Part shown: piece by piece, positions 1-64,000 of the stretch | How the letters are laid out: each line of letters starts with the position of its first letter | Numbering within the stretch: the stretch's first letter is position 1 | Assembly: GCF_052425735.1 (NCBI RefSeq) | Contig: NW_027558470.1 | Coordinates: forward strand, 1 to 64,000 | Direction: 5' to 3' | Origin: Oculina patagonica | Taxonomy: Eukaryota | DNA length: 64,000 bases | Translations under genes and position numbers: made by a program | The notes under the pieces: generated by a model | Database searches by the model: none | What the model was told of the DNA's origin: nothing | What the model saw: only the letters and a program-made list of their open reading frames with translations

Positions 1-1637
1 GCCCCAGACTAATTTTTAGCGGAGCTCCTTAGCGGCCCGTAAGGGCCGCAGAGCGGAGCACCATACCCATAAAAAAAACACATGAAAAAAAAAAAAAAAA
101 CACATGAAATAAAATAGGAAACCTCTGCATCCGAGTTTTCATGGTCATCATGGCTAGCGGCATGCCTCGCGGGCGCGTACGGCGGCGTACAAACGTACTT
201 ACGGTGTTGCGCACATCCGGGATCTTGAAAGGTCTTGACAACTCGCGCAGTACTGGCGCGAAATAATTTTGCAGTGTGAGGAAAAAAAAGTGTGAGGTCT
301 AAACAGCTAGTCTGAAAGTTAGAACTTGAGACAAACACATTTATTTTGGCTCCTTGTTATGCCGATGACTACAAACGAGAGCAGGGTAAACTTAACTTCG
401 AGGAAACAGGGTTTAAGCGATTTGCGACGGGAAAGAGATCGCGAGAGATCCAGAAAACCCGGACAGAAAGCAGGCGAAAAAGTATAGCAAAGCGCCTGTC
501 GAACCTGGTAGCAAAGTAGCGAAGAAAAGCGACTAAAATAGCAAGAGAGGTGCCGAGGAAACAGGCAAAGAAATAGCGGAGAACAAGGGAACGGAGATAA
601 AACGAGCAGACGAGTGTACCTACTGCGGCCAACTGGTGAGTACAAAACTGCAGTGTTTCCGTCATTTAATATCTCTACGTTTTGTCTTAAGCTTACTTTA
701 TACGCAAAGTAAGCTTATATTGACGGCACATTTTACTTGCTTTCGCCACTAAGCATTTGCTTGTGACATGAACAATGTTGAAAAATACTATTCCTTAAAA
801 TTCAGTTTTACCAGGTTTTACTGATCAAATAGGAGGATTTGATTATGTAAACAAATAATTGTTGGGCCTTCGAGGAACGAATTCACAAAGAATATCACTT
901 CAACACATCTCGAAGAAAATTAAGCTTACGATTTTTAAATGCTTGTGATATGATTATTTTGTTTTACAGTGCTGGAAGAGCAGCTGAGATGAGAATGAAA
1001 GTGATGTCAGTTTGCACGAAGCACCTGGAATTTCGTTAACTCCGAGTGAAATAGATCGATTCAGTGTATGCAGTTTATTGATATTCATGATGGAGGTAAA
1101 ATTACTGTTCATTTAGTCAGAGTAAATAAACTTCAGCTTCATTACTTAGCTCTTTCGTTCCCAAATATATTAAATAATCCACTTGTCATGTAGTTCTGTT
1201 CACTATTGAGCGTTCATGTGGATTACATAACAATGTCAACAATTTTGAGATTTTGAGGTCTGTTTTGCTGGTTTCATTCAGAATGTCAACAGTAAATGTT
1301 ATATTTGTCATAAAAAAATCACAATCTTGTTGTGGAATTTGGAAAATGCACACAACAAAGGTTAATGACTACTGGAAAACTGGAATCTTTGTGAGTAAAT
1401 TCATGCCATTTTAGACACTGTATGCAGCTGTGCATGCAAACTTATTATTAATTAAATGTGTATCTTTAAAAATCTTAGTATTACTGTTAAGAAAAAAGCT
1501 TTTAAGATGTGGCAATGTTTTTCCTATGCATGTACATGTATATATAGGGGTAGAGGGGAGAGGGAGTATTTAAAGGTCAAACCTTTTAAAGAGGGAGTGT
1601 AAGGGTTTGCAGTGATGCTTTGAGTTTATTAAAATAT

Positions 1638-2723
1638 CAGGACCTGAACAATCGATGGAATCGATAATCGATGGCAATCGATAACAATCGATGACAATCG
1701 ATATCAATTAATCGATTGATATTGATAATCGATGAACAATCGATCGCTAAAGTTTTTGTGATTATCGATTGTCATCGATTATCAATTTCATCGATAATCG
1801 ATGACAATCGATCAATTAACTAACATCGATTTTCATCGATTATCAATATCATCGATTACCAATTCAATCGATCATTTAACTGCCATCGTTTTTTATTTGA
1901 CTAGTATTTGATAAATATGTTTACTTTAAAACACACGGTCTCTCTTGTATGTTATATTTTATTAGCAACAACAATGATAACCTTTCCAAAAAATGTCAAT
2001 ACAACGAGAAACTTACTTACTTAACAGTAATAAGGCAATAATTATTTAAAACAAACGTTTTGAGCTTAAGTCTTATTCGCCTCCATCAACGAAGCGTACG
2101 CTTTTCGGTCTGGTTTGCTTTCGAACCAACTCCTGGCAAAGTAAATAGAAATCGCAACTTACAGAATTCCTCGCTGTCTAAGTACAATGTAATTTTTCTA
2201 AAACTCTGTCTTGTAGTCCATAAACATTTTCTCGCTCGTCCGAAATATTTCAAATCAAACAGTAGCAGAGAGAACTCAAAAATACGTCGTCCGTACGTCG
2301 GAACGAAAACGAGACAACAGTGGGAGTCTGGTGATGAGTTTCGCCTGTCACGTCCGCCATTTTTGACTCGGTCACGAATAACGAAGTGTCTTTGGAATTC
2401 TAGCGCTAGCAAACAGTAGGAAACTCGAATGAAAAACAGAAACATTAAAGCTTATGATGTAAACTTCATCTCAATGGAAAGGAGCTTTATTATTTTTTTT
2501 TACAAAACAACATATGTAAGTATTTACTTCATGCTTCGGATTGATTGTGTGTTTAATGCCAATCGATGGCAATCGATGAAGTTCGCGACCACCAAAGTGT
2601 GATTATCGATTGATCATCGATTGGCCGATGCCAATCGATGCCAATCAACAGTAATTAATCGATTGTCATCGATTGATCGATTGATTTTCCGATCATCGAT
2701 TTTCATCGATTGTTCAGGTCCTG
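1638..2723. mobile_element. hAT-like MITE with ATCGAT-rich subterminal repeats
   Basis: TIR CAGGACCTGAACAATCGATG / CATCGATTGTTCAGGTCCTG; flanking direct repeat AAATAT (1632-1637, 2724-2729); many ATCGAT motifs at both ends. Confidence 0.8.
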
Positions 2724-2732
2724 AAATATTTA

Positions 2733-3237
2733 CAGTAGACCCCTGCTAACTCGAAGTCTGAAGGGAAACGAAAATGAGTTCGAGTTAGCGGGGTTTTTCG
2801 AGTTAGCGGGGTTGATTGAATATTTTATTTGCCAAGTTAATAATTGATAGTTTACTGATTTTTAAGCACTTCAGTATACAGTACTGTGCAAATTGAACTT
2901 ATCTTGCCAGAAACTCTAAAGCGACCACACATTCTTTTGTTAAGAGTGGAAAATGACTGTCAAATACATGATCTGTTCATTGCTATAATCAATGGGCAAC
3001 CGTTGCGAGTTGCAAGTTCTGGAATTCGAGTTATCAGCGTAAAAAGTTTGACCCAAATTTTGTTCAAGGGAAACAAAATTTAGTTCGAGTTAGCGGGGTT
3101 TTCGAGTTATCCGAGTTCGAATTTAACCGAGTAAAAATGACTGAAAAGTGGGGTCAAATCCAAGGGAAATGGAAGTGAGTTTGAGTTAGCAAGGTTGTTC
3201 GAGTTATCCGAGTTCGAGTTACCGGTTTTTTTTTCTG
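2733..3237. mobile_element. Tc1/mariner (pogo-like) MITE
   Basis: TA|CAGTAGACCCCTGCTAACTCGAA ... TTCGAGTTACCGG...CTG|TA; internal TTCGAGTTA repeats. Confidence 0.7.
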
Positions 3238-4595
3238 TAGTTGACTTCGCAGTTATCAGTAAAAAAAATAGTCTGTGCTGATACATCTCTGTTAAATATA
3301 TAAGGTATCCTTTCGCATCCAGTAGTTTTGCTTCACTTTATACAAGCTTGCGTTAAGTGTTTTGTTTTATAAATTATTGATTTTCATACCAATTAATCAA
3401 TTTTAATTTAATCTGTGGCATTTGACTTTTTTCAGGGTTAACATGAATTTCAGAATTTGCAGAGCCACAGACACAAAAACAGAATGTGGACAAGGACATC
3501 AAAAGAAAACAGGAAGGATTAAGATTATCCAGCTTGATGTTTGGGTGTCTTCATGATGCCATTTTCAAGAGACTAGTAAATTACATGTAAATTGAAATCA
3601 AGAAAAGCTGCAAATGAGCAAAGTTTATATTTTAAATGTTAACGTATTTACAGTGTACTTCAGAAAACAACTTCTTGATTGACCTGTCTCTTTCACATCT
3701 TTTTAGATGTAACAAGGGCATTATGAAGTGATCTTTTTAAGAATAATTTATGCAGCCAAAACAGTAACAGCAGAAATGAATGGGAGTTTAAAATTGCTAT
3801 TTTCAATGTTTTGGCTGGTAAGAAACCACATGTGACCAAGCTAAAATCTCTTTGGCCGGTTAACATGACCTGTAAGTGTCCAAATATTTTGAGCCCTCGA
3901 CTACACAGGACTTACATGTAGTTGTCTAATTACTGTATATCATAAGATCTTTGGTTGACCTTGGGGGAGGTAGTGGAGGTAAAAAGCAATGTAATAATTT
4001 GAATTTGGATTGGTAATGCTGAAACTGGTGTAATTCTTAAGTATAGAGGTTAAAATCGTGATTGCAAGCAATATGCAATACCAATTTCATTCTTATGTGT
4101 TGTATGCTGCGTACAATTTATAAGAACAGCTATAATGTTAAAATTAGTGAAATATTCTAAAGCCAGATTAAATTTGCAGTATCCATTAGGTACCATGAAG
4201 CAACCAAATTGTGACTCATTTGCTTACTTTGTGAACTTCATGACGAATGGGCAACATGACTCCACAAAAATGTGTACAATAAAGCATACAAATTTTTAAA
4301 AGAGCAGTCAAAGTATTGATGCTTTTTTTCTTGCATAGTTTTATACACAAGCAAACATGATTCTATTTTTTCTGCGTAATCAAAGAACAAAACTGAGTTT
4401 GAGACTCACAAACAATATTCTATCTTCCCAGAATTTTTTTTTTTTTATTTCTGTAAGTGAAGTGAAACCCCTTAAGAGGAAGGGGACTCAAAAAGACATG
4501 TAAAAGTAAAAAAGGTGCTATCATCCTTTTTTTTTGGGGGGGGGGGGGGGCGAGGGGGGTGGGATGGGGTTACAGAATGTCCCTTCTTTGCTTCC

Positions 4596-4739
4596 AGTTA
4601 GTTTCACTCCGGTTTGCTTGTAGTTAGGTTCACCCCTGTTTGCTCGCAGTTAGCTTTATTCATCCGGTGTGCTTGGGATTAGCTTTCACTCTAGTTTGCT
4701 TGTGGTTAGCTTTCACTCCGGTTTGCTTGGCATTAGCTT
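4596..4739. repeat. ~30-bp minisatellite (GTTAGCTTTCACTCCGGTTTGCTTG-like)
   Basis: About five degenerate tandem units; a similar array occurs in reverse orientation at ~12215-12370. Confidence 0.7.
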
Positions 4740-5112
4740 ATGGCAATATGCTGTAAACCCTTTGCTACATGTATGACCTCTGCCATTTCCATTCAAAATT
4801 AAAATATAGGCAAATAGTGAAAATAAAAACAAATGAATGAATGAAAAAAAGAAAATTAACCATATTCTTAATGTAGATGTATATTATTTCCTATATACTC
4901 TAAATGTTAAGTGCTTTGCTAATTTACCACGTGATATGCCTATCTACCCCAACATGCAGCCCTACTACCCCCTCCTTATCTTCGAAGGTTACATAATTAC
5001 CCGTTTTGCAGCATAATTTCCCATCCAGACTTCTGGATCATAATGCTGTCGGTGGAATTAAAACGTTTTGATTGATTTTGTTTGTTCTCGGCTTATTTGG
5101 TGTTGCTGTATA

Positions 5113-5511
5113 CGGTACTCCCATATAAGGGCTATACGGGTATGTGCTGCTCAACAGGGTGTGCCTTTTGCCTCTCTGACTCTGAAACAGGGTATACAAA
5201 TCACTCTTTTGACTGTGGAACACTATCAAGTTTAGCTATGAAAATCCGCTCCTCTCATTGGTTTTTCTCCAAGCCACAGACAAAGTCAAGTGAGCGCTTT
5301 GTGATGTACGCTAGTGTTTTTATATCTATCTTCATATATTTTTCATTGTGGATATTGTCTGGAACAGGGTACCTATTTTGCACTGTTTGTCTGGAACAGG
5401 GTCGCAAATTGAGCCGTTTTTCTCTGGAACAGGTCCAGAGTCTCAGCGACTCAGTGGCACACCCCTTGAGTAAATTTTAGGGAGTACCTCTCCCCCCCCC
5501 CCCCCCCCGGG
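5113..5511. mobile_element. Partial MITE with GGTACTCCC / GGGAGTACC...CCGG ends
   Basis: GGTACTCCC at ~5114 and GGGAGTACC + poly-C + GG at ~5480-5511; internal GAACAGGGT repeats. Confidence 0.45.
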
Positions 5512-5971
5512 ACACGGTAAAAAAAAGTAAGTAACAATATTAAAATTTATAAAAAAAAAAATAAAACGAATATTATATTCTTAGCCTTAAAATTGTACAA
5601 TGGCTTGAATTCAGGTTTCAATAAAGTGCAAAATAATTAACTGGGGAGCTCCGCTTTTAGGCTTGCCTAAATCTATATATTATACCATTAAAAAGAACTC
5701 CATTTTCACTTATTCACTTGAACTGAGGAGAAAGCGACCAAAGAAGACTGCTGATAGTCACGCTATTTCTTCCATGAATGTTCATAACATTTTCTTGGCA
5801 ACTTTATGTTTTTTTAAATACACGTTTTATACACCGCCATGTTGATCGAGTGGAATTTATGCTAATGAACTGAATGAAGAGTCATCTGGAAATAGTTGGC
5901 CCAGCACCGCTAATCGTTTACACTACCCATTTTATTCGAGGCGGGTTTGTTTTCAGGAACACTTATTTATC

Positions 5972-6042
5972 TACTTACTAACTAACTTACTTACTTACTT
6001 ACTTACTCACTCACTCACTCACTCACTCACTCACTCACTCAC
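5972..6042. repeat. Compound tetranucleotide microsatellite (TTAC)n(TCAC)n
   Basis: Read directly; it ends where the GTCCCCACA-rich block begins. Confidence 0.95.
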
Positions 6043-6676
6043 TTGTGTGGGTTGACAAACCTATATTTATGGGGACTTCTGTCTACACACAGGCCTCACT
6101 TGTGGGGACAGTTAGAATTGTGGGGACATTTTGAGGTCCCCACAAAAAAAATTGGTCTTTGTCCCGAAAAAAATAAATATTTCTCCCAGCTGTTATTCGC
6201 AATTTAAAGTAACACCTTTGGGAATACAAGAGGTGTGTGGACTAAGTAGACATAACTCCCTTTTAGGCTTTTATTTCGATATTTCCAAGGTCCCCACAAG
6301 TCACTGGATGTTGATTTCAGTCAGGCACATTTGTGGGGACTCTCACACAGGTTGACTTTGCCAAAGTAGGTTTATGGGGACGTAGATGTATTATCACTAA
6401 AATTTTACCGAATTTTTTTCTCAGGAACATAAAAGCATTTCGACAGCTAGAAGTAACAAGTATTTGGTACTTTGGGAACGAAATCGTCATTATTTGTGAG
6501 AGTCCCCACAATACTAGTATGAAGTTTATCAGCAGGTCCCACAATGGTATCATGGAACAGCTCAGGGCTCTCGTAAAGTCTATAAAGAACATAAGCTCAT
6601 TTTCATAGCAAGTACATGTATTTAGTACTTGGGAGAAATGAAATGAAATTCTCATTATTTCTGGCAGTCCCCACAA
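6043..6676. repeat. Cluster of GTCCCCACA/TGTGGGGAC motifs in both orientations; candidate transposon terminus
   Basis: Exact or near copies at ~6069, 6101, 6119, 6136, 6236, 6289, 6332, 6375, 6502, 6536, 6667. Confidence 0.75.
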
Positions 6677-6855
6677 AAGGAGTGTAAACTTTTGCCATTA
6701 TCCTTGTTTGAAGATGTCATAGGGGTAACTTGGACAATATCAAGGGTGGGCATCAAAGGGTAGCGCTGTAAAAAAAAAAACAAAAAAACAGACACATCTA
6801 GCATACAATTGGTAACTTTAATTCCATTCATCATAACACAAACAGGTTCAATTGT

Positions 6856-7515
6856 TCATGTCCAGCCGTCACCATCACTATCTGGTGGCTCAGGTTCGCA
6901 AAGCTTACATCCTCGAGCAGGACAACCGTGCCGTCTAAATTCCCCTAAAAAGAAATGGTCATTGTCGTACCACCTGTCCCTACTCCGTAACAGAGATTTT
7001 AACTTCTTTCTAAAGACATGGTAAGGCCACGATTCATCGATCACAAAAACTCTCAAATCTAAAAAAGTTGTAAATGCTCGATAAACCCATTCCCACTGTG
7101 CTAAATAATGCGAAAAATACAATACTCCGATAAAACTATGGATGTCGTAATAACCATCCTCCTGTCCATGATAATAACGACACTTACTACTATACCTTTT
7201 AATACATTTAAGGCAGCGATAATCTAATAAATCAAGTACGTCTTCTTCATCAATAAGTAAATAGTGACAGGTTTTAATGAAATGTGTAATATCTAATTCC
7301 GGTTTACATATTTTTTTTCTACCTACCAAAATAAGGAGGTGATCTTTACTGAGAACCTCCTCTGGAAAACTAAGAGGTTCAGACCACATGCTCCTCAAAC
7401 CGGGATCCAAAAAGAATCTTATCAGTTCGGATATACTCGTCAACCGGGCCACTTCGTGGGAGGAAAGTGTGACCCGAGTAGACTGACCCAACTGAATTAT
7501 CACTTCGCCATTCAT
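6856..7515 (-). CDS. Intronless 219-aa protein, BTB/POZ-Skp1-like N-terminus, C-terminal CxxxxCxxC motif
   Basis: Intact ORF in otherwise ORF-poor DNA. LTSISELIRFFLD..W.EPLSFPEEV..DHLLILV...FIKTCHYLLID resembles the BTB/Skp1 pattern; ends HGCPARGCKLC. Confidence 0.55.
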   Translation of the reverse strand: MNGEVIIQLGQSTRVTLSSHEVARLTSISELIRFFLDPGLRSMWSEPLSFPEEVLSKDHLLILVGRKKICKPELDITHFIKTCHYLLIDEEDVLDLLDYRCLKCIKRYSSKCRYYHGQEDGYYDIHSFIGVLYFSHYLAQWEWVYRAFTTFLDLRVFVIDESWPYHVFRKKLKSLLRSRDRWYDNDHFFLGEFRRHGCPARGCKLCEPEPPDSDGDGWT

Positions 7516-8507
7516 GTTCCCAACGCGAAAAATATTTTAATCCTGTAACCAATAAAAATATTGCCCGCAAACCCTCCCACAGGAAAAAAAAAAAAAGTTG
7601 TTTCTTGTAATACGAGGGAGAATGGCGAAAACTTTAAAATAGATAATTCAGTCAGCTCAGTGCAGTAAGAAGGGCGAACTCCATAAACAAACTAAATACA
7701 GTCAAATACAAATAAGCAATATATTTACAGCAATTATAAAAGCAAAAATACGCGGACATTGTCCCACACTCGGATTTTATATTTTCGATCCTGAATATTG
7801 TTGTGATTCTTTAGAAAATCGGAGTTGTGGCCATCAAAAGAGCGTGCTTTCAAGTTGAAGTTTTCGTAATATTCAAATAAACACTTGCAGCCATGAATGG
7901 GATCGGTAGGGTAATGACTGCATCGAGTTGTCAGTTGATAACAAACTGCGGTAAAACGGCACCTTGAATTGGTTGCCACTGCTTTGTATCAAATTAAGCT
8001 GTAAATATATTACTTGATTTGTGACCAAAACGGTCGCTTTCCTTTTTTCTTCATTAATGGTTCCACTAAAAGAACTAAGATAAACCCTCTTCTCTGGGCG
8101 CTATCAAGCTCGATTTCCCAAATTATGCGGTGGCAACTTAATGTATATACGGAGAAAATAAAAATTTTAAACCTCTCTTCAAGTCGCGACCAAGTTTCCC
8201 TTAACAGAAGAAGTTCTTACTTCTGCTCTACGCCGTGGTAAAAGTTCCTGAGAAAGGCTTTTTAATTTCCGGGTCCGAGTTAAAATTTGCAAAAACAGAT
8301 TCCGAATTCATCAAGATTTGTCAACTTGGCGCGCTTACAAGAATGAAGGGTTTGCTTAAAGATCAAGTAGAATGGAACACCGTTTATATGAGAACCGACC
8401 AGCTGAAGTCTAATTATAATAATCTTTTTAAAACCAACTACACTAGCACACAGTGCTGTAAATTGATTGCCAGTAATCAAACACCCCCTCTAAGTGTAAT
8501 AATAACA

Positions 8508-9668
8508 CTAAATTTACACCAACCATAATTGCAAGAAAAATAAACGCAAAATGTACGCTAAATTTAATTACTTAACTCACCGTAAATGTAATTGAATTTA
8601 ACGCTATGTGTAATTATCATATCAACCATAAATAAAATATGTGTTGCGTTAACCCTAAAGGTAATAATACTTTACTAAGATCGCCCATAGATCACTGTAG
8701 CTTGCCTCGAGACTACCAAAAATCACTCGGAGCCTCAGCGAGCCTTATAAAAGCTCACTGAGGTACTGCAAAGTAACGAAGACTAACGGAGAGTTTCTGA
8801 TGAATGAAGATCGCCAATGTACTGCGAGATTATCGAAGGCAAATCGAGTATGTCCAAAGATTTACAAACATAATTTTCAAGATAGATTGCGAAGGATTGC
8901 ACAAAGTCAACCCTAAAAATCTTTCTGGATGCGTCCAAGAGCGAGAGTAGCATGGCAATACCAGAGAAAATACGGCTAGTAAAAACAATGGCTTGCAGTA
9001 AATTACAGGAAAACCGTTGATTACTCGATGGTATTTAACCCAACCGTCCTATCCTGCGCTGCGATCTTATTTCCGATGAAATTTAGCATGTGAATTGAAA
9101 CTCAGTCGTGTGCTTTGGAAATGCGCAAATCTGATTGGTTCTCCCACTGTTTTCTATTTCGCTGATAGAACGCAATTACACGCGTGTTGCTCTTTGAAGG
9201 GGCATTTTGTTCATGGTTATTGGCTTAAGTACATAAAATTGTGAGTTTTTGAACAGTACCCTTAAGAGTTTCTACTAAAACAATTGGACTACTCGCCCTC
9301 CTCGGCTGCAACTCGTTGCCAGAATATTTGCTCATAGAAAACTCGGGCTCGTAGTCTAATTGATAACATGGGATATTCCACTTGTAACTTGTCTTTTCCT
9401 GATATTCACACTCGCCTGTAGAAAAGCATTGCATAACTAGTATGTCCTATGGGCAATCTGTTTCAAAAATTATGTTTGTAAATCTTTGGTGAGTGACAAC
9501 ACAACACGTATTTTATTTACGGTTGATAAGGTTATTAAACTTAGCGTTTATTTTAATTAAATTTACGGTGGGGTAAGTTATTACGTATAGCCTTGATGTT
9601 TGTTACATTTGCTGTTAGTAGTAGATTTAGCGTTAATTTTTCTTACACTTATGGTTGGTAATACATTT
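8508..9668. repeat. Degenerate inverted repeat (~8508-8610 vs ~9540-9668)
   Basis: CCAACCATAA...AAGAAAAAT...CACCGTAAAT...AACGCTA is matched in reverse complement by TAGCGTT...ATTTACGGTG...TTTTTCTT...TTATGGTTGG. Confidence 0.55.
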
Positions 9669-9787
9669 GGCAGTAATACCTTTGTCCACAATTTGTGGCA
9701 AAGAAATGTTTGGAGCTACTTTTTTATAAAATTTTAGAAATGACTGAAATTTCCGTATGGACAAAAACTTAACAAAGAAATGAGCTT

Positions 9788-9990
9788 ACAGACACAAAAT
9801 CTGCAGATGGCTACTCCGTCATACAACAAGGTCTGCAAACAGCTACTTTGTCATAAAATATGCTGGTTTGTTTTAGAAAGAAGAAAGTACCTTTGAGCCT
9901 CCTTTAAAATTATAAGTACCTAACAAACAGTCAACGGGTTAGAGCTAATGTTACCTGATAATGACAAACAAACATGATGAAAAAGATACC
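9788..9990 (+). repeat. ~200-bp direct repeat, second copy at ~16375-16578
   Basis: ACAGACACAAAATCTGCAGA(T/C)GGCTACTCCGTCATACAACAAG...TTACCTGATAATGACAAACA at both sites; short GCAGACAGCTACTC motifs recur at ~16833 and ~17031. Confidence 0.8.
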
Positions 9991-10043
9991 TAATAACTAT
10001 CACCTTAAACGAAAAATACCAAAATTACAGTCAGGAGTTGACA

Positions 10044-10858
10044 TTAATACTCTTTATAAATTCTGAAGCTGACTTATTTGAGCGTAGAAAACGCTCATAA
10101 TGTGCTCAAGACGTTTCGACCGAGAATCTTCGGTCTTCTTCGGTTGTTATCATGGCATAAAACGGCTTTTTAACGGTTTCGCATTGTACACGCGCGCGAG
10201 TGACTAATACAAATACACGCGAACGCTGCGCGAGACTATGAACATTATGTAAGTGACTTATATACATCAGGGATGTCTATGTGTTCATTTCCCGCATTCT
10301 GGTCCCTCCGCGAATGTCACGCTTCTAGGAAAAGCCTCTTGTGGTAATCGACTGACTTGTCCAACACCGCTGCATGATTGAAATCCATATCATGGCCAAA
10401 CGTGTTCGCGTGTTGCGCGATCTTAGAGTTTTTGTCGCAAACATCAAAGAGCAGTCCGTGTTTGCGACAAAAACTCTAAGATCGCGCAACACGCGAACAC
10501 GTTTGGCCATGATATGGATTTCAATCATGCAGCGGTGTTGGACAAGTCAGTCGATTACCACAAGAGGCTTTTCCTGGAAGCGTGGCATTCGCAGAGGGAC
10601 CAGAATGCGGGAAATGAACACATAGACATCCCTGATGTATATAAGTCACTTACATAATGTTCATAGTCTCGCGCAGCGTTCGCGTGTATTTGTATTAGTC
10701 ACTCGCGCGCGCGTACAATGTGAAACCGTTAAAAAGCCGTTTTATGCCATGATAACAACCGAAGAAGACCGAAGATTCTCGGTCGAAACGTCTTGAGCAC
10801 ATTATGAGCGTTGTTTACGCTCAAATAAGTCAGCGTCAGAATTTATAAAGAGTATTAA
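10044..10858. mobile_element. Penelope-like element 3' fragments in head-to-head inverted duplication (400-bp arms, 15-nt spacer)
   Basis: Arms 10044-10443 and 10459-10858 are near-perfect reverse complements. The plus strand through the spacer and right arm reads HQRAVRVCDKNSKIAQHANTFGHDMDFNHAAVLDKSVDYHKRLFLEAWH...IPDVYKSLT* (GIY-YIG C-terminus). Hammerhead-like CCGAAGA-AGACCGA..TCGGTC-GAAACGTC at 10759-10792. Confidence 0.85.
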
Positions 10859-11946
10859 CTATCACCTTACACAGCATGAAATCTTAAATTTACGATCCCG
10901 TAAAGATGCCGTCTAGAAAGCGTTAAGATCCTCTTTACGAATCTATACGAACCTCTTTACACTTTCGTAAAGAACGTCTATACGCATTGAAAACCATAGT
11001 GCGTAAAGAGTGCGTAGTGAGACTCGAAACGTATCTTTACGCGTGTTGTAAAAAATCGTAAAGAGATTGTTTACGAAATTTTACGGCTACTGTAACGCGA
11101 TCAAAAGTCGATCTTTACGCATTGTTAAACTTTCGTAAATGAGCAGTATTTAAAATCTTTCTGTATTCTTCGGCAATATTTCCTTTTTGGTAACCCGACT
11201 TTTATAAATGTAGGTTTCTGACAACATCTACATAACGCGCAACGCGCGCAACGTAAAAAGCCTATTCAGGACGTTTACGATATTTTACGCTTCCGTAAAC
11301 TGCGATATAATTTACGTACATGTATATATGACTTCCAAGTACTGACCCAGCCCCAACAAGAACAGGAATACATGTTTAATACCTTGCAATTAATTTTATT
11401 GTCAAAACTCAAACAAATCATACATGTCTGTTATTTCAAGAATGAACATTTAGCAGGTCATGTAGGAATGATTTTTTACTTTGCAATGCACGTGGTTTCA
11501 TTTTTTTAACTTATCACTGATTATAAATAACAGTGAATTTATACTAAAATACTTGGAAACAATAACAGGTTTTTTAAAACTTGACTGTCCAGCAAAGTTT
11601 GCATTCTTTGTTTCCACTGTTCAAGGTTGTTTGGCTTTAGTGCCTACATGTATGTGACAGAAAATAATTATTGTTACAGTACTGTAAAATATTTCTTATT
11701 AGCAATTATACAATGTACATTTCCTTTGGCAATAATACATTTCCTTAGAGATGTGTCCACTTATTTAAAGCTTTGTACAGGTAATTCATTTCACTGAATT
11801 TTCAGCATTGCATGCTTAAGAGAAACTAAGTTAAAAGCACAAACAATATTTTTTTGGTGAAATTCCTAATCATGTCCACAGTAGTGTCTACTCTGTTGTG
11901 ATGTTCCTTACAGGCCCAAAGTGGGCCAGCAGTTGCAGGCCTCTGA

Positions 11947-12636
11947 CTCACCATCAACATCTCATGGTTTTGTCATTGCCCTTGCATATGGCATAAGAGT
12001 GTTCCCATGGGGATGCTAAAGTTAAGCGTTTGCTTTTGTAAGACTGGCCCTCTCCCATGGTAGCTGCATGGTAACATGTCACATAATTTTGTAGTCTGTC
12101 TTACCCATAATGAAGATCACTCATGGAGAGTAAAAATTCTGTGAGTCAAATGAGTCAATGATTATGAGTCGAATGTTAAATTTGAAAATAGTGTTGCCCT
12201 TACTAATAAATGAAAGCTAACTGCAAGCAAACTAGAGTGGAACTAGCTGCAAGCAGACCTGAATAAAACTATTGGCAAGTAAACCAGAGCGGAACTATCT
12301 ACATGTACAAGCAAACTTAAGTGCAACTAACCGCAATCAAATCGGGGTTGCAGAACTAACCATAAGCAAAGTACACGTACAGTGCTTCTAAGCTAACTTG
12401 TATAAAGGGAAACTATGGTTTAATAGACAATTACCCACTTTGTGTAAAATTCACCTTGACTCACGACTCATAGAAACTTTACTCTCCATGACGAGTGGTC
12501 TTCATTATGGGAGAGACACCTACCATTGGGAGAGGGCCAGTCTTACAAAAAGCAAAAGTTTAACTTCAGCACACCCATGGAAACATTCTAATGCCATGCA
12601 AGGGCAATGACAAAACCATGAGATGTGATAGTGAGA
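11947..12636. mobile_element. Foldback/MITE nested in the CACTA element
   Basis: ~11947-12170 is the reverse complement of ~12458-12636 (CATCTCATGGTTTTGTCATTGCCCTTGCAT / ATGCAAGGGCAATGACAAAACCATGAGATG). Confidence 0.7.
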
Positions 12637-13766
12637 CCTCCCACTCATGTAGTCCATGAAGATACAGTAGTCTCACAATAGCAACTATAGCTGCAGTGTC
12701 TTTCTTTTGGTGTCATCATGTCTTTCAATTATGTACATGTTGTATTGTATGCAGAGTGATGCCTTTCCAATTTCTATTAATAAAATGGAATAAAAATAAC
12801 AATTCAGTCACAGTGTCAGATTAGATGTATGTGAGACAATTATTAACATCAACTCTATTGCTATATTATAAGAACTTTCCCCATTCATTTAAGGGACTAG
12901 GGTATGTCATGGGGGTTTTGCAGAATTTTGGTCTAAACTGTTCTGAAATTAGTGGTAGGCAACTTTACCCATGAAAACATTGTCTTTGAACATTTAACGA
13001 AAGATGTAACCTTAATTTGGGGATAGAAATCAAACTTCGGCTATAAATAGTATTTTTTTTTTAAGGCTAACGTTTGCAGTGCCATCAAAATTATGAAAAC
13101 TGTATTGTGAAGCAAAATCTTATTGCACTGCTGTACATACAGTGTATACTGTAAGTTGTATTACTAGAAGTTTGCTTAATTACCTTTAGCAGTTTCACCG
13201 TTATCTGTTTTGTTTAGACACGCTCCACATAAAATATAACACCGAAATTCTTGTAAGGGTGGCTGACAGGGGTCCTTTAAGATTTTAGTGTGTAACAAAA
13301 AGTTTTAATCAGAAACTGGACTTGCATGACACATGTGTAAAGTGTGAAATAAGAAAACGGCAATTTCCATATTGCAAAAACAATGCACTCTGGGAGAGTA
13401 AGAGTCAGAATTGAAGTGAATTTTTTATTATTCACAAATCAGTCAATTTATCACTCTCGATCTCACTGAACTTTTTGATTTTTTACTTAACCTTTTCTTG
13501 TTTCATTACTTAGATCAATCTTTTTTGTGTGGGTACATGTAAATTTGTCTAACCTCAAAAAGGGCAAAAATGTTTCTGATGATTATCAATAGTAACCGAA
13601 ATCAATCAGTGACTCAGGCTTTACAGGGATATAAAGTAATTGTAGCTAAGATTCGATTCACTATTGGTGGGTATTAGCAAAGGAAAGGTCATGGCTTGTT
13701 TTCTGCACAGCCCCAGACATTAATTATACACACAATTTTCTGACTGACTCATTCTTTTCAGGGTAA

Positions 13767-14257
13767 AGGTCTCCACAAGGACAAGATGCAGGGACATGTT
13801 GCAATTACAAGTACATGTACATGTAGCAGTGACAAATTCATGTGTTGTTTACACTGAGGGGACATGTAGTGAGGACATGGAGCAGAAAAAATTAAATCAA
13901 AATGTGTACACACACAAATAACTGTAGTGGGGACATACTCAGGGACATGTGGTAGTGACACATCCCTTTGTGTGTGTGTTGATAATTTTTGGCATGTGCA
14001 ACAGGAATTCCTGCAACAGTTTGTCCCTGCGACATGTTGCACGAAGTTCAATGAGTTGAATTCCGTTCAACATGTCACAGGGACAAAACAGCTTCAAAGA
14101 TCGTGTTGCACAAGCCAAATATGTAATCAGCGATTACATATTTGTTGTTGCTACATGTCCCACTCCACTTCCCCTCAGTGTAAACAACACATGATTTTGT
14201 CGTTTCTACATGTTGCTGCGATGTGTCCCTGCGACATGTCCCCATGTGTGGAAACCT
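13767..14257. mobile_element. PIF/Harbinger-like MITE
   Basis: Imperfect TIR AGGTCTCCACA..GGACA / TGTCCCC..TGTGGAAACCT with TAA-like flank; internal GGGACATGT repeats. Confidence 0.5.
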
Positions 14258-17144
14258 TACAAACAATGTATTCTTATCTACCCAACTCCCAGCTTTAATC
14301 TGTATTCCTTCCTTATTATTTTCTTTTAGCAATCAAAAGCAATTGAAATCACAATAATTTTGTTTCTTTGAACATTGATTTCCATTGATTGTGGTCAACT
14401 ATCTGTTTATCAATTGACTATGCCGGGTGTTTGATGATCAAGCAAGATTTCAAAAGAATTCAGTTTGATTAATGTGTAAATGGGTGAATTACATGTATGA
14501 GTGAATGTTTGCAATAATTTGTTTGTCATACATGTAAACTTCTGGGGATTCGAACATGATAAGTAAAAATTATTGTTCAGCTCTAACGTGTAAAGAAATA
14601 GAAAGAAGACATAAAAAGAGAAGACATAAAAAGAGAATGCCTACTCACCTAAACATACTTTGTTTTGAATTGTTCCTCACTGTTTTTGAGGCGAGCAATT
14701 CTTGTCGACTCGAAGTCATGGAATTACCTGAGGAATAGAACGATCTACGCGTCCACCACACATTCCATCACAACCTTTTTCTTGTCCGAAGGCTTGTATT
14801 GTATGTTAGGACAAGGTTTCGATAAACTAAGCTCAACAACGACAGGAGAGAAGACTTCGCAATGGACGGTTGAATTGTCACTTTCAAAATGGACGCCAAT
14901 TTCAAGCACACACGTAAACCCGCTGACCGTTAATAGCGACGTATAACAGAGCCCAGTCCACCTCTGAGGGACAGACTGAAAATCGCTCGGCGGGCGGCGG
15001 CTCGCAAACCGAGAATGTGTTCGAGCTTCGCGTTAACAATTAGATCGATTTTTGTAATAGTGTCTATAAATTGAACAAAGCATTGTTTTATTTAAAAGAT
15101 AAGATTTGTTTTCACTTGCAAACAAGCGAAAAAATTTAGATTCCGGGAGGTGGATCGGTTTTTAGGATACACCGCGGCCGGAGGCTAGGCCAGTGGAAGA
15201 AACCTTGACAGTCTAATCTTAAAGTTGGAAAAGCTAACTGTGCGTACAGAAAATCGAATAGCCTTAAAGAAATAGTAAGGTTCTTAAAGAAAAAAAAAGG
15301 CGCGTAAAGATTGACTCTGCGTAAAGAAAGTTAAAGGTCCGTAAAGAACGGTGCGCAAAGAAGCGTAAACAGTTTTAACAACGAAACTGATCATAGTAGT
15401 TTTAATTCTACTCTGATCGATGATTTATCACTTCTTTTAGCATTTCTCTTATTAGAAAGTGGTGAATTATATCCAAGGCGCGTAAGAACTGTTTTCAGTG
15501 CGTAAAGAAAGTTAAAGGTCCGTAAAGAACGGTACGTAAAGAATCGTAAAGAATGTTAAAGACGCGTAAAGTCTTAACAGTGAAGCTGATCAAAATAACT
15601 GTAATTCTACTTAAAACGGATGATTTTTCACTTATTTCGGTATTTCTTTTCATAGAAAGTAGTGAATTAGCTTGAATTATAACCATCTAGATCTTCATCC
15701 TTTACGAACATGTAATATCCTTTACGCAGTCTTTACGCGTTCTCTGCCGTTTACGCATCTTTACGGAACGCGAACTTGTCCGTAAAGAAAAGGCCATATA
15801 TTTACGAATATTTACGCAAGCGGTAAAAATACGTAAATTCTTGTTTTCATGCTGTGTTATTGTTACTTATTTTCGCAGAAACTTAATTTCGCGAAAATGG
15901 AACGGGCATATTTCGTAGGACTTAAGTTTCGTGGTTTGGCCAAAAGAAACGCTAAATGGAACTGAAAATTGTCAAAATACGGAAAATTGACAAAATTTCC
16001 ATACAGTGCAATATTCCCAGTGACACTGAACACCATAGAACAAACCGAAAATGAGAAAAAAATGACATGCTCTTTGGTAACAAAGCAGAGTTGTGCAAGA
16101 GTAAATGACACCGTCTATTTGTGCTTACAGCTGATAGGAATCGTTACTTTCTTCAAATGGATAATTCACCCATTACTAATCATGTGGTAAATTGATGTTA
16201 ACGTTGACTAAAGAATTATATAGCACGGTATTTAACTTTGCGTGCTTAATTTTCGTGGCAACTTTCTTCGAGGGTCTTTTTTATAAAAAAAAATCGTGAA
16301 TATTGCAAAAGGTTAGTCCCGCGAAAATAGGTAACAGTTAGGTAGGGTGCTTATGCGATGACGACGGGGAGTTAACAGACACAAAATCTGCAGACGGCTA
16401 CTCCGTCATACAACAAGCGAAGGTCTGCAAACAGCTAATTCGTCATAAAATATACTGGTTTGCTTTGGAAGGAAAAACGAGCCTCATTTAATAAAACTTA
16501 TATGCACCTAACAAGCAGTTAAGGGGTCAATAGCTAATTTTACCTGATAATGACAAACAGGTGGATGATAATTACCTAAATTATTGGGGAGCTTAATCGA
16601 TACAGACGGCGACGGCGAGGACAATGCCTGGTTGAAAACAAGTTTGTACTGTTCTAATGAATGTGGCAATTGTTAAGCTGTATTAAGTGTATCTATCGCT
16701 TCAAGGTGTCTCAACAGAGTATGGCAAAGAAAACTACCAAGATTTTTTATGCATGTGCAGAGCTATTGAACTCGTAACCGTCGCCATCGTGGTTTGCTTA
16801 AGCTTCCTAATGTTGTAACAGCCCCACAATCAGCAGACAGCTACTCCATCATACATTATGTCAAGGCTTGTTGACAAGTTCTAATTTGGTAAATGTTTTC
16901 TTTTCAATAAAGTTTACTTCTTCCAATTATCCGCTGTAAACCACGGAACAAATAACAAGGCACATTTGTCAACTTTTTTGCCAATTGAAATAAAACTTCA
17001 TCAAATTAAGTTTGTACCACCATACAAATTGCAGACAGCTACTCTATCATACAAGATGCGAAGGCTTTTCGTAAATTTGGTAAAGTTTTACAAAGCTTTC
17101 CCTAGCAAAAAGGTCTGTATCTTAAAAGCTGCTGTAGTATCATG

Positions 17145-17371
17145 TTAAGATACATTCATTTGTTTTCTAGACTTCTGAATATTAAAATGTACAAAGTACT
17201 TCACTGCTTTCCAATGTCTGTCCTTTAAAGCCTTTGGATATTTCTTGATCGCTTCCTCGCATTGTTTTTTACCAGGGACTTTTCCTGTTCTGAAACAGTT
17301 TCCAAGCACATCATTAACAGCTGCTCTTTCATCCTTTGTCCAGGTTCTGCGGTTTGTGTAATTTCTTCGTT
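17145..17371 (-). CDS. Terminal exon: Myb/SANT-like helical domain
   Basis: RRTWTKDERAAVNDVLGNCFRTGKVPGKKQCEEAIKKYPKALKDRHWKAVKYFVHFNIQKSRKQMNVS*; acceptor ttgtttcctag; W..E / R.W..VK pattern; absent from the ORF track. Confidence 0.8.
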
Positions 17372-20300
17372 CTAGGAAACAAGTTACAAACTACTCTGAG
17401 TATTGCCTCTTGTAACTCTAAAAAGATTTTAATGATAAGGAACATTTACTTTTCTTTACTTGTAAAAAAGTAATGATTTCTAAAATATAAATTCAAACAT
17501 CTTTATGCGACCACCTCTCGTATGCACCTTGGCTTGTTGACATTAATTAGAAAAAAATCTATCGTCGCTTTTGGAAAATATTCGCCTGTTTTTTCAAAAA
17601 TTAATTCTTCTAATTTTCTTGGAAAGCGCTAATATCTCGTGATCTTTCATTTTGTTCGCCCTAAAGTTTAAAGCTTGAAAAAATTTGCACATTTGTTATT
17701 TCAATTACCAAAAATCAGAAAAATCAGTTTATGTTTCGATTTAGAAAAGATCACCTCCGTTCCCAAAAATAGCTGCAGGCCACCTTACGTAGTTTCCCAT
17801 TTTTTGTTATATTTTGAGCACTACTGTTATGTAAAAATTGATGAAATTTTATCTAACTTTTAACTTAGAACAGTATCCCCAATTGTTTTTATAGCGGCTA
17901 CTGCTCCTCCTCCTCCTCCTCCTCCTCCTCCTCCTCCAAGGTCAGTTTTTACACTTGAGGCCTCTACAATTTAAAAAAAAATGGAACCCATCCACTTACT
18001 TGAAGCTTTACGTCCCGATGTTTTTTGTTTCTTGATTTTCGTACATTCCGGTGACCCTGTAAGAAGAACAGCTGAATTAAATATTCATTCTAAATATGAA
18101 TAACAAATCCAACTGCCGGCTGTTTCAGTGTTAAGTTTTGCAAATCGAACAAGGCACAGGACACATTCTGAACAACAATATCAGTTATTTTTTACAGGAC
18201 TGGCTAAAGTGAAATTTTGATATAAACTTTTCCTGAAACAAATTCCTTCACTTGTCAAGTTGTTGGTCTTGAAGGTGAAGAAATCAGTAAACAGCTCGAA
18301 GGGGTTAAGTTTTTTCCCAGAGAATTCAAATCTGCCGAGCAATAGGCACTTTGCAGCTAGGCCATCACGTGACCTACTTTTCATAAAATTTATCGACTAT
18401 AACTTTAACCCTTTTACCCCCTAAGGTGAAAGGTCTTTTTTGGTAAATTTCAAAATATAAACTGGATATCCATATAAGATACACCATTTCAAAGGTGTTG
18501 ATCAGTTTATTTCAAAAAAAACACTTTAACAAATACATGTAAAACGGAAGCTATGTTTTTGAAAGAAATGGGTTAAAAGGTTAAAAAGAAAAAGATTTTA
18601 AAAATTGTTTTTCTCCGTATAGGTATACCACTAAACTATATCTTATTGTGTAGCTCTCAGTGTAGTAGTTAATTTCAGTTATATTGCATGTCACATATGC
18701 ATCAGCCCAAAAAAATTGAAAAGTTATAGGGGTGGTCAAACATGTCACAAGTAGGGGGGAGGTACAATTATTTTTGTTCAAAATGCACACCTCTAGGAGA
18801 CAAGTTGTGTGCCAAAAATTAAAATTAATTGGTCCAATATTGACCAAGTAATGACATTATCTGCCATATGGCACTCTTAGGTGATTTCTGTAGAATGTGA
18901 AACTACTCAAATGTTTAAAGCTGTAGCTGTACTGTAAATGCTGCAATGTTTTCCTTTGCCATCCATACTGGTTTTGGTGGTAAAAAAACAGCCACAAAAT
19001 CTGCATAAGTCTGATGTGAACGCTTCTCTTCCCTATTTTTTTGACATGAGTGGGGTTTCTTTGGTGTTTTCTGATCCACTTAATAGATGAAAACAGACTT
19101 TCACTTTGAACAGAACACCCATTTCATTTTGCATGCAAGATTGAACCAAGAACTACGAGTGGAAATAATCAATTCTTCTTCCGTAGGATACTTTATCATC
19201 AAGGATGTCAATTTTAAAATAACGATGGAAGCTGTCAAGAGATTTTTGAGAATTCAGCGACATTATTTGGCCGTCTGGTGAAACACATTTGTTGTTTGGA
19301 AACAGTCATTTTCCCTTTTCAATAAATCAAATAGATACAGTAGTTATATGTGTTTCATTTTAGAAATGAGAATACATGTACATACCTTTCAAAAGTGTAC
19401 CCGCTATTCTTTTTCTTTTGGTTGTTCCTTTTTTTCGGCTTACTGAGCCTGGAATAACAATGACAAATTCAAAATAAAAAGATCAAGTAAAATCAGGGTA
19501 GAAAATGTATATTATAAGCTACAACGAGATCTCACCTCGACTTTTCTTTTTATTGCTATCCACTTCTCTATCATCCATGTCAACAACATCATCCTTATCC
19601 ACGCTTGAATCTTCATCATCAACATTGTCGCTGCTGTCGTCACCACCACCACCATCATGTTTGATACCTGACTCTAAAAATCAAAAAATAATAAAATTTT
19701 CTTCTCTTAAATGTCCTGTCCCAGTCAAAATACAGTGTACAATCCCAGAGAATCATCTGTTTCAAACTGGTCTGAAGAAAGCGATTGTGATATTAATGTG
19801 TTACAGTTCAAAACGTGGAAGGCTCACCTGCAGGAATATGAGCTGTTCGTTTCTTTTTGTTCACTTGGAAGCCTGTGTACATGATATATAAAGCCTTAGT
19901 TCAATGAAATACCGAAAATGGACAGCTTTATTACTAAAAAAACTAAATGACAGGTTTTTCCTTGCTGCATAGCTAGCGAGAGAGATTAAGCACTTAATGG
20001 CTGGCCCGAGGGGAACAGTGAGTTTTATTTCCCCGAGCCTCTCAATGGGGAACATCGAGGATCGAGGGGAAACAAAACTCACTGTTTCCCAAGGGGCCAA
20101 TCATTAAGTTTTTTGTTATACCCCCAACTTTAAATAAAGCAAACTGCACCAGTGTAATACGTTGCAGTTTAATGAGGAGCCAAAACAGAGAAAAAAATTC
20201 CTGCAGACAAGTTGGACTTAAAAATTTCCTGCAGAAATAATTATTACCCCCCTTCCTGTAACTTCTTATGGTGGTGGTATGAAGATGGTATGAAGCCAAA

Positions 20301-23300
20301 CATAGGTTAAGTCTGCATACGAGCTTCGTGCCCCTTCAGGCCAGAGCTTATCCCAGTTTCTGTATCATGAAGAAACTAGAAGTATTTCTACACCCCCCCC
20401 CCCCCCTGGATGGGATGCTAGTCTATTACAGGGTTACCCCCAGCAGTAAATACACCGGTACCCATTTATACACCTGGGTGAAGCTAAACATGGCATGGAC
20501 ATATCAATAGTATACAAAGACATAATTGCAAAAATACTCTATTAAATTACAGACAATCAACAAAACGATGTTGTAACAAAAGCACTGTGAACGAGGATAT
20601 CAATACACACAATTCCTCGTTCTAAAAACACCAATTTAAAATTAAAGGAAGTATAAAGCCAAACGTAGCATGGCCATTTCCCATATGTACAATTACATCA
20701 TTACAAAAAAACTCAAGATCGTCAACTGACAAAACGTCGTCAAAACGGCGAGGAATGCCATGTGCACGCAAACGATGACATGAAGTGTATCCCTAGTTCT
20801 ATAAACACCGAAGTAGCTAACACAACTCCACTTGTTGGATCATGAATAAAATTATCGACTTGACAAATCAAACGATTCATACTATCTCTTTTTCGAATGA
20901 AATCTAGTTGACAATATTGGACAACCCTCGATCATCATCATCGATCCTTTTCCTGCTATTGGACGCATAAGGCCTCACAACCCTCGATGGCAATACCATA
21001 TTATATTGAAGGGTAGTGGTGAGAAAATAATTACATTCTGTATTGGGTGGAGTCAGGAATACCGAACACGTAATAACATTTTCAGCTTTGTCGCTAGTTA
21101 CATGAATTTTGACTTTAAGCCGCAGATTTGTTCAAAGAAACTGAAAGAAAATTCATATAGTTTATCTAAGCGAGGTTTTCCAAAGTCCTCAGTAATGACA
21201 AAACAGAAAAGCTCAACCAAAATGAGCTTTATTCAAACTAAAATCGTCCTGAAAACATGCCAAGCACGTGCTGTGAATTGTTAAATGACTGTTTTGAAGT
21301 AATTCCAAACAGTAACCTGCTTTTCTTCATCTTTATTAAGCTCCCTTTTACATTGTACAGTAAAAGATGCTCGAACTGTGGAAACGGCAAGAGATTAAGA
21401 TTACTGCCATTTTTTTTGCAGAAACGTTATTATTTTCGATGCGTATTTGAGCGGACACCAATTCAGTACAACGATGTCAATTTCAATCTTACAACTAATC
21501 TCAAGCCTGAAAAGTGAGACAGAAATACATACACCTTATTCGATGGTTTAATATATAATACGCGCGGATATTTTGCGAGTTGCGTAGTATTTCAATACTT
21601 TCAATAGCATCTCTGCCATGGAAAATAATATGAGCAATGAGCAAAATGTCCGCGCGTATTATATGTTAAACCATCGAATAAGGGATTTATTATTCCACTA
21701 ATTTTTCCACTTTGTTTGGGCCAGTATTCCGCAAGTTTGTTCGCCCGTCTTTTTGCCCTGTTTTACTGTGTAATAACGTGGCATATTTTGCGCGTTCTTT
21801 TGCCCTTATATGGTAAAATGGCACAATAGTGGAATAATAACATGAAATATTGACAGTTCACGCATAAGCAAAACTATAAGAAGATTGTGATGCAAATAAG
21901 AATACACTAAATACCATCAGGAGGTGTCCCTGCTGTCCTTTTCCCTTTCTTTGTTCCTTTTCTTTGGCTCAGTGAGCCTGCAAAATAATGAAGAATTTTG
22001 ACTTTGCACCATTTTTCTTGCCTTGCATAGATCTAGTGTCGATCTTTGTTTTTTGAGTCCATTGTAATAAGCAGCCAGCTTTAGTTAGGAACACTAACTT
22101 TCAATAGCATTTCTGCCATGGAAAATAATATGAGCAATGAGCAAAATATCCGCGCGTATTATATGTTAAACCATCGAATAAGGGATTTATTACTCCACTA
22201 ATTTTTCCACTTTGTTTGGGCCAGTATTCCGCAAGTTTGTCCGCCCGTATTTTTGCCGTTTTACTGTGTAATAACGTGGCATATTTTGCGCGTTCTTATA
22301 AGGCAAAATGGCGCAATAGTGGAATAATAACATGAAATATTGACAGTTCACGCATAAGCAAAACTATAAGAAGATTGTGATGCAAATAAGAATACACTAA
22401 ATACCATCAGGAGGTGTCCCTGCTGTCCTTTTCCCTTTCTTTGTTCCTTTTCTTTGGCTCAGTGAGCCTGCAAAATAATGAAGAATTTTGACTTTGCACC
22501 ATTTTTCTTGCCTTGCATAGTTCTAGTGTTGATCTTTGTTTTTTGAGTCCATTGTAATAAGCAGCCAGCTTTAGTTAGTAACACTAACTTTCAATAGCAT
22601 TTCTGCCATGGAAACAAAGAGTCTGGCTCTTGTAATTGCTTGAATTTCAATGCAATGGGGACTTGCTATTTAATAAACTTCGCAGCCTCCCACAGAGCGT
22701 ATGCTCTTTTATATGTGTCATGGGGGAAGATTTATTATTTCAAACTCGCATTATTGGTCTTAACATAGACATTTTCAGCACAATCAGAGTGCATCAAGGC
22801 ATGCATCAGAGACTATCTGCCTTCAGAATACATTATGCCATAAACGTTTCTTAATTTTTGTGAATGTTATTGATCTGAGAATTAACCAGCAAAGAATTTA
22901 ATACTTACAAGTATCTACATTGCTCTCACTTCCACCATCGTCAATGGCATTGACAGACTCTAAACATAAATAAATATTTCAATTTGCCTCTCTCTCATAA
23001 TGCATACAGTGAACATTTATCATCGTCATTCCATTCTCTCTGAAAGTGCAATAATTCAGTTGCTGTTCAACATGAAAGTGATGCTTTATATGCATGTTAT
23101 TTATTTTTTAGATATTTAGTTTCTACCCCAGCCTGAGAAATGTGGCTGATTTGTCTACTGAAGAAACGCTTTGCACTCTTTTAATTACATGGCCAACAAT
23201 TAGGCAATGGCATATTAAAGTTAGCTTATTCTTAAGATACCAAATCTAAAATGTGTGGTTCCAGAAAATGTCCATAATCCACCCACATAAGGGATGGGAA

Positions 23301-26300
23301 ATTCCTGGGCGTGGGAGGGGTCTCAAAAGGCCAAACATTTTAAGGAAATGTATGAAGCTTAATTGGAATTTCCAGAGGGGGTGAGGGGTCTTAGGAAAAA
23401 TCCCTTCCGTGCGGGAGGTATGGATAATTTATGGAACTACACAATGCCACAAAAATATCATGCTCATAATCTTAAACAGGTAAAATAAGAGAAATAATGT
23501 ACACCTCAATATCAAAATAATAGTTTAGTAATACATATAGTGATTCTTAAAAGTTCCTTTACTTACCAGGGCTGCTGGGGTTCTCTTGTGACATTTCAAG
23601 GTCAATTTCTGTTAGAAAGAAAAAGAAAAATGATCTACAATTGGAGTATTCGGGCCAGTATTCCGCAAGTTTGTTCGCCCGTCTTTTTGCCCTGTTTTAC
23701 TGTGTAATAACGTGGCATATTTTGCGCGTTCTTATAAGGCAAAATGGCGCAATAGTGGAATAATAACATGAAATATTGACAGTTCACGCATAAGCAAAAC
23801 TATAAGAAGATTGTGATGCAAATAAGAATACACTAAATACCATCAGGAGGTGTCCCTGCTGTCCTTTTCCCTTTCTTTGTTCCTTTTCTTTGGCTCAGTG
23901 AGCCTGCAAAATAATGAAGAATTTTGACTTTGCACCATTTTTCTTGCCTTGCATAGTTCTAGTGTTGATCTTTGTTTTTTGAGTCCATTGTAATAAGCAG
24001 CCAGCTTTAGTTAGTAACACTAACTTTCAATAGCATTTCTGCCATGGAAACAAAGAGTCTGGCTCTTGTAATTGCTTGAATTTCAATGCAATGGGGACTT
24101 GCTATTTAATAAACTTCGCAGCCTCCCACAGAGCGTATGCTCTTTTATATGTGTCATGTGGGAAGATTTATTATTTCAAACTCGCATTATTGGTCTTAAC
24201 ATAGACATTTTCAGCACAATCAGAGTGCATCAAAGCATGCATCAGAGACTATCTGTAGTGCATCAATGTTCCTGCAGAACACATTATGCCATAAACGTTT
24301 CTTAATTTTTGTGAATGTTATTGATCTGAGAATTAACCAGCAAAGAATTTAATACTTACAAGTATCTACATTGCTCTCACTTCCACCATCGTCAATGGCA
24401 TTGACAGACTCTAAACATAAATAAATATTTTAATTTGCCTCTCTCTCATAATGCATACAGTGAACATTTATCATCGTCATTCCATTCTCTCTGAAAATGC
24501 AATAATTCAGTTGCTGTTCAACATGAAAGTGATGCCTTATATGCATGTTATTTATTTTTTAGATATTTAGTTTCTACCCCAGCCTGAGAAATGTGGCTGA
24601 TTTGTCTACTGAAGAAACGCTTTGCACTCTTTTAATTACATGGCCAACAATTAGGCAATGGCATATTAAAGTTAGCTTATTCTTAAGATACCAAATCTAA
24701 AATGTGTGGTTCCAGAAAATGTCCATAATCCACCCACATAAGGGATTGGAAATTCCTGGGCGTGGGAGGGGTCTCAAAAGGCCAAACATTTTAAGGAAAT
24801 GTATGAAGCTTAATTGGAATTTCCAGAGGGGGTGAGGGGTCTTAGGAAAAATCCCTTCCATGGGGGAGGTACGGATAATTTATGGAACTACACAATGCCA
24901 CAAAAATATCATGCTCATAATCTTAAACAGGTAAAATAAGAGAAATAATGTACACCTCAATATCAAAATAATAGTTTAGTAATACATATATAGATTTAGT
25001 GATTCTTAAAAGTCCCTTTACTTACCAGGGCTGCTGGGGTTCTCTTGTGTTATTTCAAGGTCAATTTCTGTTAGAAAGAAAAAGAAAAATGATCTACAAT
25101 TGGAGTATTCACTTAATATAAACCTATATAATCCTTGAAATGTTTTAGAGACAACCATAATCATGTTCCTTTAACTTTATTCTAGCACAGGATGTAAAAT
25201 AATTTGTATAAAAGATACTGGATTAAAGGGTCATTTTCTTTACTTATAAATTATTAAGTAAAATTCATTTTACACCATGCACAGAAAATGTGTTTCTTCA
25301 AGTTTCTGGAAACTAGGGTGTAATCTTTAAATATTGAAATAATAACTATTACATTTAAAAAATGCTCAACTGATTATGAATTTTAACCATTTGCATTTAA
25401 AGCTTAATTAGTAGTATTATATTTAGAAAACTTATGTGCAAGGATCTTGCTGTATCTGCTTATAAGATGGTTATTACCATTTAGCTCTATCTCATCCAAC
25501 TTCTTTCCTGCCAACTTTGATGCCTTTCCTTCATCAACAGCTATGAGCAGTTTGCTGACTTTTGCAAGTTCCAAGGTACTCTCTTGCAGGCGGTAGAAGT
25601 CCCTGTGCACACTGATGTCATGCCCCAGATGTTTTGCCAGCCAGTCCAGCTCTGAATTGGTCATGTCAACAATCTGGCACACAGTTGCCACATACTTCCT
25701 TAGTTTTGTACTTGTAATTAACTGTGGGGATTTTACATTGGCACGAATGGCAACAGCTTTAAGACAGTCCCATCCCCTTAAACTTTTGCGGGAATTTCGA
25801 TTGGCTCTGGCAAAAACATAAGGATTGTCAGGATGAACTCCAGCTTCACTTCTGTGATGAATGAGAGCATCGATTGCTTCCTTGACTTCCAGTGTTAGGA
25901 GAATTGGCACTTTCCTACCTCTTTTCCCCTTAATTTCCACCATGTCCAAGCTAAAAATAAAACATGAAGTCCAGTTACTGTATTTACTTGAATAAGCGCC
26001 GCGGCGCTTATTAAATTTTTGGCACCTCAAGTGCGGCACTTATTCAAGGGCCGCGCTTATTTGAGGGCGGCGCTTATTTAAAATTTGGACGCCACAAGGA
26101 ATCTTATATTTTACAGTTATTGAAAAAAGCGTCTTTTGATTGTCAGTGTATGTCTCTTGCTGAGACAGAAGTGGCGCTAGCTGTCCTGGCAAAGTTTGCG
26201 GCCTTCACAACATTTACACAACTATTTATTGTAAGAGTGGTGAATAGAAAAACTAATCAGCGGGCAATAAAACAATCACTCGAAACTGCAAAACATCGCT

Positions 26301-29300
26301 TTTGATGCAAAGAAATGTTCAAGCTTGTTTAAGAGTTGCTTTGTAGTGCCGTTTTAAGTTAAACGAAATTCTCCAGATAAGCGCCGCATCGGGACTGCGG
26401 CCCTTATTCGGGGGCGGCACTTATTAACTTTTTTGTCCCAAATGCGGTGCTTATTTGAGGGCGGCGGTTATTCGGGGGCGGCGTTTATTCGAGTAAATAC
26501 GGTATGTTAATAAAGGATAATGCAAATTACATAACGAATGACGTTGTTGACCTTTTGAATACTGTGCACCACCAGCTTCAAGATGGCACCTTTCATTATT
26601 TAGTATTTGCTTCATTATATCCAACTCATACATACTTTCGCATTTTCACTACAACCCTTGAAGAAAATGAAACGCACACAAGCGAAGTTTGATACTCGTG
26701 GCCACTCGGCTTCTTTGTTCACTATGACAAAAAATGCTAAAGTACTAGTTAATGAGAAATACCGTAAGGAACGTTTTCGTGCGAGAGGTCACAATTATAA
26801 CTTGTCCCTAAACCGATGAACAAACAGATTATTCAAGTCATTCGAATGGATGAATGTTTCCAGCGAGTGGAAATTAATTATTTTTTACCAAACGGGCGAC
26901 CAAGTCGTTCAAACGAGTGGACATTAATTATTTTTTTACCGAACGGGTGACCAAGTCGTTCGAACAAGTGGACATTTTTCCTGAACGGGCGACCAAGTCG
27001 TTCGAACGAGTGGATGTGTTTACTAAACGGTTGACCGAAGTCGTTTGAACGAGTGAAAATTTTTTCAAACGGCTAACAAACAGGTTGTAAACAGGATCCC
27101 GTTTAGAAACAGAAAGTCGTTAGTGTAAGTTTTTGCATGAAAGGTCACAATTGCTATATTAGAGCACTGAATCTGTTAACTAGCATTATTGGCTGCGGAT
27201 GAAAACGGATTGCAATTTGAAAACGTTAGGCAAACGTTTTCAAATTGTTTCCGTGCGTCTTCAAAAAATCGATATTTGTAGCCTAAGCTTGACTTCTATC
27301 TGCAAATTTTGATTATATCTTCCTTTAGATGTTCAAAGATATTGTTTTGTTTTTTTTATGGGTTTAGTTGCCTTCCACTAATTTCAGAACAGTTTAGACC
27401 AAAACTCTGAAATCTCTGTGACACAGTCCCTTTAAGCCAACATTATTTTCACCTTGCCCTATTAACTATTGTAGTGTGTCTGTGAAAGATCACTTACTCA
27501 ATATCCCCTTTTGTGCTGGTTAAGTATAGACTAACATATTTCCTGTTAAATTCAGGGGGCGAAATAGTCCCTTAAAAGTTAAAACAAGCCATGTGAGTAT
27601 GAGCAATGACGTGTTGGATGTTTGCTTAATTACAGCAATCAACTGAGTGATCCATCAAGCAGTGAAATTTCCCACTTCTAACAAAATTGTTCTTTGCTTG
27701 AACTTGGTGCAAAAAATGCAAAACAGTCTAACACCGACTTTCAATTGCACAGTGAGTACAGACACTGGTTTACTATTATACATACCGCTTGATAAGCTGT
27801 TGTTCAAATGGATTGAGGGACTTCTGAACTTCTTGAATGCCAACAGTACTCCAACTTGGGCGGTTTCTGTAGCTTTCTATCAGCAAATAGGCTGCTTCCC
27901 CTCCTCTACGTTTGTTGAATAAGATGAGTCGAGTCAGTGTCACCTCTGCCAGTGTTGTCCAGGTAGTGCTTGCTTCTGCGCCATTGACTTTTGTCGTTAG
28001 CGATTTTATCTCTTCTATTTGGAATTTTCTTAGTTGCACCAAGTCTGATGTCAGAGGGAGAAACTCTGGTTTTTTGAATTTCCTTTCGCCAAGTGTATGC
28101 AGAGCAGCTGAAGAGACTTTTCTTGCCCATTCAGAATCATGGAGCTCAAGATACGAGTTTACATCCTCTTTTAACCGTGCGTCTTTTCTGCGAAGAGCAA
28201 ATCCCCTGATGATGGCAGCACATTTACGCAAGTTATTGCCAAGTTTGAGGGCCAGTGATGGAATGCCGATTGTGGCAGGATTTCCACTTTCTGGAAACTG
28301 ATAACTGCAGACACTTCTTACTGCCTCGATAATCAAATCGAATTTTCCAGGTTTTATGAAACTGGACAAAGGCTCTTTTGATTTTTCACGTCTTCTCAGC
28401 TCACTCAGCAAGCGTGCAACTTCTCGCATTCTCTGAGAAACGTAAGTTGTTTTATCCAACCCCACACTCTCAAGAATAGATTCGCCAAAGGTCAGAATAA
28501 CTTCATCAGTCCTAACAATTTCTGTGATGTTATCTTGTTGCATTATTTTTAGGACACTACCTATTAGTTCTTTTCCTGCATTTCTCGGAGTCACTGGGTT
28601 GGCCAGAAGCATTGCACTCTCACCCCTTAAGTACCTACTGTTGATCGCTTTGTCCTTTTGCTTAAAAGGGCATTTTTTAGCATGCTTTGTAAGATCTTTC
28701 TTCCTAATGAATCCAAGGCAATAGGGGCAGGGCAGAAACTCTGAAGCATCTCGCTCACACTCCTCTCGAGATGGCCGACGGACAACTTTAAGTTCTCCTT
28801 TTCCTAAGCAGAGAACTTTTCGATTATGATAGAAGTTCCCAAGTAGCCTGAGCTTTTCAAAAGCTAATCTCCTTTGCTTTGAATTTAGTCGAAGAGTCAT
28901 AGCCTTTGCAACCTCTGGCTGCTTATCATGGCAGTTCTCCAAATGCCTGGCAAGTTTTGACACTTCATGTTGACAATAAAAGCAAGACTGCTTTTTGTTG
29001 TACCGCCTGTTCTTCTTGTCCTTTTTGGGTGTCACATCCTGAACATAAACTGACCAGGATTGAAAAGAATTAGTAGAGCTATCGCAAATAAAGTTAAATA
29101 ATAAATATCCAAATGTCAAATTTCTGGCAATAAGATTGTGAATGACATGTTGCTTCCCCTTCTAAGGCTTCACAAATGAGAGGTCCTGCAAGCTTTTGAA
29201 GTAAGGTATGATGGTCCACCCCAAATCATGCCTATCTAAACTAGTGAGGGGGGGGGGGGGGGTGAACAAAAGGAAAAAACGTTAAAGAATTAAGACCTAG

Positions 29301-29931
29301 TTTGCACACTTCACTTTAGTTTATGGTCTGTATCAAATTATAATCAATCAACCATTACATGTGTTTTTTTTCAATATATGTAAAGTACAGTAAAAATGTT
29401 CACTGGCTTAAAATATTAAAAAGAATAAGAGCTTCGACAGATAAGAATGGAAGGCAAGATGAAAAAATAAGAAAAAAACAAAAGCGAAGAAAGAATGTGC
29501 AAATTAGGTGACTGTGTTTTAAAAAGAATACAATACTGGTTTGGAATCGGCTTAGAATTATTGTTAGCATGCTTAATAGCTGAGGTGTGCCAAGCCTCCA
29601 AAGTTTTTCTAATGCGAAAAGAGCTTTTGTAGCTGACGCCAGAAATGTCCAAGTCTATGCGATGGTCGGATGACCATGCACATTTCGCAATGTTTGGCCA
29701 TTAGCCCAGGTTTTGACATTCCTGATATGTTCTTTCTTGCGAGTTTCAAAGCACTGGCTGGTTTCACCTACATAGCACCAACCACAACCGGCACAGGTAT
29801 TTTATTAACCACTTTTGGTTGATGTTCAATAGATGGTCTGAATTTGGGAGATGTAAACTCCTGTTGTAAAGTCTTGAAGGGCTTATTAATAACTTGAATG
29901 TCGTGCCTTAAATAATAATAATAACAAAAAC

Positions 29932-29968
<37 letters not shown>

Positions 29969-30528
29969 GATTTTATTTATACACCATAAATGTGTTGCAG
30001 CATAGCTGATGTGGTCGTGTTTACCAATCTTTGAAGAATTCTTTCTAGATGGTTACGTGACACAATGTTGAAAGGAAGGACAGCGTAACTGTTAGAATGT
30101 TCATTCCATTTTATCCATCGACGGCTGTAGAGCAACAGCCGAAAGCTCATACTCTTTTAAGCCAGTGAATTTTTTTTACTGTAGTTTTTTATCCCACATC
30201 TATTATACTCTTGTACTAGTAGCATACTGGCAACAACAGATGGAGAGTTTTCCATCATATGGAAACAGATTCCTCTGCAATCTGTGTGATTCAGTAATAA
30301 TTTCTGCCATTCTGCAAATGTTTGCAATCACAGAGAGCCAGCTTTTGGCATAAAAATAAGAATCTCTGATTTATCTTTATGCAAATAAAAAAAGAGCCAA
30401 TGTAATGACAAAACAGCATAAAGCTTTGTTCCATCTGGCAGAAAACCTTTGACATTATAAATGATCAAGCTCAAACAGAATCTCACCTCTATCTACTTCA
30501 TCATCATCCTTATCAGTGCTGGAATTGC

Positions 30529-30559
<31 letters not shown>

Positions 30560-33500
30560 GTCATCGTTTTCATCATTGTCATCGTCATCATAATCGTCGT
30601 CATCATCATCATCATTGTCGTCATCATCAACATCATTGTTGACGTCATAGCCAACACCATGCTTATTTTGCCTGCTCAAACCTGGCTGCATGAAAAATGA
30701 ATAAACTTTTTGGAAGGACTTCTTTAACTCTTAGTGGTTGTTTTAAAAATCTGTAGAGAGAGGGAGAGGGAGAGAGAGAGAGAGGGAGAGAGAGAGAGGA
30801 GGGAGGGAAAGAACCCATTGCCCTGGCCCTGTTTCTGCGACCTGCAGCAAAAAAGCACCAGCACAGGTTTTTGTGCAGAACTCTAGAAAAAAATTCCAGG
30901 ATGCTGACTCACAATTATCTTTTATAGCCCCAAAATTCTTGAACAACTCATTGTTTTGGAGTTATATTTGGCAATTAACATGCGCTCATTCTTATTCAAT
31001 AATCCTTATCCAATGCAGAAAAAAGCGATCAATAAATGTATTTCTGTGACATGCATACTGTCCTGTATTAATACTTACTAGTGCATTTGGTATGACTTTG
31101 TTTGAATCTTCTGCATCAGATTGTACAATCCTTTCAACTATTTTTGATATACCTCCAAAACCTTCATCGTCATCATCATCGTCATCAAATAGCTTTTTTG
31201 CTGAAGATTTCTTGAAGACTAAAGAACAGGATGATAGCACAGTTTAGAGCACACGAATTTTAAGCAACAAGACATTATGGCTGAGCCTTTTTTTGAAGCT
31301 TATCGATCTTAACAGATTAAAATCAAAATTCCTTGCGAAACATTATAAAATTATGTTAACGCAATATAGAACAGCTGCTTATATCAATAAGCTGTGACAA
31401 AAACAATCAAACATTTAGCCACAACTAATACATATATTTTATTAAAGAATATTGTGTGAATCAACATAAGTCGGTAAATATATGTTTAGTTGAAATAATA
31501 ACAACATTCATTTGTTTGGTTAAAAACATGCATTATAACGGTTGGTGTGATATCTCTAGGTTTTTACCGACCTTATTAAATGTACAGTAGATGTAGATGC
31601 AAGTGACCAAACAACGAAAATGATGTCACAAAATGTGCATGTATGATAGTGAAAACTGAAATAAAGCCATTGTTTACACACCCTGAAATTAACAACTGGC
31701 AAAAAGTATTTTGTGTCTGTCCAGTCATTGATTATGAATTTGGTAATAACATTATCAAGGTCACTGTGGATCATCCAGGTGTGGCTGAATGGATCCACAG
31801 ACTACTTTGACCATGATATGTACAACCAAAATCACAATGAATAACTGGTCAGAACGATGTATTAATCCTGTTAGTTGTGGTATATTTTACAATAACAATA
31901 AACAAATGATCAAGCATACATCTTTGTCTGTGCTTAATCTAGACAAGAATCACACAAACACATCGGCATGGATTTCTTTTTGCAGTATGGTTTCCTACAT
32001 ACCTCTCTGGGCAATGGCTTTTCTTGAACTTGATGACAACCCTGTTTTATTAAAACAAGGAAATGTTTACTTAGTAGTCAACAACAGTTATTATGCGTGT
32101 GCCAGCTGTTACCAAATGAGAATAAAACGTCAAGGGATTGGTTAAACAAATCAAACTTGTTTATGTCTGACTGGATTTCTCAGAATATGGCTGCATGAAA
32201 TATCCCTTTATTTATGTAGTTCCGCCTTTAAAAAAATAAATAAAAAACTTCCGAACTCGTGTAGCATGCCTAGCATGGAGAATGTACTAGTCCATTGCGA
32301 ATATATAGGATTTTTCTTCTTTGCTCACCCCCTAACATATTTATCTATTGAAAGTTGGAAGTTGGAACAAGCCACAAAACCAAATTTCTGTGAGAAGCAT
32401 CTCCAATGCTTGCTGAATCAGAATGCCTCACTATATAGTTCACTCGAAAACCTTCTCAAACCTCCAATCTTGCATTTCCCAGAAATTTTTCAAATTTTAT
32501 ACAGCTGTTTTGTATGAATCTCCTTCCATGTGAATTTCAAGGTTATGCAATCTTTTTGCATCGATTTTTGCTGCTGTGCCACATTGGGATAATAAGCAAC
32601 TCTGTGACTGATCTCAAAAAAATCGCGAAATTAAAGTGACACAAACGATAAGTGTCGCAAACATAACATGACGCGAAAATTAAGTGACTCACATTATGCC
32701 AACAATCAAGAAAAAATAAGTTGAGTACCACTGAAGAAGGAATTTTCAATGTAAATGGATGTTGTGGTCAATTGACTCAAGAACAATAACTCATGCATGT
32801 ACAAACATGACCTACTTGTAGACATTGTGGGAACTGCTCTGTTGTTGCTATTGCAGAGAATTAGTCCCACCCTTGCGTTTTTGTTAATTTTGACATTTAT
32901 TGTTCCTTTGATGAAGTCTTTTTATTTAATTTAAGGGTATGTTTAATGGTATTGCCAAGGAAATGTAAATTGTGTCGTACTCAAAAACGCGAAATTAAAG
33001 TGATTCAAAATACAAAATTTTCGCAATATCACGAAATTTAAGTGTCGCAAAATATGCCACCTCAAAATCGCGAAATTAACATGTCGCGAGAATTTCATGT
33101 AATAAGGTATAACCGCGCTTTTAGAAATTAACTTCATTTTTGCTTTCTTCTTGAAAAGTCATGGTTAAATTAAATATGTTTGTACTATGAGTGAAAGACT
33201 AGCAAAGCAGGGTTGTCATTGCGTTCGACGGTAGGAGAACGCATCCTAATCTTGCGGTGGTCTGTGGTCCTGTGGTTGTCCTGTGAACGCGCAAGCGAAA
33301 GTGGTTCTATGTGTTGTATTATGTATGTATGTCGGTATGTGGCAAGTTGGCCTCGATCTCACGTGATTAGACATTAGAAAGCAATCAATTGCGTCACAAC
33401 AACGTCAACAAAGACAGCGCACGCAAAAACAATTCATGAAGCCGATAACGCTAGGATGTAGACAATTTTTGTGTTCGACGGTCTACAGGAGAACAAATTC

Positions 33501-34820
33501 AAATCTTGTGGTGGTATGTCGCGAGAATTTCATGTAATAAGGTATAACCGCGCTTTTAGAAATTAACTTCATTTTTGCTTTCTTCTTGAAAAGTCATGGT
33601 TAAATTAAATATGTTTGTACTATGAGTGAAAGACTAGCAAAGCAGGGTTGTCATTGCGTTCGACGGTAGGAGAACGCATCCTAATCTTGCGGTGGTCTGT
33701 GGTCCTGTGGTTGTCCTGTGAACGCGCAAGCGAAAGTGGTTCTATGTGTTGTATTATGTATGTATGTCGGTATGTGGCAAGTTGGCCTCGATCTCACGTG
33801 ATTAGACATTGGAAAGCAATCAATTGCGTCACAACAACGTCAACAAAGACAGCGCACCCAAAAACAATTCATGAAGCCGATAACGCTAGGATGTAGACAA
33901 TTTTTGTGTTCGACGGTCTACAGGAGAACAAATTCAAATCTTGTGGTGGTATGTGATCCAGTGGCTGTCCAGTGAAAGTCGTTTACTGTGTCGTTCTATG
34001 TATCTTGGTATGTGGCAGGTTGGCTAATTAATGACGTCGCAGTTTATCAAGTTCGTTATCAAGTTCTTTGCGAGAGACCCTGGGAACGAGGTTGATTCGT
34101 TCTAACGATCTTCTTTGGTTTGTGTTTTGGAGTTTGCCCTGTAAGTTGTACTGAAAAATAAACGTTTCGGCAGTCCTCCTTTTAACAGAAGTAAAAAATT
34201 GCTGTGCTTCCTCGTGCACTGTTGGATTGAGATTGCTTCTCTGATAGTTTCAAGTGATATTGGATGCGCGCTTTATGTTGCACACGCGGTCGTTTTTAAA
34301 TTTGTATAACGATATAAACAGTCGTGTAACTCGAATTACGTTTGCTAGCCTCATCTTGGGCAACTATCTTGGGTCGAACGCACTCCCCTAATCTCTGATT
34401 ATTACTAATAATAATAATAATAATTTAATACTTATTCAGCGCAAATTAGCATATCAAATGCGCCTACATCAAGTTAATTTAAAAACTTAAAAAGAAGAAA
34501 ACAAACAAATTTACAAATATCATATAAAGATATATAAGAATACAATTAAAAACGTTCCTAGTATAAAAATCGAAAACTAACGGTAACCGGCGCATTTCAC
34601 TGGCTATTCCGAATACTGTGCTGGCTGGCACTTGGAATATCAGTAGGTCAGTTTTGAGGGTGCGTTATCAAGTTCTCAAAAAGCCGCTGACAACCCTGGC
34701 AAGTGTTCACGTGAGTCACACTCCGAGATTTACGGCTGTTTTTAGCTTGGTGTTTTTTCCCTACTAATGACGCAACCCCAATTGTTTATCGCAGCAAATA
34801 TTTAATTTTCCTTCTCAAAC

Positions 34821-34855
<35 letters not shown>

Positions 34856-37800
34856 TATAACCGTGACGGTGGTTTGGAAACCCGATCTTCATTAGCATAG
34901 ATTTTTACGATTTTATTTCTCCGTTTACTCCGTAGTTTTTGTTTCGATTGAGAAGATATATCAAACACTCGAGACAGTGTTTCATCAGCTATCCAAACAC
35001 CTCGAATTTCGTCAAAAATACTCCGCTGCGCGTCGTATTTTCAACTCTCTTCTCGGTGTTTGGATATCCCGATGAAACACTGCCTCTCGTGTTTGATATA
35101 TTACTTCAAATCTCTGAACTCACTTTGATGAAACAGCCAAAGAATTCACTTTATAATTGCCTAGATCCACAAGAAATACTCGCAGAAAGTAATCATTGAC
35201 CGTCGCTTCTGGCACTAAACTTGCAAAGTAAACACAATCTTATTTTTCATGTATACGTAGTGAAAGTGAAAGCTGAACATCAGCAAATTCCATGGCTGAC
35301 TTAATACCTTTTTTAGTGTATTCAATATTTGCTTTGAATCCAACACTTCGATGAAACCAAAAGAAAATAAACTTTATACACAATAAAAAAACAATATCCG
35401 TAACATTTTGTGTACATTTATGTTTTAACAGCTTTTGGCGAATAAACATCACAGGCAGGTTGCGCTGATTGAAAGTCCTGATCAGAATTTGCCTGAGCGG
35501 AGGTTTGGGTCTGGTCATGCACCGACAAAAAACATAATAATAAGAAGAAATGCTGTGCAGAGCAAGAACCATGCTCGGCCCACGGCCACATGTTTAATTA
35601 GTGTTTAATGAGTCTTTATTATCTGATAAAGACACAGCTAAACTCTACATCCAATTTTTTCCAGGCCAAAATAACACCAAATCTAAATGTTAGTGCAAGA
35701 ATGAGTTGATCTACATTTAAAGATTTTGAAGCCGTTTAATAAATTTGCAGTTTGTGTTTTATCAAGCGTAAAACACTTAGTGGCGCCTTGTGTTTTAAAC
35801 TTGATAAAATGCTGCTGCATTTATTAAACATACCTTAAAAATTTTCAAACCAAAAATATTGTGCAAGCATGTACAGACAAAAAAAAAAATATCCTGCACA
35901 GCTGGGAGAATGTAAACATAAAATAGAGCAGCAAACATTTCTGCACCCCGACCCCCCCCCCCCCCCCAAATAAAAAATCTAATATATAGTATTGAAAATA
36001 TGTGAAATGATGTATTGCAATCATATTGGGCCTGTGCATGTATACATTACAAGCACTGTTGCCAGCTCACATATATGCAGCCATCCATGACTGGACACAG
36101 GCCAGGAGAGTGATGGAAAATGCTGCCTTTCTAATCTATAAAATCTTTAAATTAGCCTTACCTGCACCATTAACAGAAAATTCAGACTTGTTTGTGTCAC
36201 TGTCTTCATTTGGCGTGGAAACTTAAGAAGAGACAGATAATATTACCTGATCAGACATTAGTAAGATTGCATACCATATTTTTTATTATAATGCAAGTAA
36301 AAATTAAGACTGCAGCTGTAAATTAATACAGTAGAACCCCTATTAAGTGGCCACCCTCTATTAAACAGCCAGTTGTCAAAGTCCTGAAACTATTGTCAGT
36401 ATAATACTGTAGATAAATCCTTTATTTAGCGGCCACCTCTATTAAGTGGCCGCAGTCACCTTTTGGCTGTCCAGAAGAGCGTTCTTCTATTGTTTATTCA
36501 ATTGTTTATTCCTCTTATTTAGTGGCCAGCAAGACTGGCCACTAAATAAGAGGAAGGGTCTGTCAGACCTTGTCTTCAACAAGGTCTGACAGACAAGAGT
36601 CTAGAATAGAAAGTAACTACGAAAAAATTATTCAAACACAAGTTTGCTACCATCTTCATGTGATTCCATGATTACTTTTTATGCTATTTTGTATTAAAAT
36701 AAAGTGGACTTTCCAAAAAGCCTAATGGTGATTTCTGACTAACCCCTATAAAGCGGCCAAACTCTCATTTCCCCAAGGGTGGCCAGTTAATGGGGGTTCT
36801 ACTGTAAAAATCCAATTCGAAAAGAGAATTTCACTTCCATTAGTACATGTACCTGAAGGCAATGAAGACAACACTGAATGTGAACAATTCTTGCAAAAGT
36901 ACACAGGAGGTGAAAAGTCATCTTCCTCATGTACAGCTGAGCATGATGGAAAAGTGCAGATAACCTTTCTGCACTTAATACAGGAATGTTTATATACCAC
37001 TTCCCGGGAACACGTGTAGCAGCTGTTGCCTGCAGTTGCTGTCTGATCATGAGCTATGATAATACCAGAATTAAGTCAAATTAATTCATTACTGAACACA
37101 GGATTTTGTTCTAGAAAGGAAACAAACATAATCTTAATACATATACCATAACTATATAGAAAATTATCCCAATAGCAAAAGATAAGTTGAAAAGGTGAGT
37201 CAATTGATACCTCTTCCGTTATTGGCATAATACAAACTTTAAAAATACATAAATGTAAACTAGGTACATATGTATTTCATGTAGCATAACGAACAGTACT
37301 GCATGAACAGCATTGCTTTGTGGCGAACATTCAGATACTCCTTTAATTGTTAAACACGGAGCGAGCCTATAAATTAAAGCACTTTCATTGTTGGCTTCAA
37401 TTTTAAAAAAGATAATTTTAACCAAGATAACAAAAATTAGCGATATGTGCATAGAGTTGTTTGTAACAGTGTCTTGTAAAGGCAGAGGAGCTGAGAGAGG
37501 TAACATAAGTACCGTAAAAACCCGCAGATAAGCCGCACCTTTTTTTCCAAAAATTTTCGCTCGAAAGCAGGGGTGCGGCTTATCTGTGGGTGCGGCTTAT
37601 CCACGGGTATTTACGGTAAGTTTTCAGTATTGGTTTATTTTTAATTAAAATTTTTAACCAAGATTACATAAATTAGTGGGTATGTGCATATATAACTTGC
37701 CTTTAGCAGTGATGGAATTCTCACCAGAGTTGTTTGTGACAGTGTCTTGTAAAGGCGCAGGAACTGAGAGCAATCACACAAGTTAGTTCAGTATTGGTTT

Positions 37801-40800
37801 ATTTTAAATTGAAGTTTTCAACCAAGATAACAAAAATAGCGATATGTGCATAGAGTTGTTTGTGACAGTGTCTTGTAAAGGCGCAGGAACTGAGAGAGAT
37901 CACACAAGTTAGTTCAGTATTGGTTTATTTTAAATTGAAGTTTTCAACCAAGATAACAAAAATAGCGATATGTGCATAGAGTTGTTTGTGACAGTGTCTT
38001 GTAAAGGCGCAGGAACTGAGAGAGATCACACAAGTTAGTTCAGTATTGGTTTATTTTAAATTGAAGTTTTCAACCAAGATAACAAAAATAGCGATATGTG
38101 CATAGAGTTGTTTGTAACAGTGTCTTGTAAAGGCAGAGGAGCTGGGAGAGATAACACAAGTAAGTTTTCAGTATTGGTTTATTTTTAATTAAAATTTTTA
38201 ACCAAGATAACATAAATTAGTGGGTACGTGCATATAACACTTGCCTTTAGAAGTGATGGAATTCTCACCAGAGTTGTTTGTGACAGTGTCTTGTAAAGGC
38301 ACAGGAACTGAAAGAGATCACACAAGTTAGTTTTCAGTATTGGACTATTTTTAATTCGTTTTTTAACCAAGAATATAACATAAATTAGCAGTATGTGCAT
38401 ATACTAGTTGTACCTATCAGTACGTGCCAACAAGCGAAATACTCTTTGTTCATAAGAACAGATACTGAATGGTTTTCAATAAACTATATTTGTTTGAAAT
38501 GACCAAATTATGGTAAATTGTATTTTAGGTAACATGCGAAAAAAGTGCTATTATTTTCTCTGGTTTTCGAATGGTGGCCCCAGTTGAGTTCGTTTCACTG
38601 TAACAGTGAGCCGCGTGGACGCCATTTTGGTAATTTGCTCTTTAGCAAGGAGTGAGAGACTGGGAGCCAGTTGGGAAGAACAATACAACCCAAATATGGG
38701 GTTTACTTACACCCAAATATGGTTAAAAAATAGTCCCTTACGCACAATTTGAGATTTTTTTCAGTTATACACCCACGGCTCTATGATTCCGCTGCTGAGT
38801 CAGCCTCGCCTCTTGGCTCGGCTGCCTCATTGGCAATAACTTGCCTTTAGCAGTGATGGAATGCTCATCAGGGTTGTTTGTGACAGTGTCTTGTAAAGGC
38901 GCAGGAACTGAGAGAGATCACACAAGTTAGTTTTCAGTATTGCTTTATTTTTAATTGAAGTTTTTTAAACTTGAGATGACATAAATTAGCGGTATGTGCA
39001 TACAGTATGTAACTTGCCTTTAGCAGTGATGGAATGCTCATGAGAGTTGTTTGTGACAGTGTCTTGTAAAGGGGCAGCAGCTGAAAGAGATCGCACAAGA
39101 AAGTTTTCAGTATTGCATTATTATTAATGCAAGTGTTTAACCAAGAAAACATAAATAAACAGTATATGTGCATATGTAACTTGCCTTTAGCAGTGATGGA
39201 ATGCTCATCAGAGTTGTTTGTGACAGTGTCTTGTAAAGGCGCAGGAACTGAGAGAGATCACACGAGTTAGTTTTCAGTATTGCTTTATTTTTAATTGAAG
39301 TTTTTAAACTTGAGATGACATAAACTAGCAGTATGTGCATATGTAACTTGCCTTTAGCAGTGATGGAATGCTCATCAGAGTTGTTTGTGACAGTGTCTTG
39401 TAAAGGGGCAGCAGCTGAAAGAGATCGCACAAGAAAGTTTTCAGTATTGCATTATTATTAATGCAAGTGTTTAACCAAGAAAACATAAATAAACAGTATA
39501 TGTGCATATGTAACTTGCCTTTAGCAGTGATGGAATGCTCATCAGAGTTGTTTGTGACAGTGTCTTGTAAAGGCGCAGGAACTGAGAGAGATCACACAAG
39601 TTAGTTTTCAGTATTGCTTTATTTTTAATTGAAGTTTTTAAACTTGAGATGACATAAACTAGCAGTATGTGCATATGTAACTTGCCTTTAGCAGTGTCTT
39701 GTAAAGGCCTTTTGCGGCTAGTGCCAGTTCCTTTTGGATCAGGAATGTCTCAAGGACGTTTCAAAAACGAAATAAGCGCCCCCTTAAAATTAGCACCCCC
39801 CTCTCACCTTAGCAAATTAAGTGCCCAGGCACTATTTCAAGCATTTATGGCAATTAGCTCTATGAACTATATGTCTTGATCAAGAATCGTATACCTTTTT
39901 GGTTACGCCATGGAAGTCCTTGTACACCATAATCATAGCGTAACTCCTCACCAACTGCAATATCCTTAAGTGCATAGAGGGCCAAGTAAATCTTTGGACC
40001 TTCTTTAATTTTTCTCATAGCACAATTCGCCTTTCTTGATGGAGTATCATTAACCAGTCTCCCCAGTCCACTCGAAAATGAAGCATCCAAACTGTAAAAT
40101 CACAGCAATTTACATGTAGCATGTCAGAGCACAATAATACCAGAAACATGGCTATCATAAAAATGACATTATGGTGTTTAAACGTCCTTAAGGAAGCCAA
40201 TGTTCAATTTTTGCCAAAATACACCATTGATAATGATAAAAATTAATATGACCAAATTTTAACTTTTTACCCGTCACTTAGTCACAAAGGTTACCATAGC
40301 AACCATTGACGTTTTCTTTTGTTCTCAAACAAGCTTGATTTTCTCGAAATCTACATTGACTCTTGGTATTCATTTTTTGATATCTTCAAGTATAGTAGAT
40401 TGACTAACTGTACACAAAATTTTAGGAAAATCTGTAAGAGCGTTTTAGAGTAAATTAAGAATGAAGTTTTTGGTATTTTCTTATAATTTCCTACAATCGG
40501 TAGTCGATATATTTAAACAAATTAAAGCAAAAAGTCTTTCGCTTTTAATTAATGGTCTTTAATGGTGTAAGTATCTCAGTGAGAGTAACTGCTCTCAAAT
40601 AACACAAAACAATTTAAAAGCGCCCATTTTATATTACCGTGATGATTCGATTAAGCGCCCTCCTTTCAATAAGCGCCCCCTTCCGAATAAGCGCCCCCCT
40701 TCGAATATGTTTTTGTCAATAAGCGCCCCTATTCCAATAAGCGCCCCCATTCTAACAAGTGCCCTCATTCTTATAAGTGCCCCTATTCTAATAAACGCCC

Positions 40801-43800
40801 CCTATTGTGGATAACTCCCTAGTGAAGTCATCTACTTTATAAGTTGATAAACGCATTAACATTTACCATACCGTACATGTATGTATATAATTACTGCTAA
40901 ATTGAACAATTCTTTTAAAAGTAGCTGAACTTGCAACACTTTACTGCTGTTACAGTTTCTGTTATTGTTAGTTATCTTAATATTTATTAAAGTTTTGTTT
41001 TGAACATTTGGTTATTTCTCGAAAAATTTAATTAGCGCCCTGTCGCGAATAAGCGCCCTATCTCGATTAAGCGCCCTCCCTTGAGGTGCAAAAAGTAAAT
41101 AAGCGCCCCGGCGCTAAATCGAATCATTACGGTAAATTGGGGTTTTTCTGAAAGTTTCATTCTTGATTTACTTGAAAGCGCTCTAACAGACTTTTCTACA
41201 ATTTCGTCAACATATAGTCAATCTACTAAACTTTAAAATATCAAAAATAAAAACCAAGGGTCAATCTAGATTCCAAGTAAATCAAGCTTGTTTAAGAACA
41301 AAAGAAAACGTCAATTGTTGCTATGATAACCTAGAGTTTGTGACTTAGTGAAGGGTAAAAAAATTAAAATTTGATCATATTTCATCATTATGGTGTATTT
41401 TGGCAAAAATCGAACATTGGCTTCCTAGATAATTTTAATTTTCAAAACAATTCACCCTTCGGCCAAAAAAACTACATCGATCAGCCTCCTTAAAATAAAG
41501 CCTGTTACTATCAGGTGCATGAAGCAGGCCCATAAGATGAACTCATTTTATGACTCATTTTCATGTGGTCAGAGTACAAAAAAATATGTGCGAAATGAGC
41601 ACAAAATTAATATCACATGATTATATGAATTATTTTGTTCTCCACAGGACATGCTTACAGTGTGATCACTGTAAGCAAAGTTATTTTGACTGGTCCTACA
41701 CGCTCACCTTAAACTCACTAAACATTGAAACGTAAATATTTTTATGGTATTTGTTGACAGGTATTTCTTCATTTAACACAGTTTTTCCATGGATTTTTGT
41801 GTGAAAACAAGAACATGTGCGTTGCTTAGTAACCAGGCATTCGATCGGAAGCAAAAATTGGACTGGGGCGAGAACGAACTGAAACAAAACAACATGCATT
41901 CTCACCTCCAATTAGCCCTTTTGTTTCTCTTAGCCGACTTGGCACGAGAAAACGGAGGGCTCTGGGGACATAGGATTTTTGAATTTATTTGAATTTTTTT
42001 GATTGGCTGTTTGGAACAAAGAATTCCTAAATGGAAGTCGAAAACGTAACAACTCTCTCATACATTCATTTGAAATGTCATGACTGCATACATGAAGACC
42101 GGAAGTCCTAGAATCTAGGACTGGAAATCCTGTGTCCCCAGAGCCCTTCGTTTCCTCGTGCCAAGGCTCAGCCGGCTAAGAGAAACGAAAGGGCTATGCG
42201 GGTGAGAATGAACAAGATGGAGGCATTTGGGTTTCGTGGCTATCCTATCGATAAAAAGAGATTTGGTAGTCATCAGTTGGAGATAAACTTGTTACATTAA
42301 GAGAGTTTCGTAAGTAGTTCTGCTAATTTGCCATCAAAGTGCTAAATGGGGAAGAAACAGAAGGCAATAGTTTGCATCTACCATACGAATACTCGTGTTT
42401 TTTTTCTCACTCGTGGTGTATCAATATTTATTCTGTTGAAAATATAGGCCATCGTCGACACTGCAAACAGTTTTTTGGGGCTGTCAAACTTGCAAAAGCA
42501 ATGACCAATACTCCCTTGTAGTTGAATTAAATATTAATTTGCATACCTTTCCATAAAAGTGTCAATTCACGAAAATTTTTGGCACCATTTCCAAATGTTC
42601 CCGCAGATAAGCTGCACCCTCGATTTCGAGGGAAGATGTTGGGAAAAAAAGGTGCGGCTTATCTGCGGGTTTTTCACGGAAATAAAAAGTAGAGAGATGC
42701 CTGGAATAAAAATTATTTTTTACCCCATGCTGATGTTTGAGTGAATTTTAAGTATGTGTTCCCAAGCTTATGCTTTACAGCATAGTCAAAGATGCTTGTA
42801 GAAAGTACTATTACTACCATTACAAAAAAAATTAAAAAGAATGACTTGAATACCACAATGACTTGCATCCATCCTGAAAGAAGAAGAGGAAGTTTCCCAC
42901 ATCTGGTGAATAGTTATCTTCTCTTTGGCATCCTTCCTCATATGAGATCAACTCTCCTTTGTATTCAAGTAAAAAGTCATTTTTCAAAAATGGCCTCGCT
43001 GTAAACACACCTCTCCCTGTAAAGATCACACAGTAAAGGTCATTCCCTTAAAATTATTTCAACATGTATACCCCTTGTGTTAAATCCAGTTTTGTTTGAT
43101 GAAAAGGTACAAGGGTACATATTCTTTATAAGGGTATGTTACCATTGTATATCATGGGCTCATAAACTCTGTTACAGCCCGTTTTTGATATATATACAGT
43201 ACTGTGCAAAAGTAATGCAAACAAAATTTGTTGACATTCATAACTTTTCGTGGCTTTTCGACAAAAAAATTGCAATATTTCGCTCAAAGCGAATTTGCGG
43301 CGAAAAAGTGGCCTTTTTCGCTTGGCCTATTGTGTAAAATGTCGTGAAATTTCGCGCAATAATTCGCTTGCTTCGAAATTGACTTGGAAAAATTCGTGTG
43401 AAAATTTGCTCTGTTCGAAATACTCCCTACAAAATTTTCTGCATTCAAATGTCTTTTGGCCTTTCTTAAAGCTATAGCTTTGCCCTGCTTCATGACTATA
43501 AAGTATGACTCTTTGAGGTGCTGCTATTCAAACGAAAAGACGATGACCATTGTTTTATGACAAATCGTTTTATTTTACTTTAAGCATTACCGGAGAAAGC
43601 CTTTAAAACTCGACCAAGCAATTAGCCCCCTACCCCAGTCTGTGATTCAAAGACAAAACTTGATTCCTCTTTTTCTCTGTTTAAGTGGCAAAGTTTATAC
43701 TCTTCTTTTCGATCGCACAAAAAAAATATACAGTAAAATTCCGGTTATAAGCCCTGGGCTTATACAACGTCATAAGGGTTTTTGGGCTTATATCCTGGAG

Positions 43801-46800
43801 GGCTTATAAGCGGAATAAAAAAAAAACGTCCCGTAACGGGCCACGGAAGTGTTGATCGAAATGCATTTTTAAGTTAAAAACGCATAATAAAGCAACATTT
43901 AGCCCTTTTCAGTACTCTCATCTGGCAGAGGGGTCTTATATCCGGGGAGGGGGCGGGGGCTTATAATCGGATGTATTTTTTTGTTTCCAGGTAGATGGGC
44001 CTATAATTTAACTAGAATTTTACGGTGAATCCGGGATACTGGAACCCAGACTTCCACGTGCCCGAAGTGTGTCAACAATCAACATGGCGAACAAGTCACA
44101 TGGGGAGCGTGTTGCTGGTGTATGTTTCACCATTTGTTTGATCCACTAGATCCAGGCAAAGAGTAGATATCGAGGTGGTGAAAGATTTTTACTTTCTCGA
44201 TATTTTTGCGTACAAAGTAGGCCGTACTTTACAAGGTAAGATGTTCAAAGAGTGTCTTGTACGATCAACATGTAAACTTTGTGCCCGCCATGTGCTTTCA
44301 TGTACAGCTGTAAACAAGAATCTAACTCTAGACAATTCGTTAGCTTGAATTATGTAGAGGTATAAATTAAGTTTTCTCATTTCCAAAAGGGGCTGAGGTG
44401 TTTTCAGTAGTACAACCTTAATCTGTTCAACCCTTGTCTTGTTTTCGAAGTAGGCTTCTAAAAACATTGGTATTGTGCTTGTTTATGTTGCAAATATAGC
44501 CTTTTCAGTCGTATACTTTGAAGTTTTAGAAACTTTTATGTCCCCCTAGCAATGTTTTAGTTATATTTTACTTTGTTGAGGCTGAAATAATTTATTTTAT
44601 TGTTATGAACTTGATGGAACGCGCTTCACGTTAGTTTATGAAAATGTCGAACGAAAGTTACATGCAGCGAATTTCGCTGCTTCAAATTTCGATAAGTCAT
44701 TGTTTGTCTACCTCAAAAATTCGCTATTTCGAATTTCGTTGTCTCGAATTTTCGACGAACTTCGCGATTTTTTCGCGTGGACCACAACGAAATGTGTCTC
44801 GATAATTCGAAGAAATTTCTCCAAAAATTCGCGAGAACAAAAAACGAATTTCGACGAATTTTGTTTGCACTACTTTTGCACAGTACTGTATTTTTTATAA
44901 ATAATACTATTAACATTTGTAAGTGATTTTGAGATGGTAACACAGAAATATATCATTTGGTGGCTAGTTGGGAGAAAATATAAAACTGTATTCCATATTA
45001 AGCAGAGCTGCATAGCAACAAAACCCAAAACGTAGAAAATTATTTTATTTCTCCTAATGTTGTCTGAAAGTGGCAATAAACTGTGTTGCAGTTCAATCAT
45101 CCTTTGAGAAACTAGAAAGGAAATGTTATGCTGTTGTAAAAAATTTGTTAACTTGCCAAGAGTTACCAATATGAAATTGAATGTAGACTACATGAATACT
45201 TAGCTAGCATGCATAACAGTATAACAGTGTTTGACTGTGAAAAGGAATTAAATCACTTGTGGTTCGAGTTATCAGGAGGTTTGAGAAATCGGGATTCCTG
45301 TTAAGGTGATTCCCTAGTATTGCATTGCGCATCCCTTCGGTAGCGTTCCTTTTTTGCAATGGTAATTCCATATATAGGATTCTCTGATTCTTAAACAAAA
45401 CTGGACCTCTAGCTTCTTTTCTCCAAGTTTTAGGGAGTTTAAATTCGAACACGCGGTTTGGGACTGGCACTTGTTATGCGCGCAATGTCAATTTTTTCAA
45501 AGCAGACCTGTGTTCCCCTCTTAAAGATTCACCATTTATTCTGCCGGTCAGCATCAACTTTCGAGCGATGAACATATCAATCACACAGAGAACTTTGCTC
45601 GAAGTTAACGTTGTTGAGCTGCAAGCGAATTTTCTTCTAGTTAGGGGCGAATTATCACGAATTATCACTGAGGTAAGGAAAATTCGAAGAAATATCGGCC
45701 TTTGTTCTTGCGAAATTTAGCTTGAAATGATGTGAACTTTTTGCATGACTTTTCGAGCGAAATTTCGCGAGAACAAAGAAAGAAATTTGTGCTTTTCGGT
45801 TGCATTACTTTTTCACAATACTGTAGCAATACAACATTTTTTCAAAGCAGGTGCTCCCCTCTAAAAGATTCACCATTTAGCAATACAAAACACTACAAAA
45901 TGGCTTTCCACCGAAAATCATCTTCAGCGATCCTTTAGCAACTGCTCTAGATCTGTACTTAATAAGGACACCCGTTAAGTGCTCAAGAATGAGGTATTTT
46001 ACAATTATTCTACGAACCAAGGTTTTTATGGTTGACTCTACAAAATCACAATACATACCTATGTACTTGTCAATGAACCTCTCCTCAAAGCCCTCTTGGT
46101 CTTCACCTGTAGTTAACTGCTCTGGTAGAAGTTTCCTCTAAAATACAAGTGATTACCGGTATATATAATTACACGGGCTGCACAGAGGGAGGGGCTAGGG
46201 GGGCTTTAGCCCCCCTCCACACACACAGACAGACACACTTTTTTACAGAAAAAAAAATATACCGTAATCTTAATAAGTAAAAAACAAACAAACAAATCAA
46301 AGGGTCTAAAACTATTTTGTATGATGAAGTACATGTATGAGCAGCATTATGTGCAGAAAAGATGAAAGCACTGGTGGTGTTCCATAAAATCTATCTCTTC
46401 TTTAAACCTCTTAAAATAACCGGCACGCATACATGCATGCACAGGCGATGACGCTTTACAATGTTGATCCCAGAAATTGCATTTTTTATTTATTTTAATT
46501 TTTGATTTGCTTTAACTACAAAACGAACTTGCAATACATTACATACGTACATTATAATAAAATAAGCACATTTAATTATTATGAACTTCATTATTTGGCA
46601 ACAGAAAGGCCCAGGATTGATTTCCACACAAAGTCGATACTGAAGATTGTGTGACATTTTTTCGTATTGAAATGTAATCAAGTCAACACCGCTAACAAGA
46701 ATCACTTAAATGTATTCATGCAACTTATCAAACAAAACATTTTAGATCAGCTAAATCAGCAATTGGGTAGAAATTCTTTTAGAATTCTGGCTTCTCATAC

Positions 46801-49800
46801 ACATAGGAATACGGATACCGTCACTGTTTTATTTTTAATGGCTTGAGATCAATATTATCTAAAACAGAAAAAGGAAGATATCGATGGCGAGTCGCGAAGG
46901 AAAGGGGAAATAACATTAACCTAAACTTACATTATTATCGATAACAATGCACGCCAAAACAAACAAAGATTAGATAGCTCACCTTTGCAATCTAATCAAG
47001 ATACTGCCATCGGTTGGCCTTTTTATACTAGAACGGTCTCAAAAGTTATGACACTAAACGGTTTTCACTCGTCAAATTCTTATCGCATATGCCGATTTTG
47101 ATGAATACACGTACAACGGTTAAAAAGTTCTGTAAGCAGTACATCATTCTCTCCTGACCCCATACCTCCGTTCCACTGTAGAAATCAAACGCGTTTTGCA
47201 TGATGTACGCTATGTTGATTCATAATCATGACAATCAAAGATGGCATACCGAAACTGAGTAAACAATCAAAGTGCATAGTTCCCAGTGCTACCCGGTTGG
47301 AGTAATCGTAACATTGCCCGTCCACGGGCGACAACATATAGGCGTCACCACCTAATTACACTCAAATCACTGCCCCAATTCTGCAATACAATAATGTATT
47401 TATAGTAAAACGAACTCAACCGGGCCACCCAACGTTTTTTAGCCAATCACAAGACAAGTTCAAAACAAAAGAATTGGAAGGGCAATTTTAACTCTTCTCT
47501 TGACTAGATTCGGTGCGAAGGCATGCTAAAGTGTTGTTTTTACGACAAAAAATATAATTTTGTTCAGTTCGTTAACGGAATGAATGAAAGTCTGCCGGTA
47601 ATTTGGAACATTGGATGGAATCAACGTAAATAAGTTTACCAAATGACGGCCGGGAATTTTGAAGACTGAACGGACTCAACGAAAACTTACCGAATCATGG
47701 CCTGGAATGAAGACAAAACGGACTCAACATAAATTCGTTTACCGAACTGACACGGCCTTTTCTTACATTTAGATAATTTTAGAGACTTACAAATTTCTTA
47801 TCTTGTACTTTTGTTGTGGTACGGAAAAAGCAAGTGGCATTTTCGAGGAGAGTGTACCGGAGATCACTCAAATGTAACACATGCCATCAAAATAATCTGA
47901 TTTGAAATGTTGAAATTTGTCCCGCAAAATTTGTGATATTAGCCCAGTTTTGAGAATTATAATAAACAAGGATCTTTTGAATGAAATGTTGGGTCTTTTC
48001 TATTGTCTGTTGTTTCCAGTTAGGGCCTTTAAAAAAAATGATTTTGATCCCCCGGGCAGAAGGGGGGATCAAAATTTTTTGCCATCCGTCGGGGGGGGGG
48101 GGGGGGGTGTATTTTTTCTGGAATAACCCAATGCTCTAGACACATGAACACATTGCGGAACTATGTGTTACGTTAGCTCAATGTATTGTTATACTGTATT
48201 AGAAAGCAGGGAGGGCAAGGGTTTAACAAACGGGCAGGTACGCACATTATCTTTTTTCCCCTCTTATGTGTTTTTTCATCCTTCCTTCTCCCCTCCCAAG
48301 GCATGGCATATTCCCTCACATGATTTAATTCCAATTTGCAAAGCCAAGACTGTATTTAATCCTGCAGCATGAAATTTGCCAACAAATGACTAAAATTCTG
48401 GAAATACTTGACCTTTAAATTGTATTCCTTGACACTATGTATTCTCTTCAGGAAGTTAATTTCCAGGTTTCTGATAGGTATGAAAAATATGTGTAATTAT
48501 ATATAATGAATATGACAAATATAATGATTGTATTTTTTTTAAAAAATAGGTTCAGTTCTTTTATCTGTAAATTTGAATGACACATAGACAACAAAGGTCA
48601 AAGTACATGAATAACTGAACACATGTAGCAAGAAAGACAACTTTATGGACCATGACTTTTAAGACTAAAATTTTATAGTCATAAGGATGCATGCTCTTGA
48701 CATAGCTGATAACTATCTCATCACTATTTCACTGAGTTTTACATTTGCCAACATTAATTTTCATCAGTTATGCATTGGTCAGCAGAATTACAAAAAAAGT
48801 TTACGACCCACCGACTGGAACGTTTGAGCGAAAAAATTACTAAAAAATATATTCATTTGTGAACACCTTTCCAAATAAAAAGCTGGTGATAAATTGTCTA
48901 CAATGTAGTACGTTTTGTAGTTGTACTGAGCAAATTATGTAAGATATATTATTATAATTTACAAGGGGCAGTCTTTGATACTTTGAATTCAACATTATTG
49001 TTGCTAAACACACTTTGACTTAACGGAATGGAAAAAAATCATGACTTCTTTTAAAGATGCTAGTGTAAATTAGTGCCAAAACTTCTCTTTCTATGGAAAA
49101 AATGTTTTTCAGTCTGTTCTTTCTTTATGAATGTTCATTATTGTCAGGTTGTTAAATCTCTCTAACATCACTGTTGAGTGAAAATATGTTTTTATTCTTC
49201 ATGCGGGGGAAACTGAACGATCGTTCACCAAATGCACTTGTTACTAGATTTACCAATTTAAGCTTGCAAACCATGATTACATGTTGTTACTTAAATTATC
49301 CTTTACAAACTAAATAGAAACTTAATTTCTACTACAGTAGGTTCAAATCAGCTTAGTGAGAGGTAAATTTTTCAATTTTCAAAGGATGTGCCAAGTGATC
49401 AACATGTACTTGATTAAGTGATTATTGATAACAAAGTTTTAGAAATTGCAATTAAAAGTCGCTCAAACGTTCCAGTTGTGACGTCAAAAAGTGCACAAAA
49501 TTTAGAGAAGGTATTCCTTATGACTATAAAATTTTAGTCTTAAAAGTCATGGTCCATAAAGTTGTCTTTCTTGCTACATGTGTTCAGTTATTCATGTACT
49601 TGGACCTTTGTTGTCTATGTGTCATTCAAATTTACAGATAAAAGAACTGAACCTATTTTTTTTAAAAATACAATCGTTATATTTGTCATATGCATTATAT
49701 ATAATTACACATATTTTTCATACCTATCAGAAACCTGGAAATTAACTTCCTGAAGAGAATACATAGTGTCAAGGAATACAATTTAAAGGTCAAGTATTTC

Positions 49801-51413
49801 CAGAATTTGTAGTAAATAATAAAGATGGTAGATTTTAAGCTCGGTGATAAACAGTGAAGAAATTATTCTACATGACACGAGCGTGGGACAAAGAAAAAAA
49901 TCTGAGTCCCCGACGGGAATCGAACCCATGGCCTCCCAGATACTGGTTGGGCGCTCTAACCAACTGAGCTACGTAAGACTCGCTGTGAGCTAGGCCATTT
50001 ACTAGGTTGATAAGTGACACGCGTCCTGCATACTGCTAGGATCAGCAATGTCGAAATCATCAAATTTGTAGTAAATAATAAAGACGGTAGATTTTAAGCT
50101 CGGTGATAAATAGTGAAGAAATTATTCTACATGACACGAGCGTGGGACAAAGAAAAAAATCTGAGTCCCCGACGGGAATCGAACCCATGGCCTCCCAGAT
50201 ACCGGTTGGGCGCTCTAACCAACTGAGCTACGTGAGACTCGCTGTGAGCTAGGCCATTTACTAGGTTGATACGAATTTTAGTCATTTGTTGGCAAATTTC
50301 ATGCTGCAGGATTAAATACAGTCTTGGCTTTGCAAATTGGAATTAAATCATGTGAGGGAATATGCCATGCCATGTCAGAATATATAGAGAGACTGACAGT
50401 TATTAGTAACAATCACTTGCACACATTTCAAGTCCTGCAGTTTATTTCCTTGTGGAGGTTAAAGGGACTATGTCACCCAAATTTATATTTGTGTCACAGG
50501 AAACCTAAAAATAATAGTCCATTTTTATTAAAACTTGGTATATTAGAGCACTTAAACTGTTAACGAGCATCTTTGGCTGCCGATGGCTCCGATGGAAACA
50601 GGCCATGAATATGCCATAGAAAGACCATGAAAATCAATGATAAAATCATTGGGTTTTAAAGTAGGATATTCATTTTGCTTGTGTGCCTTCCCCTACCCCA
50701 TAAAAAAAGGTGGAGAACCATTGAATATTGAGGGTTAACTTTCACGAGCCATGAATTCATAGGCCATAGGAAGACCATGAAAATTCCATCAATTTACCAT
50801 AAATAAAATCAACAAATATACATGAGCTCTGGTTTCTTTGGGTACATGTTGAAGAAATGAATAAATTCTAAAAAATGTGGAAATTGCATATATTATTGAA
50901 ATTCCATGATTTTTTTTATTTGTACTCAATCGAATCAGGAGCCCAAAAGCGAGTGGCAATTTTCATAACCTGTTGAATGAATGTCAATTGTGTGCAACCC
51001 CAGTGCACCCTTTATATTACTCCACATTGTTCAATTCTAACTATTCAAATCATGACTGGCATCTTAAAAGCTCTTTGACATTCCGTGACAGAATGAAGCG
51101 TACCTTTGATCATTTGATGCATTCCTAGCATGTACAAATGAGTTGCCTATTGAATTTTTTTTATGAAAACAAGCAAAACCAGTATTGAAGTGTGTTGACA
51201 ATTCACATGTAGGCCTGACACACCCCTAACAAATTTCAAAACTAACTTTTCGCATGGAAAACTCAAATCAAAGAAAAATCAAGAGATATTCATTACTTTC
51301 TTTTGAGCAATAGATAATGCTTTCTGAATACCATAAGAGAACTAAGGACTACAAAAAGCAACCTTTATAAAATGTATACTCACAGACTGCAAGCATCTTT
51401 TCCTCCCTGCCAT
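17145..51413 (-). CDS. Multi-exon SET-domain / tyrosine-recombinase fusion protein (Crypton-like), 1234 aa (1381 aa with the GC-donor exon array)
   Basis: Hand-spliced GT-AG exons with matching phases: 51384-51413, 46059-46137, 42854-43016, 39895-40091, 36853-37053, 36162-36221, 32003-32041, 31079-31218, 30487-30685, 27786-29049, 25478-25950, 25026-25067, 24360-24410, 23841-23903, 23567-23608, 22909-22959, 22405-22467, 21915-21977, 19536-19673, 19386-19448, 18000-18056, 17145-17371 = 3705 nt with no internal stop. Junctions rebuild conserved motifs (DKYI-GRGVF, KSLC-LDAS, LIKR-LDMVEIKGKRG). The small linker exons are less certain than the domain exons. Confidence 0.8.
18409..18580. mobile_element. 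Short piggyBac-like MITE
   Basis: TTAA|CCCTTTTACCCC ... GGGTTAAAAGG|TTAA, imperfect TIR. Confidence 0.45.
20305..20482 (-). mobile_element. Truncated SINE body
   Basis: CCCCTGGATGGGATGCTAGTC...GGTTACCCCCAGCA...GGTACCCATTTATACACCTGGGTG resembles a common cnidarian SINE central domain (recognised from memory). Confidence 0.5.
21598..22614. repeat. ~500-bp tandem duplication carrying a 63-nt exon
   Basis: CTTTCAATAGCAT(C/T)TCTGCCATGGAAA at 21598, 22098 and 22588; units nearly identical. Confidence 0.9.
22218..25110. repeat. ~1.44-kb tandem duplication carrying three exons
   Basis: 22218-23651 repeats as 23652-25110; junction GGAGTATTC|GGGCCAGTATTCC. Confidence 0.9.
25478..29049 (-). CDS. Tyrosine recombinase region (exons 27786-29049 and 25478-25950)
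   Basis: Zn fingers CFYC..HLENCH and CPYC..HAKKC. Catalytic set: R (FNKRRGGE), K (KGKRGRKV), xxxR (TKLRKY), H (HLGH), Y (RDFYRL). Confidence 0.9.
25978..26502. mobile_element. Tc1/mariner-type MITE in the YR intron
   Basis: TA|CTGTATTTACTTGAATAAGCGCCGC ... GCGGCGTTTATTCGAGTAAATACGG|TA. Confidence 0.8.
26863..27070. repeat. ~45-bp tandem repeat (AACGGGCGACCAAGTCGTTCGAACGAGTGGA)
   Basis: Four to five degenerate units. Confidence 0.75.
29500..29910 (-). pseudogene. Decayed Penelope-like GIY-YIG endonuclease fragment
   Basis: Minus strand has CAGCGWCYVGETSQCFETRKKEH and RKTLEAWHT...NNNSKPIPNQY in different frames; next to (AAT)n at 29911-29968. Confidence 0.75.
33081..33954. repeat. 435-bp near-perfect tandem duplication (intronic)
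   Basis: 33081-33515 repeats at 33516-33950 with ATGT microhomology at the junctions. Confidence 0.9.
36329..36804. mobile_element. Tc1/mariner-type MITE
   Basis: TA|CAGTAGAACCCCTATTAAGTGGCCACC ... GGTGGCCAGTTAATGGGGGTTCTACTG|TA. Confidence 0.8.
36853..37053 (-). CDS. Cys8 zinc-finger exon of the SET-YR gene
   Basis: CYTC-x8-CIKC-x4-C-x4-C-...-CKNC; phase-1 symmetric exon of 201 nt. Confidence 0.7.
37390..39750 (-). repeat. Minisatellite (~167-bp full and ~126-bp deleted units) whose full units contain a 63-nt candidate exon
   Basis: Full exons at 37701-37763, 38245-38307, 38845-38907, 39018-39080, 39185-39247, 39352-39414, 39519-39581; four shorter units lack the donor half. Confidence 0.85.
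37512..37616. mobile_element. Tiny TA-flanked MITE
   Basis: TA|CCGTAAAAACCCGCAGATAAGCCGCACC ... GGTGCGGCTTATCCACGGGTATTTACGG|TA. Confidence 0.75.
39895..46137 (-). CDS. SET domain (PR-Set7/KMT5A-like), exons 46059-46137, 42854-43016, 39895-40091
   Basis: GRGVFT..F.KNDFLLEYKGELI...FLFFF...CLDA...LGRLVND...N...LYALKDIAVGEELRYDYG..LPWR. Confidence 0.9.
40192..41425. mobile_element. Kolobok-like long-TIR element with nested TA MITE (40637-41132)
   Basis: TTAA|GGAAGCCAATGTTCAATTTTTGCCAAAATACACCA matched by TGGTGTATTTTGGCAAAAATCGAACATTGGCTTCC; arms ~250 bp. Nested CCGTGATGATTCGATT / AATCGAATCATTACGG with ATAAGCGCCC repeats. Confidence 0.7.
41897..42210. mobile_element. Mutator-like MITE
   Basis: ~85-bp TIRs CATTCTCACC... 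/ ...GGTGAGAATG; 9-bp TSD AACAACATG / AACAAGATG (1 mismatch). Confidence 0.75.
43197..44888. mobile_element. Non-autonomous Tc1-like element with nested MITE (~43731-44026)
   Basis: TA|CAGTACTGTGCAAAAGTAATGCAAACAAAATT ... AATTTTGTTTGCACTACTTTTGCACAGTACTG|TA. Confidence 0.85.
48300..50371. mobile_element. Foldback element with ~390-bp near-identical inverted arms; right arm split by a SINE
   Basis: 48300-48687 is the reverse complement of 49515-49808 joined to 50273-50371. Confidence 0.85.
49809..50272 (-). mobile_element. Tandem dimer of a tRNA-derived SINE-like unit (~259 bp)
   Basis: tRNA-like heads at 49904-49981 and 50163-50240 with A box TAGCTCAGTTGG, B box GGTTCGATTCC and acceptor-like stem GAGTC../..GACTC; TSD GAATTT (49803-49808, 50273-50278). 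Confidence 0.8.
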
Positions 51414-52365
51414 TCCCTGGCCAAAACTGAAGTTTCACAAGATTGAAGCTAGGTACAAACAATACCAAGAATTAATACAAGCATCCAAATTTAAGGTTGA
51501 ATTCACATCATGCAGCAAAAGAAGGGTTCAATACCTTCAGCAGGTACTGCACCGACTTGCACTGTCACACTGTACAATCTGAAACACTCCCCCAAGATAT
51601 ATGTGATATGGAAAACAAATAGAGCCTTCCAAATATGGGAGGAATACACCCACACTCTCATTAGTCATTGGTTGTTGATGAGAAAAGTTTTTTTGGGCTT
51701 GCTGTGTAATATTCTATTTCCATTCCTGAATACCTGTCCTGTCCCAAATATTCAAATTCTTCATGTTAGAAACAAAAAAGAAAATTTAAGACATAAAAAC
51801 TGACAAACTGGCAAACATGTATAATAGCTAATGTCCATTTCTTAGCTAATCATTTTTCTTATCAACTCTCAGAAAATACATATATAGTTCCATGAATCTA
51901 CTAACTCATGGAATACAAAAGTGCTGTATCCTTTTTCTTGAATTCCGTGGTGAAGGTGGAATTTTAAAAACATGCTGTCCCCACAATTAAACAGGAAGAG
52001 ACACTAATGGGTTGCTATTATATGCCGCAAGTTAAATATATGTACAACATTGTATAACTTCCATTCAGTAACATAAAAGGCTTTAATTTAACATGTAATG
52101 GCTTGTGTTTCCACTGCTGTTTATTTACTATTTAAACTCCAAGTTAAGAGTAACTATACAAAGCTAATGACTTCATTAAACTTCCTCATAATTGCTTTAC
52201 ACAAATGCTTTCGAGTCTCCACTATAAAATGCACACAAATGACTCACTAATTGAAAGGTCAGTGGTTAATTTATAACAATTCCTACAAACAGCCTTGAGG
52301 CTATAATTCCATTTTTGCCAATAAAAGCCGCTACATCTTAAAAATAAAGTATACTGTAGCTGGTC

Positions 52366-52813
52366 AGTAGTAGTATAGGTTCCAAATTAGCCGGATTTTA
52401 ATTTATTCAAAATGGCCGCCCATACAAACCCTTGTAAAATGTGAGAAGTGAACGTGAGGTGCTAAGGAGGAGTCCAAAAACGAAAATGAGGTGCACATAC
52501 CCCGGTTTTAATTTATTCAAAATGTCCGCCCCATACAAACCCTTGTAAAATTTGAGAAGTGAGCGTGAGGTGCTAAAGAGGAGTCAATAAACGAAAATGA
52601 GGTGCACAGTGCATGTCATGTGAATAGAGAAAAATGATTTTTTTGAACTGCATTGTTAATTTTTCGTAATGACTTGGCACACAAGCATTTTTTGAGGTGC
52701 ACAGTTCATGTCATGTGAATAGAGTAAAATGATTTTTTTTTGAACTGTGTAATGAAACTTGCCACAAAAGCATTTTTTATGGCAGCCGCGCGCAGCGCGA
52801 CTGCTGCTGCCTC

Positions 52814-52845
<32 letters not shown>

Positions 52846-52850
52846 CGGCG
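52366..52850. repeat. Polinton terminal (TIR) region with internal direct repeats
   Basis: (AGT)3 end; ~110-bp pair 52391-52497 / 52502-52607; ~55-bp pair 52598-52650 / 52692-52748; (GCC)n at 52815-52845. Confidence 0.75.
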
Positions 52851-52942
52851 GTTAGCTATGTTCGCATTGGCAAAAACCACCACAAGACCATTTTCAGTTG
52901 TTAAAAATACATTTTATTGATTAACAAACAAAGTTTTTTTTT

Positions 52943-53497
52943 TTACAAACAAAGTTCAGTCTCCCAATCTTCGTCCGGTGTGACTGTCCATTGCCAAAAC
53001 GCCTGACATTCCACCATGGCACAGTGTCCCAACGCTTGTACTTTGTGCTGTCCGCAGTCTTGAATGATAGAGATATTGTCTAATTTTTCAAATTTGGGGC
53101 ATCCAAAATGTTCCAAGTTGATGGCAGGTAGATCCAATTCTCGTAATAAATTCTTTTCCACGTGGCCACCTTTATATGCTACTAGGAATCGTTCTAGGGT
53201 GCGGCTTTGTTGGTACACTTCTAATACGTTGCCTTTCAGGTCCTCTAGAGAACGAGCATTTTCCCGGGGATCTTCTTCAAACGGTAACCCATGAATGCGA
53301 TGGTAAACGTACTTGGCCGTTTGTCTGTCAAGTGGGGTTAATGCTTTCCAGCGAAAGGGTTGTTGGTAATGGTTGACTCCAACATCACCTCTCCAGGTGG
53401 TCCAACCGAGTTCACGTGGATAAAATTTTTTGTCGATAAAATAGCCCTCTAAATCGATTATGAGGCACACGTTTTGAAGAGCACCTTTACGCTGCAT
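52943..53497 (-). CDS. DEDDh-like 3'-5' exonuclease with Zn-binding E/C/H/C (arenavirus NP / Maelstrom-like)
   Basis: IIDLEG..FYPRELG, HGL, KGGHVEKNLL, CGQH, HCAMVEC; likely start MQRKG at 53497, downstream of a TATAAAA. Confidence 0.75.
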   Translation of the reverse strand: MQRKGALQNVCLIIDLEGYFIDKKFYPRELGWTTWRGDVGVNHYQQPFRWKALTPLDRQTAKYVYHRIHGLPFEEDPRENARSLEDLKGNVLEVYQQSRTLERFLVAYKGGHVEKNLLRELDLPAINLEHFGCPKFEKLDNISIIQDCGQHKVQALGHCAMVECQAFWQWTVTPDEDWETELCL

Positions 53498-53577
53498 CGT
53501 GATGTGTAGAATGAATGTCGATGACGAATGTGTTGCTTTTTTTTTATACTTTTTTGACAATGACTCGTTTACAAAAT

Positions 53578-54363
53578 TCACTCTTGAATCCAATTGCGAG
53601 GTTTCTGCCAAACACGGGGCTTAGAATAACCTTTTCCTCGCTGTCTAGGGTAGAGGTTTATGAGTTGTTGATACAATTTGTTGCGCCGACGTAGCGAATC
53701 TTCTCGAGCTTGGACGCGTTTCCTGTGCTCCTCTTCCTTGCCCATGATGAGTTGATTCAACCAAAAGGGTGGATCCGAATGGTTCAAAAACTCGTCTTGC
53801 TCCTTGATGGTTTGCACGTTGCCCTCCACGATCTGCCAATTTCGGTCGGCTTTCTTGATTTTTTCCTCGTCCTCCGTGCGGAGGGCTTGCTCCATCTCTT
53901 GCTTGGCCTGTTGCCTATACCATTCAAGATCCTTGTCCAATTTGTCGTAGTGGTCAAGCACTTCCTGAGGCGACCGGAGGTTGGCGTACCACATCGCAGG
54001 GATGATTTTTGATTTTTCTTCTTTCTCTGGAGGAGGAAGAGGAGGACCTGCTATTTTTTTCGTTGGGGCAATCCGTTTTAGGCTGTTGGGTTGAAGTCGT
54101 TGCAGTTGACGTTGTAGGTGAAAGTAATGGCTGCTGTCGACACCATCCCCTGGTAGGGATGCAGGCACGCCTTGTCCTTCGACCTGTTTCATGTCGTTCA
54201 TGAGTTTCCTCATGCGATCCACGTGAGGGGCATTGACCAATCGATCCACCACCAAGCGTCGTTGCCAAAATTGATCCATGTTGTCTTGGGCGACCTGACC
54301 TCCTGTTTGATCGCTTGAGGGTTTAGGGATCAAGATCATCTCTTGGGCATATTTTTCGCTCAT
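53578..54363 (-). CDS. Polinton hypothetical protein, 261 aa, coiled-coil
   Basis: Intact ORF, ATGA overlap with the upstream gene; QTGG and QRGKG motifs. Confidence 0.75.
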   Translation of the reverse strand: MSEKYAQEMILIPKPSSDQTGGQVAQDNMDQFWQRRLVVDRLVNAPHVDRMRKLMNDMKQVEGQGVPASLPGDGVDSSHYFHLQRQLQRLQPNSLKRIAPTKKIAGPPLPPPEKEEKSKIIPAMWYANLRSPQEVLDHYDKLDKDLEWYRQQAKQEMEQALRTEDEEKIKKADRNWQIVEGNVQTIKEQDEFLNHSDPPFWLNQLIMGKEEEHRKRVQAREDSLRRRNKLYQQLINLYPRQRGKGYSKPRVWQKPRNWIQE

Positions 54364-54941
54364 GTTTCCAAAGCTTTCAAACCAGCCCGCAGAAACGGGA
54401 GAAGACGTGCTCCCAAGGCAAGTAAGAGGGCTCGCCGTTCGTACAAAGGTGTGGTTAGTCCACTCAAACGTCTTATCTCTCTTATATGCTTTTTCAAGGG
54501 AAGTTTTATCTGGGACGGTATCGGGATCACACCATCGTACAAGTTGCGTATCACGTCGGTCAGGGCACGTAGTTGGTCATTGCTGGCTTCGTGAATTTCT
54601 CGTCGCCATGTGGCACCATCCCCACTAACCAAGTTGAGTAGAAAAGGTTGGTGAGCTGCCACGCGCCACGCACCACTGCCCGTTTGTTTCTTCTTTTTTG
54701 ATGTCACCACTCCGCCTAGCAGAGCACCCAGACCTGCCAAAGGTAGTAAGCCGGCAGCCAACAATCCCTTGGTACCCATTTTACGTTTGAGTTTTCCGTA
54801 GGCACTTCCTACTTTGTTGCCCGAGGAACGGGCTTTAGCAGGACGTGTAAACCCTCGATTAGCTCGCTTGACTGCTACCGATGAAGTGGAAAAGTAACGA
54901 TTGGTGGGAGTACGTCGGAAGGCTTGTAACGGAGGTGCCAT
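54360..54941 (-). CDS. Basic putative virion core/membrane-active protein, 193 aa
   Basis: K/R-rich N-terminus, hydrophobic GLLAAGLLPLAGLGALLGG, QTGSG, then a helical QLRALTDVIRNLYDGVIPI..LKKH..IRRL domain of a kind recalled from Polintons. Confidence 0.75.
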   Translation of the reverse strand: MAPPLQAFRRTPTNRYFSTSSVAVKRANRGFTRPAKARSSGNKVGSAYGKLKRKMGTKGLLAAGLLPLAGLGALLGGVVTSKKKKQTGSGAWRVAAHQPFLLNLVSGDGATWRREIHEASNDQLRALTDVIRNLYDGVIPIPSQIKLPLKKHIREIRRLSGLTTPLYERRALLLALGARLLPFLRAGLKALET

Positions 54942-54990
54942 GGTTCATTAATAAACCTTCCAGATGCAGCTTCTTTATATCCTTTTTTTC

Positions 54991-55377
54991 TCACTGCTGT
55001 AGACCAGAAAGCAGTGGTTTGAGCACCAGCGGAGCTAAGGCCATGCCTGCCATTGCAGCCAGAGGTCCCAATCCTCCCTGTTGTGATTTTTGTTTACAGC
55101 GTTTCATTTTCTTCCTGATTCCTCCACCTTTCTGTTTGGATCGTGGTATGCGAAGATAAGTGGACGGTGGTAAATGATTAGGCAAACCAATCATCTGCGA
55201 GTTGCCCGGTAAACTAAACTTTCCACCGCCTTGACCCGTCAAGCCTGGTACCATGCTGTTCAACACATTGCTAGCCATGTCGGTCACGATGGGAGCCAAC
55301 GAGAACATGGCTAGTTGCTGAGCAAAAGGGCCGAGCCCTCCTTCCTGACGTCGACGTTTTCGTCTTACAGCTGGCAT
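54991..55377 (-). CDS. Putative core precursor, 128 aa, four QxGG sites
   Basis: RRKRRRQEGG, QGGG, QKGG and QQGG separate basic and hydrophobic segments. Confidence 0.75.
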   Translation of the reverse strand: MPAVRRKRRRQEGGLGPFAQQLAMFSLAPIVTDMASNVLNSMVPGLTGQGGGKFSLPGNSQMIGLPNHLPPSTYLRIPRSKQKGGGIRKKMKRCKQKSQQGGLGPLAAMAGMALAPLVLKPLLSGLQQ

Positions 55378-55412
55378 CGTTGTGTTCTAAACTCGACACG
55401 CAACTCGGACTT

Positions 55413-55916
55413 TTATACCTTTTGCGACAAGAGCGTTCCCAACAAGGCTGTCGGTACTGCTGCCAACACGCCTCCTAGTGCTGCTGCTGTCCCGAGTTTG
55501 CCCGTTAAGGTGGTGGGGGTCAGTGTACGACGCACATTCCACATGGCTCTGTTGACACCTCGAGCCAGTTGTTGCGATCTCATATTGGCCAAGGCTCTAG
55601 AAGCTGCTCTTCGTCTTTGAGGATTGGTAGGATGACGAGCGCGGATGGCTCTCTGCATCTGAGCAATGCGTGACGGTGATGGTCGAGGTCCGGGGTAGAT
55701 GCCTCCCTTCTGTCCTCGCTTCCGTTGTCTTTTGGTTGCCAAAACGCTGCGTCGTCCAGTTGTCGCCTCGCTGGCATCTTGAATGCGAACGTCGTACTCG
55801 TCGCCTCGTAGCACGTAGTGAGTGCCTGGCATCCCCGCACCCCAAGGTGCTTGTAAAGAGCGAGGAGGACGTGGAAATGCGGAACGTCGAAAGGTGGGTA
55901 ACACAAGAGAATTCAT
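55413..55916 (-). CDS. Arg-rich putative core protein, 167 aa, hydrophobic C-terminus
   Basis: Intact ORF; QKGG; C-terminal LGTAAALGGVLAAVPTALLGTLL. Confidence 0.7.
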   Translation of the reverse strand: MNSLVLPTFRRSAFPRPPRSLQAPWGAGMPGTHYVLRGDEYDVRIQDASEATTGRRSVLATKRQRKRGQKGGIYPGPRPSPSRIAQMQRAIRARHPTNPQRRRAASRALANMRSQQLARGVNRAMWNVRRTLTPTTLTGKLGTAAALGGVLAAVPTALLGTLLSQKV

Positions 55917-55937
55917 TCCTTTTCTGGTCCTGTGTGG

Positions 55938-56633
55938 CTATGACACTCGGCTTTTTATCTTTTTTTCTAGCGGTTGTAGCACGGTGATAGGGTCAGCTTC
56001 ATCTAGCAAAATGTGGGTGCGAAACCTCAATGCTTCGTCAGTCCTGGGATGATGGTCAACCACCAGATACCCAAACGGTTTTTGGGTAGCTTTTTGGTAC
56101 AGTTGCCAAAAGGCTTTGCTATCCCCCAACCAGCGATCACCCAAGGCTTTGACGTATCTGGTATCGGCCGGGTTCTTGAAAAGGACCGTGTAATGGTAGT
56201 TGCGGTTTTGAGTGGCTTGTTCCCGTCCACCTGGATACAGATTTTGCGACAGCGTGATGGCAAACAAGTCTAGATGATGAGTACCCCGCGTTAACAACTG
56301 GGTGACTTGTGGGGACTTGGCAGATTCTTGCATCAAATCATCCAGGATCAACATGCCGGGTCGCTGCGTGGGAGGAAAGAGTTCTGAGATATCCTCGGGT
56401 AGACCTTGGTGAAAGTCCACTCCCAAGGCTTGGAAATGGTCAAAAATGGGTTGCCAGGTCGAGCCATGGCAGTACACGATTTTTTGGAAGTAGCACGGGC
56501 TACCATCTGCGAGTCGAAAATAGACCGGGGCATTGTGTACCAAGCGGTACAGCCAAGTCGTTTTCCCACTCAAAGAGGGACCCACAATCTGCATGTTGCC
56601 CGGAACCCGAAATCGCGGATCGTACGTCGACAT
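55938..56633 (-). CDS. A32/FtsK-like DNA packaging ATPase
   Basis: Walker A GPSLSGKT, Walker B LILDD, TRGTHH, LSQN, VLFKNP. Confidence 0.93.
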   Translation of the reverse strand: MSTYDPRFRVPGNMQIVGPSLSGKTTWLYRLVHNAPVYFRLADGSPCYFQKIVYCHGSTWQPIFDHFQALGVDFHQGLPEDISELFPPTQRPGMLILDDLMQESAKSPQVTQLLTRGTHHLDLFAITLSQNLYPGGREQATQNRNYHYTVLFKNPADTRYVKALGDRWLGDSKAFWQLYQKATQKPFGYLVVDHHPRTDEALRFRTHILLDEADPITVLQPLEKKIKSRVS

Positions 56634-56671
56634 GATGAACACACACACACTTTTTTTTTTTTTTCAACAGT

Positions 56672-57250
56672 TTAATTTATAACTTTTGTAACAGGTTTAC
56701 AACAGTCATAACAACGATGCCTTTGGCGTTCAATACAAATCTGACTATGTCCATGTGCATCAAACAAGTGTCCACCTCTATGCTTTTCAGATGACAACGA
56801 AGGAAATAGGTCATGCATCCGTTGCACGACGGCCGTGTCATTGTAAAGTAAGTTGGTGGGTGAAAAATACTGCACAATCGTTCTCAAAGGCGTGCCGCGG
56901 CATCGATGGTAAAGGTAGTACAAGGTGTGATCTCCGCACACATCAGTGGTCCATTGCTGAATGGGGCGAGGTGTTTGTTCAAAGTCATCAAAGCAACGCC
57001 AACGAGCATCATACGTGTTGGGTGTGATGGCATAACTGTCGAAGAATTCACCGCGACCAGGTGCCCACCAAAAGAGGCCGACCCAATGCTGTCCAGGCAA
57101 GTCGATGGGATCTGTATTGGCAATAGCACATTGCGGATAGGGCGCTTGACAAGGCACTTCGTCGGCACCGTACACGTCTGTGAAAAACCCCCGAATGACG
57201 GGATCGCACTGGCACGCTCTTCTTAAGGACTCTGTATCATGCATTCTCAC
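56672..57250 (-). CDS. Adenain-like cysteine maturation protease
   Basis: NTD..GQHW, FFDSY, Q...VCG catalytic H/D/Q/C set. Confidence 0.93.
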   Translation of the reverse strand: MRMHDTESLRRACQCDPVIRGFFTDVYGADEVPCQAPYPQCAIANTDPIDLPGQHWVGLFWWAPGRGEFFDSYAITPNTYDARWRCFDDFEQTPRPIQQWTTDVCGDHTLYYLYHRCRGTPLRTIVQYFSPTNLLYNDTAVVQRMHDLFPSLSSEKHRGGHLFDAHGHSQICIERQRHRCYDCCKPVTKVIN

Positions 57251-58617
57251 AAGGGAATTGGACCTTGCACTGTACCACGATTGTCGACTTGCAGCAGACT
57301 TTCATCTGTATTATAGAAAAACAGAGCTTGGAGGGTAGGATTTCCACTACTGAAGGTCAGTCGGACATTGACCAGCATACGTAACAAGGGGGTGCTGGAT
57401 TCTCCTCCATCTTGGACTGCCGTCAGATCAAAGGGGACCATGAAGTAACCTTGGTCAAAGGTGTCTGGATTCAGCAGGTAAGCATCTCGTTTGCGTTTGC
57501 CCGAAGCATTCATCAGCAAATCGAAGATCTCGTACTTATCTTGCAGAGATAAGCTGGCTTTGGGAACGGGTACGCCATTGGCAGTGCATTCCACTTGGAT
57601 TCCATTCTGGGGAGTGAAATCGAATGGATTCTTTCCAAAGTGTCCTTGATAACGTTCGTCGTCCACCAACACCAACCAAAACAACCGGGGCGATCGTCCT
57701 CGGAACACGTCGTTGATGTCTATTTGCGTTTGATTGGCTGTCAACTGATAGTTGTCACAACGCATCCGTCGGAAGGGGAAGGTCATCGGGTTGACGACAG
57801 TGGTCTTCTCCACTTGTTCTTCCATGTACTGCATGATGTCTTTCACAGGTACGCGATAGAACACGCGTACAAAGGATTTGTTCACCATCACTTCAAAGGA
57901 CACTTTGTCAGAGGAGGTGGCTGCAGTTCCATCACCATTGTCTTTGTACTTCTTGGCCATCAGGGTAAACTCCGGGTTGTTGAATTCAATGTCAAACTCC
58001 ACTTTGGTGTTGGGAGGTACATTCTGGTCGACTTGAGTGAAATTGCTGGGCATGGGACAGACGTTGAACTCATATTCACCCGTGGTATTCACCATGACTC
58101 GTTGACGGGAGATACCACCGGCATTCATCTTGGCTGCTTCGTCTAGTTTTCCTCCCCACTTGTCCATTTGACCAGCCACATCCCGGTACCACCCTTGACG
58201 CTTCAGCTTGCTCTTTTCATCCCAGGGATCAGACTCCAACAGGGTTCGAAAATACTCTCGATAGGCTAAATTTACCCCTGAGGCAGATTCCGTTTCGGCA
58301 TTATTGACTTTGCAACGCACTTGTCGAATGCAACTGTAGCCAAAGTTATTCACTGGTCCCACGATGAGGTTGGACGTATTGTTATGATAGGCTAGGGCTT
58401 TGGTGTTACCCTCTTTAAACTTCACTCGCAGATGCAGTTCCATTTCTCGAGGACAAAAAGGATAGGGGCGATCGTCGATGCGAAACTGCAATGGGGTGGA
58501 CGAATGCGTCAAGGGTTTGATGTCCTCAAACTGCCACTTGTACTCGGTGGCATCGATCTTCCGTTGCGGTCGGTAGTCGTACTGACCTTTGTCGGCCTGT
58601 AAACTCAAGGACTCCAT
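57247..58617 (-). CDS. Major capsid protein (double jelly-roll, hexon-like)
   Basis: 456 aa, beta-rich; PVNNFGYSCIRQV, AYREYF..LL, GWY.D, NPF.F, YFMVPFDLT motifs; next to the protease. Confidence 0.85.
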   Translation of the reverse strand: MESLSLQADKGQYDYRPQRKIDATEYKWQFEDIKPLTHSSTPLQFRIDDRPYPFCPREMELHLRVKFKEGNTKALAYHNNTSNLIVGPVNNFGYSCIRQVRCKVNNAETESASGVNLAYREYFRTLLESDPWDEKSKLKRQGWYRDVAGQMDKWGGKLDEAAKMNAGGISRQRVMVNTTGEYEFNVCPMPSNFTQVDQNVPPNTKVEFDIEFNNPEFTLMAKKYKDNGDGTAATSSDKVSFEVMVNKSFVRVFYRVPVKDIMQYMEEQVEKTTVVNPMTFPFRRMRCDNYQLTANQTQIDINDVFRGRSPRLFWLVLVDDERYQGHFGKNPFDFTPQNGIQVECTANGVPVPKASLSLQDKYEIFDLLMNASGKRKRDAYLLNPDTFDQGYFMVPFDLTAVQDGGESSTPLLRMLVNVRLTFSSGNPTLQALFFYNTDESLLQVDNRGTVQGPIPL

Positions 58618-58671
58618 GGCGAGGAACTGAACTCAAATGGCACAAGTGTGTTGCCTTTATATCTTTTTTTC

Positions 58672-59445
58672 CTAAGGCAAGCCTTGAAAACAGTGCTGTC
58701 CCGGTCGTCGACGTCGACCCATGCCTACTTGTGGACCAGGAATGATTTCTGGCAACACACCAACGTTACGTCCACCTTGTCGGCGAAACAGTCGATTCAA
58801 TGTCGTGGAGGCACCCGTGATGACTTTGGGACGCTTTCTCTTTCCACTTCCTTTTTGATTCTTGAGTAAGCTAGGCATCAGTCTCAACAGCGAGAGGAAC
58901 CCTCCTTCCTGATAGGGTTCAGTGCCGGATCGATAGGTATCATTGCCAGTTCCACCCAGTTGCTTGACTAAACTTGGAATCAACCCCAAGAGAGGAAGAA
59001 TACCGCCTTGTTGACCTGCAACTTTATCCCCCAATGTGTCCAGGGCTTGACCTACAAATGGAGACACGAGTTCCATGGCCTTTTTTTGCGCCAGATCGGA
59101 TTGGATGGCTTTGCCGGCTCCTAACCTGGCCGCCTTGGCACCTGCCTTACCCAGACCTTTGATCATTTGCCAGGCCACTTCGTCAAAGCCATACCCTCCT
59201 TCTTGCTGTCGCTTCTTCTTCTTTTTCTTGACGGGTTGTTCGGTGTCTTGGCAGTAGGACTGACGAAATCGCTTGGCAGCCTTACAGGCCACTCCTTTGC
59301 CCAAAGAGGTGGCCTCTTGACCTGCCAGGGCCCACAGCGGTGACCACCCCCCTTCTTGATACGCAGGGGTGCCTTGGTCGTAGAAAGTACCTCCTCCTCC
59401 CACTTGCACCCACTGAGATTGGGCGAATCGTTTCTTGACGGGCAT
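58672..59445 (-). CDS. Putative polyprotein core/membrane-lytic precursor, 257 aa, eight QxGG/QxGxG sites
   Basis: QVGG, QEGG x3, QQGG, QLGG, QKGSG and QVGMG flank amphipathic and basic peptides. Confidence 0.75.
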   Translation of the reverse strand: MPVKKRFAQSQWVQVGGGGTFYDQGTPAYQEGGWSPLWALAGQEATSLGKGVACKAAKRFRQSYCQDTEQPVKKKKKKRQQEGGYGFDEVAWQMIKGLGKAGAKAARLGAGKAIQSDLAQKKAMELVSPFVGQALDTLGDKVAGQQGGILPLLGLIPSLVKQLGGTGNDTYRSGTEPYQEGGFLSLLRLMPSLLKNQKGSGKRKRPKVITGASTTLNRLFRRQGGRNVGVLPEIIPGPQVGMGRRRRPGQHCFQGLP

Positions 59446-61742
59446 TATGGAATCTCTCTCTGGCGGAAATACAAGGTCGCTGTCACCACACCACCTTGGA
59501 ATGGTATGGGGCGACCTTGGTTGTCCCTTATATCGATTTCGATGTCGCGAATCTGGTACTGACTCAGTCGGTAAAAAAGCAAGTGTGGAATGAACACGTC
59601 TTCCACCCTCTGTTTGTCCGTGTTTACACCGTGGGTCAAGAGGACTTTGGCCATTTGGGAGCCCACGTAGACCGGTTCGCTGATGTTGCAGTGCACGTAC
59701 ATGTTCTGGAAGGAGTACTTAGAGATGGTGCTCCACACACTCGCTTGGCTGTGTTTGGCCATGGTGTGACTTCGAGTGATCTCCACTTCGGTGGGTTTCC
59801 CGTCAACATCGTGCTTGGTGATTTCCACAATGGGACGATGGGTGTCGGAATGAAAATAGAAGGGTACAGTCCAGGAGTCAAAATCCAAGTAGCCCAAGAC
59901 GCGGGCCAGCCAGGCTGGCAGATACACGGAGAAGTCGGCACTGGGAAAGGTCCACACGTTAAATCCTCGTTCGTCCAAGGTGACTTTTAGCCCACCCAAA
60001 TCGTGCTTCTGAGGCGCATTGGCTTCCATGGCTTGCATCCAACCTTCCACCACATCTTGCACGGTGACATAGGTGCCGGCACGTATAAACATCCTCACAT
60101 CCGGGTGATCCTGGTCGTAGTGGATGCGAAGACCCACTTGCCGATTCAACACGTTGCGCCACGTGTGGGGTAACAGCAGCTGAAACAGCCCCACTTCCCA
60201 CGTTTCGTCCAAGGACCACCTCTCTGGCAGACGCACTCGGAAGTGGGATGGTGAGTTGTCAGGAAACAGGTCCAGTTGCGCATTGCTTTCTAAGGTCACC
60301 CGTCGTCCCCCTTGAAATCGCATGGTGGGTGATAAAGCAGGGCCTTTGTGAAAGTACAACAAGAGTCCAACGAGACCCGTGTAAAATGGAATGCCTAGGT
60401 TGTCGCTGTTTCTTAAATTGACTCGGAGCTGGTTCAGGTGACGAGTCGGAGCAGCCAACGGTCGAAAATCCACGTGCTGTGGGTGATATTCACACGTCTT
60501 GCCATACATCTGACTTTGAAACGGGACCAAGGCCAATGTGTGTCGCTGGTGCTCTCCTGTCATGCTCAATCCCACGATGTCCACTTCCACAAAACACTTG
60601 CTCAAATCTGTATTGGACAAGCTGACCAGCTCCCCGATAGGTGACTCGGGTTCGGGTAGTAGCAGACTTTCACCGTCCTTGAGAACGTGGGTTCCCATCA
60701 GCTCCTCCAAACCGTGATCAAAACGCACGTAGCCCTTGGGTTGTACTTGCAGCAACCATCGACCAGGTTCTAAGTTGAATATGGTCACTGGAAATTCTTG
60801 TATGGCATAGGGGGTCACTGCATTGTTGCTTTTTTGCCACGCCCCCACGTCAAACAGGATTCTCTTGCCAAACATGTAGCGGCGTCGTTTGGGGTGAATG
60901 TCCAATGAAATCCTCACACCTCTCAATGGGTCCTTTCCCTTGTCGAGGAGTCGAGTCACCTCAAAGCGGGCTCGAGTGTTGTTGCCTGTATTGGCGTAAA
61001 CAGTGTTGTGGGGTGGAATTCGCAACGCTCCACGATGATCGGGATCCATTTCTAGGAATCCCATGAGCAGGGCCAACGATTCACCCAGATCATACTGACC
61101 TTCAGCCCATAGGTCGATGGCATAATGTGTCCTGGGACGATGAGGACTGTCCTTGAGTGCCCAAACATACTTGACACGGTGGGGCCCCATCAGCGTCCTG
61201 GTAGCTTGGTTGAGATAACGTTTGACGTCCAAAAAGGTGGTGGGTAAGATCTTGTCGGTTGCCAACCAGGCATCCACCACATCACGACGAAAATAATCCA
61301 ATTTGGGATTGGTGGGAAAGTTTCTGTCGAACGTTTTGGGAGAATCCATGTGCAATTGCCCGTAATAATGCGTGCCTCCAGATAAGGTCGGGAAGACGTA
61401 CAAGCCCAGTCGTTGAACTAAATCTTGTAGCACGTGCTTGACATGTGTAAACTGTTGGTGACGCGATAGTTGAATGGATTGCGATGGAAGACTTGTCTCC
61501 ACACGCCCCACTTGGCAGTGGTAATCGGCAGGCAATTTCAGCACCGCGTTGCCAAAGGAGTGTGTATAATACATACTGACTAGAGCCACTTGCCAGTCTT
61601 GGGACAAGGTCAAGGGAATTTCCAACCCCTGTCGAAAGGCGGAGCGTACTGTCGTCACGTCAGGTTCTAGAGGGTGAGTCCCTTGATCCCCACTGTTCAA
61701 ATACATGATGAAATCATTGTCGCGTTCCCATGGCTTACTCAT
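59445..61742 (-). CDS. Minor capsid (penton) protein, tandem two-domain form, 765 aa
   Basis: Two copies each of L.S...W.V.L....(S/T)(F/W).N and L..+.+.+R...G.PF..G.V...LYF. Confidence 0.8.
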   Translation of the reverse strand: MSKPWERDNDFIMYLNSGDQGTHPLEPDVTTVRSAFRQGLEIPLTLSQDWQVALVSMYYTHSFGNAVLKLPADYHCQVGRVETSLPSQSIQLSRHQQFTHVKHVLQDLVQRLGLYVFPTLSGGTHYYGQLHMDSPKTFDRNFPTNPKLDYFRRDVVDAWLATDKILPTTFLDVKRYLNQATRTLMGPHRVKYVWALKDSPHRPRTHYAIDLWAEGQYDLGESLALLMGFLEMDPDHRGALRIPPHNTVYANTGNNTRARFEVTRLLDKGKDPLRGVRISLDIHPKRRRYMFGKRILFDVGAWQKSNNAVTPYAIQEFPVTIFNLEPGRWLLQVQPKGYVRFDHGLEELMGTHVLKDGESLLLPEPESPIGELVSLSNTDLSKCFVEVDIVGLSMTGEHQRHTLALVPFQSQMYGKTCEYHPQHVDFRPLAAPTRHLNQLRVNLRNSDNLGIPFYTGLVGLLLYFHKGPALSPTMRFQGGRRVTLESNAQLDLFPDNSPSHFRVRLPERWSLDETWEVGLFQLLLPHTWRNVLNRQVGLRIHYDQDHPDVRMFIRAGTYVTVQDVVEGWMQAMEANAPQKHDLGGLKVTLDERGFNVWTFPSADFSVYLPAWLARVLGYLDFDSWTVPFYFHSDTHRPIVEITKHDVDGKPTEVEITRSHTMAKHSQASVWSTISKYSFQNMYVHCNISEPVYVGSQMAKVLLTHGVNTDKQRVEDVFIPHLLFYRLSQYQIRDIEIDIRDNQGRPIPFQGGVVTATLYFRQREIP

Positions 61743-62853
61743 ACTGTTTCAAGTCTTTGCGTGAAATCCACGTCTGATAATCAGGTGCCACTCCTTGCCA
61801 GTTCACTAACACTTGTCGAGTGGGTCCACGTCCTTTGTATTTAAGCTTTTTGGTCACGCGCCATCGATTGGGTAAACCTCGAACCTTTTGTAGTTGAGGT
61901 TCGTAGAAACGACCTTTCACCTTCCGCCCTTGCCAATCTTCCAACGTGTAATAATTCACGCCATCTGCCACTTGTCGCTTGCGATCCACCACGGTGTACA
62001 CGGCTCGTGACCACACCCCTTTGGCACTCTTAAAACCGAACGCACCTCGTCTCTTGTCCTTCCCTAACAACTTGGAGGTTCTGACGAAATCCCCGGGTCG
62101 AAACTTGTAACGGTTCAATGGGATTGTAGGTTTGTACAACCGTTGCCACACCACTTCGGCATTGTAGTCGTTCACGTCGGCAGGTGCCATTCGAATGCTT
62201 GAATGAATGCGTTGGTTGTACCTGTCCACTAGTTCGGGTAAGGCGTCTAAGTACTTGGGCGTGTTGTGCGCAGTCATGTACTTGTAGGTGAGTTCTTTTA
62301 GGGAACGGTTAAAACGCTCGACCACGGAAGCTTTGGGTTCTCCCTGCGTGGAATAGTGGTGGATGTCGTACTCGTCCAACAAACGTTTTACGTGTTTGTT
62401 GTAAAATTCTTTACCTTGATCGGTGTGCAAATTTACGGGTCGCCGTCCCTGGTTGTGTTCCAGCAAGTACCGCAATGCATCTCGCACGGCTGTCCCGCGT
62501 TTACTTTTCAAACCCACCACCCAGGCATACTTGCTCAAGACGTCGATGACGGTAAGGAGGTAACGCGTTCGCTTGTTAGCTGCCACCAATTTCCGATCCT
62601 GCATTTCGACTAAATCGGCTTGCCAGGTATGATCGAGGGACGGTCCCACCACGGTCTTGCTGCGGGGAAAATCTTCGCGTCGCGGTCGGTGTAAGGTAAA
62701 GGAGGGTTCACCTTGCAAATACGTTTGAGCAGCTTGTCGAGACACGCCTAAGGATTTAGCGACATTGATCAATTCCTGCGCATTCCCACTCAGCGCGTAA
62801 GGGCTGTCTTCGTCTAAATACAAGGCATCTAGCGTGCTCTGTTTCTTCGCCAT
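61735..62853 (-). CDS. Retroviral-like (rve) integrase with C-terminal chromodomain
   Basis: WQADL, IDVLSKYAW, HTDQGKEF, VVERFNR (D,D,E); VLVNWQGVAPDYQTWI chromo-like tail; likely start MAKKQ at 62853. Confidence 0.95.
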   Translation of the reverse strand: MAKKQSTLDALYLDEDSPYALSGNAQELINVAKSLGVSRQAAQTYLQGEPSFTLHRPRREDFPRSKTVVGPSLDHTWQADLVEMQDRKLVAANKRTRYLLTVIDVLSKYAWVVGLKSKRGTAVRDALRYLLEHNQGRRPVNLHTDQGKEFYNKHVKRLLDEYDIHHYSTQGEPKASVVERFNRSLKELTYKYMTAHNTPKYLDALPELVDRYNQRIHSSIRMAPADVNDYNAEVVWQRLYKPTIPLNRYKFRPGDFVRTSKLLGKDKRRGAFGFKSAKGVWSRAVYTVVDRKRQVADGVNYYTLEDWQGRKVKGRFYEPQLQKVRGLPNRWRVTKKLKYKGRGPTRQVLVNWQGVAPDYQTWISRKDLKQYE

Positions 62854-62939
62854 GCTAACACACAGATAAACACTGCTTACAAACATTCATTCTATTTATT
62901 GACTTTGTTCTCTCAAGTTTTCATTACAGTTTTCCTTTG

Positions 62940-63431
62940 TTATGGAGAGTCAGGGAAGGCCACAAAGGGTCCGAGGTTGCGGATCGATTCTTCCAGAGTA
63001 GCAGAGGTGTCTTTTTTCTTGCGTCCACGTTTGGTTGGTTCATTATCTGCAGCCTCTGAGACGGGTCTCTTGCTGGCCTTGTTCTTTGTCTGGCTATCGT
63101 TCTCCTCCAGAGAATTTCCCAATCCAGCTCGTTTCCATTCATAGTTCATCTCTTCCCAGGCTTGTTGGATTTCTATGACTTTTTGCGGCAAAGATCCAAT
63201 GGCACTCAACAATCGAAGCTTGGTTTTCATGTATAACTGGGGTGAACTTTCCACCACCCTGGACACTAGGGTGTTGGACAGTTGGGTACTGATGTAAGCC
63301 AACTGCTCCAGCAACTGACGGATGGTTCGGAATTGTTCTTCCACACTCATGATGTGCACTTGACGATGACTTCCGTAAAATGAAAAACGTTTCGATGTGT
63401 ACGCGCTATTATACATTTTTGGAATGCACAC
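62940..63431 (-). CDS. Polinton hypothetical protein (helical N-terminus, KRGRKKK NLS-like)
   Basis: Intact ORF between integrase and pPolB; true start uncertain. Confidence 0.6.
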   Translation of the reverse strand: MCIPKMYNSAYTSKRFSFYGSHRQVHIMSVEEQFRTIRQLLEQLAYISTQLSNTLVSRVVESSPQLYMKTKLRLLSAIGSLPQKVIEIQQAWEEMNYEWKRAGLGNSLEENDSQTKNKASKRPVSEAADNEPTKRGRKKKDTSATLEESIRNLGPFVAFPDSP

Positions 63432-63603
63432 ACATGCTCAAACCACTCTTTTTTTAAACAACATGTACTTTTATTGATGAGTCAGAAATATAATATGTGA
63501 CAAAATTTAAAGAAAATTAGACCTCCTTACTCTTAAGAGCTCGCTCACGACCTTATAAACATCTTGCAAAAGTCACGACGCTGTTCAGTTTCTGTTCTTA
63601 AAG

Positions 63604-64000
63604 TTAAATGTCCAGGGGGATTGTCGACACGCCATCTGATAAAACTTTCCTTTTGGGGTAAAAATAAGAAAAGCCTGTGCGATGTTGGCTGTAGGTCAAC
63701 ACACGGTTGTTGACAACACGAAAGCCTCTGTTTTCACCATCCTGACTGTTTCCTGTCTGCAACACCCTCAAATAGATATCCTTGGTGGGGTTGTTCAGTC
63801 GTTTGGAAATACCTTTGCAAGAAGCTTTGTTGCCCTGTTCACTCCAACAAGAGTATGTCTTCGAGTTAAGCCCCACGAAACCATCTCCACTCCATTCTAC
63901 CTTGAATAGGCCAGGCGTCCTCTTGTCATAGGCAGCGTTCTCTTCTGTTTCAGTACGAGGAAACCAGTTGCTCTTGTCTCTTTCATACTCTTCTTTCTTT
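63604..64000 (-). CDS. Protein-primed family B DNA polymerase, C-terminal part
   Basis: DKRTPGLFKVEW..FVGLNSKTY..KASCKGI..NRGFR..YPKRKVLSDGVSTIPLDI*; open to the window edge. Confidence 0.92.
   Translation of the reverse strand, partial: KKEEYERDKSNWFPRTETEENAAYDKRTPGLFKVEWSGDGFVGLNSKTYSCWSEQGNKASCKGISKRLNNPTKDIYLRVLQTGNSQDGENRGFRVVNNRVLTYSQHRTGFSYFYPKRKVLSDGVSTIPLDI

Follow-up and report, generated by a model that had tools for sequence, protein, structure and literature searches.

A tyrosine-recombinase gene and a sharply ending block of putative recombinase-binding sites in a repeat-rich interval of the Oculina patagonica genome

The window analysed in this study, a stretch of 64,000 nucleotides from Oculina patagonica, contains a gene for a tyrosine recombinase (YR) together with SET-domain exons, an intronless open reading frame (ORF219) and an ~700-bp block of repeated 9-bp motifs, the outer edge of which ends sharply at a microsatellite (Table 1). 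The explanation that we prefer, in what is an evenly balanced judgement, is that this interval represents an old, low-copy Crypton-type YR element or gene cluster that has been swollen by nested repeats. Its own parts, read on the minus strand, would be the two SET exons, the three-exon YR gene, ORF219 and the site block, and would total only a few kilobases. The remainder of the 37–46 kb would consist of long introns and spacers filled by nested repeats, tandem arrays and lineage-specific insertions rather than by cargo. The outer edge of the block would be the 3′ end of the element, abutting a TG-type microsatellite, and the unit would have been inherited as a block in the sister genome, with the recombinase core kept under selection.

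Table 1. Positions and main properties of the features identified in the window
Feature	Position	Strand	Remarks
Microsatellite, (TTAC)n(TCAC)n then TTGTGTG	5961..6049	.	Directly abuts the block end; TRF and sequence
Site block	6050..6740	+	Seven exact and three one-mismatch copies of GTCCCCACA in both orientations; likely outer end at 6050
Block sub-unit	6050..6448	+	Matches the solo 388-bp copy at L001 (11887–12274) with 87% identity
Palindrome	6118..6145	.	Candidate core site of the lox type: two 10-bp arms, TTGTGGGGAC / GTCCCCACAA, around a spacer of 8 bp
ORF219	6856..7515	-	Intronless, 219 aa; Cys/His residues and a C-terminal motif conserved in its family
YR C-terminal exon	17145..17371	-	Contains the stop codon; acceptor canonical and phase compatible with exon B; tblastn
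YR exon B	25478..25950	-	Catalytic K, R, H, H, H and Y all present; canonical acceptor and donor; dN/dS 0.12
YR exon A	27786..29161	-	Zinc-finger-like N-terminal part, helical domain, first catalytic R; dN/dS 0.19
Cys-rich open piece separating SET from YR	36749..37075	-	Frame open in the sister genome too
SET domain, C-terminal half	39863..40099	-	Pfam SET positions 50–105; N-D replaces N-H
SET domain, N-terminal half	42835..43047	-	Pfam SET positions 1–42
Polinton-like neighbour, outside the element	52366..64000	-	G+C-rich; runs off the window

The recombinase gene and its companions

The splice donors and acceptors of the YR gene are canonical and join its exons in frame (phases 2+1 and 1+2), and the same three-exon layout, C-terminal exon included, was also found at two loci of other lineages, L011 and L054. 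The 5′ bound of exon A is the position at which the frame opens rather than a mapped acceptor; because no ATG precedes the conserved zinc finger in this open frame, the gene requires a further exon upstream. Comparison with the sister contig revealed purifying selection on exons A and B (dN/dS in Table 1). The C-terminal exon showed no purifying selection when compared with L006, a comparison that involves few sites. An alignment of 20 family sequences shows no variation at the catalytic residues R, K, R, H and Y, which are also present in exons A and B of the window. The best PDB matches of the AlphaFold model of a homologue (P0032, pLDDT 74.6) are XerH, XerD, Cre, XerA, the Tn1549 integrase and topoisomerase IB, with modest E-values (2.7e-3). 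By this modelled fold, which matches Xer and Cre alike, and by its catalytic residues, the family protein is a tyrosine recombinase. A PDB sequence search with the family yielded no match, and in Pfam neither the YR pieces of the window nor six full-length relatives matched a YR family, DUF3435, DUF3504 or any other entry. No reverse transcriptase domain was detected in the YR family proteins or in the scanned ORFs of the window. The family is patchily distributed (corals, beetles, a bivalve and fishes), and a single YR copy is on record for each assembly.

In the window, the SET exons are located 10.8 kb from the YR gene, and each SET half matches the Pfam SET model just over the curated cut-off. 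The motif ELRYDY is present and fits the E-L-x-Y/F-D-Y pattern of SET-domain methyltransferases, the N-H motif is absent, with N-D in its place here and in 131 of the ~140 closest relatives, and any methyltransferase activity is putative. The association of SET and YR that had been noticed in the window recurs in four fish gene models, which contain SET-then-YR units repeated in tandem; no SET domain was found upstream of YR within 10 kb in L054 or within ~3 kb in L011 and L013. It is uncertain that the Cys-rich piece located between SET and YR forms an exon, because no purifying selection was seen over its few sites.

The intronless ORF that had been placed beside the block was confirmed on the minus strand. 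ORF219 belongs to a lineage-restricted family of five members; it is only weakly constrained (dN/dS 0.73) and has no match in Pfam. In the sister genome, ORF219 is located on the same contig as YR with the order unchanged, and at L008, in a third genome, the C-terminal exon, ORF219, exon B, exon A and block fragments are heaped together as broken copies. Because ORF219 accompanies YR and block fragments elsewhere, it looks like a gene of the element and not like cargo.

The order YR, ORF219 and block is preserved in the sister genome over at least 34 kb, with a YR-to-ORF219 distance of 21 kb in the window versus 43 kb in the sister genome. Only 51% of the region 6044–39700 can be aligned to the sister contig, about half being lineage-specific, and the length of the interval derives mostly from nested repeats. 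No cargo gene was recognised, and Pfam returned nothing for the long ORFs tested in the interval; therefore, the previous statement that no recognisable host gene lies in between is not contradicted. The minus-strand ORFs of the Polinton-like neighbour include an rve integrase with a chromodomain (61735–62886) and a weak match to an A32-like ATPase (55938–56648).

The site block and its outer end

The block is 86% conserved in the sister genome and is characterized by the 9-mer GTCCCCACA, which has nine exact matches in the window against 0.27 expected, a number reached in none of 100 shuffles. Seven of the nine are located within 6101–6675, on both strands. When one mismatch is allowed, 10 copies are present in 6068–6675, in addition to one indel variant near 6537, which agrees with the count of ~11 motifs in both orientations given in the earlier note. 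Twelve one-mismatch matches are located outside the block, and ~8 are expected across the whole window. The earlier note had cautioned that the exact copy at 51977 could be a chance match, and this copy is indeed compatible with chance, because a local alignment of the 51.8–52.4 kb region with the blocks scored no higher than shuffled sequences.

The palindrome within the block is the sole perfect 10-8-10 palindrome in the window, and shuffled windows contain none. It is retained in L006, L010, L021 and the L001 copy, has a degenerate counterpart in L054 (from 15312) and lies 75 bp from the likely element end at 6050.

The L001 solo copy resides in YR intron 1 of a related genome, at a position where the window has an empty site (27584–27587). 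This copy terminates at the same base as the block of the window, has kept the outer end, is missing the inner part and has neither a tail nor a target-site duplication. The sister genome contains additional block copies within YR introns, and a separate fragment of ~90 bp exists apart from the main block. Block-like sequences were also found beside or inside the YR genes of L011 and L054 (~42–44% protein identity). In L011, a motif cluster located 4.5 kb downstream of the YR gene contains a 25/28 match to 6136–6163 (score of 41 versus a shuffle maximum of 31–33); in L054, there are two copies (15312–15600 and 19732–19899), the former giving the best score of the whole locus (49 versus a shuffle maximum of 39). 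In both loci, the orientation of the block relative to the YR gene is reversed compared with that in the window. All extra copies found, from three lineages, are located in or beside a YR gene or beside ORF219 fragments. This linkage across lineages and the lox-like palindrome make it reasonable to regard the 9-mers as binding sites of the recombinase, as had been proposed; on sequence grounds, the GTCCCCACA copies are likely to be such sites, although putative ones.

The earlier note had described a (TTAC)n(TCAC)n tract abutting the motif block and had claimed an element end near 6043. The tract is real, being recognised by TRF as a period-4 array at 5961–6044 and evident in the sequence, and the end proved to be sharp and reproducible at 6044–6050, as judged from contig collinearity and from the solo copy. 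Collinearity with two related contigs, ctg21019 and ctg19669, breaks off exactly at this point, and the window and ctg21019 share no similarity over the next 16.5 kb. The two contigs, which belong to one sister assembly, are 99.78% identical to each other across 11.86 kb up to the block-end base and are unrelated for at least 14 kb beyond it, such that the flanks outside the block end differ among all three contexts. Because the block end is precisely where collinearity halts in three contexts, position 6050 is likely to be the genuine outer end of an element, as far as sequence comparison can indicate. The search of the 64-kb window for a second element end, or for a partner of the block end in inverted or direct orientation, found none. 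A LINE sits at the microsatellite in the ctg19669 flank, separate from the element, and carries the sole reverse transcriptase seen.

A microsatellite borders the block end in each of the three contexts, with tracts of the (GT)n/(GTAT)n type in the related contigs, and these contacts all go back to a single ancestral TG junction. No microsatellite adjoins the L001 solo copy or the blocks of L011 and L054. Therefore, the adjacency represents one ancestral junction only, and of the proposal that block copies are linked to YR paralogues at microsatellites, the linkage to YR stands across lineages whereas the microsatellite part does not hold for these copies. The differing flanks beyond the end in the three contexts also fit a unit that is still moving.

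Relation to Cryptons and other readings of the interval

Cryptons have short (4–6 bp) direct repeats at their ends and, in contrast to DIRS and Ngaro elements, do not carry a reverse transcriptase. They are DNA transposons that use a tyrosine recombinase (Goodwin 2003; Kojima & Jurka 2011). Their reported traits are a YR, an optional second gene, short direct repeats, low copy number and the lack of terminal inverted repeats (PMC13465315; PMC3212892). The interval resembles them in its full YR catalytic set, in having no reverse transcriptase and no terminal inverted repeats seen in the window, in its optional second gene and introns, and in its very low copy number. It differs from them in its length of 37–46 kb, reached through nested repeats, and in that one end is defined. 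Families of CryptonV, a Repbase group reported from cnidarians, are reported to insert in microsatellites (PMC8869645); the contact of one end with a microsatellite is reminiscent of this group. The CC-licensed Crypton literature that we searched describes neither a SET domain upstream of YR nor an ORF219 partner, nor repeated 9-mers that make up a 700-bp block and include a 10-8-10 palindrome.

If the element worked as a Crypton-type unit, recombinase subunits would bind the 9–10-bp half-sites, the palindrome would act as a lox/FRT-like core and the remaining half-sites would serve as accessory sites. Recombination would then remove or insert DNA via short homology with TG-rich repeats, leaving no target-site duplication. 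The 10-bp inverted arms and 8-bp spacer resemble those of Cre/loxP, Flp/FRT and Xer/dif, but the element end lies outside the palindrome, and the many extra half-sites bear a closer resemblance to integrase arm-type sites; we infer both the binding and the crossover.

A reading that we consider unlikely is that SET-YR is a fixed host gene and the block its conserved cis target or regulatory region, the recombinase acting on it in situ (by inverting or excising DNA site-specifically, for example), such that the block would not be a transposon end. The Crypton-derived DUF3504 genes (such as KCTD1, KIAA1958, ZMYM2-4, QRICH1 and WOC) are similarly YR-derived and multi-exon, with an internal order stable between genomes and purifying selection. 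They lack, however, most of the catalytic tetrad, whereas R-K-R-H-Y is kept here; the YR of the window shows neither catalytic loss nor a DUF3504 match in Pfam. Domestication in general would agree with the strong purifying selection on exons A and B between two genomes whose gene order agrees, with the single YR copy per assembly and with a multi-exon structure and canonical splice sites common to distant relatives. Also in agreement are the Tara coral locus, the flanks of which are identical across at least 10 samples, an Acropora cluster that contains proteins named from three Acropora species, and the lineage-dependent orientation of the block, which inversion would yield. Repeated domestication of Cryptons has been documented (PMC3212892), but the resulting DUF3504 host genes have lost most catalytic residues (PMC3212892), all of which are retained here. 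Moreover, the flanks beyond the block differ and only the internal order is conserved between the genomes, the patchy family and the tandem fish units look like the history of a transposon, and broken copies are piled up at L008.

Starships are giant, cargo-carrying YR transposons of fungi with a DUF3435 'captain', and movement by site-specific recombination is in principle independent of size. The interval shares with them a YR gene and a large region with one sharp end; it differs in that the host is an animal and not a fungus and in that its length stems from nested repeats. The description of the interval as a cargo-carrying analogue of Starships in the earlier note was not borne out: no cargo gene was recognised, ORF219 looks like the element's own, about half of 6044–39700 is lineage-specific, and neither a DUF3435 match nor a second end in the window was found.

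It is quite improbable, in our judgement, that the segment from the block end at 6050 through SET-YR still moves as one piece of at least 40 kb, that is, as a giant YR transposon that inserts into microsatellites and carries passenger DNA. Such movement would explain why collinearity with ctg21019 ends exactly at the block end, why ctg19669 and ctg21019 part company there and the window has yet another flank, and why a microsatellite is present at the junction in all three contexts; intact catalytic residues under selection and the microsatellite targeting reported for CryptonV families (PMC8869645) also fit it. However, the 0.22% difference between the two contigs resembles the 0.25–0.45% seen between two assemblies of the species of the window, so they may be haplotigs, and the LINE at the microsatellite in ctg19669 indicates that the differences among the flanks can be accounted for by insertion of DNA into a fragile repeat. 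Only one YR ORF is on record per assembly, including the assembly that contains both contigs, half of the interval consists of lineage-specific repeats, and the missing second end in the window, the lack of a recognised cargo gene and the Pfam result for YR (no YR family, DUF3435 or other match) likewise speak against it. If true, this reading would make the interval the first giant YR transposon on record for animals, one whose end bears a defined cluster of lox-like sites.

Very improbable is a mere coincidence, in which the block would mark where a short non-autonomous repeat of unrelated origin ends (MITE-like, or the tail region of a retroelement) and would lie near YR by chance, with SET, YR and ORF219 as separate genes: the solo copy and the ~90-bp fragment exist off the main block, the minus-strand layout of ORF, block and simple-repeat tail resembles a retroelement 3′ end, and an outer end without the inner part is what 5′ truncation gives, but the extra copies in three lineages all keep to YR genes or ORF219 fragments, the block has no associated reverse transcriptase and ORF219 no Pfam match, the solo copy lacks both a tail and a target-site duplication, and the window has no inverted partner end. 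For the old Crypton-type element or gene cluster that we prefer, the broken copies heaped at L008 point to past activity.

Recombinase gene and its partners

Two minus-strand ORFs of the window (27776-29119 and 25404-26039) belong to one family with 124 relatives at E ≤ 0.001, and the named tyrosine recombinase (YR) relatives come from corals (Acropora, Montipora and Paramuricea), beetles, a bivalve and fishes. Full-length YR relatives align to three pieces of the window (~29.08-27.79, 26.0-25.48 and 17.37-17.16 kb), here called exon A, exon B and the C-terminal exon. The exon junctions are canonical (GT/AG), and their phases (2+1 and 1+2) preserve the frame; the same three-piece layout was also found in two other lineages (loci L011/L012 and L054/L055). 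The open frame of exon A contains no ATG before the conserved zinc-finger-like motif, and the start must therefore come from an upstream exon.

The YR family matched no Pfam entry, DUF3435 and every other YR family being absent, and in sequence searches of the PDB, neither the YR piece nor the family profile retrieved a recombinase. In a 20-sequence family alignment, the residues R, K, R, H and Y are invariant and in the usual order, and the window YR carries all of them. Furthermore, the best PDB fold matches of an AlphaFold model of the relative P0032 (pLDDT 74.6) were XerH, XerD, Cre, XerA, the Tn1549 integrase, lambda integrase and type IB topoisomerases (best E-value 2.7e-3, probability 1.00). 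We accept the window family as tyrosine recombinases.

Locus L003 (GCA_044670265.1) is 99.6-99.7% identical to the window and is therefore from the same species. The nearest relatives of the window genes come from a different ENA assembly, ERZ25067872, in which the YR ORF (P0121) and the relative of the small gene ORF219 (P0142) share one 2.46-Mb contig, ctg21019. The order and strand of the two genes are equal in ctg21019 and the window, with a spacing of 43 kb in the former and 21 kb in the latter. The contig is collinear with the window from 6044 to ~39.7 kb at 76-92% identity (four stretches, between which window 19523-21263 was unsampled). Only 51% of window 6044-39700 is aligned, and the remainder consists of lineage-specific insertions and arrays. 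Between the window and ctg21019, exon A has a dN/dS of 0.19 and exon B one of 0.12; the recombinase core is still under selection in the window copy. The values for the C-terminal exon (1.9) and the Cys-rich piece (3.2) are each based on few sites.

Upstream of the YR exons, and on the same strand, lie two pieces of a SET domain, the second of which has 994 matches among 1.84 billion representative proteins. Repeated SET-then-YR units occur in four long gene models from fish (Phyllopteryx, Syngnathoides, Antennarius and Eleginops), and the Syngnathoides model also matches the C-terminal piece. The window keeps this SET-then-YR order on one strand, with a gap of 10.8 kb. The N-H motif of SET is N-D in the second window piece and in 131 of its ~140 closest relatives (P0147-P0296); this substitution is a trait of the SET family and not a local defect. 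In one of these relatives, the sea cucumber protein P0147, the SET half-domain is present eight times in tandem.

The earlier note had also placed an ORF near the motif block, and this is ORF219. It has no Pfam match, and its AlphaFold model was unusable (pLDDT 35). Its relative in ERZ25067872, P0142, is 82% identical, and dN/dS between the window and the sister contig is 0.73.

Site block and its association with recombinase genes

The tetranucleotide tract and the adjoining motif block reported from the sequence alone are both real. The period-4 array was detected by TRF, and the order at the junction is (TTAC)n(TCAC)n, TTGTGTG and then GGTTGAC. The motif GTCCCCACA has nine exact matches in the window (0.27 expected), seven of which fall within 6101-6675 on both strands; with one mismatch allowed, 10 copies lie in 6068-6675, bearing out the claim of motifs in both orientations, and the remaining window is near background. 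Two copies form a perfect palindrome. Such an architecture (one mismatch allowed per arm, spacer of 5-11 bp) occurs once in the window and in none of 100 shuffled windows, and the element end lies 75 bp outside it. The recombinase would bind the half-sites, the palindrome serving as a lox-like core and the other sites as accessory ones, as the site architecture suggests.

Searches for further copies in the window identified no second element end. The additional motif at 51977, which had been flagged as possibly fortuitous, does not score above chance, and a second end near it was rejected since the alignment scores fell inside the shuffle range. Four one-mismatch copies of GTCCCCACA occur within 400 bp at 13528-13934, in a lineage-specific insertion; as a block copy this cluster was also rejected, its alignment to the block not exceeding shuffles. 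A protein search with a spurious ORF spanning the block gave no match, and a conserved 18-mer from the block, scanned against JGI metagenome contigs, matched at 32 loci, all of them by chance.

Outside the window, the earlier proposal that the block is linked to YR genes was substantiated in several lineages. Intron 1 of the ctg21019 YR gene contains a 388-bp block copy that corresponds to window 6050-6448 (87% identity) and ends at the identical terminal base. At this position the window has the empty site, which differs by two bases and shows no target-site duplication. A degenerate block piece of ~90 bp lies in the last YR intron of ctg21019. In L011/L012, from a Tara Pacific coral whose YR is 42% identical to that of the window, motifs resembling GTCCCCACAA are clustered 4.5 kb downstream of the final YR exon, shortly before the end of either scaffold. 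This cluster includes a 25/28 match to window 6136-6163 with a score of 41, compared with 22.5 ± 2.2 (maximum 31) for sub-region shuffles and a mean of 26.2 (maximum 33) for whole-locus shuffles. In L054/L055, the best whole-locus match to the first 257 bp of the block is in the last intron and begins exactly at the palindrome (score 49; shuffle maximum 39), and a second block copy lies 2.9 kb downstream of the YR gene. In a third related sample (L008), a single strand carries pieces of all three YR exons (exon B twice), ORF219 pieces along with two fuller ORF219 copies, and a block fragment. The block fragment directly follows an ORF219 fragment, and only ~0.7 kb separates the C-terminal exon from an ORF219 piece. 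This same-strand heap (L008 2986-12487) is a graveyard of the window's element family.

The block and ORF219 therefore behave as parts of the YR unit and not as cargo. The block orientation differs between lineages. The ancestral unit was compact.

Element end and nature of the element

The sharp edge previously suspected at ~6043 was confirmed by collinearity between the window and ctg21019, which breaks off precisely where the block ends. The block end of ctg21019 (...GTCAACC) is followed by (CA)n(CATA)n and then by 16.5 kb dissimilar to window 1-5972. Another contig of ERZ25067872, ctg19669, shares 99.78% identity with ctg21019 over 11.86 kb, up to the identical terminal base, past which it continues with an 18-bp CA-rich repeat, a LINE and at least 14 kb unlike either other flank. 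The microsatellite link goes back to one ancestral junction.

The two contigs could represent two haplotypes in which complex insertions occurred at a fragile microsatellite. They differ by 0.22%, nearly as much as two assemblies of the window's species do (0.25-0.45%). Alternatively, the contigs may represent two places of one large unit. Pfam searches of the flank ORFs of both contigs were uninformative except for the esterase-like LINE ORF. The LINE of ctg19669 (L005 12337-15521 and L021 6779-10101) has an ORF for endonuclease and RT and an esterase-like (GDSL) ORF1. Its 3' end is placed on the short CA-rich repeat that borders the block, and it may be a non-LTR element that targets microsatellites.

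The window locus is most simply read as a Crypton-type element or gene cluster in which SET-YR is accompanied by a further small gene and by a site block at the end. Nested repeats have enlarged the window copy to 37-46 kb. Cryptons have a YR, sometimes a second gene, no TIRs and a very low copy number, and their short direct repeats reflect target microhomology (PMC3212892, PMC13465315); the window element matches this description in its YR and second gene. CryptonV families are reported to target microsatellites (PMC8869645).

A giant mobile YR unit has a low probability and is retained because of the flank data. The analogy to Starships is unsupported, since no cargo gene was recognised in the interval, no second end was found in the window, the window YR differs from Starship in lacking a Pfam DUF3435 match, and no multi-copy evidence was found in the window's genome. 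As readings of the block, Helitron, CACTA, hAT and SINE were dropped because the termini, TIRs, target-site duplications and tRNA-like head that would fit them were not seen there.

Cryptons of animals are rare and little understood, and to our knowledge their cis-acting sites are essentially undescribed. The block provides a candidate cis-site, a 9-bp half-site in ~10 copies with one perfect 10-8-10 palindrome, and this candidate set is found beside recombinase genes only ~42-44% identical. A recombinase with intact catalytic residues is kept by selection alongside a SET domain and its small partner gene. This combination recurs in fish and could represent either a Crypton lineage of its own or a recombinase that the host recruited without loss of activity. 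The locus also has a clean boundary at which the mobility of very large YR-bounded units in animals can be examined.

Nested and neighbouring repeats

Coordinates of the features of the locus and its neighbours
Feature	Position	Strand	Remarks
Period-4 array	5961-6044		beside the outer end of the block
Site block	6050-6740		repeated 9-mer sites
Palindrome	6118-6145		10-bp arms, 8-bp spacer
ORF219	6856-7515	-	219 aa
Near-perfect hairpin	10044-10858		arms 400 nt, 98% complementary, 15 nt apart
YR C-terminal exon	17145-17371	-	
490-bp tandem repeats and ~1.45-kb duplication	21597-25110		just downstream of YR exon B
YR exon B	25478-25950	-	
YR exon A	27786-29161	-	
Cys-rich piece	36749-37075	-	
Large tandem arrays, related 126-bp and 167-bp units	37616-39806		between SET and Cys-rich pieces
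SET, second piece	40099-39863	-	Pfam SET positions 50-105
SET, first piece	43047-42835	-	Pfam SET positions 1-42
Nested inverted repeats around 259-bp tandem duplication	48297-50374		
Polinton/Maverick-like neighbour	52366-64000	- (ORFs)	G+C rises from ~36% to 46-51%; runs off the window
111-bp unit, two copies	52391-52608		near edge of Polinton-like neighbour
Weak poxvirus-A32-like ATPase match	55938-56648	-	in Polinton-like neighbour
rve integrase and chromodomain	61735-62886	-	in Polinton-like neighbour
TTTGCTTGCAGTTAGCTTTCACTCCGG repeat, window	4587-4739; 12217-12297		flank; interval
TTTGCTTGCAGTTAGCTTTCACTCCGG repeat, sister contig	L001 2173-2292, 12777-12895; L009 9000-9119		

The last part of the window fits a Polinton/Maverick-like element. 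The hairpin is absent from the sister contig. Coding-like pieces at 10427-10654, inside the hairpin, and at 29419-29801, which we took to resemble Penelope-type GIY-YIG domains, received no Pfam support. Each 259-bp copy bears a tRNA-like sequence (Rfam tRNA at 49911-49973 and 50170-50232; tRNA-Thr at 50163-50238 by ARAGORN), and these are probably SINE heads. The 126-/167-bp arrays recur in the sister contig at L009 18005-20008. The repeats downstream of exon B, partly common to the sister contig, lie inside the last intron under the three-exon model. In addition, a dispersed repeat with units of ~26-27 bp (TRF consensus TTTGCTTGCAGTTAGCTTTCACTCCGG) occurs in both the window and the sister contig.

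What the first reader, a model, noticed from the sequence alone, without database searches (positions are those of the whole stretch)
17145..51413. Hidden 34-kb gene fusing a histone-methyltransferase SET domain to an intact tyrosine recombinase
Seen: 22 exons with matching phases give one stop-free frame: SET, Cys8 finger, acidic linker, two Zn fingers, YR (R-K-xxxR-H-Y), linker, Myb-like. The frame survives although more than a dozen insertions and duplications sit in its introns. Known: YRs mobilise Crypton and DIRS elements; PR-Set7-type SET domains monomethylate H4K20. Inference: a transposase carrying its own chromatin writer, which could mark its element or target site or counter silencing. 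Similar uncharacterised proteins exist in fish and invertebrates, as I recall, but I know of no described function.
Basis: partly seen in the sequence, partly recalled or inferred. Interest (0 to 1): 0.9.

Follow-up and report, generated by a model that had tools for sequence, protein, structure and literature searches.

The report
SET-domain tyrosine-recombinase fusion gene
The minus strand carries a long multi-exon gene that joins a KMT5A-like SET domain, zinc fingers, an apparently intact tyrosine recombinase and a small DNA-binding domain; it belongs to a very large animal gene family, probably of Crypton-like jumping genes, for which I found no published description.

Summary
On the minus strand, 13 exons with canonical AG/GT borders join into one stop-free frame of 991 codons that ends at the stop at 17145-17147. 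Two more in-phase exons are plausible. The domain order is SET, Cys finger, acidic stretch, two zinc fingers, recombinase, repeated linker, three-helix domain.

The recombinase call is supported:
- An AlphaFold model of a 40-50% identical relative (pLDDT 90.8) matches only tyrosine recombinases and type IB topoisomerases in the PDB.
- The window keeps R, K, xxR, H and Y.
- dN/dS against two relatives is about 0.2.

The same SET-to-recombinase order occurs in more than 100 RefSeq "uncharacterized" proteins of fish and a frog. In a loach, four 94-98% identical copies of at least 20 kb lie on four chromosomes and share a sharp 3' end, which looks like transposition.

Three points are not shown:
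- No transcript from this genome joins SET to the recombinase.
- Mobility of this copy is untested.
- The "H4K20 writer" idea is unproven, because the His of the SET NHS motif is missing.

Verdict: a real, probably undescribed variant of tyrosine-recombinase elements.

The parts
42854..43046 (-). SET domain exon 1 (GRG motif and the EYKG strand). It starts in phase 1 and ends in phase 2, inside a Cys codon.
   Evidence: Pfam SET E=1.5e-4. KMT5A is the best PDB sequence match. Splice sites. Intron position and phase are identical to the loach gene.
39895..40091 (-). SET domain exon 2 (RLVND..., EELRYDYG, PW motif). A GT donor in phase 1 follows right after PWRNQK.
   Evidence: Pfam SET E=2e-5. 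PDB matches to KMT5A and Set1. The junction with exon 1 recreates the conserved Cys-(V/L)DA(T/S). The fish exon ends at the same place.
36853..37053 (-). Candidate exon for a Cys-rich (about 8 Cys) finger, phase 1-1.
   Evidence: Open frame with AG and GT in phase 1. Only weak FYVE/RING-like Pfam hints. No homologue was found.
31153..31218 (-). Candidate acidic exon (seven Asp in a row, D7), phase 1-1.
   Evidence: No homology support.
30487..30681 (-). Candidate poly-Asp exon, phase 1-1.
   Evidence: It overlaps a (CAT)n tract. No homology support.
27786..29049 (-). Large exon: two CxxC...HxxxC/H zinc fingers, the helical N-terminal (core-binding-like) domain, and the first part of the catalytic domain with Arg I (FNKRRGGE).
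   Evidence: 5323 related clusters. AlphaFold and Foldseek on relative P0029. Arg I is invariant. No ATG precedes the first finger, so upstream coding exons are required.
25478..25950 (-). Recombinase C-terminal exon: beta-hairpin Lys (GKRGRK), TxLRK (Arg II), LGH (His) and the nucleophile Tyr (HRDFY).
   Evidence: The junction to the large exon is confirmed by uninterrupted relatives P0287 and L005. dN/dS is 0.09 against L006.
21915..24410 (-). Tandemly duplicated linker mini-exons, all phase 1-1: 24410-24360, 23903-23841, 22959-22909, 22467-22405 and 21977-21915.
   Evidence: Similarity to the linker repeats of L005. Splice sites and phases. Tandem duplication of a 1.46-kb unit and a 490-bp unit.
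19386..19673 (-). Further linker exons, both phase 1-1: 19673-19536 (acidic, candidate) and 19448-19386 (basic).
17145..17371 (-). Last exon: a three-helix homeodomain/Myb-like domain followed by the stop codon (17145-17147). It starts in phase 1.
   Evidence: Conserved in 144 stored relatives. AlphaFold pLDDT 88.7 with three helices. The best PDB fold matches are homeodomains and Myb domains, but with E above 1. The fish exon starts in the same phase, about one codon away.
43047..51413 (-). Unverified.
   Evidence: No homology and no RNA data. The only support is an ATG-containing open stretch near 51396.

Best explanation
The window holds one intact, multi-exon gene of a metazoan-wide family of tyrosine-recombinase proteins that is best read as the recombinase of Crypton-like DNA elements.

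The core of the family is two zinc fingers, a Cre/Xer-like two-domain recombinase and a C-terminal three-helix DNA-binding domain. In this copy, as in many vertebrate copies, a KMT5A-like SET domain is spliced onto the N-terminus.

Shown here:
- The exon chain and its single frame.
- The recombinase fold, in a relative.
- Conserved catalytic residues.
- Purifying selection.
- The recurrence of the fusion in other animals.
- Dispersed near-identical copies in a loach.

Inferred:
- The recombinase cuts and rejoins DNA through a phosphotyrosine link. Excision would give a circle, and integration would occur at a short shared sequence, as proposed for Cryptons.
- The fingers and the helical domain recognise element or target DNA.
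- The SET module is an accessory lysine-methyltransferase-like part that acts on chromatin or on a partner protein. Its non-canonical cofactor motif leaves its activity open.
- This 34-kb copy may itself no longer move.
For: Gene model:
- 13 exons with AG/GT borders give one 991-codon frame, and two more exons fit.
- All junctions after SET are phase 1.
- The intra-SET intron is identical in position and phase to the loach gene. The exon after SET and the last exon begin or end at matching places.
- L005 joins the large exon, the recombinase C-terminal exon, the linker and the last exon.

Recombinase:
- The AlphaFold model has pLDDT 90.8.
- All top 50 PDB matches are XerH, XerA, Cre, lambda Int, IntI, Tn1549 Int or type IB topoisomerases.
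- Viral matches are integrases and VLF-1.
- 4 of 57 relatives hit Pfam Phage_integrase, best E 3.7e-6.
- R, K, R, H and Y are conserved in the window and in at least 55 of 57 relatives.

Selection: dN/dS is 0.21 against L006 and 0.18 against L005. Introns are about 80-83% identical, against 88-90% for exons.

Family:
- 5323 clusters in corals, beetles, molluscs, fish and frog.
- More than 100 annotated SET-recombinase fusion proteins.

Mobility in loach: four copies on four chromosomes are 94-98% identical over at least 20 kb. They share a 3' end at ...GTAGGTA(TG)n, and one copy sits inside an intron of a PLC gene.
Against: - No RNA evidence from this genome joins SET to the recombinase.
- The window's recombinase falls in a clade whose other members, as predicted, lack SET. 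The vertebrate SET-bearing members are in the other clade.
- A 44% identical relative, L009, has no SET within 10 kb upstream.
- If the donor after SET exon 2 is not used, a stop follows 11 codons later. That would give a SET-only protein built like canonical KMT5A.
- I could see only one copy from this genome, so mobility here is untested.
- Introns full of later insertions, together with selection on the coding sequence, fit a resident gene as well as a transposon.
- The first His of the HxxR box is Thr in the whole family, so activity is not guaranteed.
Confidence: 0.55

Rival explanations
1. It is a domesticated host gene. A former element's recombinase-SET fusion is now fixed in place and works as a chromatin or transcription factor, as the Crypton-derived ZMYM, KCTD1 and KIAA1958 genes do. 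It differs from those in still carrying its catalytic residues.
For: - The locus is 34 kb, with introns that have accumulated duplications, satellites and inverted-repeat insertions, yet the frame is intact and dN/dS is about 0.2.
- An 88% identical genomic relative, L006, shares the intron and homologous intron sequence, as an orthologue would.
- The all-phase-1 exon design, with duplicated linker exons, is typical of host modular genes.
Against: - Known domesticated Crypton genes have lost most catalytic residues (PMC3212892). Here they are all kept.
- The family is huge and patchy, with recent dispersed copies in loach.
- Several paralogues at 54-88% identity exist in related samples.
- Selection on the coding sequence is also expected in an active element lineage.
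Confidence: 0.25
2. There are two separate genes that happen to be neighbours: an upstream SET-only, KMT5A-like gene ending just after exon 40091-39895, and a downstream zinc-finger-recombinase gene with its own first exon.
For: - A stop codon lies 11 codons past the proposed donor, which would give a protein with a C-terminal SET like KMT5A.
- One loach copy is annotated as separate SET and recombinase genes.
- Many fish SET-only models exist.
- Coral, beetle and mollusc relatives are predicted without SET.
- No SET lies within 10 kb upstream in L009.
Against: - Both modules are the same two modules, in the same order and on the same strand, as in more than 100 fused vertebrate proteins.
- The window's SET scores about 95-100 bits against the SET of fish fusion proteins. 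Its two halves sum to about 59 bits against KMT5A. It also shares the family's RLVND signature in place of RLINHS.
- The donor after SET lies where the fish gene splices.
- Phases match through every later exon.
- The large exon has no ATG before its first zinc finger, so it needs upstream coding exons.
Confidence: 0.17
3. The exons are decayed transposon remnants lined up by chance, and the single frame is an artefact of picking splice sites.
For: With many GT and AG sites in 34 kb of AT-rich DNA, some in-frame chain can always be built.
Against: - About 2.4 kb of homology-supported coding sequence has no stop or frameshift.
- dN/dS is about 0.2.
- The exon borders are confirmed by L005, P0287, L006, L009 and the fish genes.
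Confidence: 0.03

Closest known systems
Crypton DNA transposons (tyrosine-recombinase elements; groups F, S, A, I and V in Repbase)
   Same: A tyrosine recombinase is the only DNA-processing enzyme and there is no reverse transcriptase. The genes contain introns. Neither inverted nor long terminal repeats are evident. The host range is similar (cnidarians, insects, molluscs, fish). Fungal Cryptons also carry a C-terminal DNA-binding domain (PMC3212892).
   Different: [quoted passage not shown]
- There is no Pfam DUF3504 signal.
- The first His of HxxR is Thr.
- Some members carry a SET domain, which I found described for no Crypton.
- The loach units are at least 20 kb.
- The relation to the poorly documented CryptonV group could not be tested.
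SETMAR (Metnase): SET domain fused to a mariner transposase in anthropoid primates
   Same: A histone-methyltransferase-type SET domain sits N-terminal to a transposase in one spliced protein. The fusion arose by replacing the stop of a SET gene with a splice donor.
   Different: SETMAR is a single domesticated host gene with a DDE transposase and a SUV39-type SET. Here the partner is a tyrosine recombinase and the SET is KMT5A-like. The fusion is multi-copy and widespread, and it seems to travel with the element.
KMT5A / PR-Set7 / SETD8 (H4K20 monomethyltransferase)
   Same: It is the closest solved structure by sequence for the family's SET domain (91 bits for the fish protein; for the window). 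The GRG, EY(K/H)G and E-E-L-x-Y-D-Y-G motifs and the C-flank PW motif are kept.
   Different: The cofactor motif RLINHS is RLVND(D/E)H in fish members and RLVNDTPSRKANC in the window, which has no His. In KMT5A the SET domain ends the protein. Here it is followed by about 850 more residues.
Crypton-derived host genes with DUF3504 (ZMYM2-4, QRICH1, KCTD1, KIAA1958, WOC)
   Same: They are recombinase-derived domains combined with zinc fingers in nuclear regulators of animals.
   Different: Those genes have lost most of the catalytic tetrad and are single-copy orthologues (PMC3212892). Here the catalytic residues are conserved and the family is multi-copy. There is no DUF3504 match.
Transposable elements that carry chromatin or DNA-modifying modules (my own knowledge: DIRS1 methyltransferase-like domain, retrotransposons with captured DNMTs, KDZ transposons with TET/JBP, chromoviruses)
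   Same: The concept is the same: a mobile element encodes a module that writes or reads epigenetic marks.
   Different: None of those combines a protein-lysine SET domain with a tyrosine recombinase in one polypeptide.

Membership tests
Tyrosine recombinase superfamily (lambda integrase / Cre / Xer fold) | Two-domain fold: a helical core-binding domain plus a catalytic domain | tested here: met
   The AlphaFold model of relative P0029:187-756 (40-50% identical to the window) has pLDDT 90.8. The top 50 Foldseek PDB matches are all tyrosine recombinases or type IB topoisomerases, with probability up to 1.00, best E 3.5e-4, 380-450 aligned columns and target-normalised TM about 0.5. The window's own spliced product could not be submitted.
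Tyrosine recombinase superfamily (lambda integrase / Cre / Xer fold) | Catalytic residues Arg I, beta-hairpin Lys, His-x-x-Arg II, His/Trp III and the nucleophile Tyr | tested here: inconclusive
   Arg I, Lys, Arg II, His (the LGH motif, 9 residues before Tyr, as I recall for XerD) and Tyr are present in the window and in at least 55 of 57 relatives. The His of HxxR is Thr in 56 of 57. The residues were placed by motif, not by structural superposition.
Tyrosine recombinase superfamily (lambda integrase / Cre / Xer fold) | Sequence-profile membership (Pfam PF00589) | tested here: inconclusive
   The window's exons give no hit. 4 of 57 relatives hit Phage_integrase, best E 3.7e-6. A profile search of PDB sequences found only zinc fingers.
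Tyrosine recombinase superfamily (lambda integrase / Cre / Xer fold) | Covalent 3'-phosphotyrosine intermediate and strand exchange | not testable with these tools
   This needs biochemistry.
Crypton DNA transposons | A tyrosine recombinase with no reverse transcriptase or RNase H in the same unit | tested here: met
   There are no RT or RNase H hits in the exons or in full-length relatives. The 13-exon product has no such region.
Crypton DNA transposons | Mobility: several dispersed copies with common ends | tested here: inconclusive
   In loach, four copies on four chromosomes are 94-98% identical over at least 20 kb. Three of them share a 3' end at (TG)n, and one lies in a host intron. The 5' end was not reached. 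For the window's genome only this one copy was visible.
Crypton DNA transposons | Recombinase sequence groups with a named Crypton group (A, F, I, S or V) | not testable with these tools
The CryptonA-derived DUF3504 profile gives no hit.
KMT5A / PR-Set7-type SET methyltransferases | SET fold with GxG, the catalytic Tyr (ELxYDY) and the C-flank | tested here: met
   Pfam SET hits both exons. KMT5A is the best or near-best PDB match. GRG, EYKG, EELRYDYG and PW are present.
KMT5A / PR-Set7-type SET methyltransferases | N-H-S/C cofactor-binding motif | tested here: not met
   The window has RLVNDTPSRKANC. Fish members have RLVND(D/E)H. KMT5A has RLINHS. By established knowledge, replacing this His inactivates several SET enzymes.
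KMT5A / PR-Set7-type SET methyltransferases | H4K20 monomethylation | not testable with these tools
   This needs an enzyme assay.
DIRS / Ngaro / PAT tyrosine-recombinase retrotransposons | Reverse transcriptase and RNase H encoded together with the recombinase | tested here: not met
   No RT or RNase H appears in the gene or in relatives.
Myb/SANT or homeodomain-like DNA-binding domains | Three-helix bundle with a helix-turn-helix | tested here: inconclusive
   The AlphaFold model of the window's own last exon (pLDDT 88.7) has three helices. The best PDB matches are homeodomains and Myb domains with TM 0.6-0.77 but E above 1. Pfam Myb is hit by 1 of 60 members at E 0.004.

The most novel reading that the evidence does not exclude
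The SET-recombinase fusion is an ancient, functional unit of a mobile element, shared by cnidarian-like invertebrates and vertebrates. The recombinase carries its own lysine methyltransferase, or a methyl-lysine- or histone-tail-binding pseudo-enzyme. That module marks or reads chromatin at the element or at its target, and so steers integration or escapes silencing. This would be the first transposase of any class that travels with a histone-type SET module as part of the active element. It would also explain the many fish genes annotated as "KMT5A-A-like".
Probability: 0.2. Interest if true: 0.85.

Novelty: new variant of a known kind. Interest (0 to 1): 0.62.

Why it matters
Tyrosine-recombinase elements are the least understood eukaryotic DNA transposons. 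No animal Crypton has been shown to move, and none is known to carry a chromatin enzyme.

This family is very large: 5323 clusters at 50% identity. It has no Pfam model for its recombinase and is labelled "uncharacterized" throughout RefSeq. Its SET halves are mis-named "KMT5A-A-like" or "set-1-like" in fish annotations.

If the fusion is active, it gives a direct handle on how a mobile element might manipulate histone marks. It would also provide a natural recombinase with built-in chromatin targeting.

Even on the cautious reading, the result corrects annotation and defines a new recombinase family with a confident structural model.

Tried and rejected
- Pfam on the individual exons does not call the recombinase. 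A profile of 57 relatives against PDB sequences finds only zinc fingers. The fold had to be shown by structure prediction.
- I could not fold the window's own spliced recombinase, because spliced products cannot be passed by reference. A relative was used instead.
- Searching all minus-strand open stretches against about 380 relatives supported only five exons. The Cys finger, the acidic exons and the 5' exons have no homologues.
- The tree of recombinase domains did not put the window with the vertebrate SET-bearing proteins, so a single origin of the fusion is not shown.
- L009, a 44% identical relative, has no SET within 10 kb upstream.
- The SET search returned only fish proteins and no canonical invertebrate KMT5A, so a SET phylogeny with outgroups could not be built.
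- Four contig look-ups found nothing on record (P0155, P0171, P0296) or returned no DNA (P0009).
- The 5' end of the loach element was not reached.
- Literature searches for SET plus tyrosine recombinase or Crypton, for CryptonV and for the assembly accession gave no description of this family.
- The organism remains unidentified. The nearest named relatives are corals and beetles at about 40% identity.
Full report
**What is in the sequence**

The window has no N. All coding signal of the finding lies on the minus strand.

Five stretches are conserved in relatives:
- Two SET-domain pieces: 43046-42854 and 40091-39895.
- A 1264-nt exon: 29049-27786.
- A 473-nt exon: 25950-25478.

Each has a canonical AG acceptor and GT donor.

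Joining the two SET pieces recreates the conserved Cys-(V/L)-D-A-(T/S) of KMT5A. Joining the two recombinase exons gives ...QQLIKR-LDMVEIKGK..., which is uninterrupted in the 77% identical protein P0287.

**The gene model**

Beyond the five conserved exons I found:
- A Cys-rich exon (37053-36853).
- An acidic exon (31218-31153).
- Six short linker exons between 24410 and 19386.

All of these are flanked by AG and GT, and all are phase 1 at both ends. Five of the linker exons lie in a tandem duplication. They resemble the repeated linker of the relative L005.

The 13 exons together read as one frame of 991 codons, whose only stop is the terminal one. Two more phase 1-1 acidic exons (30681-30487 and 19673-19536) also fit.

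I could not check the remaining exons or the 5' end at 51413. Nothing there has a homologue and there are no RNA data. The large exon has no ATG before its first zinc finger, so upstream coding exons must exist.

**Independent support for the splicing**

L005, a JGI contig 76-87% identical to the window, aligns to 28654-27784, then 25949-25478, then after a linker to 17379-17163. It is therefore a spliced or intronless copy of the same gene type. It carries one frameshift and one in-frame stop.

L006, 88% identical, is genomic and has the same intron with a homologous intron sequence. L009, a 44% identical relative from another genome, has the same intron between the recombinase exons and the same last exon.

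The loach gene (L003) compares with the window as follows:
- The intra-SET intron is at the identical position and phase, inside the Cys codon.
- The SET exon also ends right after the PW(R)xK motif.
- The last exon starts in the same phase, about nine codons before the conserved Trp.
- Fish have no intron inside the recombinase.

**The recombinase**

The 447-aa ORF of the large exon finds 5323 clusters (at 50% identity) with E up to 0.001. Pfam does not recognise the exons.

An alignment of 57 relatives (A1) gave an AlphaFold model with mean pLDDT 90.8. Every one of its top 50 PDB matches is a tyrosine recombinase or a type IB topoisomerase. These include XerH, XerA, Cre, lambda Int, integron IntI and Tn1549 Int, with 380-450 aligned columns for the recombinases. 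The viral library returns phage integrases and baculovirus VLF-1. Four of the 57 relatives reach Pfam Phage_integrase, best E 3.7e-6.

Aligned to this set, the window keeps five of the six residues:
- Arg I (FNKRRGGE).
- The hairpin Lys (GKRGRK).
- Arg II (TKLRK).
- His (LGH).
- The Tyr nine residues after that His.

Each is present in at least 55 of 57 relatives. The first His of the HxxR box is Thr throughout the family.

The caveat is that the model is of a 40-50% identical relative.

**Selection**

Against L006, dN/dS is 0.21 over 578 codons and 0.09 for the C-terminal exon. Against L005 it is 0.18. Intron identity is 80-83%, against 88-90% in exons. The recombinase has been kept by purifying selection.

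**The SET domain**

The closest solved structures are KMT5A/SETD8. The GRG, EYKG and EELRYDYG motifs and the PW flank are present.

The cofactor motif differs, however. It is RLINHS in KMT5A and RLVND(D/E)H in the fish fusion proteins. In the window it is RLVNDTPSRKANC, which has no His. By established knowledge, replacing that His abolishes activity in several SET enzymes. H4K20 methylation by this protein is therefore an open guess.

The RLVND signature speaks for the window's SET being of the same kind as the fish fusion SETs. So does the score of about 95-100 bits against fish fusion SETs, compared with about 59 bits for the two halves against KMT5A.

**The C-terminal domain**

The window's own last exon folds with pLDDT 88.7 into three helices. 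The best PDB matches are homeodomains and Myb domains with TM 0.6-0.77, but E is above 1. "Myb-like" is acceptable only as "homeodomain/Myb-like three-helix domain".

**The family and its mobility**

Proteins with SET, then the recombinase, then the helical domain in that order are annotated as "uncharacterized protein" in dozens of teleosts, in Polypterus and in a frog, often with many isoforms. SET-less members occur in corals, beetles, bivalves, a limpet and zebrafish. Fish SET-only models named "KMT5A-A-like" or "set-1-like" belong to the same family.

In the loach Misgurnus, four copies lie on four chromosomes:
- They are 94-98% identical over at least 20 kb, introns and flanking tandem arrays included.
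- The three copies that reach the 3' end lose similarity at the same point, ...GTAGGTA(TG)n.
- One copy lies inside an intron of a phospholipase C gene.

That pattern is what a large DNA element would leave. The 5' end was not reached.

I found no paper that describes a SET-recombinase element. Repbase's CryptonV group is barely documented and could not be compared.

**What remains doubtful**

In the recombinase tree the window lies in a clade whose other members have no SET, while the vertebrate SET-bearing members lie in the other clade. L009 has no SET within 10 kb upstream. If the donor at 39895 is not used, a stop follows after 11 codons, giving a KMT5A-like SET-only protein.

So "two neighbouring genes" is not excluded. 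I give it about 0.17.

A resident, domesticated gene is another serious rival, at about 0.25. This copy is 34 kb long, has collected many later insertions, and is still under selection.

**Verdict**

The finding is real. It is one probable gene for a SET, zinc-finger, tyrosine-recombinase and helix-turn-helix protein. It belongs to a huge animal family that is apparently undescribed and most likely derives from Crypton-like elements.

The "transposase with its own chromatin writer" idea is attractive and not excluded. Its three key steps are all unproven: a single transcript here, SET activity, and mobility of this copy.

Noticed in passing
window 52943-63900, minus strand: A GC-rich block (about 50% GC against 36% elsewhere) lies just upstream of the gene and is packed with long ORFs. 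These include an rve integrase with a chromodomain (61735-62886), ORFs of 765, 257 and 456 aa, a 192-aa ORF, and a P-loop ATPase with a weak Pox_A32 hit (55938-56648). It looks like a Polinton/Maverick-type virus-like element. No polymerase is seen before the window ends.
   Followed up: partly
window 21597-25110: A tandem duplication (a 1.46-kb unit twice at 97% identity, plus a 490-bp unit) duplicates two short phase 1-1 linker exons. The linker of the protein is therefore growing by exon duplication.
   Followed up: yes
window 37616-39708: A satellite array (126- and 167-bp periods, about 2 kb) fills the intron between the SET exon and the Cys-finger exon.
   Followed up: no
window 48389-48687 / 49515-49813 and 40191-40465 / 41156-41426: Two inverted-repeat pairs (97.7% and 83% identical) suggest foldback or TIR-type insertions in the 5' introns. 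A 259-bp tandem duplication lies at 49804-50271.
   Followed up: no
window 7415-7590 and ORF 6856-7515 (minus); L005 2077-2249 and 2634-2744: The spliced relative L005 carries two copies of a 175-nt segment about 130 nt after its stop codon. That segment is homologous to the start of a 219-aa ORF lying 9.5 kb downstream of the gene in the window. It could be a 3' part of the unit, a second ORF, or a shared repeat. This is unexplained.
   Followed up: partly
L003, L004, L007, L008 (loach Misgurnus anguillicaudatus): The young copies, each at least 20 kb, carry a 180-bp tandem array near the 5' side, 48-bp and 43-bp arrays inside, and end at a (TG)n tract. In one copy the annotation splits SET and recombinase into two genes.
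   Followed up: partly
proteins P0383-P0502: Well over a hundred fish proteins named "N-lysine methyltransferase KMT5A-A-like", "set-1-like", "SETD5-like", "EHMT2-like" and so on are SET-only models of this family. These are likely annotation artefacts of element copies rather than true KMT5A paralogues.
   Followed up: partly
P0008, P0011, P0046, P0130 (pipefish, seadragon, archerfish, Eleginops): Very long predicted proteins (2400-4150 aa) contain several SET and recombinase units in a row. This suggests tandem arrays of the unit that have been merged into single gene models.
   Followed up: no
window 25950-27785 versus fish L003 17245-19290: The intron that splits the recombinase is present at the same position in the window, L006 and L009. 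It is absent in the loach gene, where zinc fingers and recombinase form one 2-kb exon.
   Followed up: yes

Follow-up and report, generated by a model that had tools for sequence, protein, structure and literature searches.

Tandem 63-nt units with GC donors behind a SET exon: probable cassette exons encoding a linker of variable length

Is the repetitive intron downstream of the SET exons of this locus a non-coding minisatellite, or does it carry a series of very small exons? The array in question covers about 2.3 kb of the minus strand, within the phase-1 intron that separates SET exon 2 from an exon rich in cysteines (the Cys8 exon; Table 1). All coordinates refer to the window, the whole 64,000-nt stretch of DNA analysed, which contains no N.

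Architecture of the array and of its host gene

A sequence-only reading of the locus had proposed that the array consists of symmetric 63-nt units provided with GC donors. Direct reading of the minus strand bore this out for seven intact units, all of which (7/7) are composed of a pyrimidine-rich tract ending in CAG, 63 nt ending in AAG and the hexamer GCAAGT, and the CTAAC branch-like motif said to occur often was found at positions -23 to -19 in 5/7. The AAG/GCAAGT donor is also present in a further copy at the edge of the array, and an acceptor module, ...gatctct(c/t)tcag, is found in all units, so that AG, pyrimidine tract and branch site accompany the GC donors. The window has 9 copies of the donor 9-mer AAGGCAAGT where 0.67 would be expected (13-fold over chance), and 8 of these copies are inside the array; from this expectation, the probability of finding a perfect GC-donor 9-mer by chance in one 167-bp unit is about 1e-3.

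The phase of the units is that required by their neighbours. SET exon 2 ends in ...PWRNQK plus a G, one base of a split codon, followed by the donor gtatac, and the Cys8 exon opens with the two remaining bases, which confirmed that any exon placed between them has to be of phase 1-1. The units are a multiple of three in length and open in precisely this phase, where the intact ones encode the peptide (V/A)(P/A)(A/V)PLQDTVTNN(S/P)(D/H/G)E(H/N)SIT(A/S)K. The complete unit measures 167 bp and the introns between units are short and uniform (104 nt); later introns of the array are longer (481-647 nt) and contain decoy acceptors. Tandem Repeats Finder returned a period of 167 bp at 38837-39696, where a 334-bp super-repeat shows 97% matches, and a period of 126 bp at 37726-38217. 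With these periods (167, 334 and 126 bp), the array displays the head-to-tail repetition of units of about 10-200 bp that is typical of minisatellites.

Not every copy is intact. Four units that keep the acceptor and lack the donor were present, as had been described; each retains the acceptor plus 38 nt, and one common 41-nt deletion took the 3' end of the exon together with the donor. The copy ending at 39686 had been presented as a divergent in-frame unit: it does bear a donor, but it is not a regular in-frame unit, having suffered a 33-nt internal deletion and lacking the acceptor module of the array. It would yield 45 nt in frame only via a weak acceptor at 39731/39730, and 32 nt with a broken frame from the nearer ctag/39717. 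The array has also received two insertions, and the one of about 430 bp had no further copy elsewhere in the window, nor in four related loci that were searched for it (L005, L008, L009 and L010). An Rfam search of the 36-41 kb region gave no match.

Table 1. Exons, repeat units and insertions located in the window
Feature	Position	Strand	Remarks
Upstream coding exon (...EDQEGFEERFIDKYI)	46059..46137	-	tblastn with Porites lobata P0280 and other relatives
SET exon 1, 163 nt	42854..43016	-	Pfam SET E=1.2e-4; splice sites read
SET exon 2, 197 nt	39895..40091	-	Pfam SET E=2.1e-5
Edge copy of unit	39686..39730	-	33-nt internal deletion, AAG/GCAAGT donor kept; exon use doubtful
Unit 1, putative 63-nt cassette exon (VPAPLQDTVTNNSDEHSITAK)	39519..39581	-	cag/...AAG/GCAAGT
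Unit 2, putative 63-nt cassette exon (AAAPLQDTVTNNSDEHSITAK)	39352..39414	-	
Unit 3, putative 63-nt cassette exon	39185..39247	-	
Unit 4, putative 63-nt cassette exon	39018..39080	-	D to H variant
Unit 5, putative 63-nt cassette exon	38845..38907	-	S to P variant
Unrelated insertion of ~430 bp	38405..38836	.	in the intron after unit 5
Unit 6, putative 63-nt cassette exon (VPVPLQDTVTNNSGENSITSK)	38245..38307	-	nearer the ortholog's type
Three truncated units	37852..38141	-	126-bp period, starts 38141/38015/37889; donor lost
Unit 7, putative 63-nt cassette exon (VPAPLQDTVTNNSGENSITAK)	37701..37763	-	
Palindromic MITE-like insertion within array	37515..37625	.	second copy at 42600-42674 (88%)
Fourth truncated unit	37453..37490	-	start 37490; acceptor kept, donor lost
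Cys8 exon, 201 nt, phase 1-1, putative zinc-binding module	36853..37053	-	
Large exon with CCHH motif and ~400-aa domain	27779..29050	-	collinear with teleost SET proteins; putative link to SET exons
Exon with conserved ...LGHDI..HR.FYR... domain	25461..25934	-	
Exon matching the C-terminus of teleost proteins	17157..17351	-	

As for the host gene, the last base of the upstream coding exon is the first of a split codon and is followed by the donor gtatgt. PDB sequence matches of SET exon 2 include KMT5A and Set1, and Set1 scores equal to KMT5A when this one exon is used alone; at the level of the family, the SET domain is closest to KMT5A (E=1e-27 for a fish member, 1e-18 for the next family). 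The closest named SET relative was that of Porites lobata (70%), which makes a cnidarian source of the DNA probable. In KMT5A/SETD8 (PR-Set7), an H4K20 monomethyltransferase, the SET domain ends the protein, whereas here the repeat array and more exons follow it, and the NH motif of the SET domain reads ND, unlike that of KMT5A. The Cys8 exon had been called a Zn-finger exon; its eight conserved cysteines make this plausible, but the match to FYVE/RING domains was sub-threshold.

Further downstream, tblastn of two relatives (P0132 and P0305) against the window matched at 43.0, 40.1, 29.0-27.8, 25.9-25.5 and 17.3-17.2 kb, all on the minus strand, and the family order of SET domain, CCHH/400-aa region, LGHDI..FYR domain and C-terminal motif is thus present on one strand. 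The phases are compatible as well, the Cys8 exon finishing in phase 1 and the large downstream exon having a possible acceptor of this phase near 29050. We infer that these exons, from SET through Cys8 to the C-terminal ones, belong to one transcript. A relationship of the C-terminal domain to the tyrosine recombinases (Crypton-like) was also considered: neither Pfam nor PDB sequence searches gave a match, the AlphaFold model was poor (pLDDT 65, pTM 0.32) and the best recombinase matches obtained by Foldseek (XerA and lambda Int) had E values of 4-5; all four approaches were uninformative.

Conservation of the units in an orthologous array

The locus was compared with its ortholog in a second genome (ENA ERZ25067872, contig ctg21019_39x_l; loci L007/L008), whose introns are about 13-15% diverged. 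The order of the elements is identical, with SET exon 1 (92% aa identity; 93.8% nt), SET exon 2 (95%; 95.4%), the array and the Cys8 exon (88%; 95.5%), all eight cysteines of the latter being kept. The orthologous array contains nine units of the form (c/t)ag/66 nt/GCAAG(T/C) plus one truncated unit, and no counterpart of the edge copy. Usable units number 7 here versus 9 in the ortholog. The two genomes differ in the exons of the units by a single indel, an in-frame gain of 3 nt, whereas the unit introns also differ by indels of lengths not divisible by 3. All 16 units (7 plus 9) are open in phase 1, while stops occur in frame 0 in the ortholog and in frame 2 in both genomes; since just 5 of the 189 possible single changes in a unit create a stop, the absence of stops by itself says little.

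Substitutions are not evenly distributed along the unit. Between the genomes, positions -27 to -1 and the exon body each showed 0.09 substitutions per site and the donor 0.02, as compared to 0.32 for the intron middles, which thus change about 3.5 times faster than the branch site, acceptor, exon and donor taken together. The 27-nt acceptor module is nearly invariant in both genomes, and the unit core (branch site, acceptor, exon and donor) is about 94% conserved, the level of the real exons of the gene. When the unit consensuses were compared, the core showed 6 differences in 96 positions and the flank 12 in 70 (Fisher p=0.04); set against the unique-intron divergence of 13.5%, the same 6/96 gave p=0.02, both values being modest, as they come from one species pair and from repeats that evolve in concert. 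Within these bounds, exons and splice signals are conserved above the intron background, and the position-specific constraint seen is not what a non-coding minisatellite would show. Changes among units alter the amino acid roughly 13 times and are silent 6 times (manual count of the unit sequences), suggesting that constraint acts on frame and splice signals and not on the residues. Altogether, the conservation of the array, of its frame and of its splice signals in the ortholog supports exon status.

Further carriers of the array were sought in several ways. A paralogous SET locus with 74-76% identity (P0004; L009-L011) lacks the array and, over 10 kb, any Cys exon; a repeat of 21 bp found there was discarded as a candidate array, being a simple ccggaat-type repeat. 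The unit peptide had no match among 5.8 billion proteins in a word-indexed search with a 97-aa one-unit ORF, for which only proteins of 53-170 aa were eligible. No full-length protein model of the SET/array locus was recovered among the relatives searched, and neither the repeat peptide nor the Cys8 exon was present in any of the 851 relatives retrieved in a representative search with SET exon 2. A third species was sought by scanning JGI metagenome contigs twice, once with the exon-end/donor pattern and once with the acceptor-module pattern, and no match was obtained.

Post-SET repeats in teleost relatives

Proteins with the architecture of the host gene are known from teleosts, where they are annotated in RefSeq as 'uncharacterized protein LOC...' (for example Brienomyrus brachyistius LOC125717126, Carassius gibelio LOC127987297 and Parambassis ranga LOC114449059). 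They share an N-terminal KMT5A-like SET domain, a CCHH region of about 400 aa, the ...LGHDI..HR.FYR... domain and a conserved C-terminus, and align collinearly with the 46.1-17.2 kb part of the window. The Cys8 exon was not detected in the fish proteins, and we found no paper describing this teleost SET...CCHH...C-terminal family. Tandem repeats of 30-38 aa were present within the 450 aa after the SET domain in 45 of 66 teleost proteins, most of them beginning at the SET end (...PWR motif). In P. ranga the three repeats are three separate 108-nt exons lying in tandemly repeated genomic DNA with a period of about 725 bp, and the annotated RefSeq isoforms of B. brachyistius LOC125717126 contain 1, 2, 3, 4 or 5 repeat copies. 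The likeness to the present array thus resides in repeats that form separate symmetric exons and in isoforms that differ by whole repeat units. In contrast, the teleost units are longer than those of the 63/66-nt arrays (30-38 vs 21-22 aa), and the P. ranga exons are of phase 0, have GT donors and recur about every 725 bp, as against phase 1, GC donors and 167 bp in the window. Homology between the fish repeats and the repeat of the window was rejected (hhalign probability 0.1%), as were two other relatives (P0068 and P0079) as exon arrays, their post-SET repeats being inside one continuous ORF and not in separate exons.

Probable cassette exons and their alternatives

Coding repeat arrays spread over exons are otherwise known in the titin PEVK exons, LPA kringle IV-2 and DMBT1 SRCR/SID. 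Exons are known to undergo tandem duplication (PMC9013439), and the array would be an additional member of this known kind, combined with GC-AG introns. It resembles other such duplications in its putative symmetric exons copied with their flanking introns, its change in copy number and the repetitive protein segment predicted, and it differs from them in its minisatellite-scale period of 167 bp, made up of 63 nt of exon and 104 nt of intron; moreover, the best-studied duplicated exons are mutually exclusive, whereas additive inclusion would be expected here. GC donors in an otherwise consensus context, with the remaining positions matching (A/C)AG/G.(A/G)AGT, are functional and enriched in alternatively spliced genes (PMC2490688). 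The array has the donor, AG acceptor, pyrimidine tract and branch site of U2-type GC-AG introns, with the difference that its eight putative donors (nine in the ortholog) are tandem copies of one founder.

The units are probably genuine cassette exons that form a linker of variable length. The opposing view, that of a non-coding intronic minisatellite whose founder was exon-like or a dead exon duplicate, which is spliced never or negligibly and owes the likeness of its units to concerted evolution, we consider unlikely. It would fit the recent amplification of the 97% identical 334-bp super-repeat, the equally ready amplification of the donor-less 126-bp sub-array, the two insertions, the lack of a peptide match among database proteins of 53-170 aa and the lack of an excess of silent changes, and the four units without donors, the array-less paralogous SET locus and the fish repeats, which are non-homologous and have GT donors, count against exons. 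Concerted evolution, however, acts on whole units, and leaves unexplained both the 3.5-fold lower difference of the core and its conservation equal to that of real exons; neither would it account for a lone exon indel of 3 nt with only the required frame open. Chance would rarely place a perfect GC-donor 9-mer in a 167-bp unit, and coding repeats are repeatedly present at the post-SET position in relatives.

If the units are exons, they might all be constitutive, recognized by intron definition of the 104-nt introns, with length changing via genomic copy number alone. The short and uniform introns, donors perfect save for the C at +2, strong acceptors with CTAAC branch sites and the unequal copy number in the two genomes would agree with this; but GC donors are linked to regulated splicing (PMC2490688), in a fish relative the annotated isoforms of a single gene form a ladder of 1 to 5 copies, and the longer later introns with their decoy acceptors favour variable outcomes, so that constitutive use of all units appears rather improbable. 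Somewhat more credible, though still doubtful, is the existence of two genes, a host SET gene including the array beside a transposon-like gene with the 447-aa and 211-aa exons, in which case a short SET protein would have the array as its tail, or the array would be a 3' region. The 447-aa domain has relatives lacking SET in coral, beetle and bivalve; these, their patchy distribution, a second copy with 99% identity (P0151) and a Porites SET model that ends soon after the SET domain point in this direction, whereas the order and strand of the exons fit the full teleost architecture over 29 kb, the phases across the proposed junction are compatible, and several independent long proteins join SET to the downstream region.

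Returning to cassette exons, we infer that units are spliced into mRNA at the SET locus, with variable inclusion. Each duplicated exon, with its own branch site, pyrimidine tract, CAG acceptor and GC donor, would add 21 polar/acidic and probably disordered residues between the KMT5A-like SET domain and the Cys8 module, with the large conserved C-terminal region probably following. Unequal crossing-over would alter the number of units over evolutionary time, and splicing may vary the number included, possibly because GC donors make inclusion partial, an idea suggested by their known behaviour (PMC2490688). The length-tunable spacer that had been proposed thus gains, indirectly, from the genomic copy number of 7 vs 9 and from the teleost post-SET repeats (45/66, with a ladder of 1 to 5 copies). 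A broader scheme, which we put forward as speculative and on balance improbable, is that the post-SET intron is a hot spot where distant members of one uncharacterised, possibly transposon-derived KMT5A-like family, in a cnidarian-like lineage and in teleosts, independently built cassette-exon arrays; GC donors would have been kept for part-time inclusion, giving linkers of graded length that determine how far the methyltransferase reaches relative to the remainder of the protein, with copy number varying between individuals.

Gene finders and repeat maskers would drop such an array as an intronic minisatellite; should it be coding, any annotation would lack up to 147 residues. The locus is a simple case in which to ask if inclusion of exons is graded by GC donors. 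The host protein family is large and uncharacterised, like the conserved region to which its KMT5A-like SET domain is joined, and the occurrence of non-homologous repeat arrays at one position of the protein, in fish and in the present lineage, would point to a selected property, which may be linker length or valency.

Host gene and the array within its intron

The gene carrying the array lies on the minus strand of the window, a sequence that is AT-rich (~37% G+C) and contains zero N. By tblastn, the stretch from 46.1 to 17.2 kb is collinear with the full protein architecture of longer relatives, in the order upstream exon, SET, CCHH region, LGHDI..HR.FYR domain and C-terminal motif, and a phase-1 acceptor is present at ~29050; we infer that the upstream, SET, CCHH, LGHDI and C-terminal exons are carried on one mRNA. 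The matches of the protein relative searches included no full-length model of the window locus. Among named proteins, the one nearest to the SET exons comes from Porites lobata (70% identity). What the sequence-only reading had called a zinc-finger exon does encode eight cysteines, although its similarity to FYVE/RING domains is sub-threshold, and we refer to it as the Cys exon. The phase 1-1 fit proposed between the SET exon and this exon was borne out, one base and two bases forming the split codon and 63 nt keeping the frame. Direct splicing from 39895 to 37053 is in-frame, and it is so too with any number of 63-nt units.

Features of the host gene and of the array
Feature	Position	Strand	Basis or remark
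SET exon 1	43016-42854	-	Pfam SET match
SET exon 2	40091-39895	-	Pfam SET match; ends ...PWRNQK plus one base
Unit 1	39581-39519	-	sequence
Unit 2	39414-39352	-	sequence
Unit 3	39247-39185	-	sequence
Unit 4	39080-39018	-	sequence
Unit 5	38907-38845	-	sequence
Unrelated insertion, ~430 bp	38405-38836		interrupts array
Unit 6	38307-38245	-	sequence
Unit 7	37763-37701	-	sequence
MITE-like palindrome, short	37515-37625		interrupts array; second copy at 42600-42674 (88%), in intron between upstream exons
Cys exon	37053-36853	-	next recognisable exon after SET exon 2; begins with two bases of split codon
CCHH-containing region, ~400 aa	29.0-27.8 kb	-	tblastn with longer relatives
Domain with motif ...LGHDI..HR.FYR...	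25.9-25.5 kb	-	tblastn with longer relatives
C-terminal motif	17.3-17.2 kb	-	tblastn with longer relatives

Re-reading the minus strand recovered all seven intact units in the form originally described, each with a pyrimidine-rich tract leading to CAG, a segment of exactly 63 nt whose last three bases are AAG, and GCAAGT directly behind it. Neighbouring units are separated by 104-nt introns, and five of the seven carry CTAAC at -23 to -19. The four acceptor-only units were likewise present (starts 38141, 38015, 37889 and 37490); they retain the acceptor and 38 nt, and share a common 41-nt deletion that takes away the remaining exon and the donor. The supposed divergent in-frame unit ending at 39686 exists, but it is an edge copy that has lost 33 nt internally and lacks the acceptor module; it is in-frame only if a weak acceptor is used, which leaves 45 nt. 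Tandem Repeats Finder described the same region as a 167-bp repeat at 38837-39696, forming a 334-bp super-repeat with 97% matches, and a 126-bp repeat at 37726-38217. Against 0.67 expected, the window has nine copies of the 9-mer AAGGCAAGT, eight of which fall in the array.

Several further features were noted along the window. In the introns on either side of SET exon 2 (at 40646-40806 and ~39790-39830) there are tandem repeats of 18 bp, TTCGAATAAGCGCCCCCC, together with related motifs of the form GGGGGGTGCTAATTT...GGGCGCTTATTTCG. An acidic, (GAT)n-rich ORF at 30480-30690 of the minus strand has a cag acceptor on one side and a G|gtgaga donor on the other and may be another exon, although its phase (0 to 1) would not fit if it came straight after the Cys exon. 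Segments of ~260-630 bp are duplicated internally at ~21264-25240, downstream of the 25.5-kb exon, as shown by single segments of the ortholog that match this region more than once. The minus strand has at 6856-7515 an ORF of 219 aa whose C-terminus is Cys-rich and which matches nothing in Pfam. Finally, contiguous long ORFs occupy 52943-63431 (minus) at 49-51% G+C versus ~37% elsewhere, and encode an rve integrase that carries a chromodomain, an ATPase whose poxvirus A32-like match is weak, and 456-aa and 765-aa products of no family. This block resembles an integrated virus-like element of the Polinton/Maverick type; the window contains no polymerase.

The orthologous array and constraint on the units

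A relative of the 447-aa exon, with ~90% identity, was found on a 2.46-Mb ENA contig of a related genome (ERZ25067872, ctg21019_39x_l), and the region upstream of it was reached via small ORFs of the same contig. Window and ortholog are collinear here, with nucleotide identities of 93.8% (SET exon 1), 95.4% (SET exon 2) and 95.5% (Cys exon), the unique intron being ~80-87% identical. The ortholog's SET exon 2 and Cys exon enclose an array of ten units, one truncated and nine donor-bearing, the latter reading (c/t)ag, 66 nt, GCAAG(T/C); relative to the window, the exon has an extra in-frame ATT and shows a few substitutions, giving the peptide VPVPLIQDTATNNSDENSITAK. The repeat motif 3' of SET exon 2 is conserved there, and the (GAT)n-rich ORF is preserved as an ORF (L005 7146-7544). 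The ortholog also has ~3 kb extra between SET exon 2 and the array (ortholog locus L008, 16005-12913), where the window has only ~70 bp and the edge copy.

The intact units of this single species pair (7 from the window and 9 from the ortholog) were aligned jointly. Substitutions per site between the genomes were 0.09 in the 27 nt before the acceptor, 0.09 in the exon body, 0.19 in the first 12 exon bases and 0.02 in the donor hexamer, against 0.32 in the intron middles on both sides. When consensus was compared with consensus, 6 of 96 core sites differed versus 12 of 70 in the flanks (Fisher p=0.04), and the core also differed from the 13.5% divergence of the unique intron (p=0.02), indicating that the unit core is conserved like the real exons of the gene. 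The only exon indel between the genomes is of 3 nt, whereas the unit introns have indels of lengths not divisible by three. All 16 units are open in phase 1, with stops in frame 0 in the ortholog and in frame 2 in both genomes; the open frame is nevertheless weak as evidence, since by our own arithmetic a stop would arise from only 5 of the 189 single changes possible. Replacement and silent changes numbered ~13 and ~6 (own count). There is thus little amino-acid-level constraint on the units, and the replacement excess fits a disordered linker, although by itself it is no argument for coding.

Repeats after the SET domain in distant relatives

The protein family was found by a representative search with SET exon 2 and by a profile search whose alignment combined the relative P0132 with the 447-aa exon of the window. 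It comprises many RefSeq proteins from teleosts, 900-1600 aa long and with the same architecture, annotated only as 'uncharacterized protein LOC...', and the literature search found no published description of it. The teleost SET domain is nearest to KMT5A/SETD8 (E=1e-27 vs 1e-18 for the next family). Throughout the family (window SET exons, P0132 and the further relative P0305) the SET 'NH' motif reads ND (GRLVND), and the ELRYDY tyrosine motif is retained.

A tandem repeat within 450 aa after the SET domain was present in 45 of the 66 proteins with a recognisable SET end, with units of 30-38 aa (a few of 11-74 aa) in 2-12 copies, the majority beginning at the SET end. In Parambassis ranga, three 36-aa repeats correspond to three separate 108-nt exons with cag acceptors and gtacag donors, lying inside a ~725-bp genomic tandem repeat. 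In Brienomyrus brachyistius, the annotated isoforms of LOC125717126 (1016, 1051, 1086/1087, 1122 and 1157 aa) contain a 35-aa unit at exactly the post-SET position, in 1, 2, 3, 4 and 5 copies respectively. Two other relatives have their post-SET repeats within a single continuous ORF, and the array is absent from the paralogous SET locus (74-76% identity). No homology was detected between the fish repeats and the window unit (hhalign probability 0.1%), so that the fish and window arrays are either independent in origin or diverged beyond recognition. A one-unit ORF gave zero matches against 5.8 billion proteins, of which only those of 53-170 aa were eligible, and the conserved motifs gave none in two scans of JGI metagenome contigs.

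The ~447-aa and ~211-aa domains (29119-27776 and 26039-25404, minus) belong to a family with no Pfam domain, patchily distributed across corals, an octocoral, beetles, bivalves and fish, and with a second, 99% identical copy in the same data (P0151). This family may be transposon-derived; its LGHDI..HR.FYR motif is reminiscent of tyrosine recombinases, and fold and profile tests were uninformative.

Origin and significance of the array

Taking these observations together, we consider it fairly probable that the array consists of real cassette exons coding for a linker of changeable length. According to the literature, a GC donor is functional when the rest of its context is perfect, and such donors are enriched at sites of regulated splicing (PMC2490688); new splice variants are known to arise by the duplication of exons in tandem (PMC9013439). 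These known ingredients would here be combined in one array. As the fish use GT, the GC donor is not a family trait, and the simplest reading is that all copies inherited it from the founder unit. It is evident from the truncated units and the insertions that the array also decays, and amplifies regardless of coding ability. The array is on the scale of a minisatellite, and annotation would mask or ignore it. It occupies the position in the protein where distant relatives of this widespread family have repeat arrays without detectable homology to it.

Follow-up and report, generated by a model that had tools for sequence, protein, structure and literature searches.

The window analysed here, a 64,000-nucleotide stretch of Oculina patagonica DNA, harbours at 52943..53497 (minus strand) a gene for a stand-alone protein of 184 residues. 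Its ORF, alignment, predicted fold and structural register point to a DEDDh-fold exonuclease of the DEEEh variant with an E-C-H-C tetrad, and the gene likely corresponds to the 'MAEL' type of adintovirus accessory genes. We propose, with a probability of roughly 0.55, that the protein acts by two-metal catalysis as a 3'-5' exoribonuclease, has a structural zinc and eliminates RNAs that serve in host defence. This kind of gene is not new as a label; described here are its intact predicted active site and a relative in an RNA virus, a link that the literature searched did not contain.

The exonuclease gene and its Polinton

The gene is an uninterrupted frame of 184 codons. Its product contains the motifs D15-L-E17-G, P-R-E29, H69-G-L, K109-G-G-H-V-E114-K-N-L-L, C148-G-Q-H151 and H158-C159-A-M-V-E163-C, which include all those listed in a previous, sequence-only reading of this DNA. 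A pattern derived from these motifs, and drawn after the protein had been seen, had 0 matches in 100,000 shuffles of the protein. The motif set is thus not a product of chance, and its conservation, described below, is the better evidence.

A TATAAA sequence is found 51 bases 5' of the ATG (53543..53548, minus strand) and an AATAAA poly(A)-type signal 3' of the stop codon (52913..52918, minus strand); both recur in three other full copies of the same Polinton family. A database gene model (P0169), in which the upstream ORF is fused to the exonuclease ORF and D15 is lost, was discarded as a likely prediction artefact, because the exonuclease gene has its own TATA, its own ATG and stand-alone homologs. 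A sigma-70 promoter scan, which is ill-suited to a eukaryotic gene, gave counts at chance level. Two poly(A) runs gave 24 reads over 11 kb of the element, with none on the exonuclease gene, and two small-RNA runs gave none on the element; both results are uninformative on expression either way. A GCC/CGC run is present at 52795-52850, between the terminal repeat and the 3' end of the gene.

The GC content of the window rises from ~36% to 50% from 52 kb onward. The left terminal inverted repeat of the Polinton (52366..52608) begins with AGTAGTAGT, and its 243 bases are identical to inverted copies beyond the window. The exonuclease gene is located ~580 bases inside this left end, at 52366. Upstream of it and on the same strand are genes for an A32/FtsK-like packaging ATPase (55938..56633, minus strand; Pox_A32 E 0.004, under the cut-off), a presumed adenain-type protease (56672..57244, minus strand, so assigned from position and motifs, with 0 Pfam matches) and what we take, from its size and position, to be the major capsid protein (57247..58617, minus strand), for which a Pfam search gave nothing informative. 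An rve integrase with a C-terminal chromodomain is also encoded there (61735..62886, minus strand; Pfam rve E 2.7e-14, Chromo E 3.6e-4). A 765-residue ORF (59445..61742, minus strand) probably represents two tandem minor-capsid (penton) units. A protein-primed PolB with N-terminal C2H2 fingers, which carries ExoI/II/III-like motifs of its own, is encoded just beyond the window. The Maelstrom-like ORF therefore resides within a Polinton/adintovirus that has PolB, an rve integrase, an ATPase and terminal repeats, as the sequence-only reading had claimed, and the upstream element genes, PolB, and the left end with its 243-base inverted repeat establish that it is the end gene of this element.

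The main genes, from exonuclease to PolB, are on one strand (window 52943-63416 and L025:3-3959). Vertebrate Mavericks, in contrast, have two opposed modules (PMC8097293, partial text), and the second Polinton family of the Oculina genome is also unlike the one-strand layout. At the right end of the element (L025:6116-10000 and L026:1-1469) the terminal repeat occurs in several copies, full or partial, and the flank consists of a tandem repeat of 1.4 kb with a further match at window 52174-52365, which may reflect a complex end or an effect of assembly. Window 54360-55916 and 58672-59445 contain several small ORFs that are basic and rich in Gly and in which Q-x-G-G motifs recur; presumably they resemble the protease-cleaved core proteins of adintoviruses. 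A copy of the 765-residue penton-like ORF on contig C12 is longer than a single 10-kb locus shows and is found in two pieces, L016 and L017.

We searched the genome for further copies of the exonuclease gene. The search gave 44 matches (46 candidates scored), which were merged into 39 loci. Of these, 36 are at most 20 kb from a Polinton ATPase locus, and the 123 ATPase loci cover <1% of the genome. The latter were typed from 148 and 133 search rows, leaving out duplicate and adjacent-fragment rows. The exonuclease gene is patchily distributed, and its position shifts among Polinton families. It is present in 25/26 loci of the largest family, and for the more distant ATPase loci it was found within 20 kb in at least 7/84, in this search seeded by one protein with 46 candidates scored. 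In the largest family, the second of the genome, it is located between the integrase and PolB genes, beside a gene for a GRF zinc-finger protein. It is close to PolB in family B and at many metagenome loci, whereas in the window element it is at the far end from PolB. The GRF gene is directly upstream of the exonuclease gene in the largest family (L020:4265-5176), and GRF gene homologs occur at 20 among the top 80 out of 141 metagenome loci. GRF zinc fingers bind single-stranded DNA in APE2, NEIL3 and TOP3A, and in ERI2 such a finger shares one chain with a DEDDh domain.

Purifying selection acts on the exonuclease copies. In the window's family, 10 synonymous and 5 nonsynonymous changes separate two copies (dS 0.088, dN 0.012, dN/dS ~0.13), and in the other family 11 synonymous and 7 nonsynonymous variants were counted among eleven copies. 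Compared with neutral site counts, the binomial probabilities are ~3e-4 and ~4e-4, respectively, which are rough values given that the copies are related. On another contig an identical copy of the gene is surrounded by different flanks, which points to a recent spread of the window's Polinton.

Predicted fold, structural register and conservation

The 184-residue protein was modelled with a pLDDT of 94.2 and a pTM of 0.90 as a DEDDh (DnaQ-like, RNase H-like) exonuclease fold that starts at residue 10. Foldseek placed RNase AS first and the arenavirus nucleoprotein (NP) exonucleases next. The VIA structure search returned the Staphylococcus aureus DinG exonuclease (Z 11.5-11.9), 3'hExo/ERI1 (11.1), Lassa NP (10.3-11.5), Escherichia coli epsilon (10.8), LCMV NP (10.7), the TREX1 homolog Plex9.1 and ExoX (10.3-10.5) and three Maelstrom structures (10.3, 10.3 and 9.0). 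Judging by their titles and from general knowledge, we take the top 31 VIA rows (Z 8.7-11.5) to be DnaQ-like domains. In a 50-row structure comparison, the arenavirus rows have 16-19% identity to the window protein and the other rows (27/50) 8-16%, with 8-10% for the DinG exonuclease rows. The sequence-only reading had singled out arenavirus NP and Maelstrom as the structures to compare with. Both were indeed matched, but DNA exonucleases were not beaten: DinG at 11.5-11.9 is within 1 Z of Lassa NP at 10.8-11.5, and epsilon scores 10.8, which amounts to a tie. As far as the model goes, fold alone does not name the substrate, because the scores of RNases, DNases, NP and Maelstrom are tied (the Maelstrom value of 9.0 aside).

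The structural alignments also provided a residue register, which was read from the offsets of the aligned ranges and assumes no gaps near the range ends. All 16 Lassa NP rows begin at an offset that places D15/E17/G18 on D389/E391/G392, and 13/16 end at one that places H158/C159/E163 on H528/C529/D533; we take C529 to be a zinc ligand of Lassa NP. In both Bombyx Maelstrom rows, C159 coincides with C302, a zinc ligand, and E163 with R306, and E. coli epsilon D12/E14/D167 are in register with D15/E17/E163. The catalytic numbering of Lassa NP is that of PMC3429428 and the Bombyx Maelstrom numbering that of PMC4408791 (partial texts of both). On this basis the ExoI motif D15-L-E17 (53447..53455, minus strand) would correspond to Lassa NP D389/E391 and epsilon D12/E14 (PMC3429428, PMC4408791, partial texts). 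The motif H158-C159-x-x-x-E163 (53009..53026, minus strand) would provide the general-base His, the last zinc Cys and the ExoIII acid, in register with Lassa H528/C529/D533 and Bombyx C302/R306. E163 thus matches Lassa D533 and epsilon D167, in agreement with the glutamate previously proposed at ExoIII. The glutamate likewise proposed at ExoII is E114, in K109-G-G-H-V-E114 (53156..53173, minus strand); it is conserved in 122/131 rows and was placed as the probable ExoII acid by motif spacing only. For the predicted zinc site, E29 (53411..53413, minus strand) would be the first ligand, as suggested by its spacing of 14 residues past D15, and C148-x-x-H151 (53045..53056, minus strand) would supply the next two, as their conservation suggests (124/125 and 120/123).

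The family to which this protein belongs is large, with 681 clusters at 50% identity that pass an E-value of 0.001. Its nearest named relatives are in stony corals, namely a Desmophyllum pertusum protein (77%) and an Oculina patagonica gene model (99%). For conservation we used an alignment (A2) of 131 out of 167 proteins picked for coverage, with column counts given among the rows that have a residue in that column. The catalytic columns are well conserved (D15, 110/118; D/E at 17, 111/120; E114, 122/131; H158, 108/121; E163, 100/122), as are the zinc columns (E29, 120/126; C148, 124/125; H151, 120/123; C159, 118/122). Among the 106 complete rows, i.e. those with residues at all nine key columns, the catalytic set is kept in 86, the E-C-H-C set in 100 and both in 84. 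The active-site pattern is DDEEH in 44/106 complete rows and DEEEH in 41/106, and the window protein, with D15/E17/E114/E163/H158, is of the DEEEh type. The catalytic residues are lost in 20/106 rows, 16 of which retain the zinc set, so that, to judge from their sequences, some family members work without catalysis. The model with its pLDDT of 94, the structure matches, the register and this conservation together bear out what the sequence-only reading had put forward, namely a DEDDh fold that resembles arenavirus NP and Maelstrom, E-C-H-C site included.

Named sequence families were not informative. At E-values of up to 1, Pfam had nothing for P0001, and nothing meaningful turned up for the 20 rows of alignment A1; Maelstrom (PF13017) was not among the 25 families listed, out of 46, for the 131 A2 rows. 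Sequence searches of the PDB (phmmer and profile) found no named family and no arenavirus NP match. In metagenomes, a core Polinton gene accompanies the exonuclease gene at 31 of the best 80 of 141 loci, and at 27/32 among those of at least 5 kb. One locus carries tandem divergent paralogs of the exonuclease gene (L086:37-1306), and P0031 is a two-domain protein whose second copy is apparently devoid of catalytic motifs.

Relatives in arenaviruses, the Maelstrom family and other viruses

The window protein resembles the exonuclease domain of arenavirus NP (Lassa, PF17290) in fold (Z 10.3-11.5, 140-144 residues aligned, rmsd 3.0-3.7, identity 16-19%), in catalytic register, in the Gly after ExoI, the His-Gly motif and the His-Cys-x-x-x-acid motif, and in the ECHC pattern. 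It differs from it as a stand-alone protein of 184 residues without the N-terminal nucleocapsid domain, in its DNA-element host and in its Glu at both ExoII and ExoIII, and it has no sequence-level Pfam or PDB match. Tyr429 of NP is required for processive digestion of dsRNA (PMC3429428, partial text). The corresponding position, as tentatively mapped via the His-Gly motif, is Arg in the window protein, Tyr/Phe in 12/109 rows and His in 22/109. The spacing from H151 to C159, which is 8 in the window protein and 6-11 in 100/116 rows, is too short for the basic arm of NP (514-526). With the stacking Tyr and the long basic loop missing, and fold scores that tie with those of DNA exonucleases, a strict specificity for dsRNA is not supported.

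Likeness to the MAEL domain of Maelstrom (PF13017) consists of the fold (Z 9.0-10.3, 159-167 residues aligned) and the ECHC tetrad. Spacings are also close, with D15-E29 at 14 and H151-C159 at 8 in the window protein and 15 (D122-E137) and 9 for their Bombyx Maelstrom equivalents, and Maelstrom is the nearest named Atlas cluster by language-model features (0.89, a lead only). The predicted zinc tetrad E29/C148/H151/C159 is intact in 100/106 rows, with C159 equivalent to Bombyx C302 by register. Of the Maelstrom signature EHHCHC (PMC2628886, partial text), E29, H69, C148, H151 and C159 are present in the window protein, while the second conserved His was not identified (H112, 61/130). The window protein has no HMG box, is shorter, has no Pfam match and shares 9-11% identity with metazoan MAEL structures. 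Metazoan Maelstrom lacks the catalytic acids that the window protein keeps, and binds RNA without DEDD residues (PMC4408791, partial text). The catalytic and zinc sets are both kept in the active Entamoeba protein EhMael, as in the window protein. In the host genome a single type of Maelstrom-like exon was found, in which the ExoI acids are apparently absent, by eye; a search of these exons with the A2 profile gave no hit (best E 0.34). Two near-identical exons of this type, L027 and L028, are 13.6 Mb apart on contig C8. In summary, the window protein is built like both Maelstrom and arenavirus NP and is a member of neither proper: the missing Pfam match and HMG box set it apart from Maelstrom, and the missing core domain from the arenavirus NP family.

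A search among longer proteins yielded 1 match in 5,512 candidates. This protein of 1749 residues (P0178), encoded on a 7,966-nt contig, has Pfam matches to RNA-dependent RNA polymerase (RdRp) at 1280-1588 (E 3.8e-17), and its residues 184-365 form an exonuclease domain with 29% identity to the window protein and a profile E of 9e-10. It retains D189, D191, E215, KGGFE, CxxH and HCxxxE, with the pattern D-D-E-E-h. It is represented by a single contig and sits on a long branch, and a search of named families with it was dominated by the RdRp part and thus uninformative on the exonuclease domain. Besides these two domains, P0178 has an acidic, low-complexity linker, and it is possibly related to the RNA-virus family f.0181. 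Mutz et al. described a DEEEh exonuclease at the polyprotein N-terminus in f.0181, called the variant unreported and judged proofreading unlikely (PMC11796362, partial text). That exonuclease shares with the window protein the DEEEh pattern and RNase AS as top structural neighbour, and P0178 has a comparable layout, with its exonuclease near the replicase N-terminus, which makes it a look-alike by layout only. In contrast, the pattern of P0178 is D-D-E-E-h, and the available part of PMC11796362 makes no link to Polintons, Maelstrom or ECHC ('maelstrom', 0 occurrences).

Further relatives were found in DNA viruses. A 496-kb viral contig encodes a 1022-residue protein (L030:7676-10744) in which ~770 low-complexity residues precede an exonuclease domain with all motifs kept and long loop insertions; a single-sequence fold of this large-virus domain was set aside (pLDDT 33). 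In BFVD, the third match is a protein of Drosophila-associated adintovirus 2 (E 7e-9, TM 0.69/0.75), and four proteins of the two ichnoviruses GfV and AsIV were matched by structure only (E 7e-8 to 7e-5, identity 13-16%). The packaged genomes of polydnaviruses are not replicated in the caterpillar (PMC7843510, partial text); hence, we take their genes to be host-facing. Another metagenome homolog is found in a compact, intronless gene cluster (L081:1043-7563) that probably belongs to another DNA virus. The cluster contains a TRAF-like gene complete with RING, TRAF fingers and MATH, a RING-like gene and a paralog pair, with no Polinton core gene detected. A 48-row tree of the family was unsettled (bootstrap correlation 0.906), with P0178 and P0212 on long branches, and we therefore claim no direction of transfer.

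Proposed function and alternatives

The ECHC zinc site is common to arenavirus NP and Maelstrom and absent in the DNA-phage proofreading domains compared with them (PMC7968707, partial text), and the ECHC proteins that have been solved or assayed act on RNA (PMC4408791, PMC3429428, partial texts). By analogy, an RNA substrate is likely for the window exonuclease, since characterized ECHC proteins are RNases or RNA binders and an RNA-virus replicase has the domain fused to it; such a virus offers the enzyme no viral DNA as a substrate. Against RNA stand the fold scores of the DinG exonuclease, epsilon, ExoX and the TREX1 homolog (Z 10.3-11.9), as the fold does not part RNases from DNases, and the GRF zinc-finger neighbour upstream of the exonuclease gene in the second Polinton family. 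A host-facing role is suggested by the patchy presence of the gene, its mobility among unrelated viruses and the exonuclease-like motifs that PolB itself carries.

We thus favour an exoribonuclease directed at host defence. As a Polinton accessory gene, it would code for an active, zinc-stabilized 3'-5' exonuclease of the Maelstrom/arenavirus-NP type. D15, E17, E114 and E163 would hold two Mg/Mn ions, H158 would activate water, E29, C148, H151 and C159 would bind structural Zn, and K109 may contact the substrate backbone, like Q462 of NP. The enzyme would degrade its substrate, probably RNA (single-stranded, small-RNA or duplex), from the 3' end, and RNA-based host defences against the element (RNAi or piRNA silencing, or dsRNA sensing) would thereby be blunted.

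Foremost among the alternatives, although unlikely, is that the protein mimics Maelstrom: it would bind RNA or the Piwi/GTSF1/Maelstrom machinery and compete with host Maelstrom, with catalysis secondary. The language-model proximity (0.89, a lead only), the spacings of 14 and 8 against 15 and 9 in Bombyx, the 16/106 rows with a zinc set but without catalytic residues, and the RNA binding of metazoan Maelstrom without DEDD residues are all consistent with such a role. However, the catalytic set is complete in the window copy and in 86/106 rows, the protein has no HMG box, no Pfam Maelstrom match and only 9-11% identity to Maelstrom structures, and the domain is present in an RNA virus as well.

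A DNA exonuclease, which would trim viral DNA ends or, in a TREX1-like manner, clear cytosolic DNA and so evade DNA sensing, comes second and is also improbable. The ssDNA exonuclease domain of DinG tops the VIA search (Z 11.5-11.9), Plex9.1 and ExoX follow at 10.3-10.5, the family is mostly found in DNA elements (36/39 loci within 20 kb of a Polinton ATPase), and one Polinton family provides the GRF neighbour. Yet these DNases have 8-12% identity to the window protein against 16-20% for NP, and we know of no ECHC tetrad in DNases of the DinG, Plex9.1 or ExoX type. Moreover, the RNA-virus fusion in P0178 argues for RNA, and most cellular DnaQ-like domains have no zinc finger (PMC7968707, partial text).

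We give somewhat less credence still to a housekeeping or shut-off RNase that trims the 3' ends of viral transcripts or has host mRNA or poly(A) as a general target, and that is not specifically tied to silencing or sensing. It would suit the top Foldseek match, RNase AS, which is a poly(A)-specific exoribonuclease, the Z of 11.1 for 3'hExo/ERI1 and the missing duplex-binding features of NP, but many Polinton families of the Oculina genome do without the gene (found within 20 kb at 7/84 of the more distant ATPase loci, a lower bound) and the closest ECHC relatives both act at the host-defence interface. Finally, a stand-alone proofreading subunit for the Polinton DNA polymerase is very improbable: epsilon (Z 10.8) has D12/E14/D167 in register and the gene is close to PolB in family B and at many metagenome loci, but PolB of the window element carries exonuclease-like motifs itself, the gene is patchily distributed and, in this element, located at the end away from PolB, and an RNA virus whose contig is <8 kb has the domain too.

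Genes of this kind have been labelled before. Starrett et al. (2021) marked 'MAEL' genes on four adintovirus maps (Supplementary Fig. S2 of PMC8502044, partial text), which, from the text layer of that figure, appear to be arthropod maps. In the available main text 'mael' has 0 occurrences, and the label comes with neither residues nor function. These genes are likewise small Maelstrom-like ORFs in animal Polintons/adintoviruses; they likely belong to the family of the window exonuclease, being matched by label and setting rather than by sequence. In the literature searched we found neither a functional study nor a paper that connects the DEEEh domain of RNA viruses with the Polinton gene; two preprints (10.1101/2025.02.07.637071 and 10.64898/2026.07.28.741253) may already describe the gene, and the figure supplements of PMC8502044, PMC11796362 (Fig. 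S14) and PMC11131425 (Fig. S10) may bear on novelty. No description of the gene was found in the available parts of PMC11131425, PMC10748475, PMC11071308, PMC8097293 and the preprint 10.1101/2024.03.25.586562.

A broader proposal, which we hold tentatively and consider rather doubtful as a whole, is that the Polinton 'MAEL' genes represent one widespread lineage of active viral exoribonucleases (D-D/E-E-E-h plus ECHC), linked by sequence across Polintons, one large DNA virus and the replicase of an RNA virus, and by structure to polydnavirus cargo. Such enzymes might be general enzymatic suppressors of RNAi/piRNA silencing, and might constitute the missing viral link between the protist Maelstrom nucleases and the arenavirus NP exonuclease.

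The activity of the window protein is easy to test, because the protein is small, single-domain and confidently modelled. As of 2021, no zinc-finger exonucleases had been reported in dsDNA viruses (PMC7968707, partial text). If our reading is true, an arenavirus-type zinc exonuclease would be placed in dsDNA viruses and tied to the DEEEh enzymes of small RNA viruses. If its activity is as proposed, a transposon-like virus would be armed with a nuclease of its own against the small-RNA silencing of transposons, and this nuclease would share its scaffold with a host component of that silencing system.

Follow-up and report, generated by a model that had tools for sequence, protein, structure and literature searches.

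Candidate adenain-type cleavage sites in the small genes of an Oculina patagonica Polinton

The window analyzed here is the whole 64,000-nucleotide stretch (64 kb) covering positions 1 to 64,000 of Oculina patagonica contig NW_027558470.1 (assembly GCF_052425735.1, forward strand). It enters a Polinton in which five small open reading frames (ORFs) repeatedly contain the motif QxGG or QxGxG. Do these motifs mark the sites at which the element's own protease cuts, and what would the released pieces do?

The Polinton is intact, spans 19,402 bp (19.4 kb), and is bounded by terminal inverted repeats of 243 bp that are identical left and right, the right one ending at contig position 71767, outside the window (Table 1). 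It carries the traits of Polintoviricetes: terminal inverted repeats, a size within 13–25 kb, an rve integrase, a packaging ATPase (below the Pfam cut-off), a protease, and a double jelly-roll capsid protein that matches iridovirus and Sputnik capsids (Foldseek E 1e-15). No clean target-site duplication of the usual 5–8 bp is present at the termini of this copy; the C11 copy has CCCTC at both flanks. The presumed minor capsid protein of 765 residues has no match in Pfam or in a PDB profile search, and its family is conserved at that position across related loci. The 1451-aa ORF is presumably the polymerase, given its size, its position, and Polinton anatomy.

Table 1. Features of the Polinton within the window; "sites" are QxGG or QxGxG motifs, and ↓ marks a predicted cut.
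Feature	Position	Strand	Remarks
Left terminal inverted repeat	52366..52608	+	Starts with AGTAGTAG; 243 bp, same as right repeat
261-aa ORF	53578..54363	-	Two sites close to the termini: QTGG (residue 19), QRGKG (residue 241)
193-aa ORF	54360..54941	-	N-terminal part basic and hydrophobic; one site, QTGSG at 86; then conserved ~108-aa helical domain
128-aa ORF	54991..55377	-	4 sites, one double (QQGGLG); predicted pieces alternately basic and hydrophobic
167-aa Arg-rich ORF	55413..55916	-	Single site, QKGG at 69; C-terminal end hydrophobic
A32-like packaging ATPase	55938..56633	-	No site; Pox_A32 E 0.004 (below cut-off); position conserved among related loci
Clan CE cysteine protease, 190 aa	56672..57244	-	His53, Asp69, Gln96, Cys103; no site
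Double jelly-roll major capsid protein	57247..58617	-	One isolated QDGGE within the fold; motif-rich C-terminal tail absent
257-aa polyprotein-like ORF	58672..59445	-	8 sites; between presumed minor capsid gene and major capsid gene
Final site and tail of 257-aa ORF	58675..58731	-	QVGM↓GRRRRPGQHCFQGLP; candidate pVIc-like protease activator
765-aa presumed minor capsid (penton) gene	59445..61742	-	No Gln site; label inferred from position and family conservation
rve integrase with chromodomain	61735..62886	-	No site
1451-aa polymerase ORF, 3' end	63604..64000	-	QRGGF at residue 130 (past window end), after N-terminal zinc-finger-like repeats

Distribution of the motif

Seventeen overlapping QxGG or QxGxG positions in the translated small ORFs resolve into 16 sites, spread over all five. 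The initial annotation had given about 16 motifs there, 8 of them in the 257-aa ORF and 4 in the 128-aa ORF, and had described the enzymes as almost free of the motif; the recount agrees on both points. The ATPase, protease, and integrase have none, nor do the 765-aa and 184-aa ORFs, and the major capsid protein and polymerase have one each. With QxGG alone counted, the 257-aa ORF has 6 (0.59 expected) and the 128-aa ORF has 4 (0.20 expected), and none of 5000 composition shuffles was as high in either case. The sites of the 257-aa ORF lie partly in YQEGG units that vary in number among homologues, and its eight sites are not independent of one another.

The initial annotation made its reading depend on conservation of the motif in relatives, and the motif is conserved there, in small basic proteins. 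The cleaner measure, by position alone although with near-identical copies included, places a site between the presumed minor and major capsid genes in 48 of 54 loci; two of the six loci without one have no ORF there. Family counts, made on relatives after 80% redundancy filtering and partly circular because the class references included this element's own proteins, find 93 sites spread over 31 of 32 pre-capsid-gene proteins (shuffle mean 7.4, maximum 14), 29 over 27 of 32 members of the ~108-aa family (mean 1.1, maximum 5), and 11 over 7 of 38 members of the 261-aa family (mean 1.7, maximum 5). For the control families the counts are 0 among 71 proteases, 2 among 48 ATPases, 1 among 38 integrases, 5 among 65 major capsid proteins (5.9 expected), and 2 among 52 presumed minor capsid proteins. 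Polymerase ORFs are weakly enriched, with 17 sites in 14 of 52 (shuffle mean 6.6, maximum 15), 2 of the 17 coming from a misclassified small ORF.

All 59 homologues of the 257-aa protein contain at least two sites, and single precursors contain up to 8–11. By profile comparison this family is unlike the commoner protein encoded at the same gene position (probability 0.7%). Of 105 additional homologues in the ~108-aa family, 82 also have a site; in most other Polintons it lies at the C-terminal end of the domain and is followed by a protein X-like hydrophobic helix. Both terminal sites of the 261-aa ORF are retained in related ORFs of the C10, C1187, L050, and L057 loci, and L050 also has a site-bearing homologue of the 128-aa ORF.

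The second glycine follows a pattern. Among 177 distinct QxG contexts, Gly occupies P1 only in 59, P1' only in 78, both in 9, and neither in 31 (Fisher p 1e-14, for related rather than independent sequences). QxGG and QxGxG replace each other at one homologous site, which is the two-form rule of adenain. In other lineages P4 is Lys or Leu/Met and the geometry is otherwise unchanged; PLA2X-type Polintons appear to use Lys.

The protease and its candidate activator

Profile searches match the protease to ASFV S273R (E 2e-13) and adenain (E 1e-11), while a single-sequence PDB search returns no match. Its structure model (pLDDT 91) aligns with adenain at Z 15–16 and an rmsd of about 3 over 154–160 residues, the next family reaching Z 11.6. 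Across 137 protease sequences H53 and C103 of the catalytic triad and the oxyanion Q96 are invariant, and the triad's D69 is present in at least 90%. Profile and model thus bear out the initial description of the protease as adenain-like, with fold and catalytic set intact. A scan of viral contigs with the protease gave no locus.

The initial annotation further held that this adenain prefers Gln at P4. Gln is indeed dominant across the sites, and we infer such a preference from the substrates only; it is not new chemistry, as adenain, which cuts (M/I/L)xGG↓X and (M/I/L)xGx↓G, occasionally accepts Gln or Asn at P4 (PMC4246237). Judged by the sites themselves, what is new here is Gln at P4 as the rule rather than the exception.

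The 257-aa protein ends in a conserved tail, consisting of a site, a basic stretch, and HCF, that resembles pVIc, the cofactor of adenain (PMC4246237). In 42 aligned sequences, picked for having this end, Q239, G243, H251, F253, G255, and P257 are invariant. Protein VI homologues are absent from Pfam and PDB results for both families at the pre-capsid gene position, and the ESM Atlas places the 257-aa protein in unnamed clusters only, under 0.9. Protease Cys84 is offset by one residue from adenain Cys104 and occurs in 7 of the 11 top protease relatives aligned; Cys84 and the tail Cys are found together in one clade only. Complex prediction of the protease with the last 32 residues scores 0.48, against 0.02 for the best control, with runs agreeing in at least 65% of contacts and a partner pLDDT of at least 40. 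The corresponding pass mark is reached by 51 of 78 solved pairs and 2 of 108 mismatched pairs, and scores up to 0.60 include only 5 of the 78 solved pairs yet all 4 passing mismatches. Because the folded partner held cut site and tail together, with no interface given, and because adenain–pVIc structures are already solved, the score may mirror substrate docking or memory. The prediction lends weak support to activation of the protease by this last fragment in the manner of pVIc, the least certain of the proposals.

Taken together, the conserved motif, the two-form rule, and the adenain fold with its catalytic set make cleavage at the motif sites likely. Probably, QxGG↓X and QxGx↓G are cut sites of the element's adenain-like protease in internal particle precursors, and cutting would release basic DNA-binding pieces and hydrophobic helices of the protein X/VI type. 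By analogy with adenovirus and mavirus, cleavage would take place within particles, and some of the released helices may attack membranes at entry. Real virions, which the initial annotation took to be implied, are compatible with the data. Among the sequencing runs listed as holders, none is on record as RNA; a small-RNA run yielded 0 reads, which carries no weight either way.

Nature of the sites and of the released pieces

Three peptides had initially been singled out as amphipathic and temporin-like. All three follow sites, and two are amphipathic: their first 13 residues have hydrophobicities of 1.06 and 0.91 and moments of 0.49 and 0.59, where the 95th percentiles over 3229 windows of the element's proteins are 0.76 and 0.50. 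The third, LGPLAAMAGMALA, combines hydrophobicity with a low moment (0.20). Temporins and other antimicrobial peptides are made as secreted precursors with a signal peptide and have demonstrated antimicrobial activity. Pfam gives no match to temporin or antimicrobial peptide families, and the resemblance is one of composition only. Across relatives, hydrophobic segments follow sites in 60 of 144 cases and precede them in 15 of 142, while the median moment after sites (0.29) hardly differs from that of the rest of these proteins (0.28). The temporin label thus gives way to a physicochemical look-alike, and the pieces compare better with hydrophobic helices of the protein X/VI type, as has already been remarked in print.

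The same figures lend weight to another reading, in which the sites are cut and the hydrophobic pieces have a structural rather than a membrane-lytic role, lining the capsid or condensing the core in the way of adenovirus pre-mu (its C-terminal part). This is a serious prospect, if somewhat short of an even one. The segments are hydrophobic without being unusually amphipathic, the three quoted pieces carry net charges of only +1, +3, and +1, and pre-mu is described as DNA-condensing (PMC7998265). Weak Pfam Adeno_PX matches in the ~108-aa family point the same way (4 of 23 members, the best at E 0.061 and none reaching the cut-off); the small proteins of this element give no such match. However, a subset of segments is clearly amphipathic (moment 0.5–0.67), one example being the helix that follows site two in the common pre-capsid protein, and in other families of the same genome a site lies immediately upstream of a parvovirus-type phospholipase domain, which suggests an entry role for released pieces.

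It is improbable that the motif is an uncut flexible linker or a short binding motif, such as a capsid-cavity anchor. Gly-rich motifs between basic and hydrophobic blocks, with a copy number that varies through duplication, would suit such a role. However, Gln is fixed exactly two places ahead of the first Gly, GG and GxG swap while both-or-neither contexts are avoided, and the geometry is unchanged in the lineages whose P4 is Lys or Leu/Met, which is what a site defined by a protease should show.

A still fainter prospect is that the sites mimic the C-terminus of SUMO as substrates of host SUMO proteases, or that the viral enzyme favors Gln chiefly for the removal of host SUMO. SUMO ends in Gln-Thr-Gly-Gly, which resembles QxGG, and SENPs appear at Z 8–9 in the protease fold search; host SUMO was searched for and not located. 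Adenain is itself a relative of Ulp1/SENP, and its targets include conjugates of ubiquitin and ISG15 (PMC7464072). Yet the QxGxG form, at odds with a di-Gly end, makes up over half of the sites, and the element encodes its own protease, far nearer adenain than the SENPs. The enzyme may still have a side activity on SUMO. Finally, although the 257-aa and 128-aa ORFs are 14–16% Gly and some sites are duplicated units, an origin of the enrichment in Gly/Gln-rich composition or DNA-level repeats is refuted, since shuffles never match the counts, every synonymous Gln and Gly codon is in use at the sites, and single sites persist in Gly-poor proteins of 20–40% mutual identity.

A broader synthesis is possible but doubtful. 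Animal Polintons may undergo full adenovirus-style maturation, with the protease activated by a pVIc-like peptide excised from the pre-capsid gene product (here an HCF tail with a partner Cys; among relatives, mostly a basic-DIF tail). Each lineage would read its own P4 code, Gln in this one, Lys in the PLA2X type, and Leu/Met in others, and co-resident elements would thereby be kept apart. The products released would be membrane-lytic helices, peptides that condense DNA, a phospholipase domain, and a polymerase leader, and host SUMO might be stripped as well.

Comparison with known systems

Polinton virions have so far not been observed (PMC10748475), and a motif paired with an adenovirus-type protease would offer a direct route to testing whether they form. 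From the conserved site map, exact N-termini can be predicted and searched for in host-tissue proteomics; their detection would amount to molecular evidence that particles mature. The map also assigns roles to several unannotated Polinton genes, offers a natural series for comparison in clan CE proteases whose P4 preferences apparently differ, and suggests that the peptide-activated protease of adenoviruses is older than adenoviruses. In the literature searched, the substrates of the Polinton "maturation protease" are unnamed and no account of the QxGG/QxGxG motif or of Polinton cleavage sites was found; coverage of subscription papers and bioRxiv supplements was thin, and an earlier mention is possible.

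Among virophages, the mavirus/Sputnik protease (MVP) cuts GG↓X and GX↓G and frees basic fragments and a predicted amphipathic helix, a proposed endosome breaker (PMC6048507). The Polinton shares this site geometry. In the virophages the C-terminal domain of the major capsid protein holds the sites, whereas those of the Polinton are in separate small genes and its capsid protein has no such tail; the passages of PMC6048507 consulted state no P4 rule. Adomavirus LO6 is reported to be cleaved at (MIL)xGxG and L(LR)GG-type motifs (10.1101/341131). The adintovirus proteins Cupiennin, GasderminX, and PLA2X, matched to the present families by their published descriptions rather than by their sequences, have been likened to membrane-active peptides and to pX/pVI and proposed as core proteins (PMC8502044). 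The passages of these adintovirus and adomavirus papers that were consulted give no Polinton cleavage motif, and "cleav" occurs 0 times in the main text and part of the supplement of PMC8502044.

The closest comparison is with adenovirus adenain (AVP, clan CE), which acts on pVI, pVII, pre-mu/pX, and pTP. Protease fold, catalytic set, and the GG↓X / GX↓G rule are shared, and the predicted Polinton substrates are likewise small basic and hydrophobic precursors. In contrast to adenovirus, Gln is the dominant P4 residue, precursors have up to 8–11 sites, the proteins lack a detectable protein VI sequence match, and the element is integrated and encodes an integrase. The 257-aa protein resembles pVIc in its basic C-terminal Cys-Phe peptide after a GX↓G site, and differs in a tail that runs four residues beyond Cys-Phe. 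The Polinton polymerase, with a site near its N-terminus, recalls the processing of pTP (PMC4246237).

The element and its host setting

A complete Polinton (table below) lies at the right end of the window, where G+C climbs from about 0.37 to about 0.50. The element's two 243-bp terminal repeats do not differ from each other, which indicates a recent insertion. All genes lie on the minus strand, in the order polymerase, 158-aa ORF, integrase, presumed minor capsid, 257-aa ORF, major capsid, protease, ATPase, and ORFs of 167, 128, 193, 261 and 184 aa. The major capsid protein has a double jelly roll fold; the minor capsid gene is presumed such from its position and conservation. The 184-aa ORF carries an acidic IDLEG motif, has similar ORFs in other Polinton families and presumably resembles a DEDD exonuclease; a Pfam search of this ORF returned no supporting match.

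The 529-Mb host assembly contains five further near-identical copies, on contigs C2, C4, C11 and C12, and 66 protease matches in total, from several Polinton families. The proteases of the five copies are 97-99% identical, and in some copies the capsid, ATPase or polymerase frame is split. In another Polinton family of this genome, the named relatives of one gene come from stony corals. Three runs of one study yielded 31 polyA reads that match the element at 90% likeness or more, every one of them on the minus strand. Depth is below 1, and any close copy could be their source; they indicate at most low-level transcription of the Polinton family, as opposed to particles.

Coordinates of the Polinton, related loci and host repeats
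Feature	Location	Details
Complete Polinton	from 52366 of the window	starts AGTAGTAG; 19,402 bp; right end of window
G+C rise	52-54 kb of the window	
PolyA reads	window 52300-64000	minus strand
184-aa ORF	window 52943-53497	minus strand
Protease Gln-x-Cys	window 56675-56745	C-terminal end
257-aa ORF	58672..59445 of the window	minus strand; 8 sites
Host satellite-like repeats; inverted repeat	window 37400-39800 and 10044-10858	126-173 bp; 400-bp near-perfect inverted repeat, 15-bp spacer
Divergent tandem ubiquitin-like repeats	host contig C11, 19.2-19.35 Mb and 21.6-21.8 Mb	large clusters
Lys-P4 geometry	L130:7907-8515; L131:2922-3509	two linked loci
Site before phospholipase domain	L035:2881-3234	homologues P0315-P0375
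Pre-capsid genes ending in D-I-F-x	L066, L078, L084, L089, L103, L108, L111, L125, L051, L029	

Probable protease sites and their conservation

Q-x-G-G and Q-x-G-x-G motifs are probably maturation sites of the Polinton adenain. The initial annotation had counted about 16 of them in five small ORFs and almost none in the enzymes, and both statements were borne out, with 16 in those ORFs: the ATPase, protease, integrase and presumed minor capsid protein have none, the polymerase and major capsid protein one each. For QxGG, 0 of 5000 composition shuffles reached the number seen in the 257-aa ORF, and likewise 0 of 5000 for the 128-aa ORF; part of the 257-aa protein's sites belong to duplicated units whose copy number differs between homologues.

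Enrichment was also found in related Polintons, sampled as 20 loci of the host genome plus metagenome loci, of which a protease pattern picked out 108 and the 80 best were used. After filtering at 80% identity, the pre-capsid class (proteins encoded between the presumed minor and the major capsid genes) holds 93 sites in 32 proteins (shuffle mean 7.4), the ~108-aa family (the conserved helical domain of the 193-aa ORF) 29 in 32 (1.1), and the 261-aa family 11 in 38 (1.7). Of the control classes, the 71 proteases lack sites, the 48 ATPases hold 2, the 38 integrases 1 and the 65 major capsids 5. Because the element's own proteins were among the BLAST references used to define the classes, a second count was made by position: among 54 loci holding both capsid genes, near-identical copies included, 48 have a site between them, and two of the other six have no ORF there. 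At least two sites occur in 59 of 59 homologues of the 257-aa protein, and one in 82 of 105 additional ~108-aa family homologues; in this family the site precedes the conserved domain in the element's clade and follows it elsewhere. Every synonymous codon is in use at the sites, so the signal lies at the protein level. A Q-x-G-G near the polymerase N-terminus (QRGGF at residue 130 of the element's C1512 polymerase) recurs in several families, and possibly removes a leader, by analogy with adenovirus pTP.

The protease itself is adenain-like. In an alignment of 137 sequences, His53, Gln96 and Cys103 are invariant and Asp69 nearly so, and the resulting profile has ASFV S273R and adenain as top matches. 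The structural model (pLDDT 91) matches adenain with Z 15-16, higher than every other clan CE enzyme. Beyond a low-confidence linker, the C-terminal end carries a Gln-x-Cys motif, with Gln168 in 67% and Cys170 in 58% of the 137 sequences.

Proposed cleavage code and predicted pieces

Within the ~108-aa family, different lineages carry QKGGF, QSGGF, QRGGN, QRGSG, QKGEG, QHGKG or QSGAG at the equivalent position. Of 177 distinct QxG contexts, 59 have the second glycine at P1 alone, 78 at P1' alone, 9 at both positions and 31 at neither. This either-or placement is the rule described in the available text for adenain (xGG↓X or xGx↓G; PMC4246237) and the mavirus protease (GG↓X or GX↓G; PMC6048507). 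According to the same portion of PMC4246237, the sites cleaved by adenain include some whose P4 residue is Gln or Asn, which places the Polinton Gln inside known chemistry. What is new in the proposed Gln-P4 code, judged from the substrate sequences, is the dominance of Gln among the sites. No Polinton cleavage motif was found by literature searches or in the accessible parts of PMC8502044, PMC11071296, PMC11296320, PMC10748475, PMC11131425, PMC4642659 and 10.64898/2026.10.13.758929; supplements or subscription papers may mention one.

Lys occupies the same geometry in six PLA2X-type proteins (P0368, P0369, P0371-P0374; 22 of 46 sites, 3.2-fold), including the site before the protein X-like helix, and at two linked loci; one of these, L131, has no Gln site in any listed ORF. 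At P4, the larger phospholipase polyproteins (P0376-P0393) have Leu, Met and Gln in 60, 56 and 30 of 258 sites. This small sample suggests that the P4 residue differs by lineage. In other Polinton families of the host, a QxGxG or QxGG site is followed, at a distance of ~18 residues, by a parvovirus-type phospholipase domain, and Met-x-Gly-x-Gly replaces the Gln site in some homologues.

Predicted fragments are alternately basic and hydrophobic. Among relatives, strong hydrophobicity is seen in 60 of 144 14-mers after the sites, compared with 15 of 142 before them; the median post-site hydrophobic moment (0.29) is at background (0.28), so amphipathic pieces are a subset only. Two of the three peptides first described as temporin-like and amphipathic fall in this subset, the third lies outside it, and all three carry little charge. 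Pfam Adeno_PX weakly matches 4 of 23 ~108-aa family members (best E 0.061). In the available text of Starrett et al. (PMC8502044), protein X-like domains are reported for these elements, along with proteins resembling cupiennin and melittin; that of Welch et al. (10.1101/341131) links them to adomavirus LO6, found cleaved in virions. Given these links and the weak Pfam matches, the temporin likeness is better taken as the already known protein X/VI likeness. Overall, the initial interpretation is supported in part, its antimicrobial pieces and virions being conjectural. By analogy with protein VI, and with a helix that has been proposed for mavirus, the post-site pieces could plausibly lyse membranes. 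Adenovirus pre-mu is treated in the accessible part of PMC7998265, and adenain deconjugase activity in that of PMC7464072.

A candidate protease activator

The 257-aa protein ends in QVGM↓GRRRRPGQHCFQGLP, a tail that is a candidate pVIc-like protease activator, a reading somewhat short of even odds. As described in the available text of PMC4246237, pVIc is an 11-residue basic peptide with a Cys-Phe end that bonds adenain Cys104 and activates the enzyme. In the Polinton protease, Cys84 precedes the oxyanion Gln by 12 residues; for adenain Cys104 the distance is 11. Six tail positions are invariant in 42 aligned sequences chosen for having such an end, with identity down to 38%, and the tail of the 257-aa protein is shared by the linked locus L050. 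Cys84 is present in 7 of the 11 top protease relatives aligned and missing in two families in which the corresponding protein lacks a Cys at its end, a pattern of one clade rather than independent co-variation.

Complex prediction gave a weak pass (0.48 against 0.02 for the best control) that does not separate substrate docking from cofactor binding; a passing score of 0.60 or below was given to just 5 of the 78 solved pairs and to each of the 4 mismatches that passed. Contact agreement was at least 65% and partner pLDDT at least 40. Searches for sequence homology between pre-capsid proteins and protein VI were negative. In most relatives, the pre-capsid protein ends in a long basic tail with terminal D-I-F-x, often after the last QxGxG site; this end may correspond, without the Cys, to the HCF tail. 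The Polinton system would be a variant of the adenovirus and virophage scheme in which the code centres on Gln and probably differs between lineages, and for which a peptide is the candidate activator.
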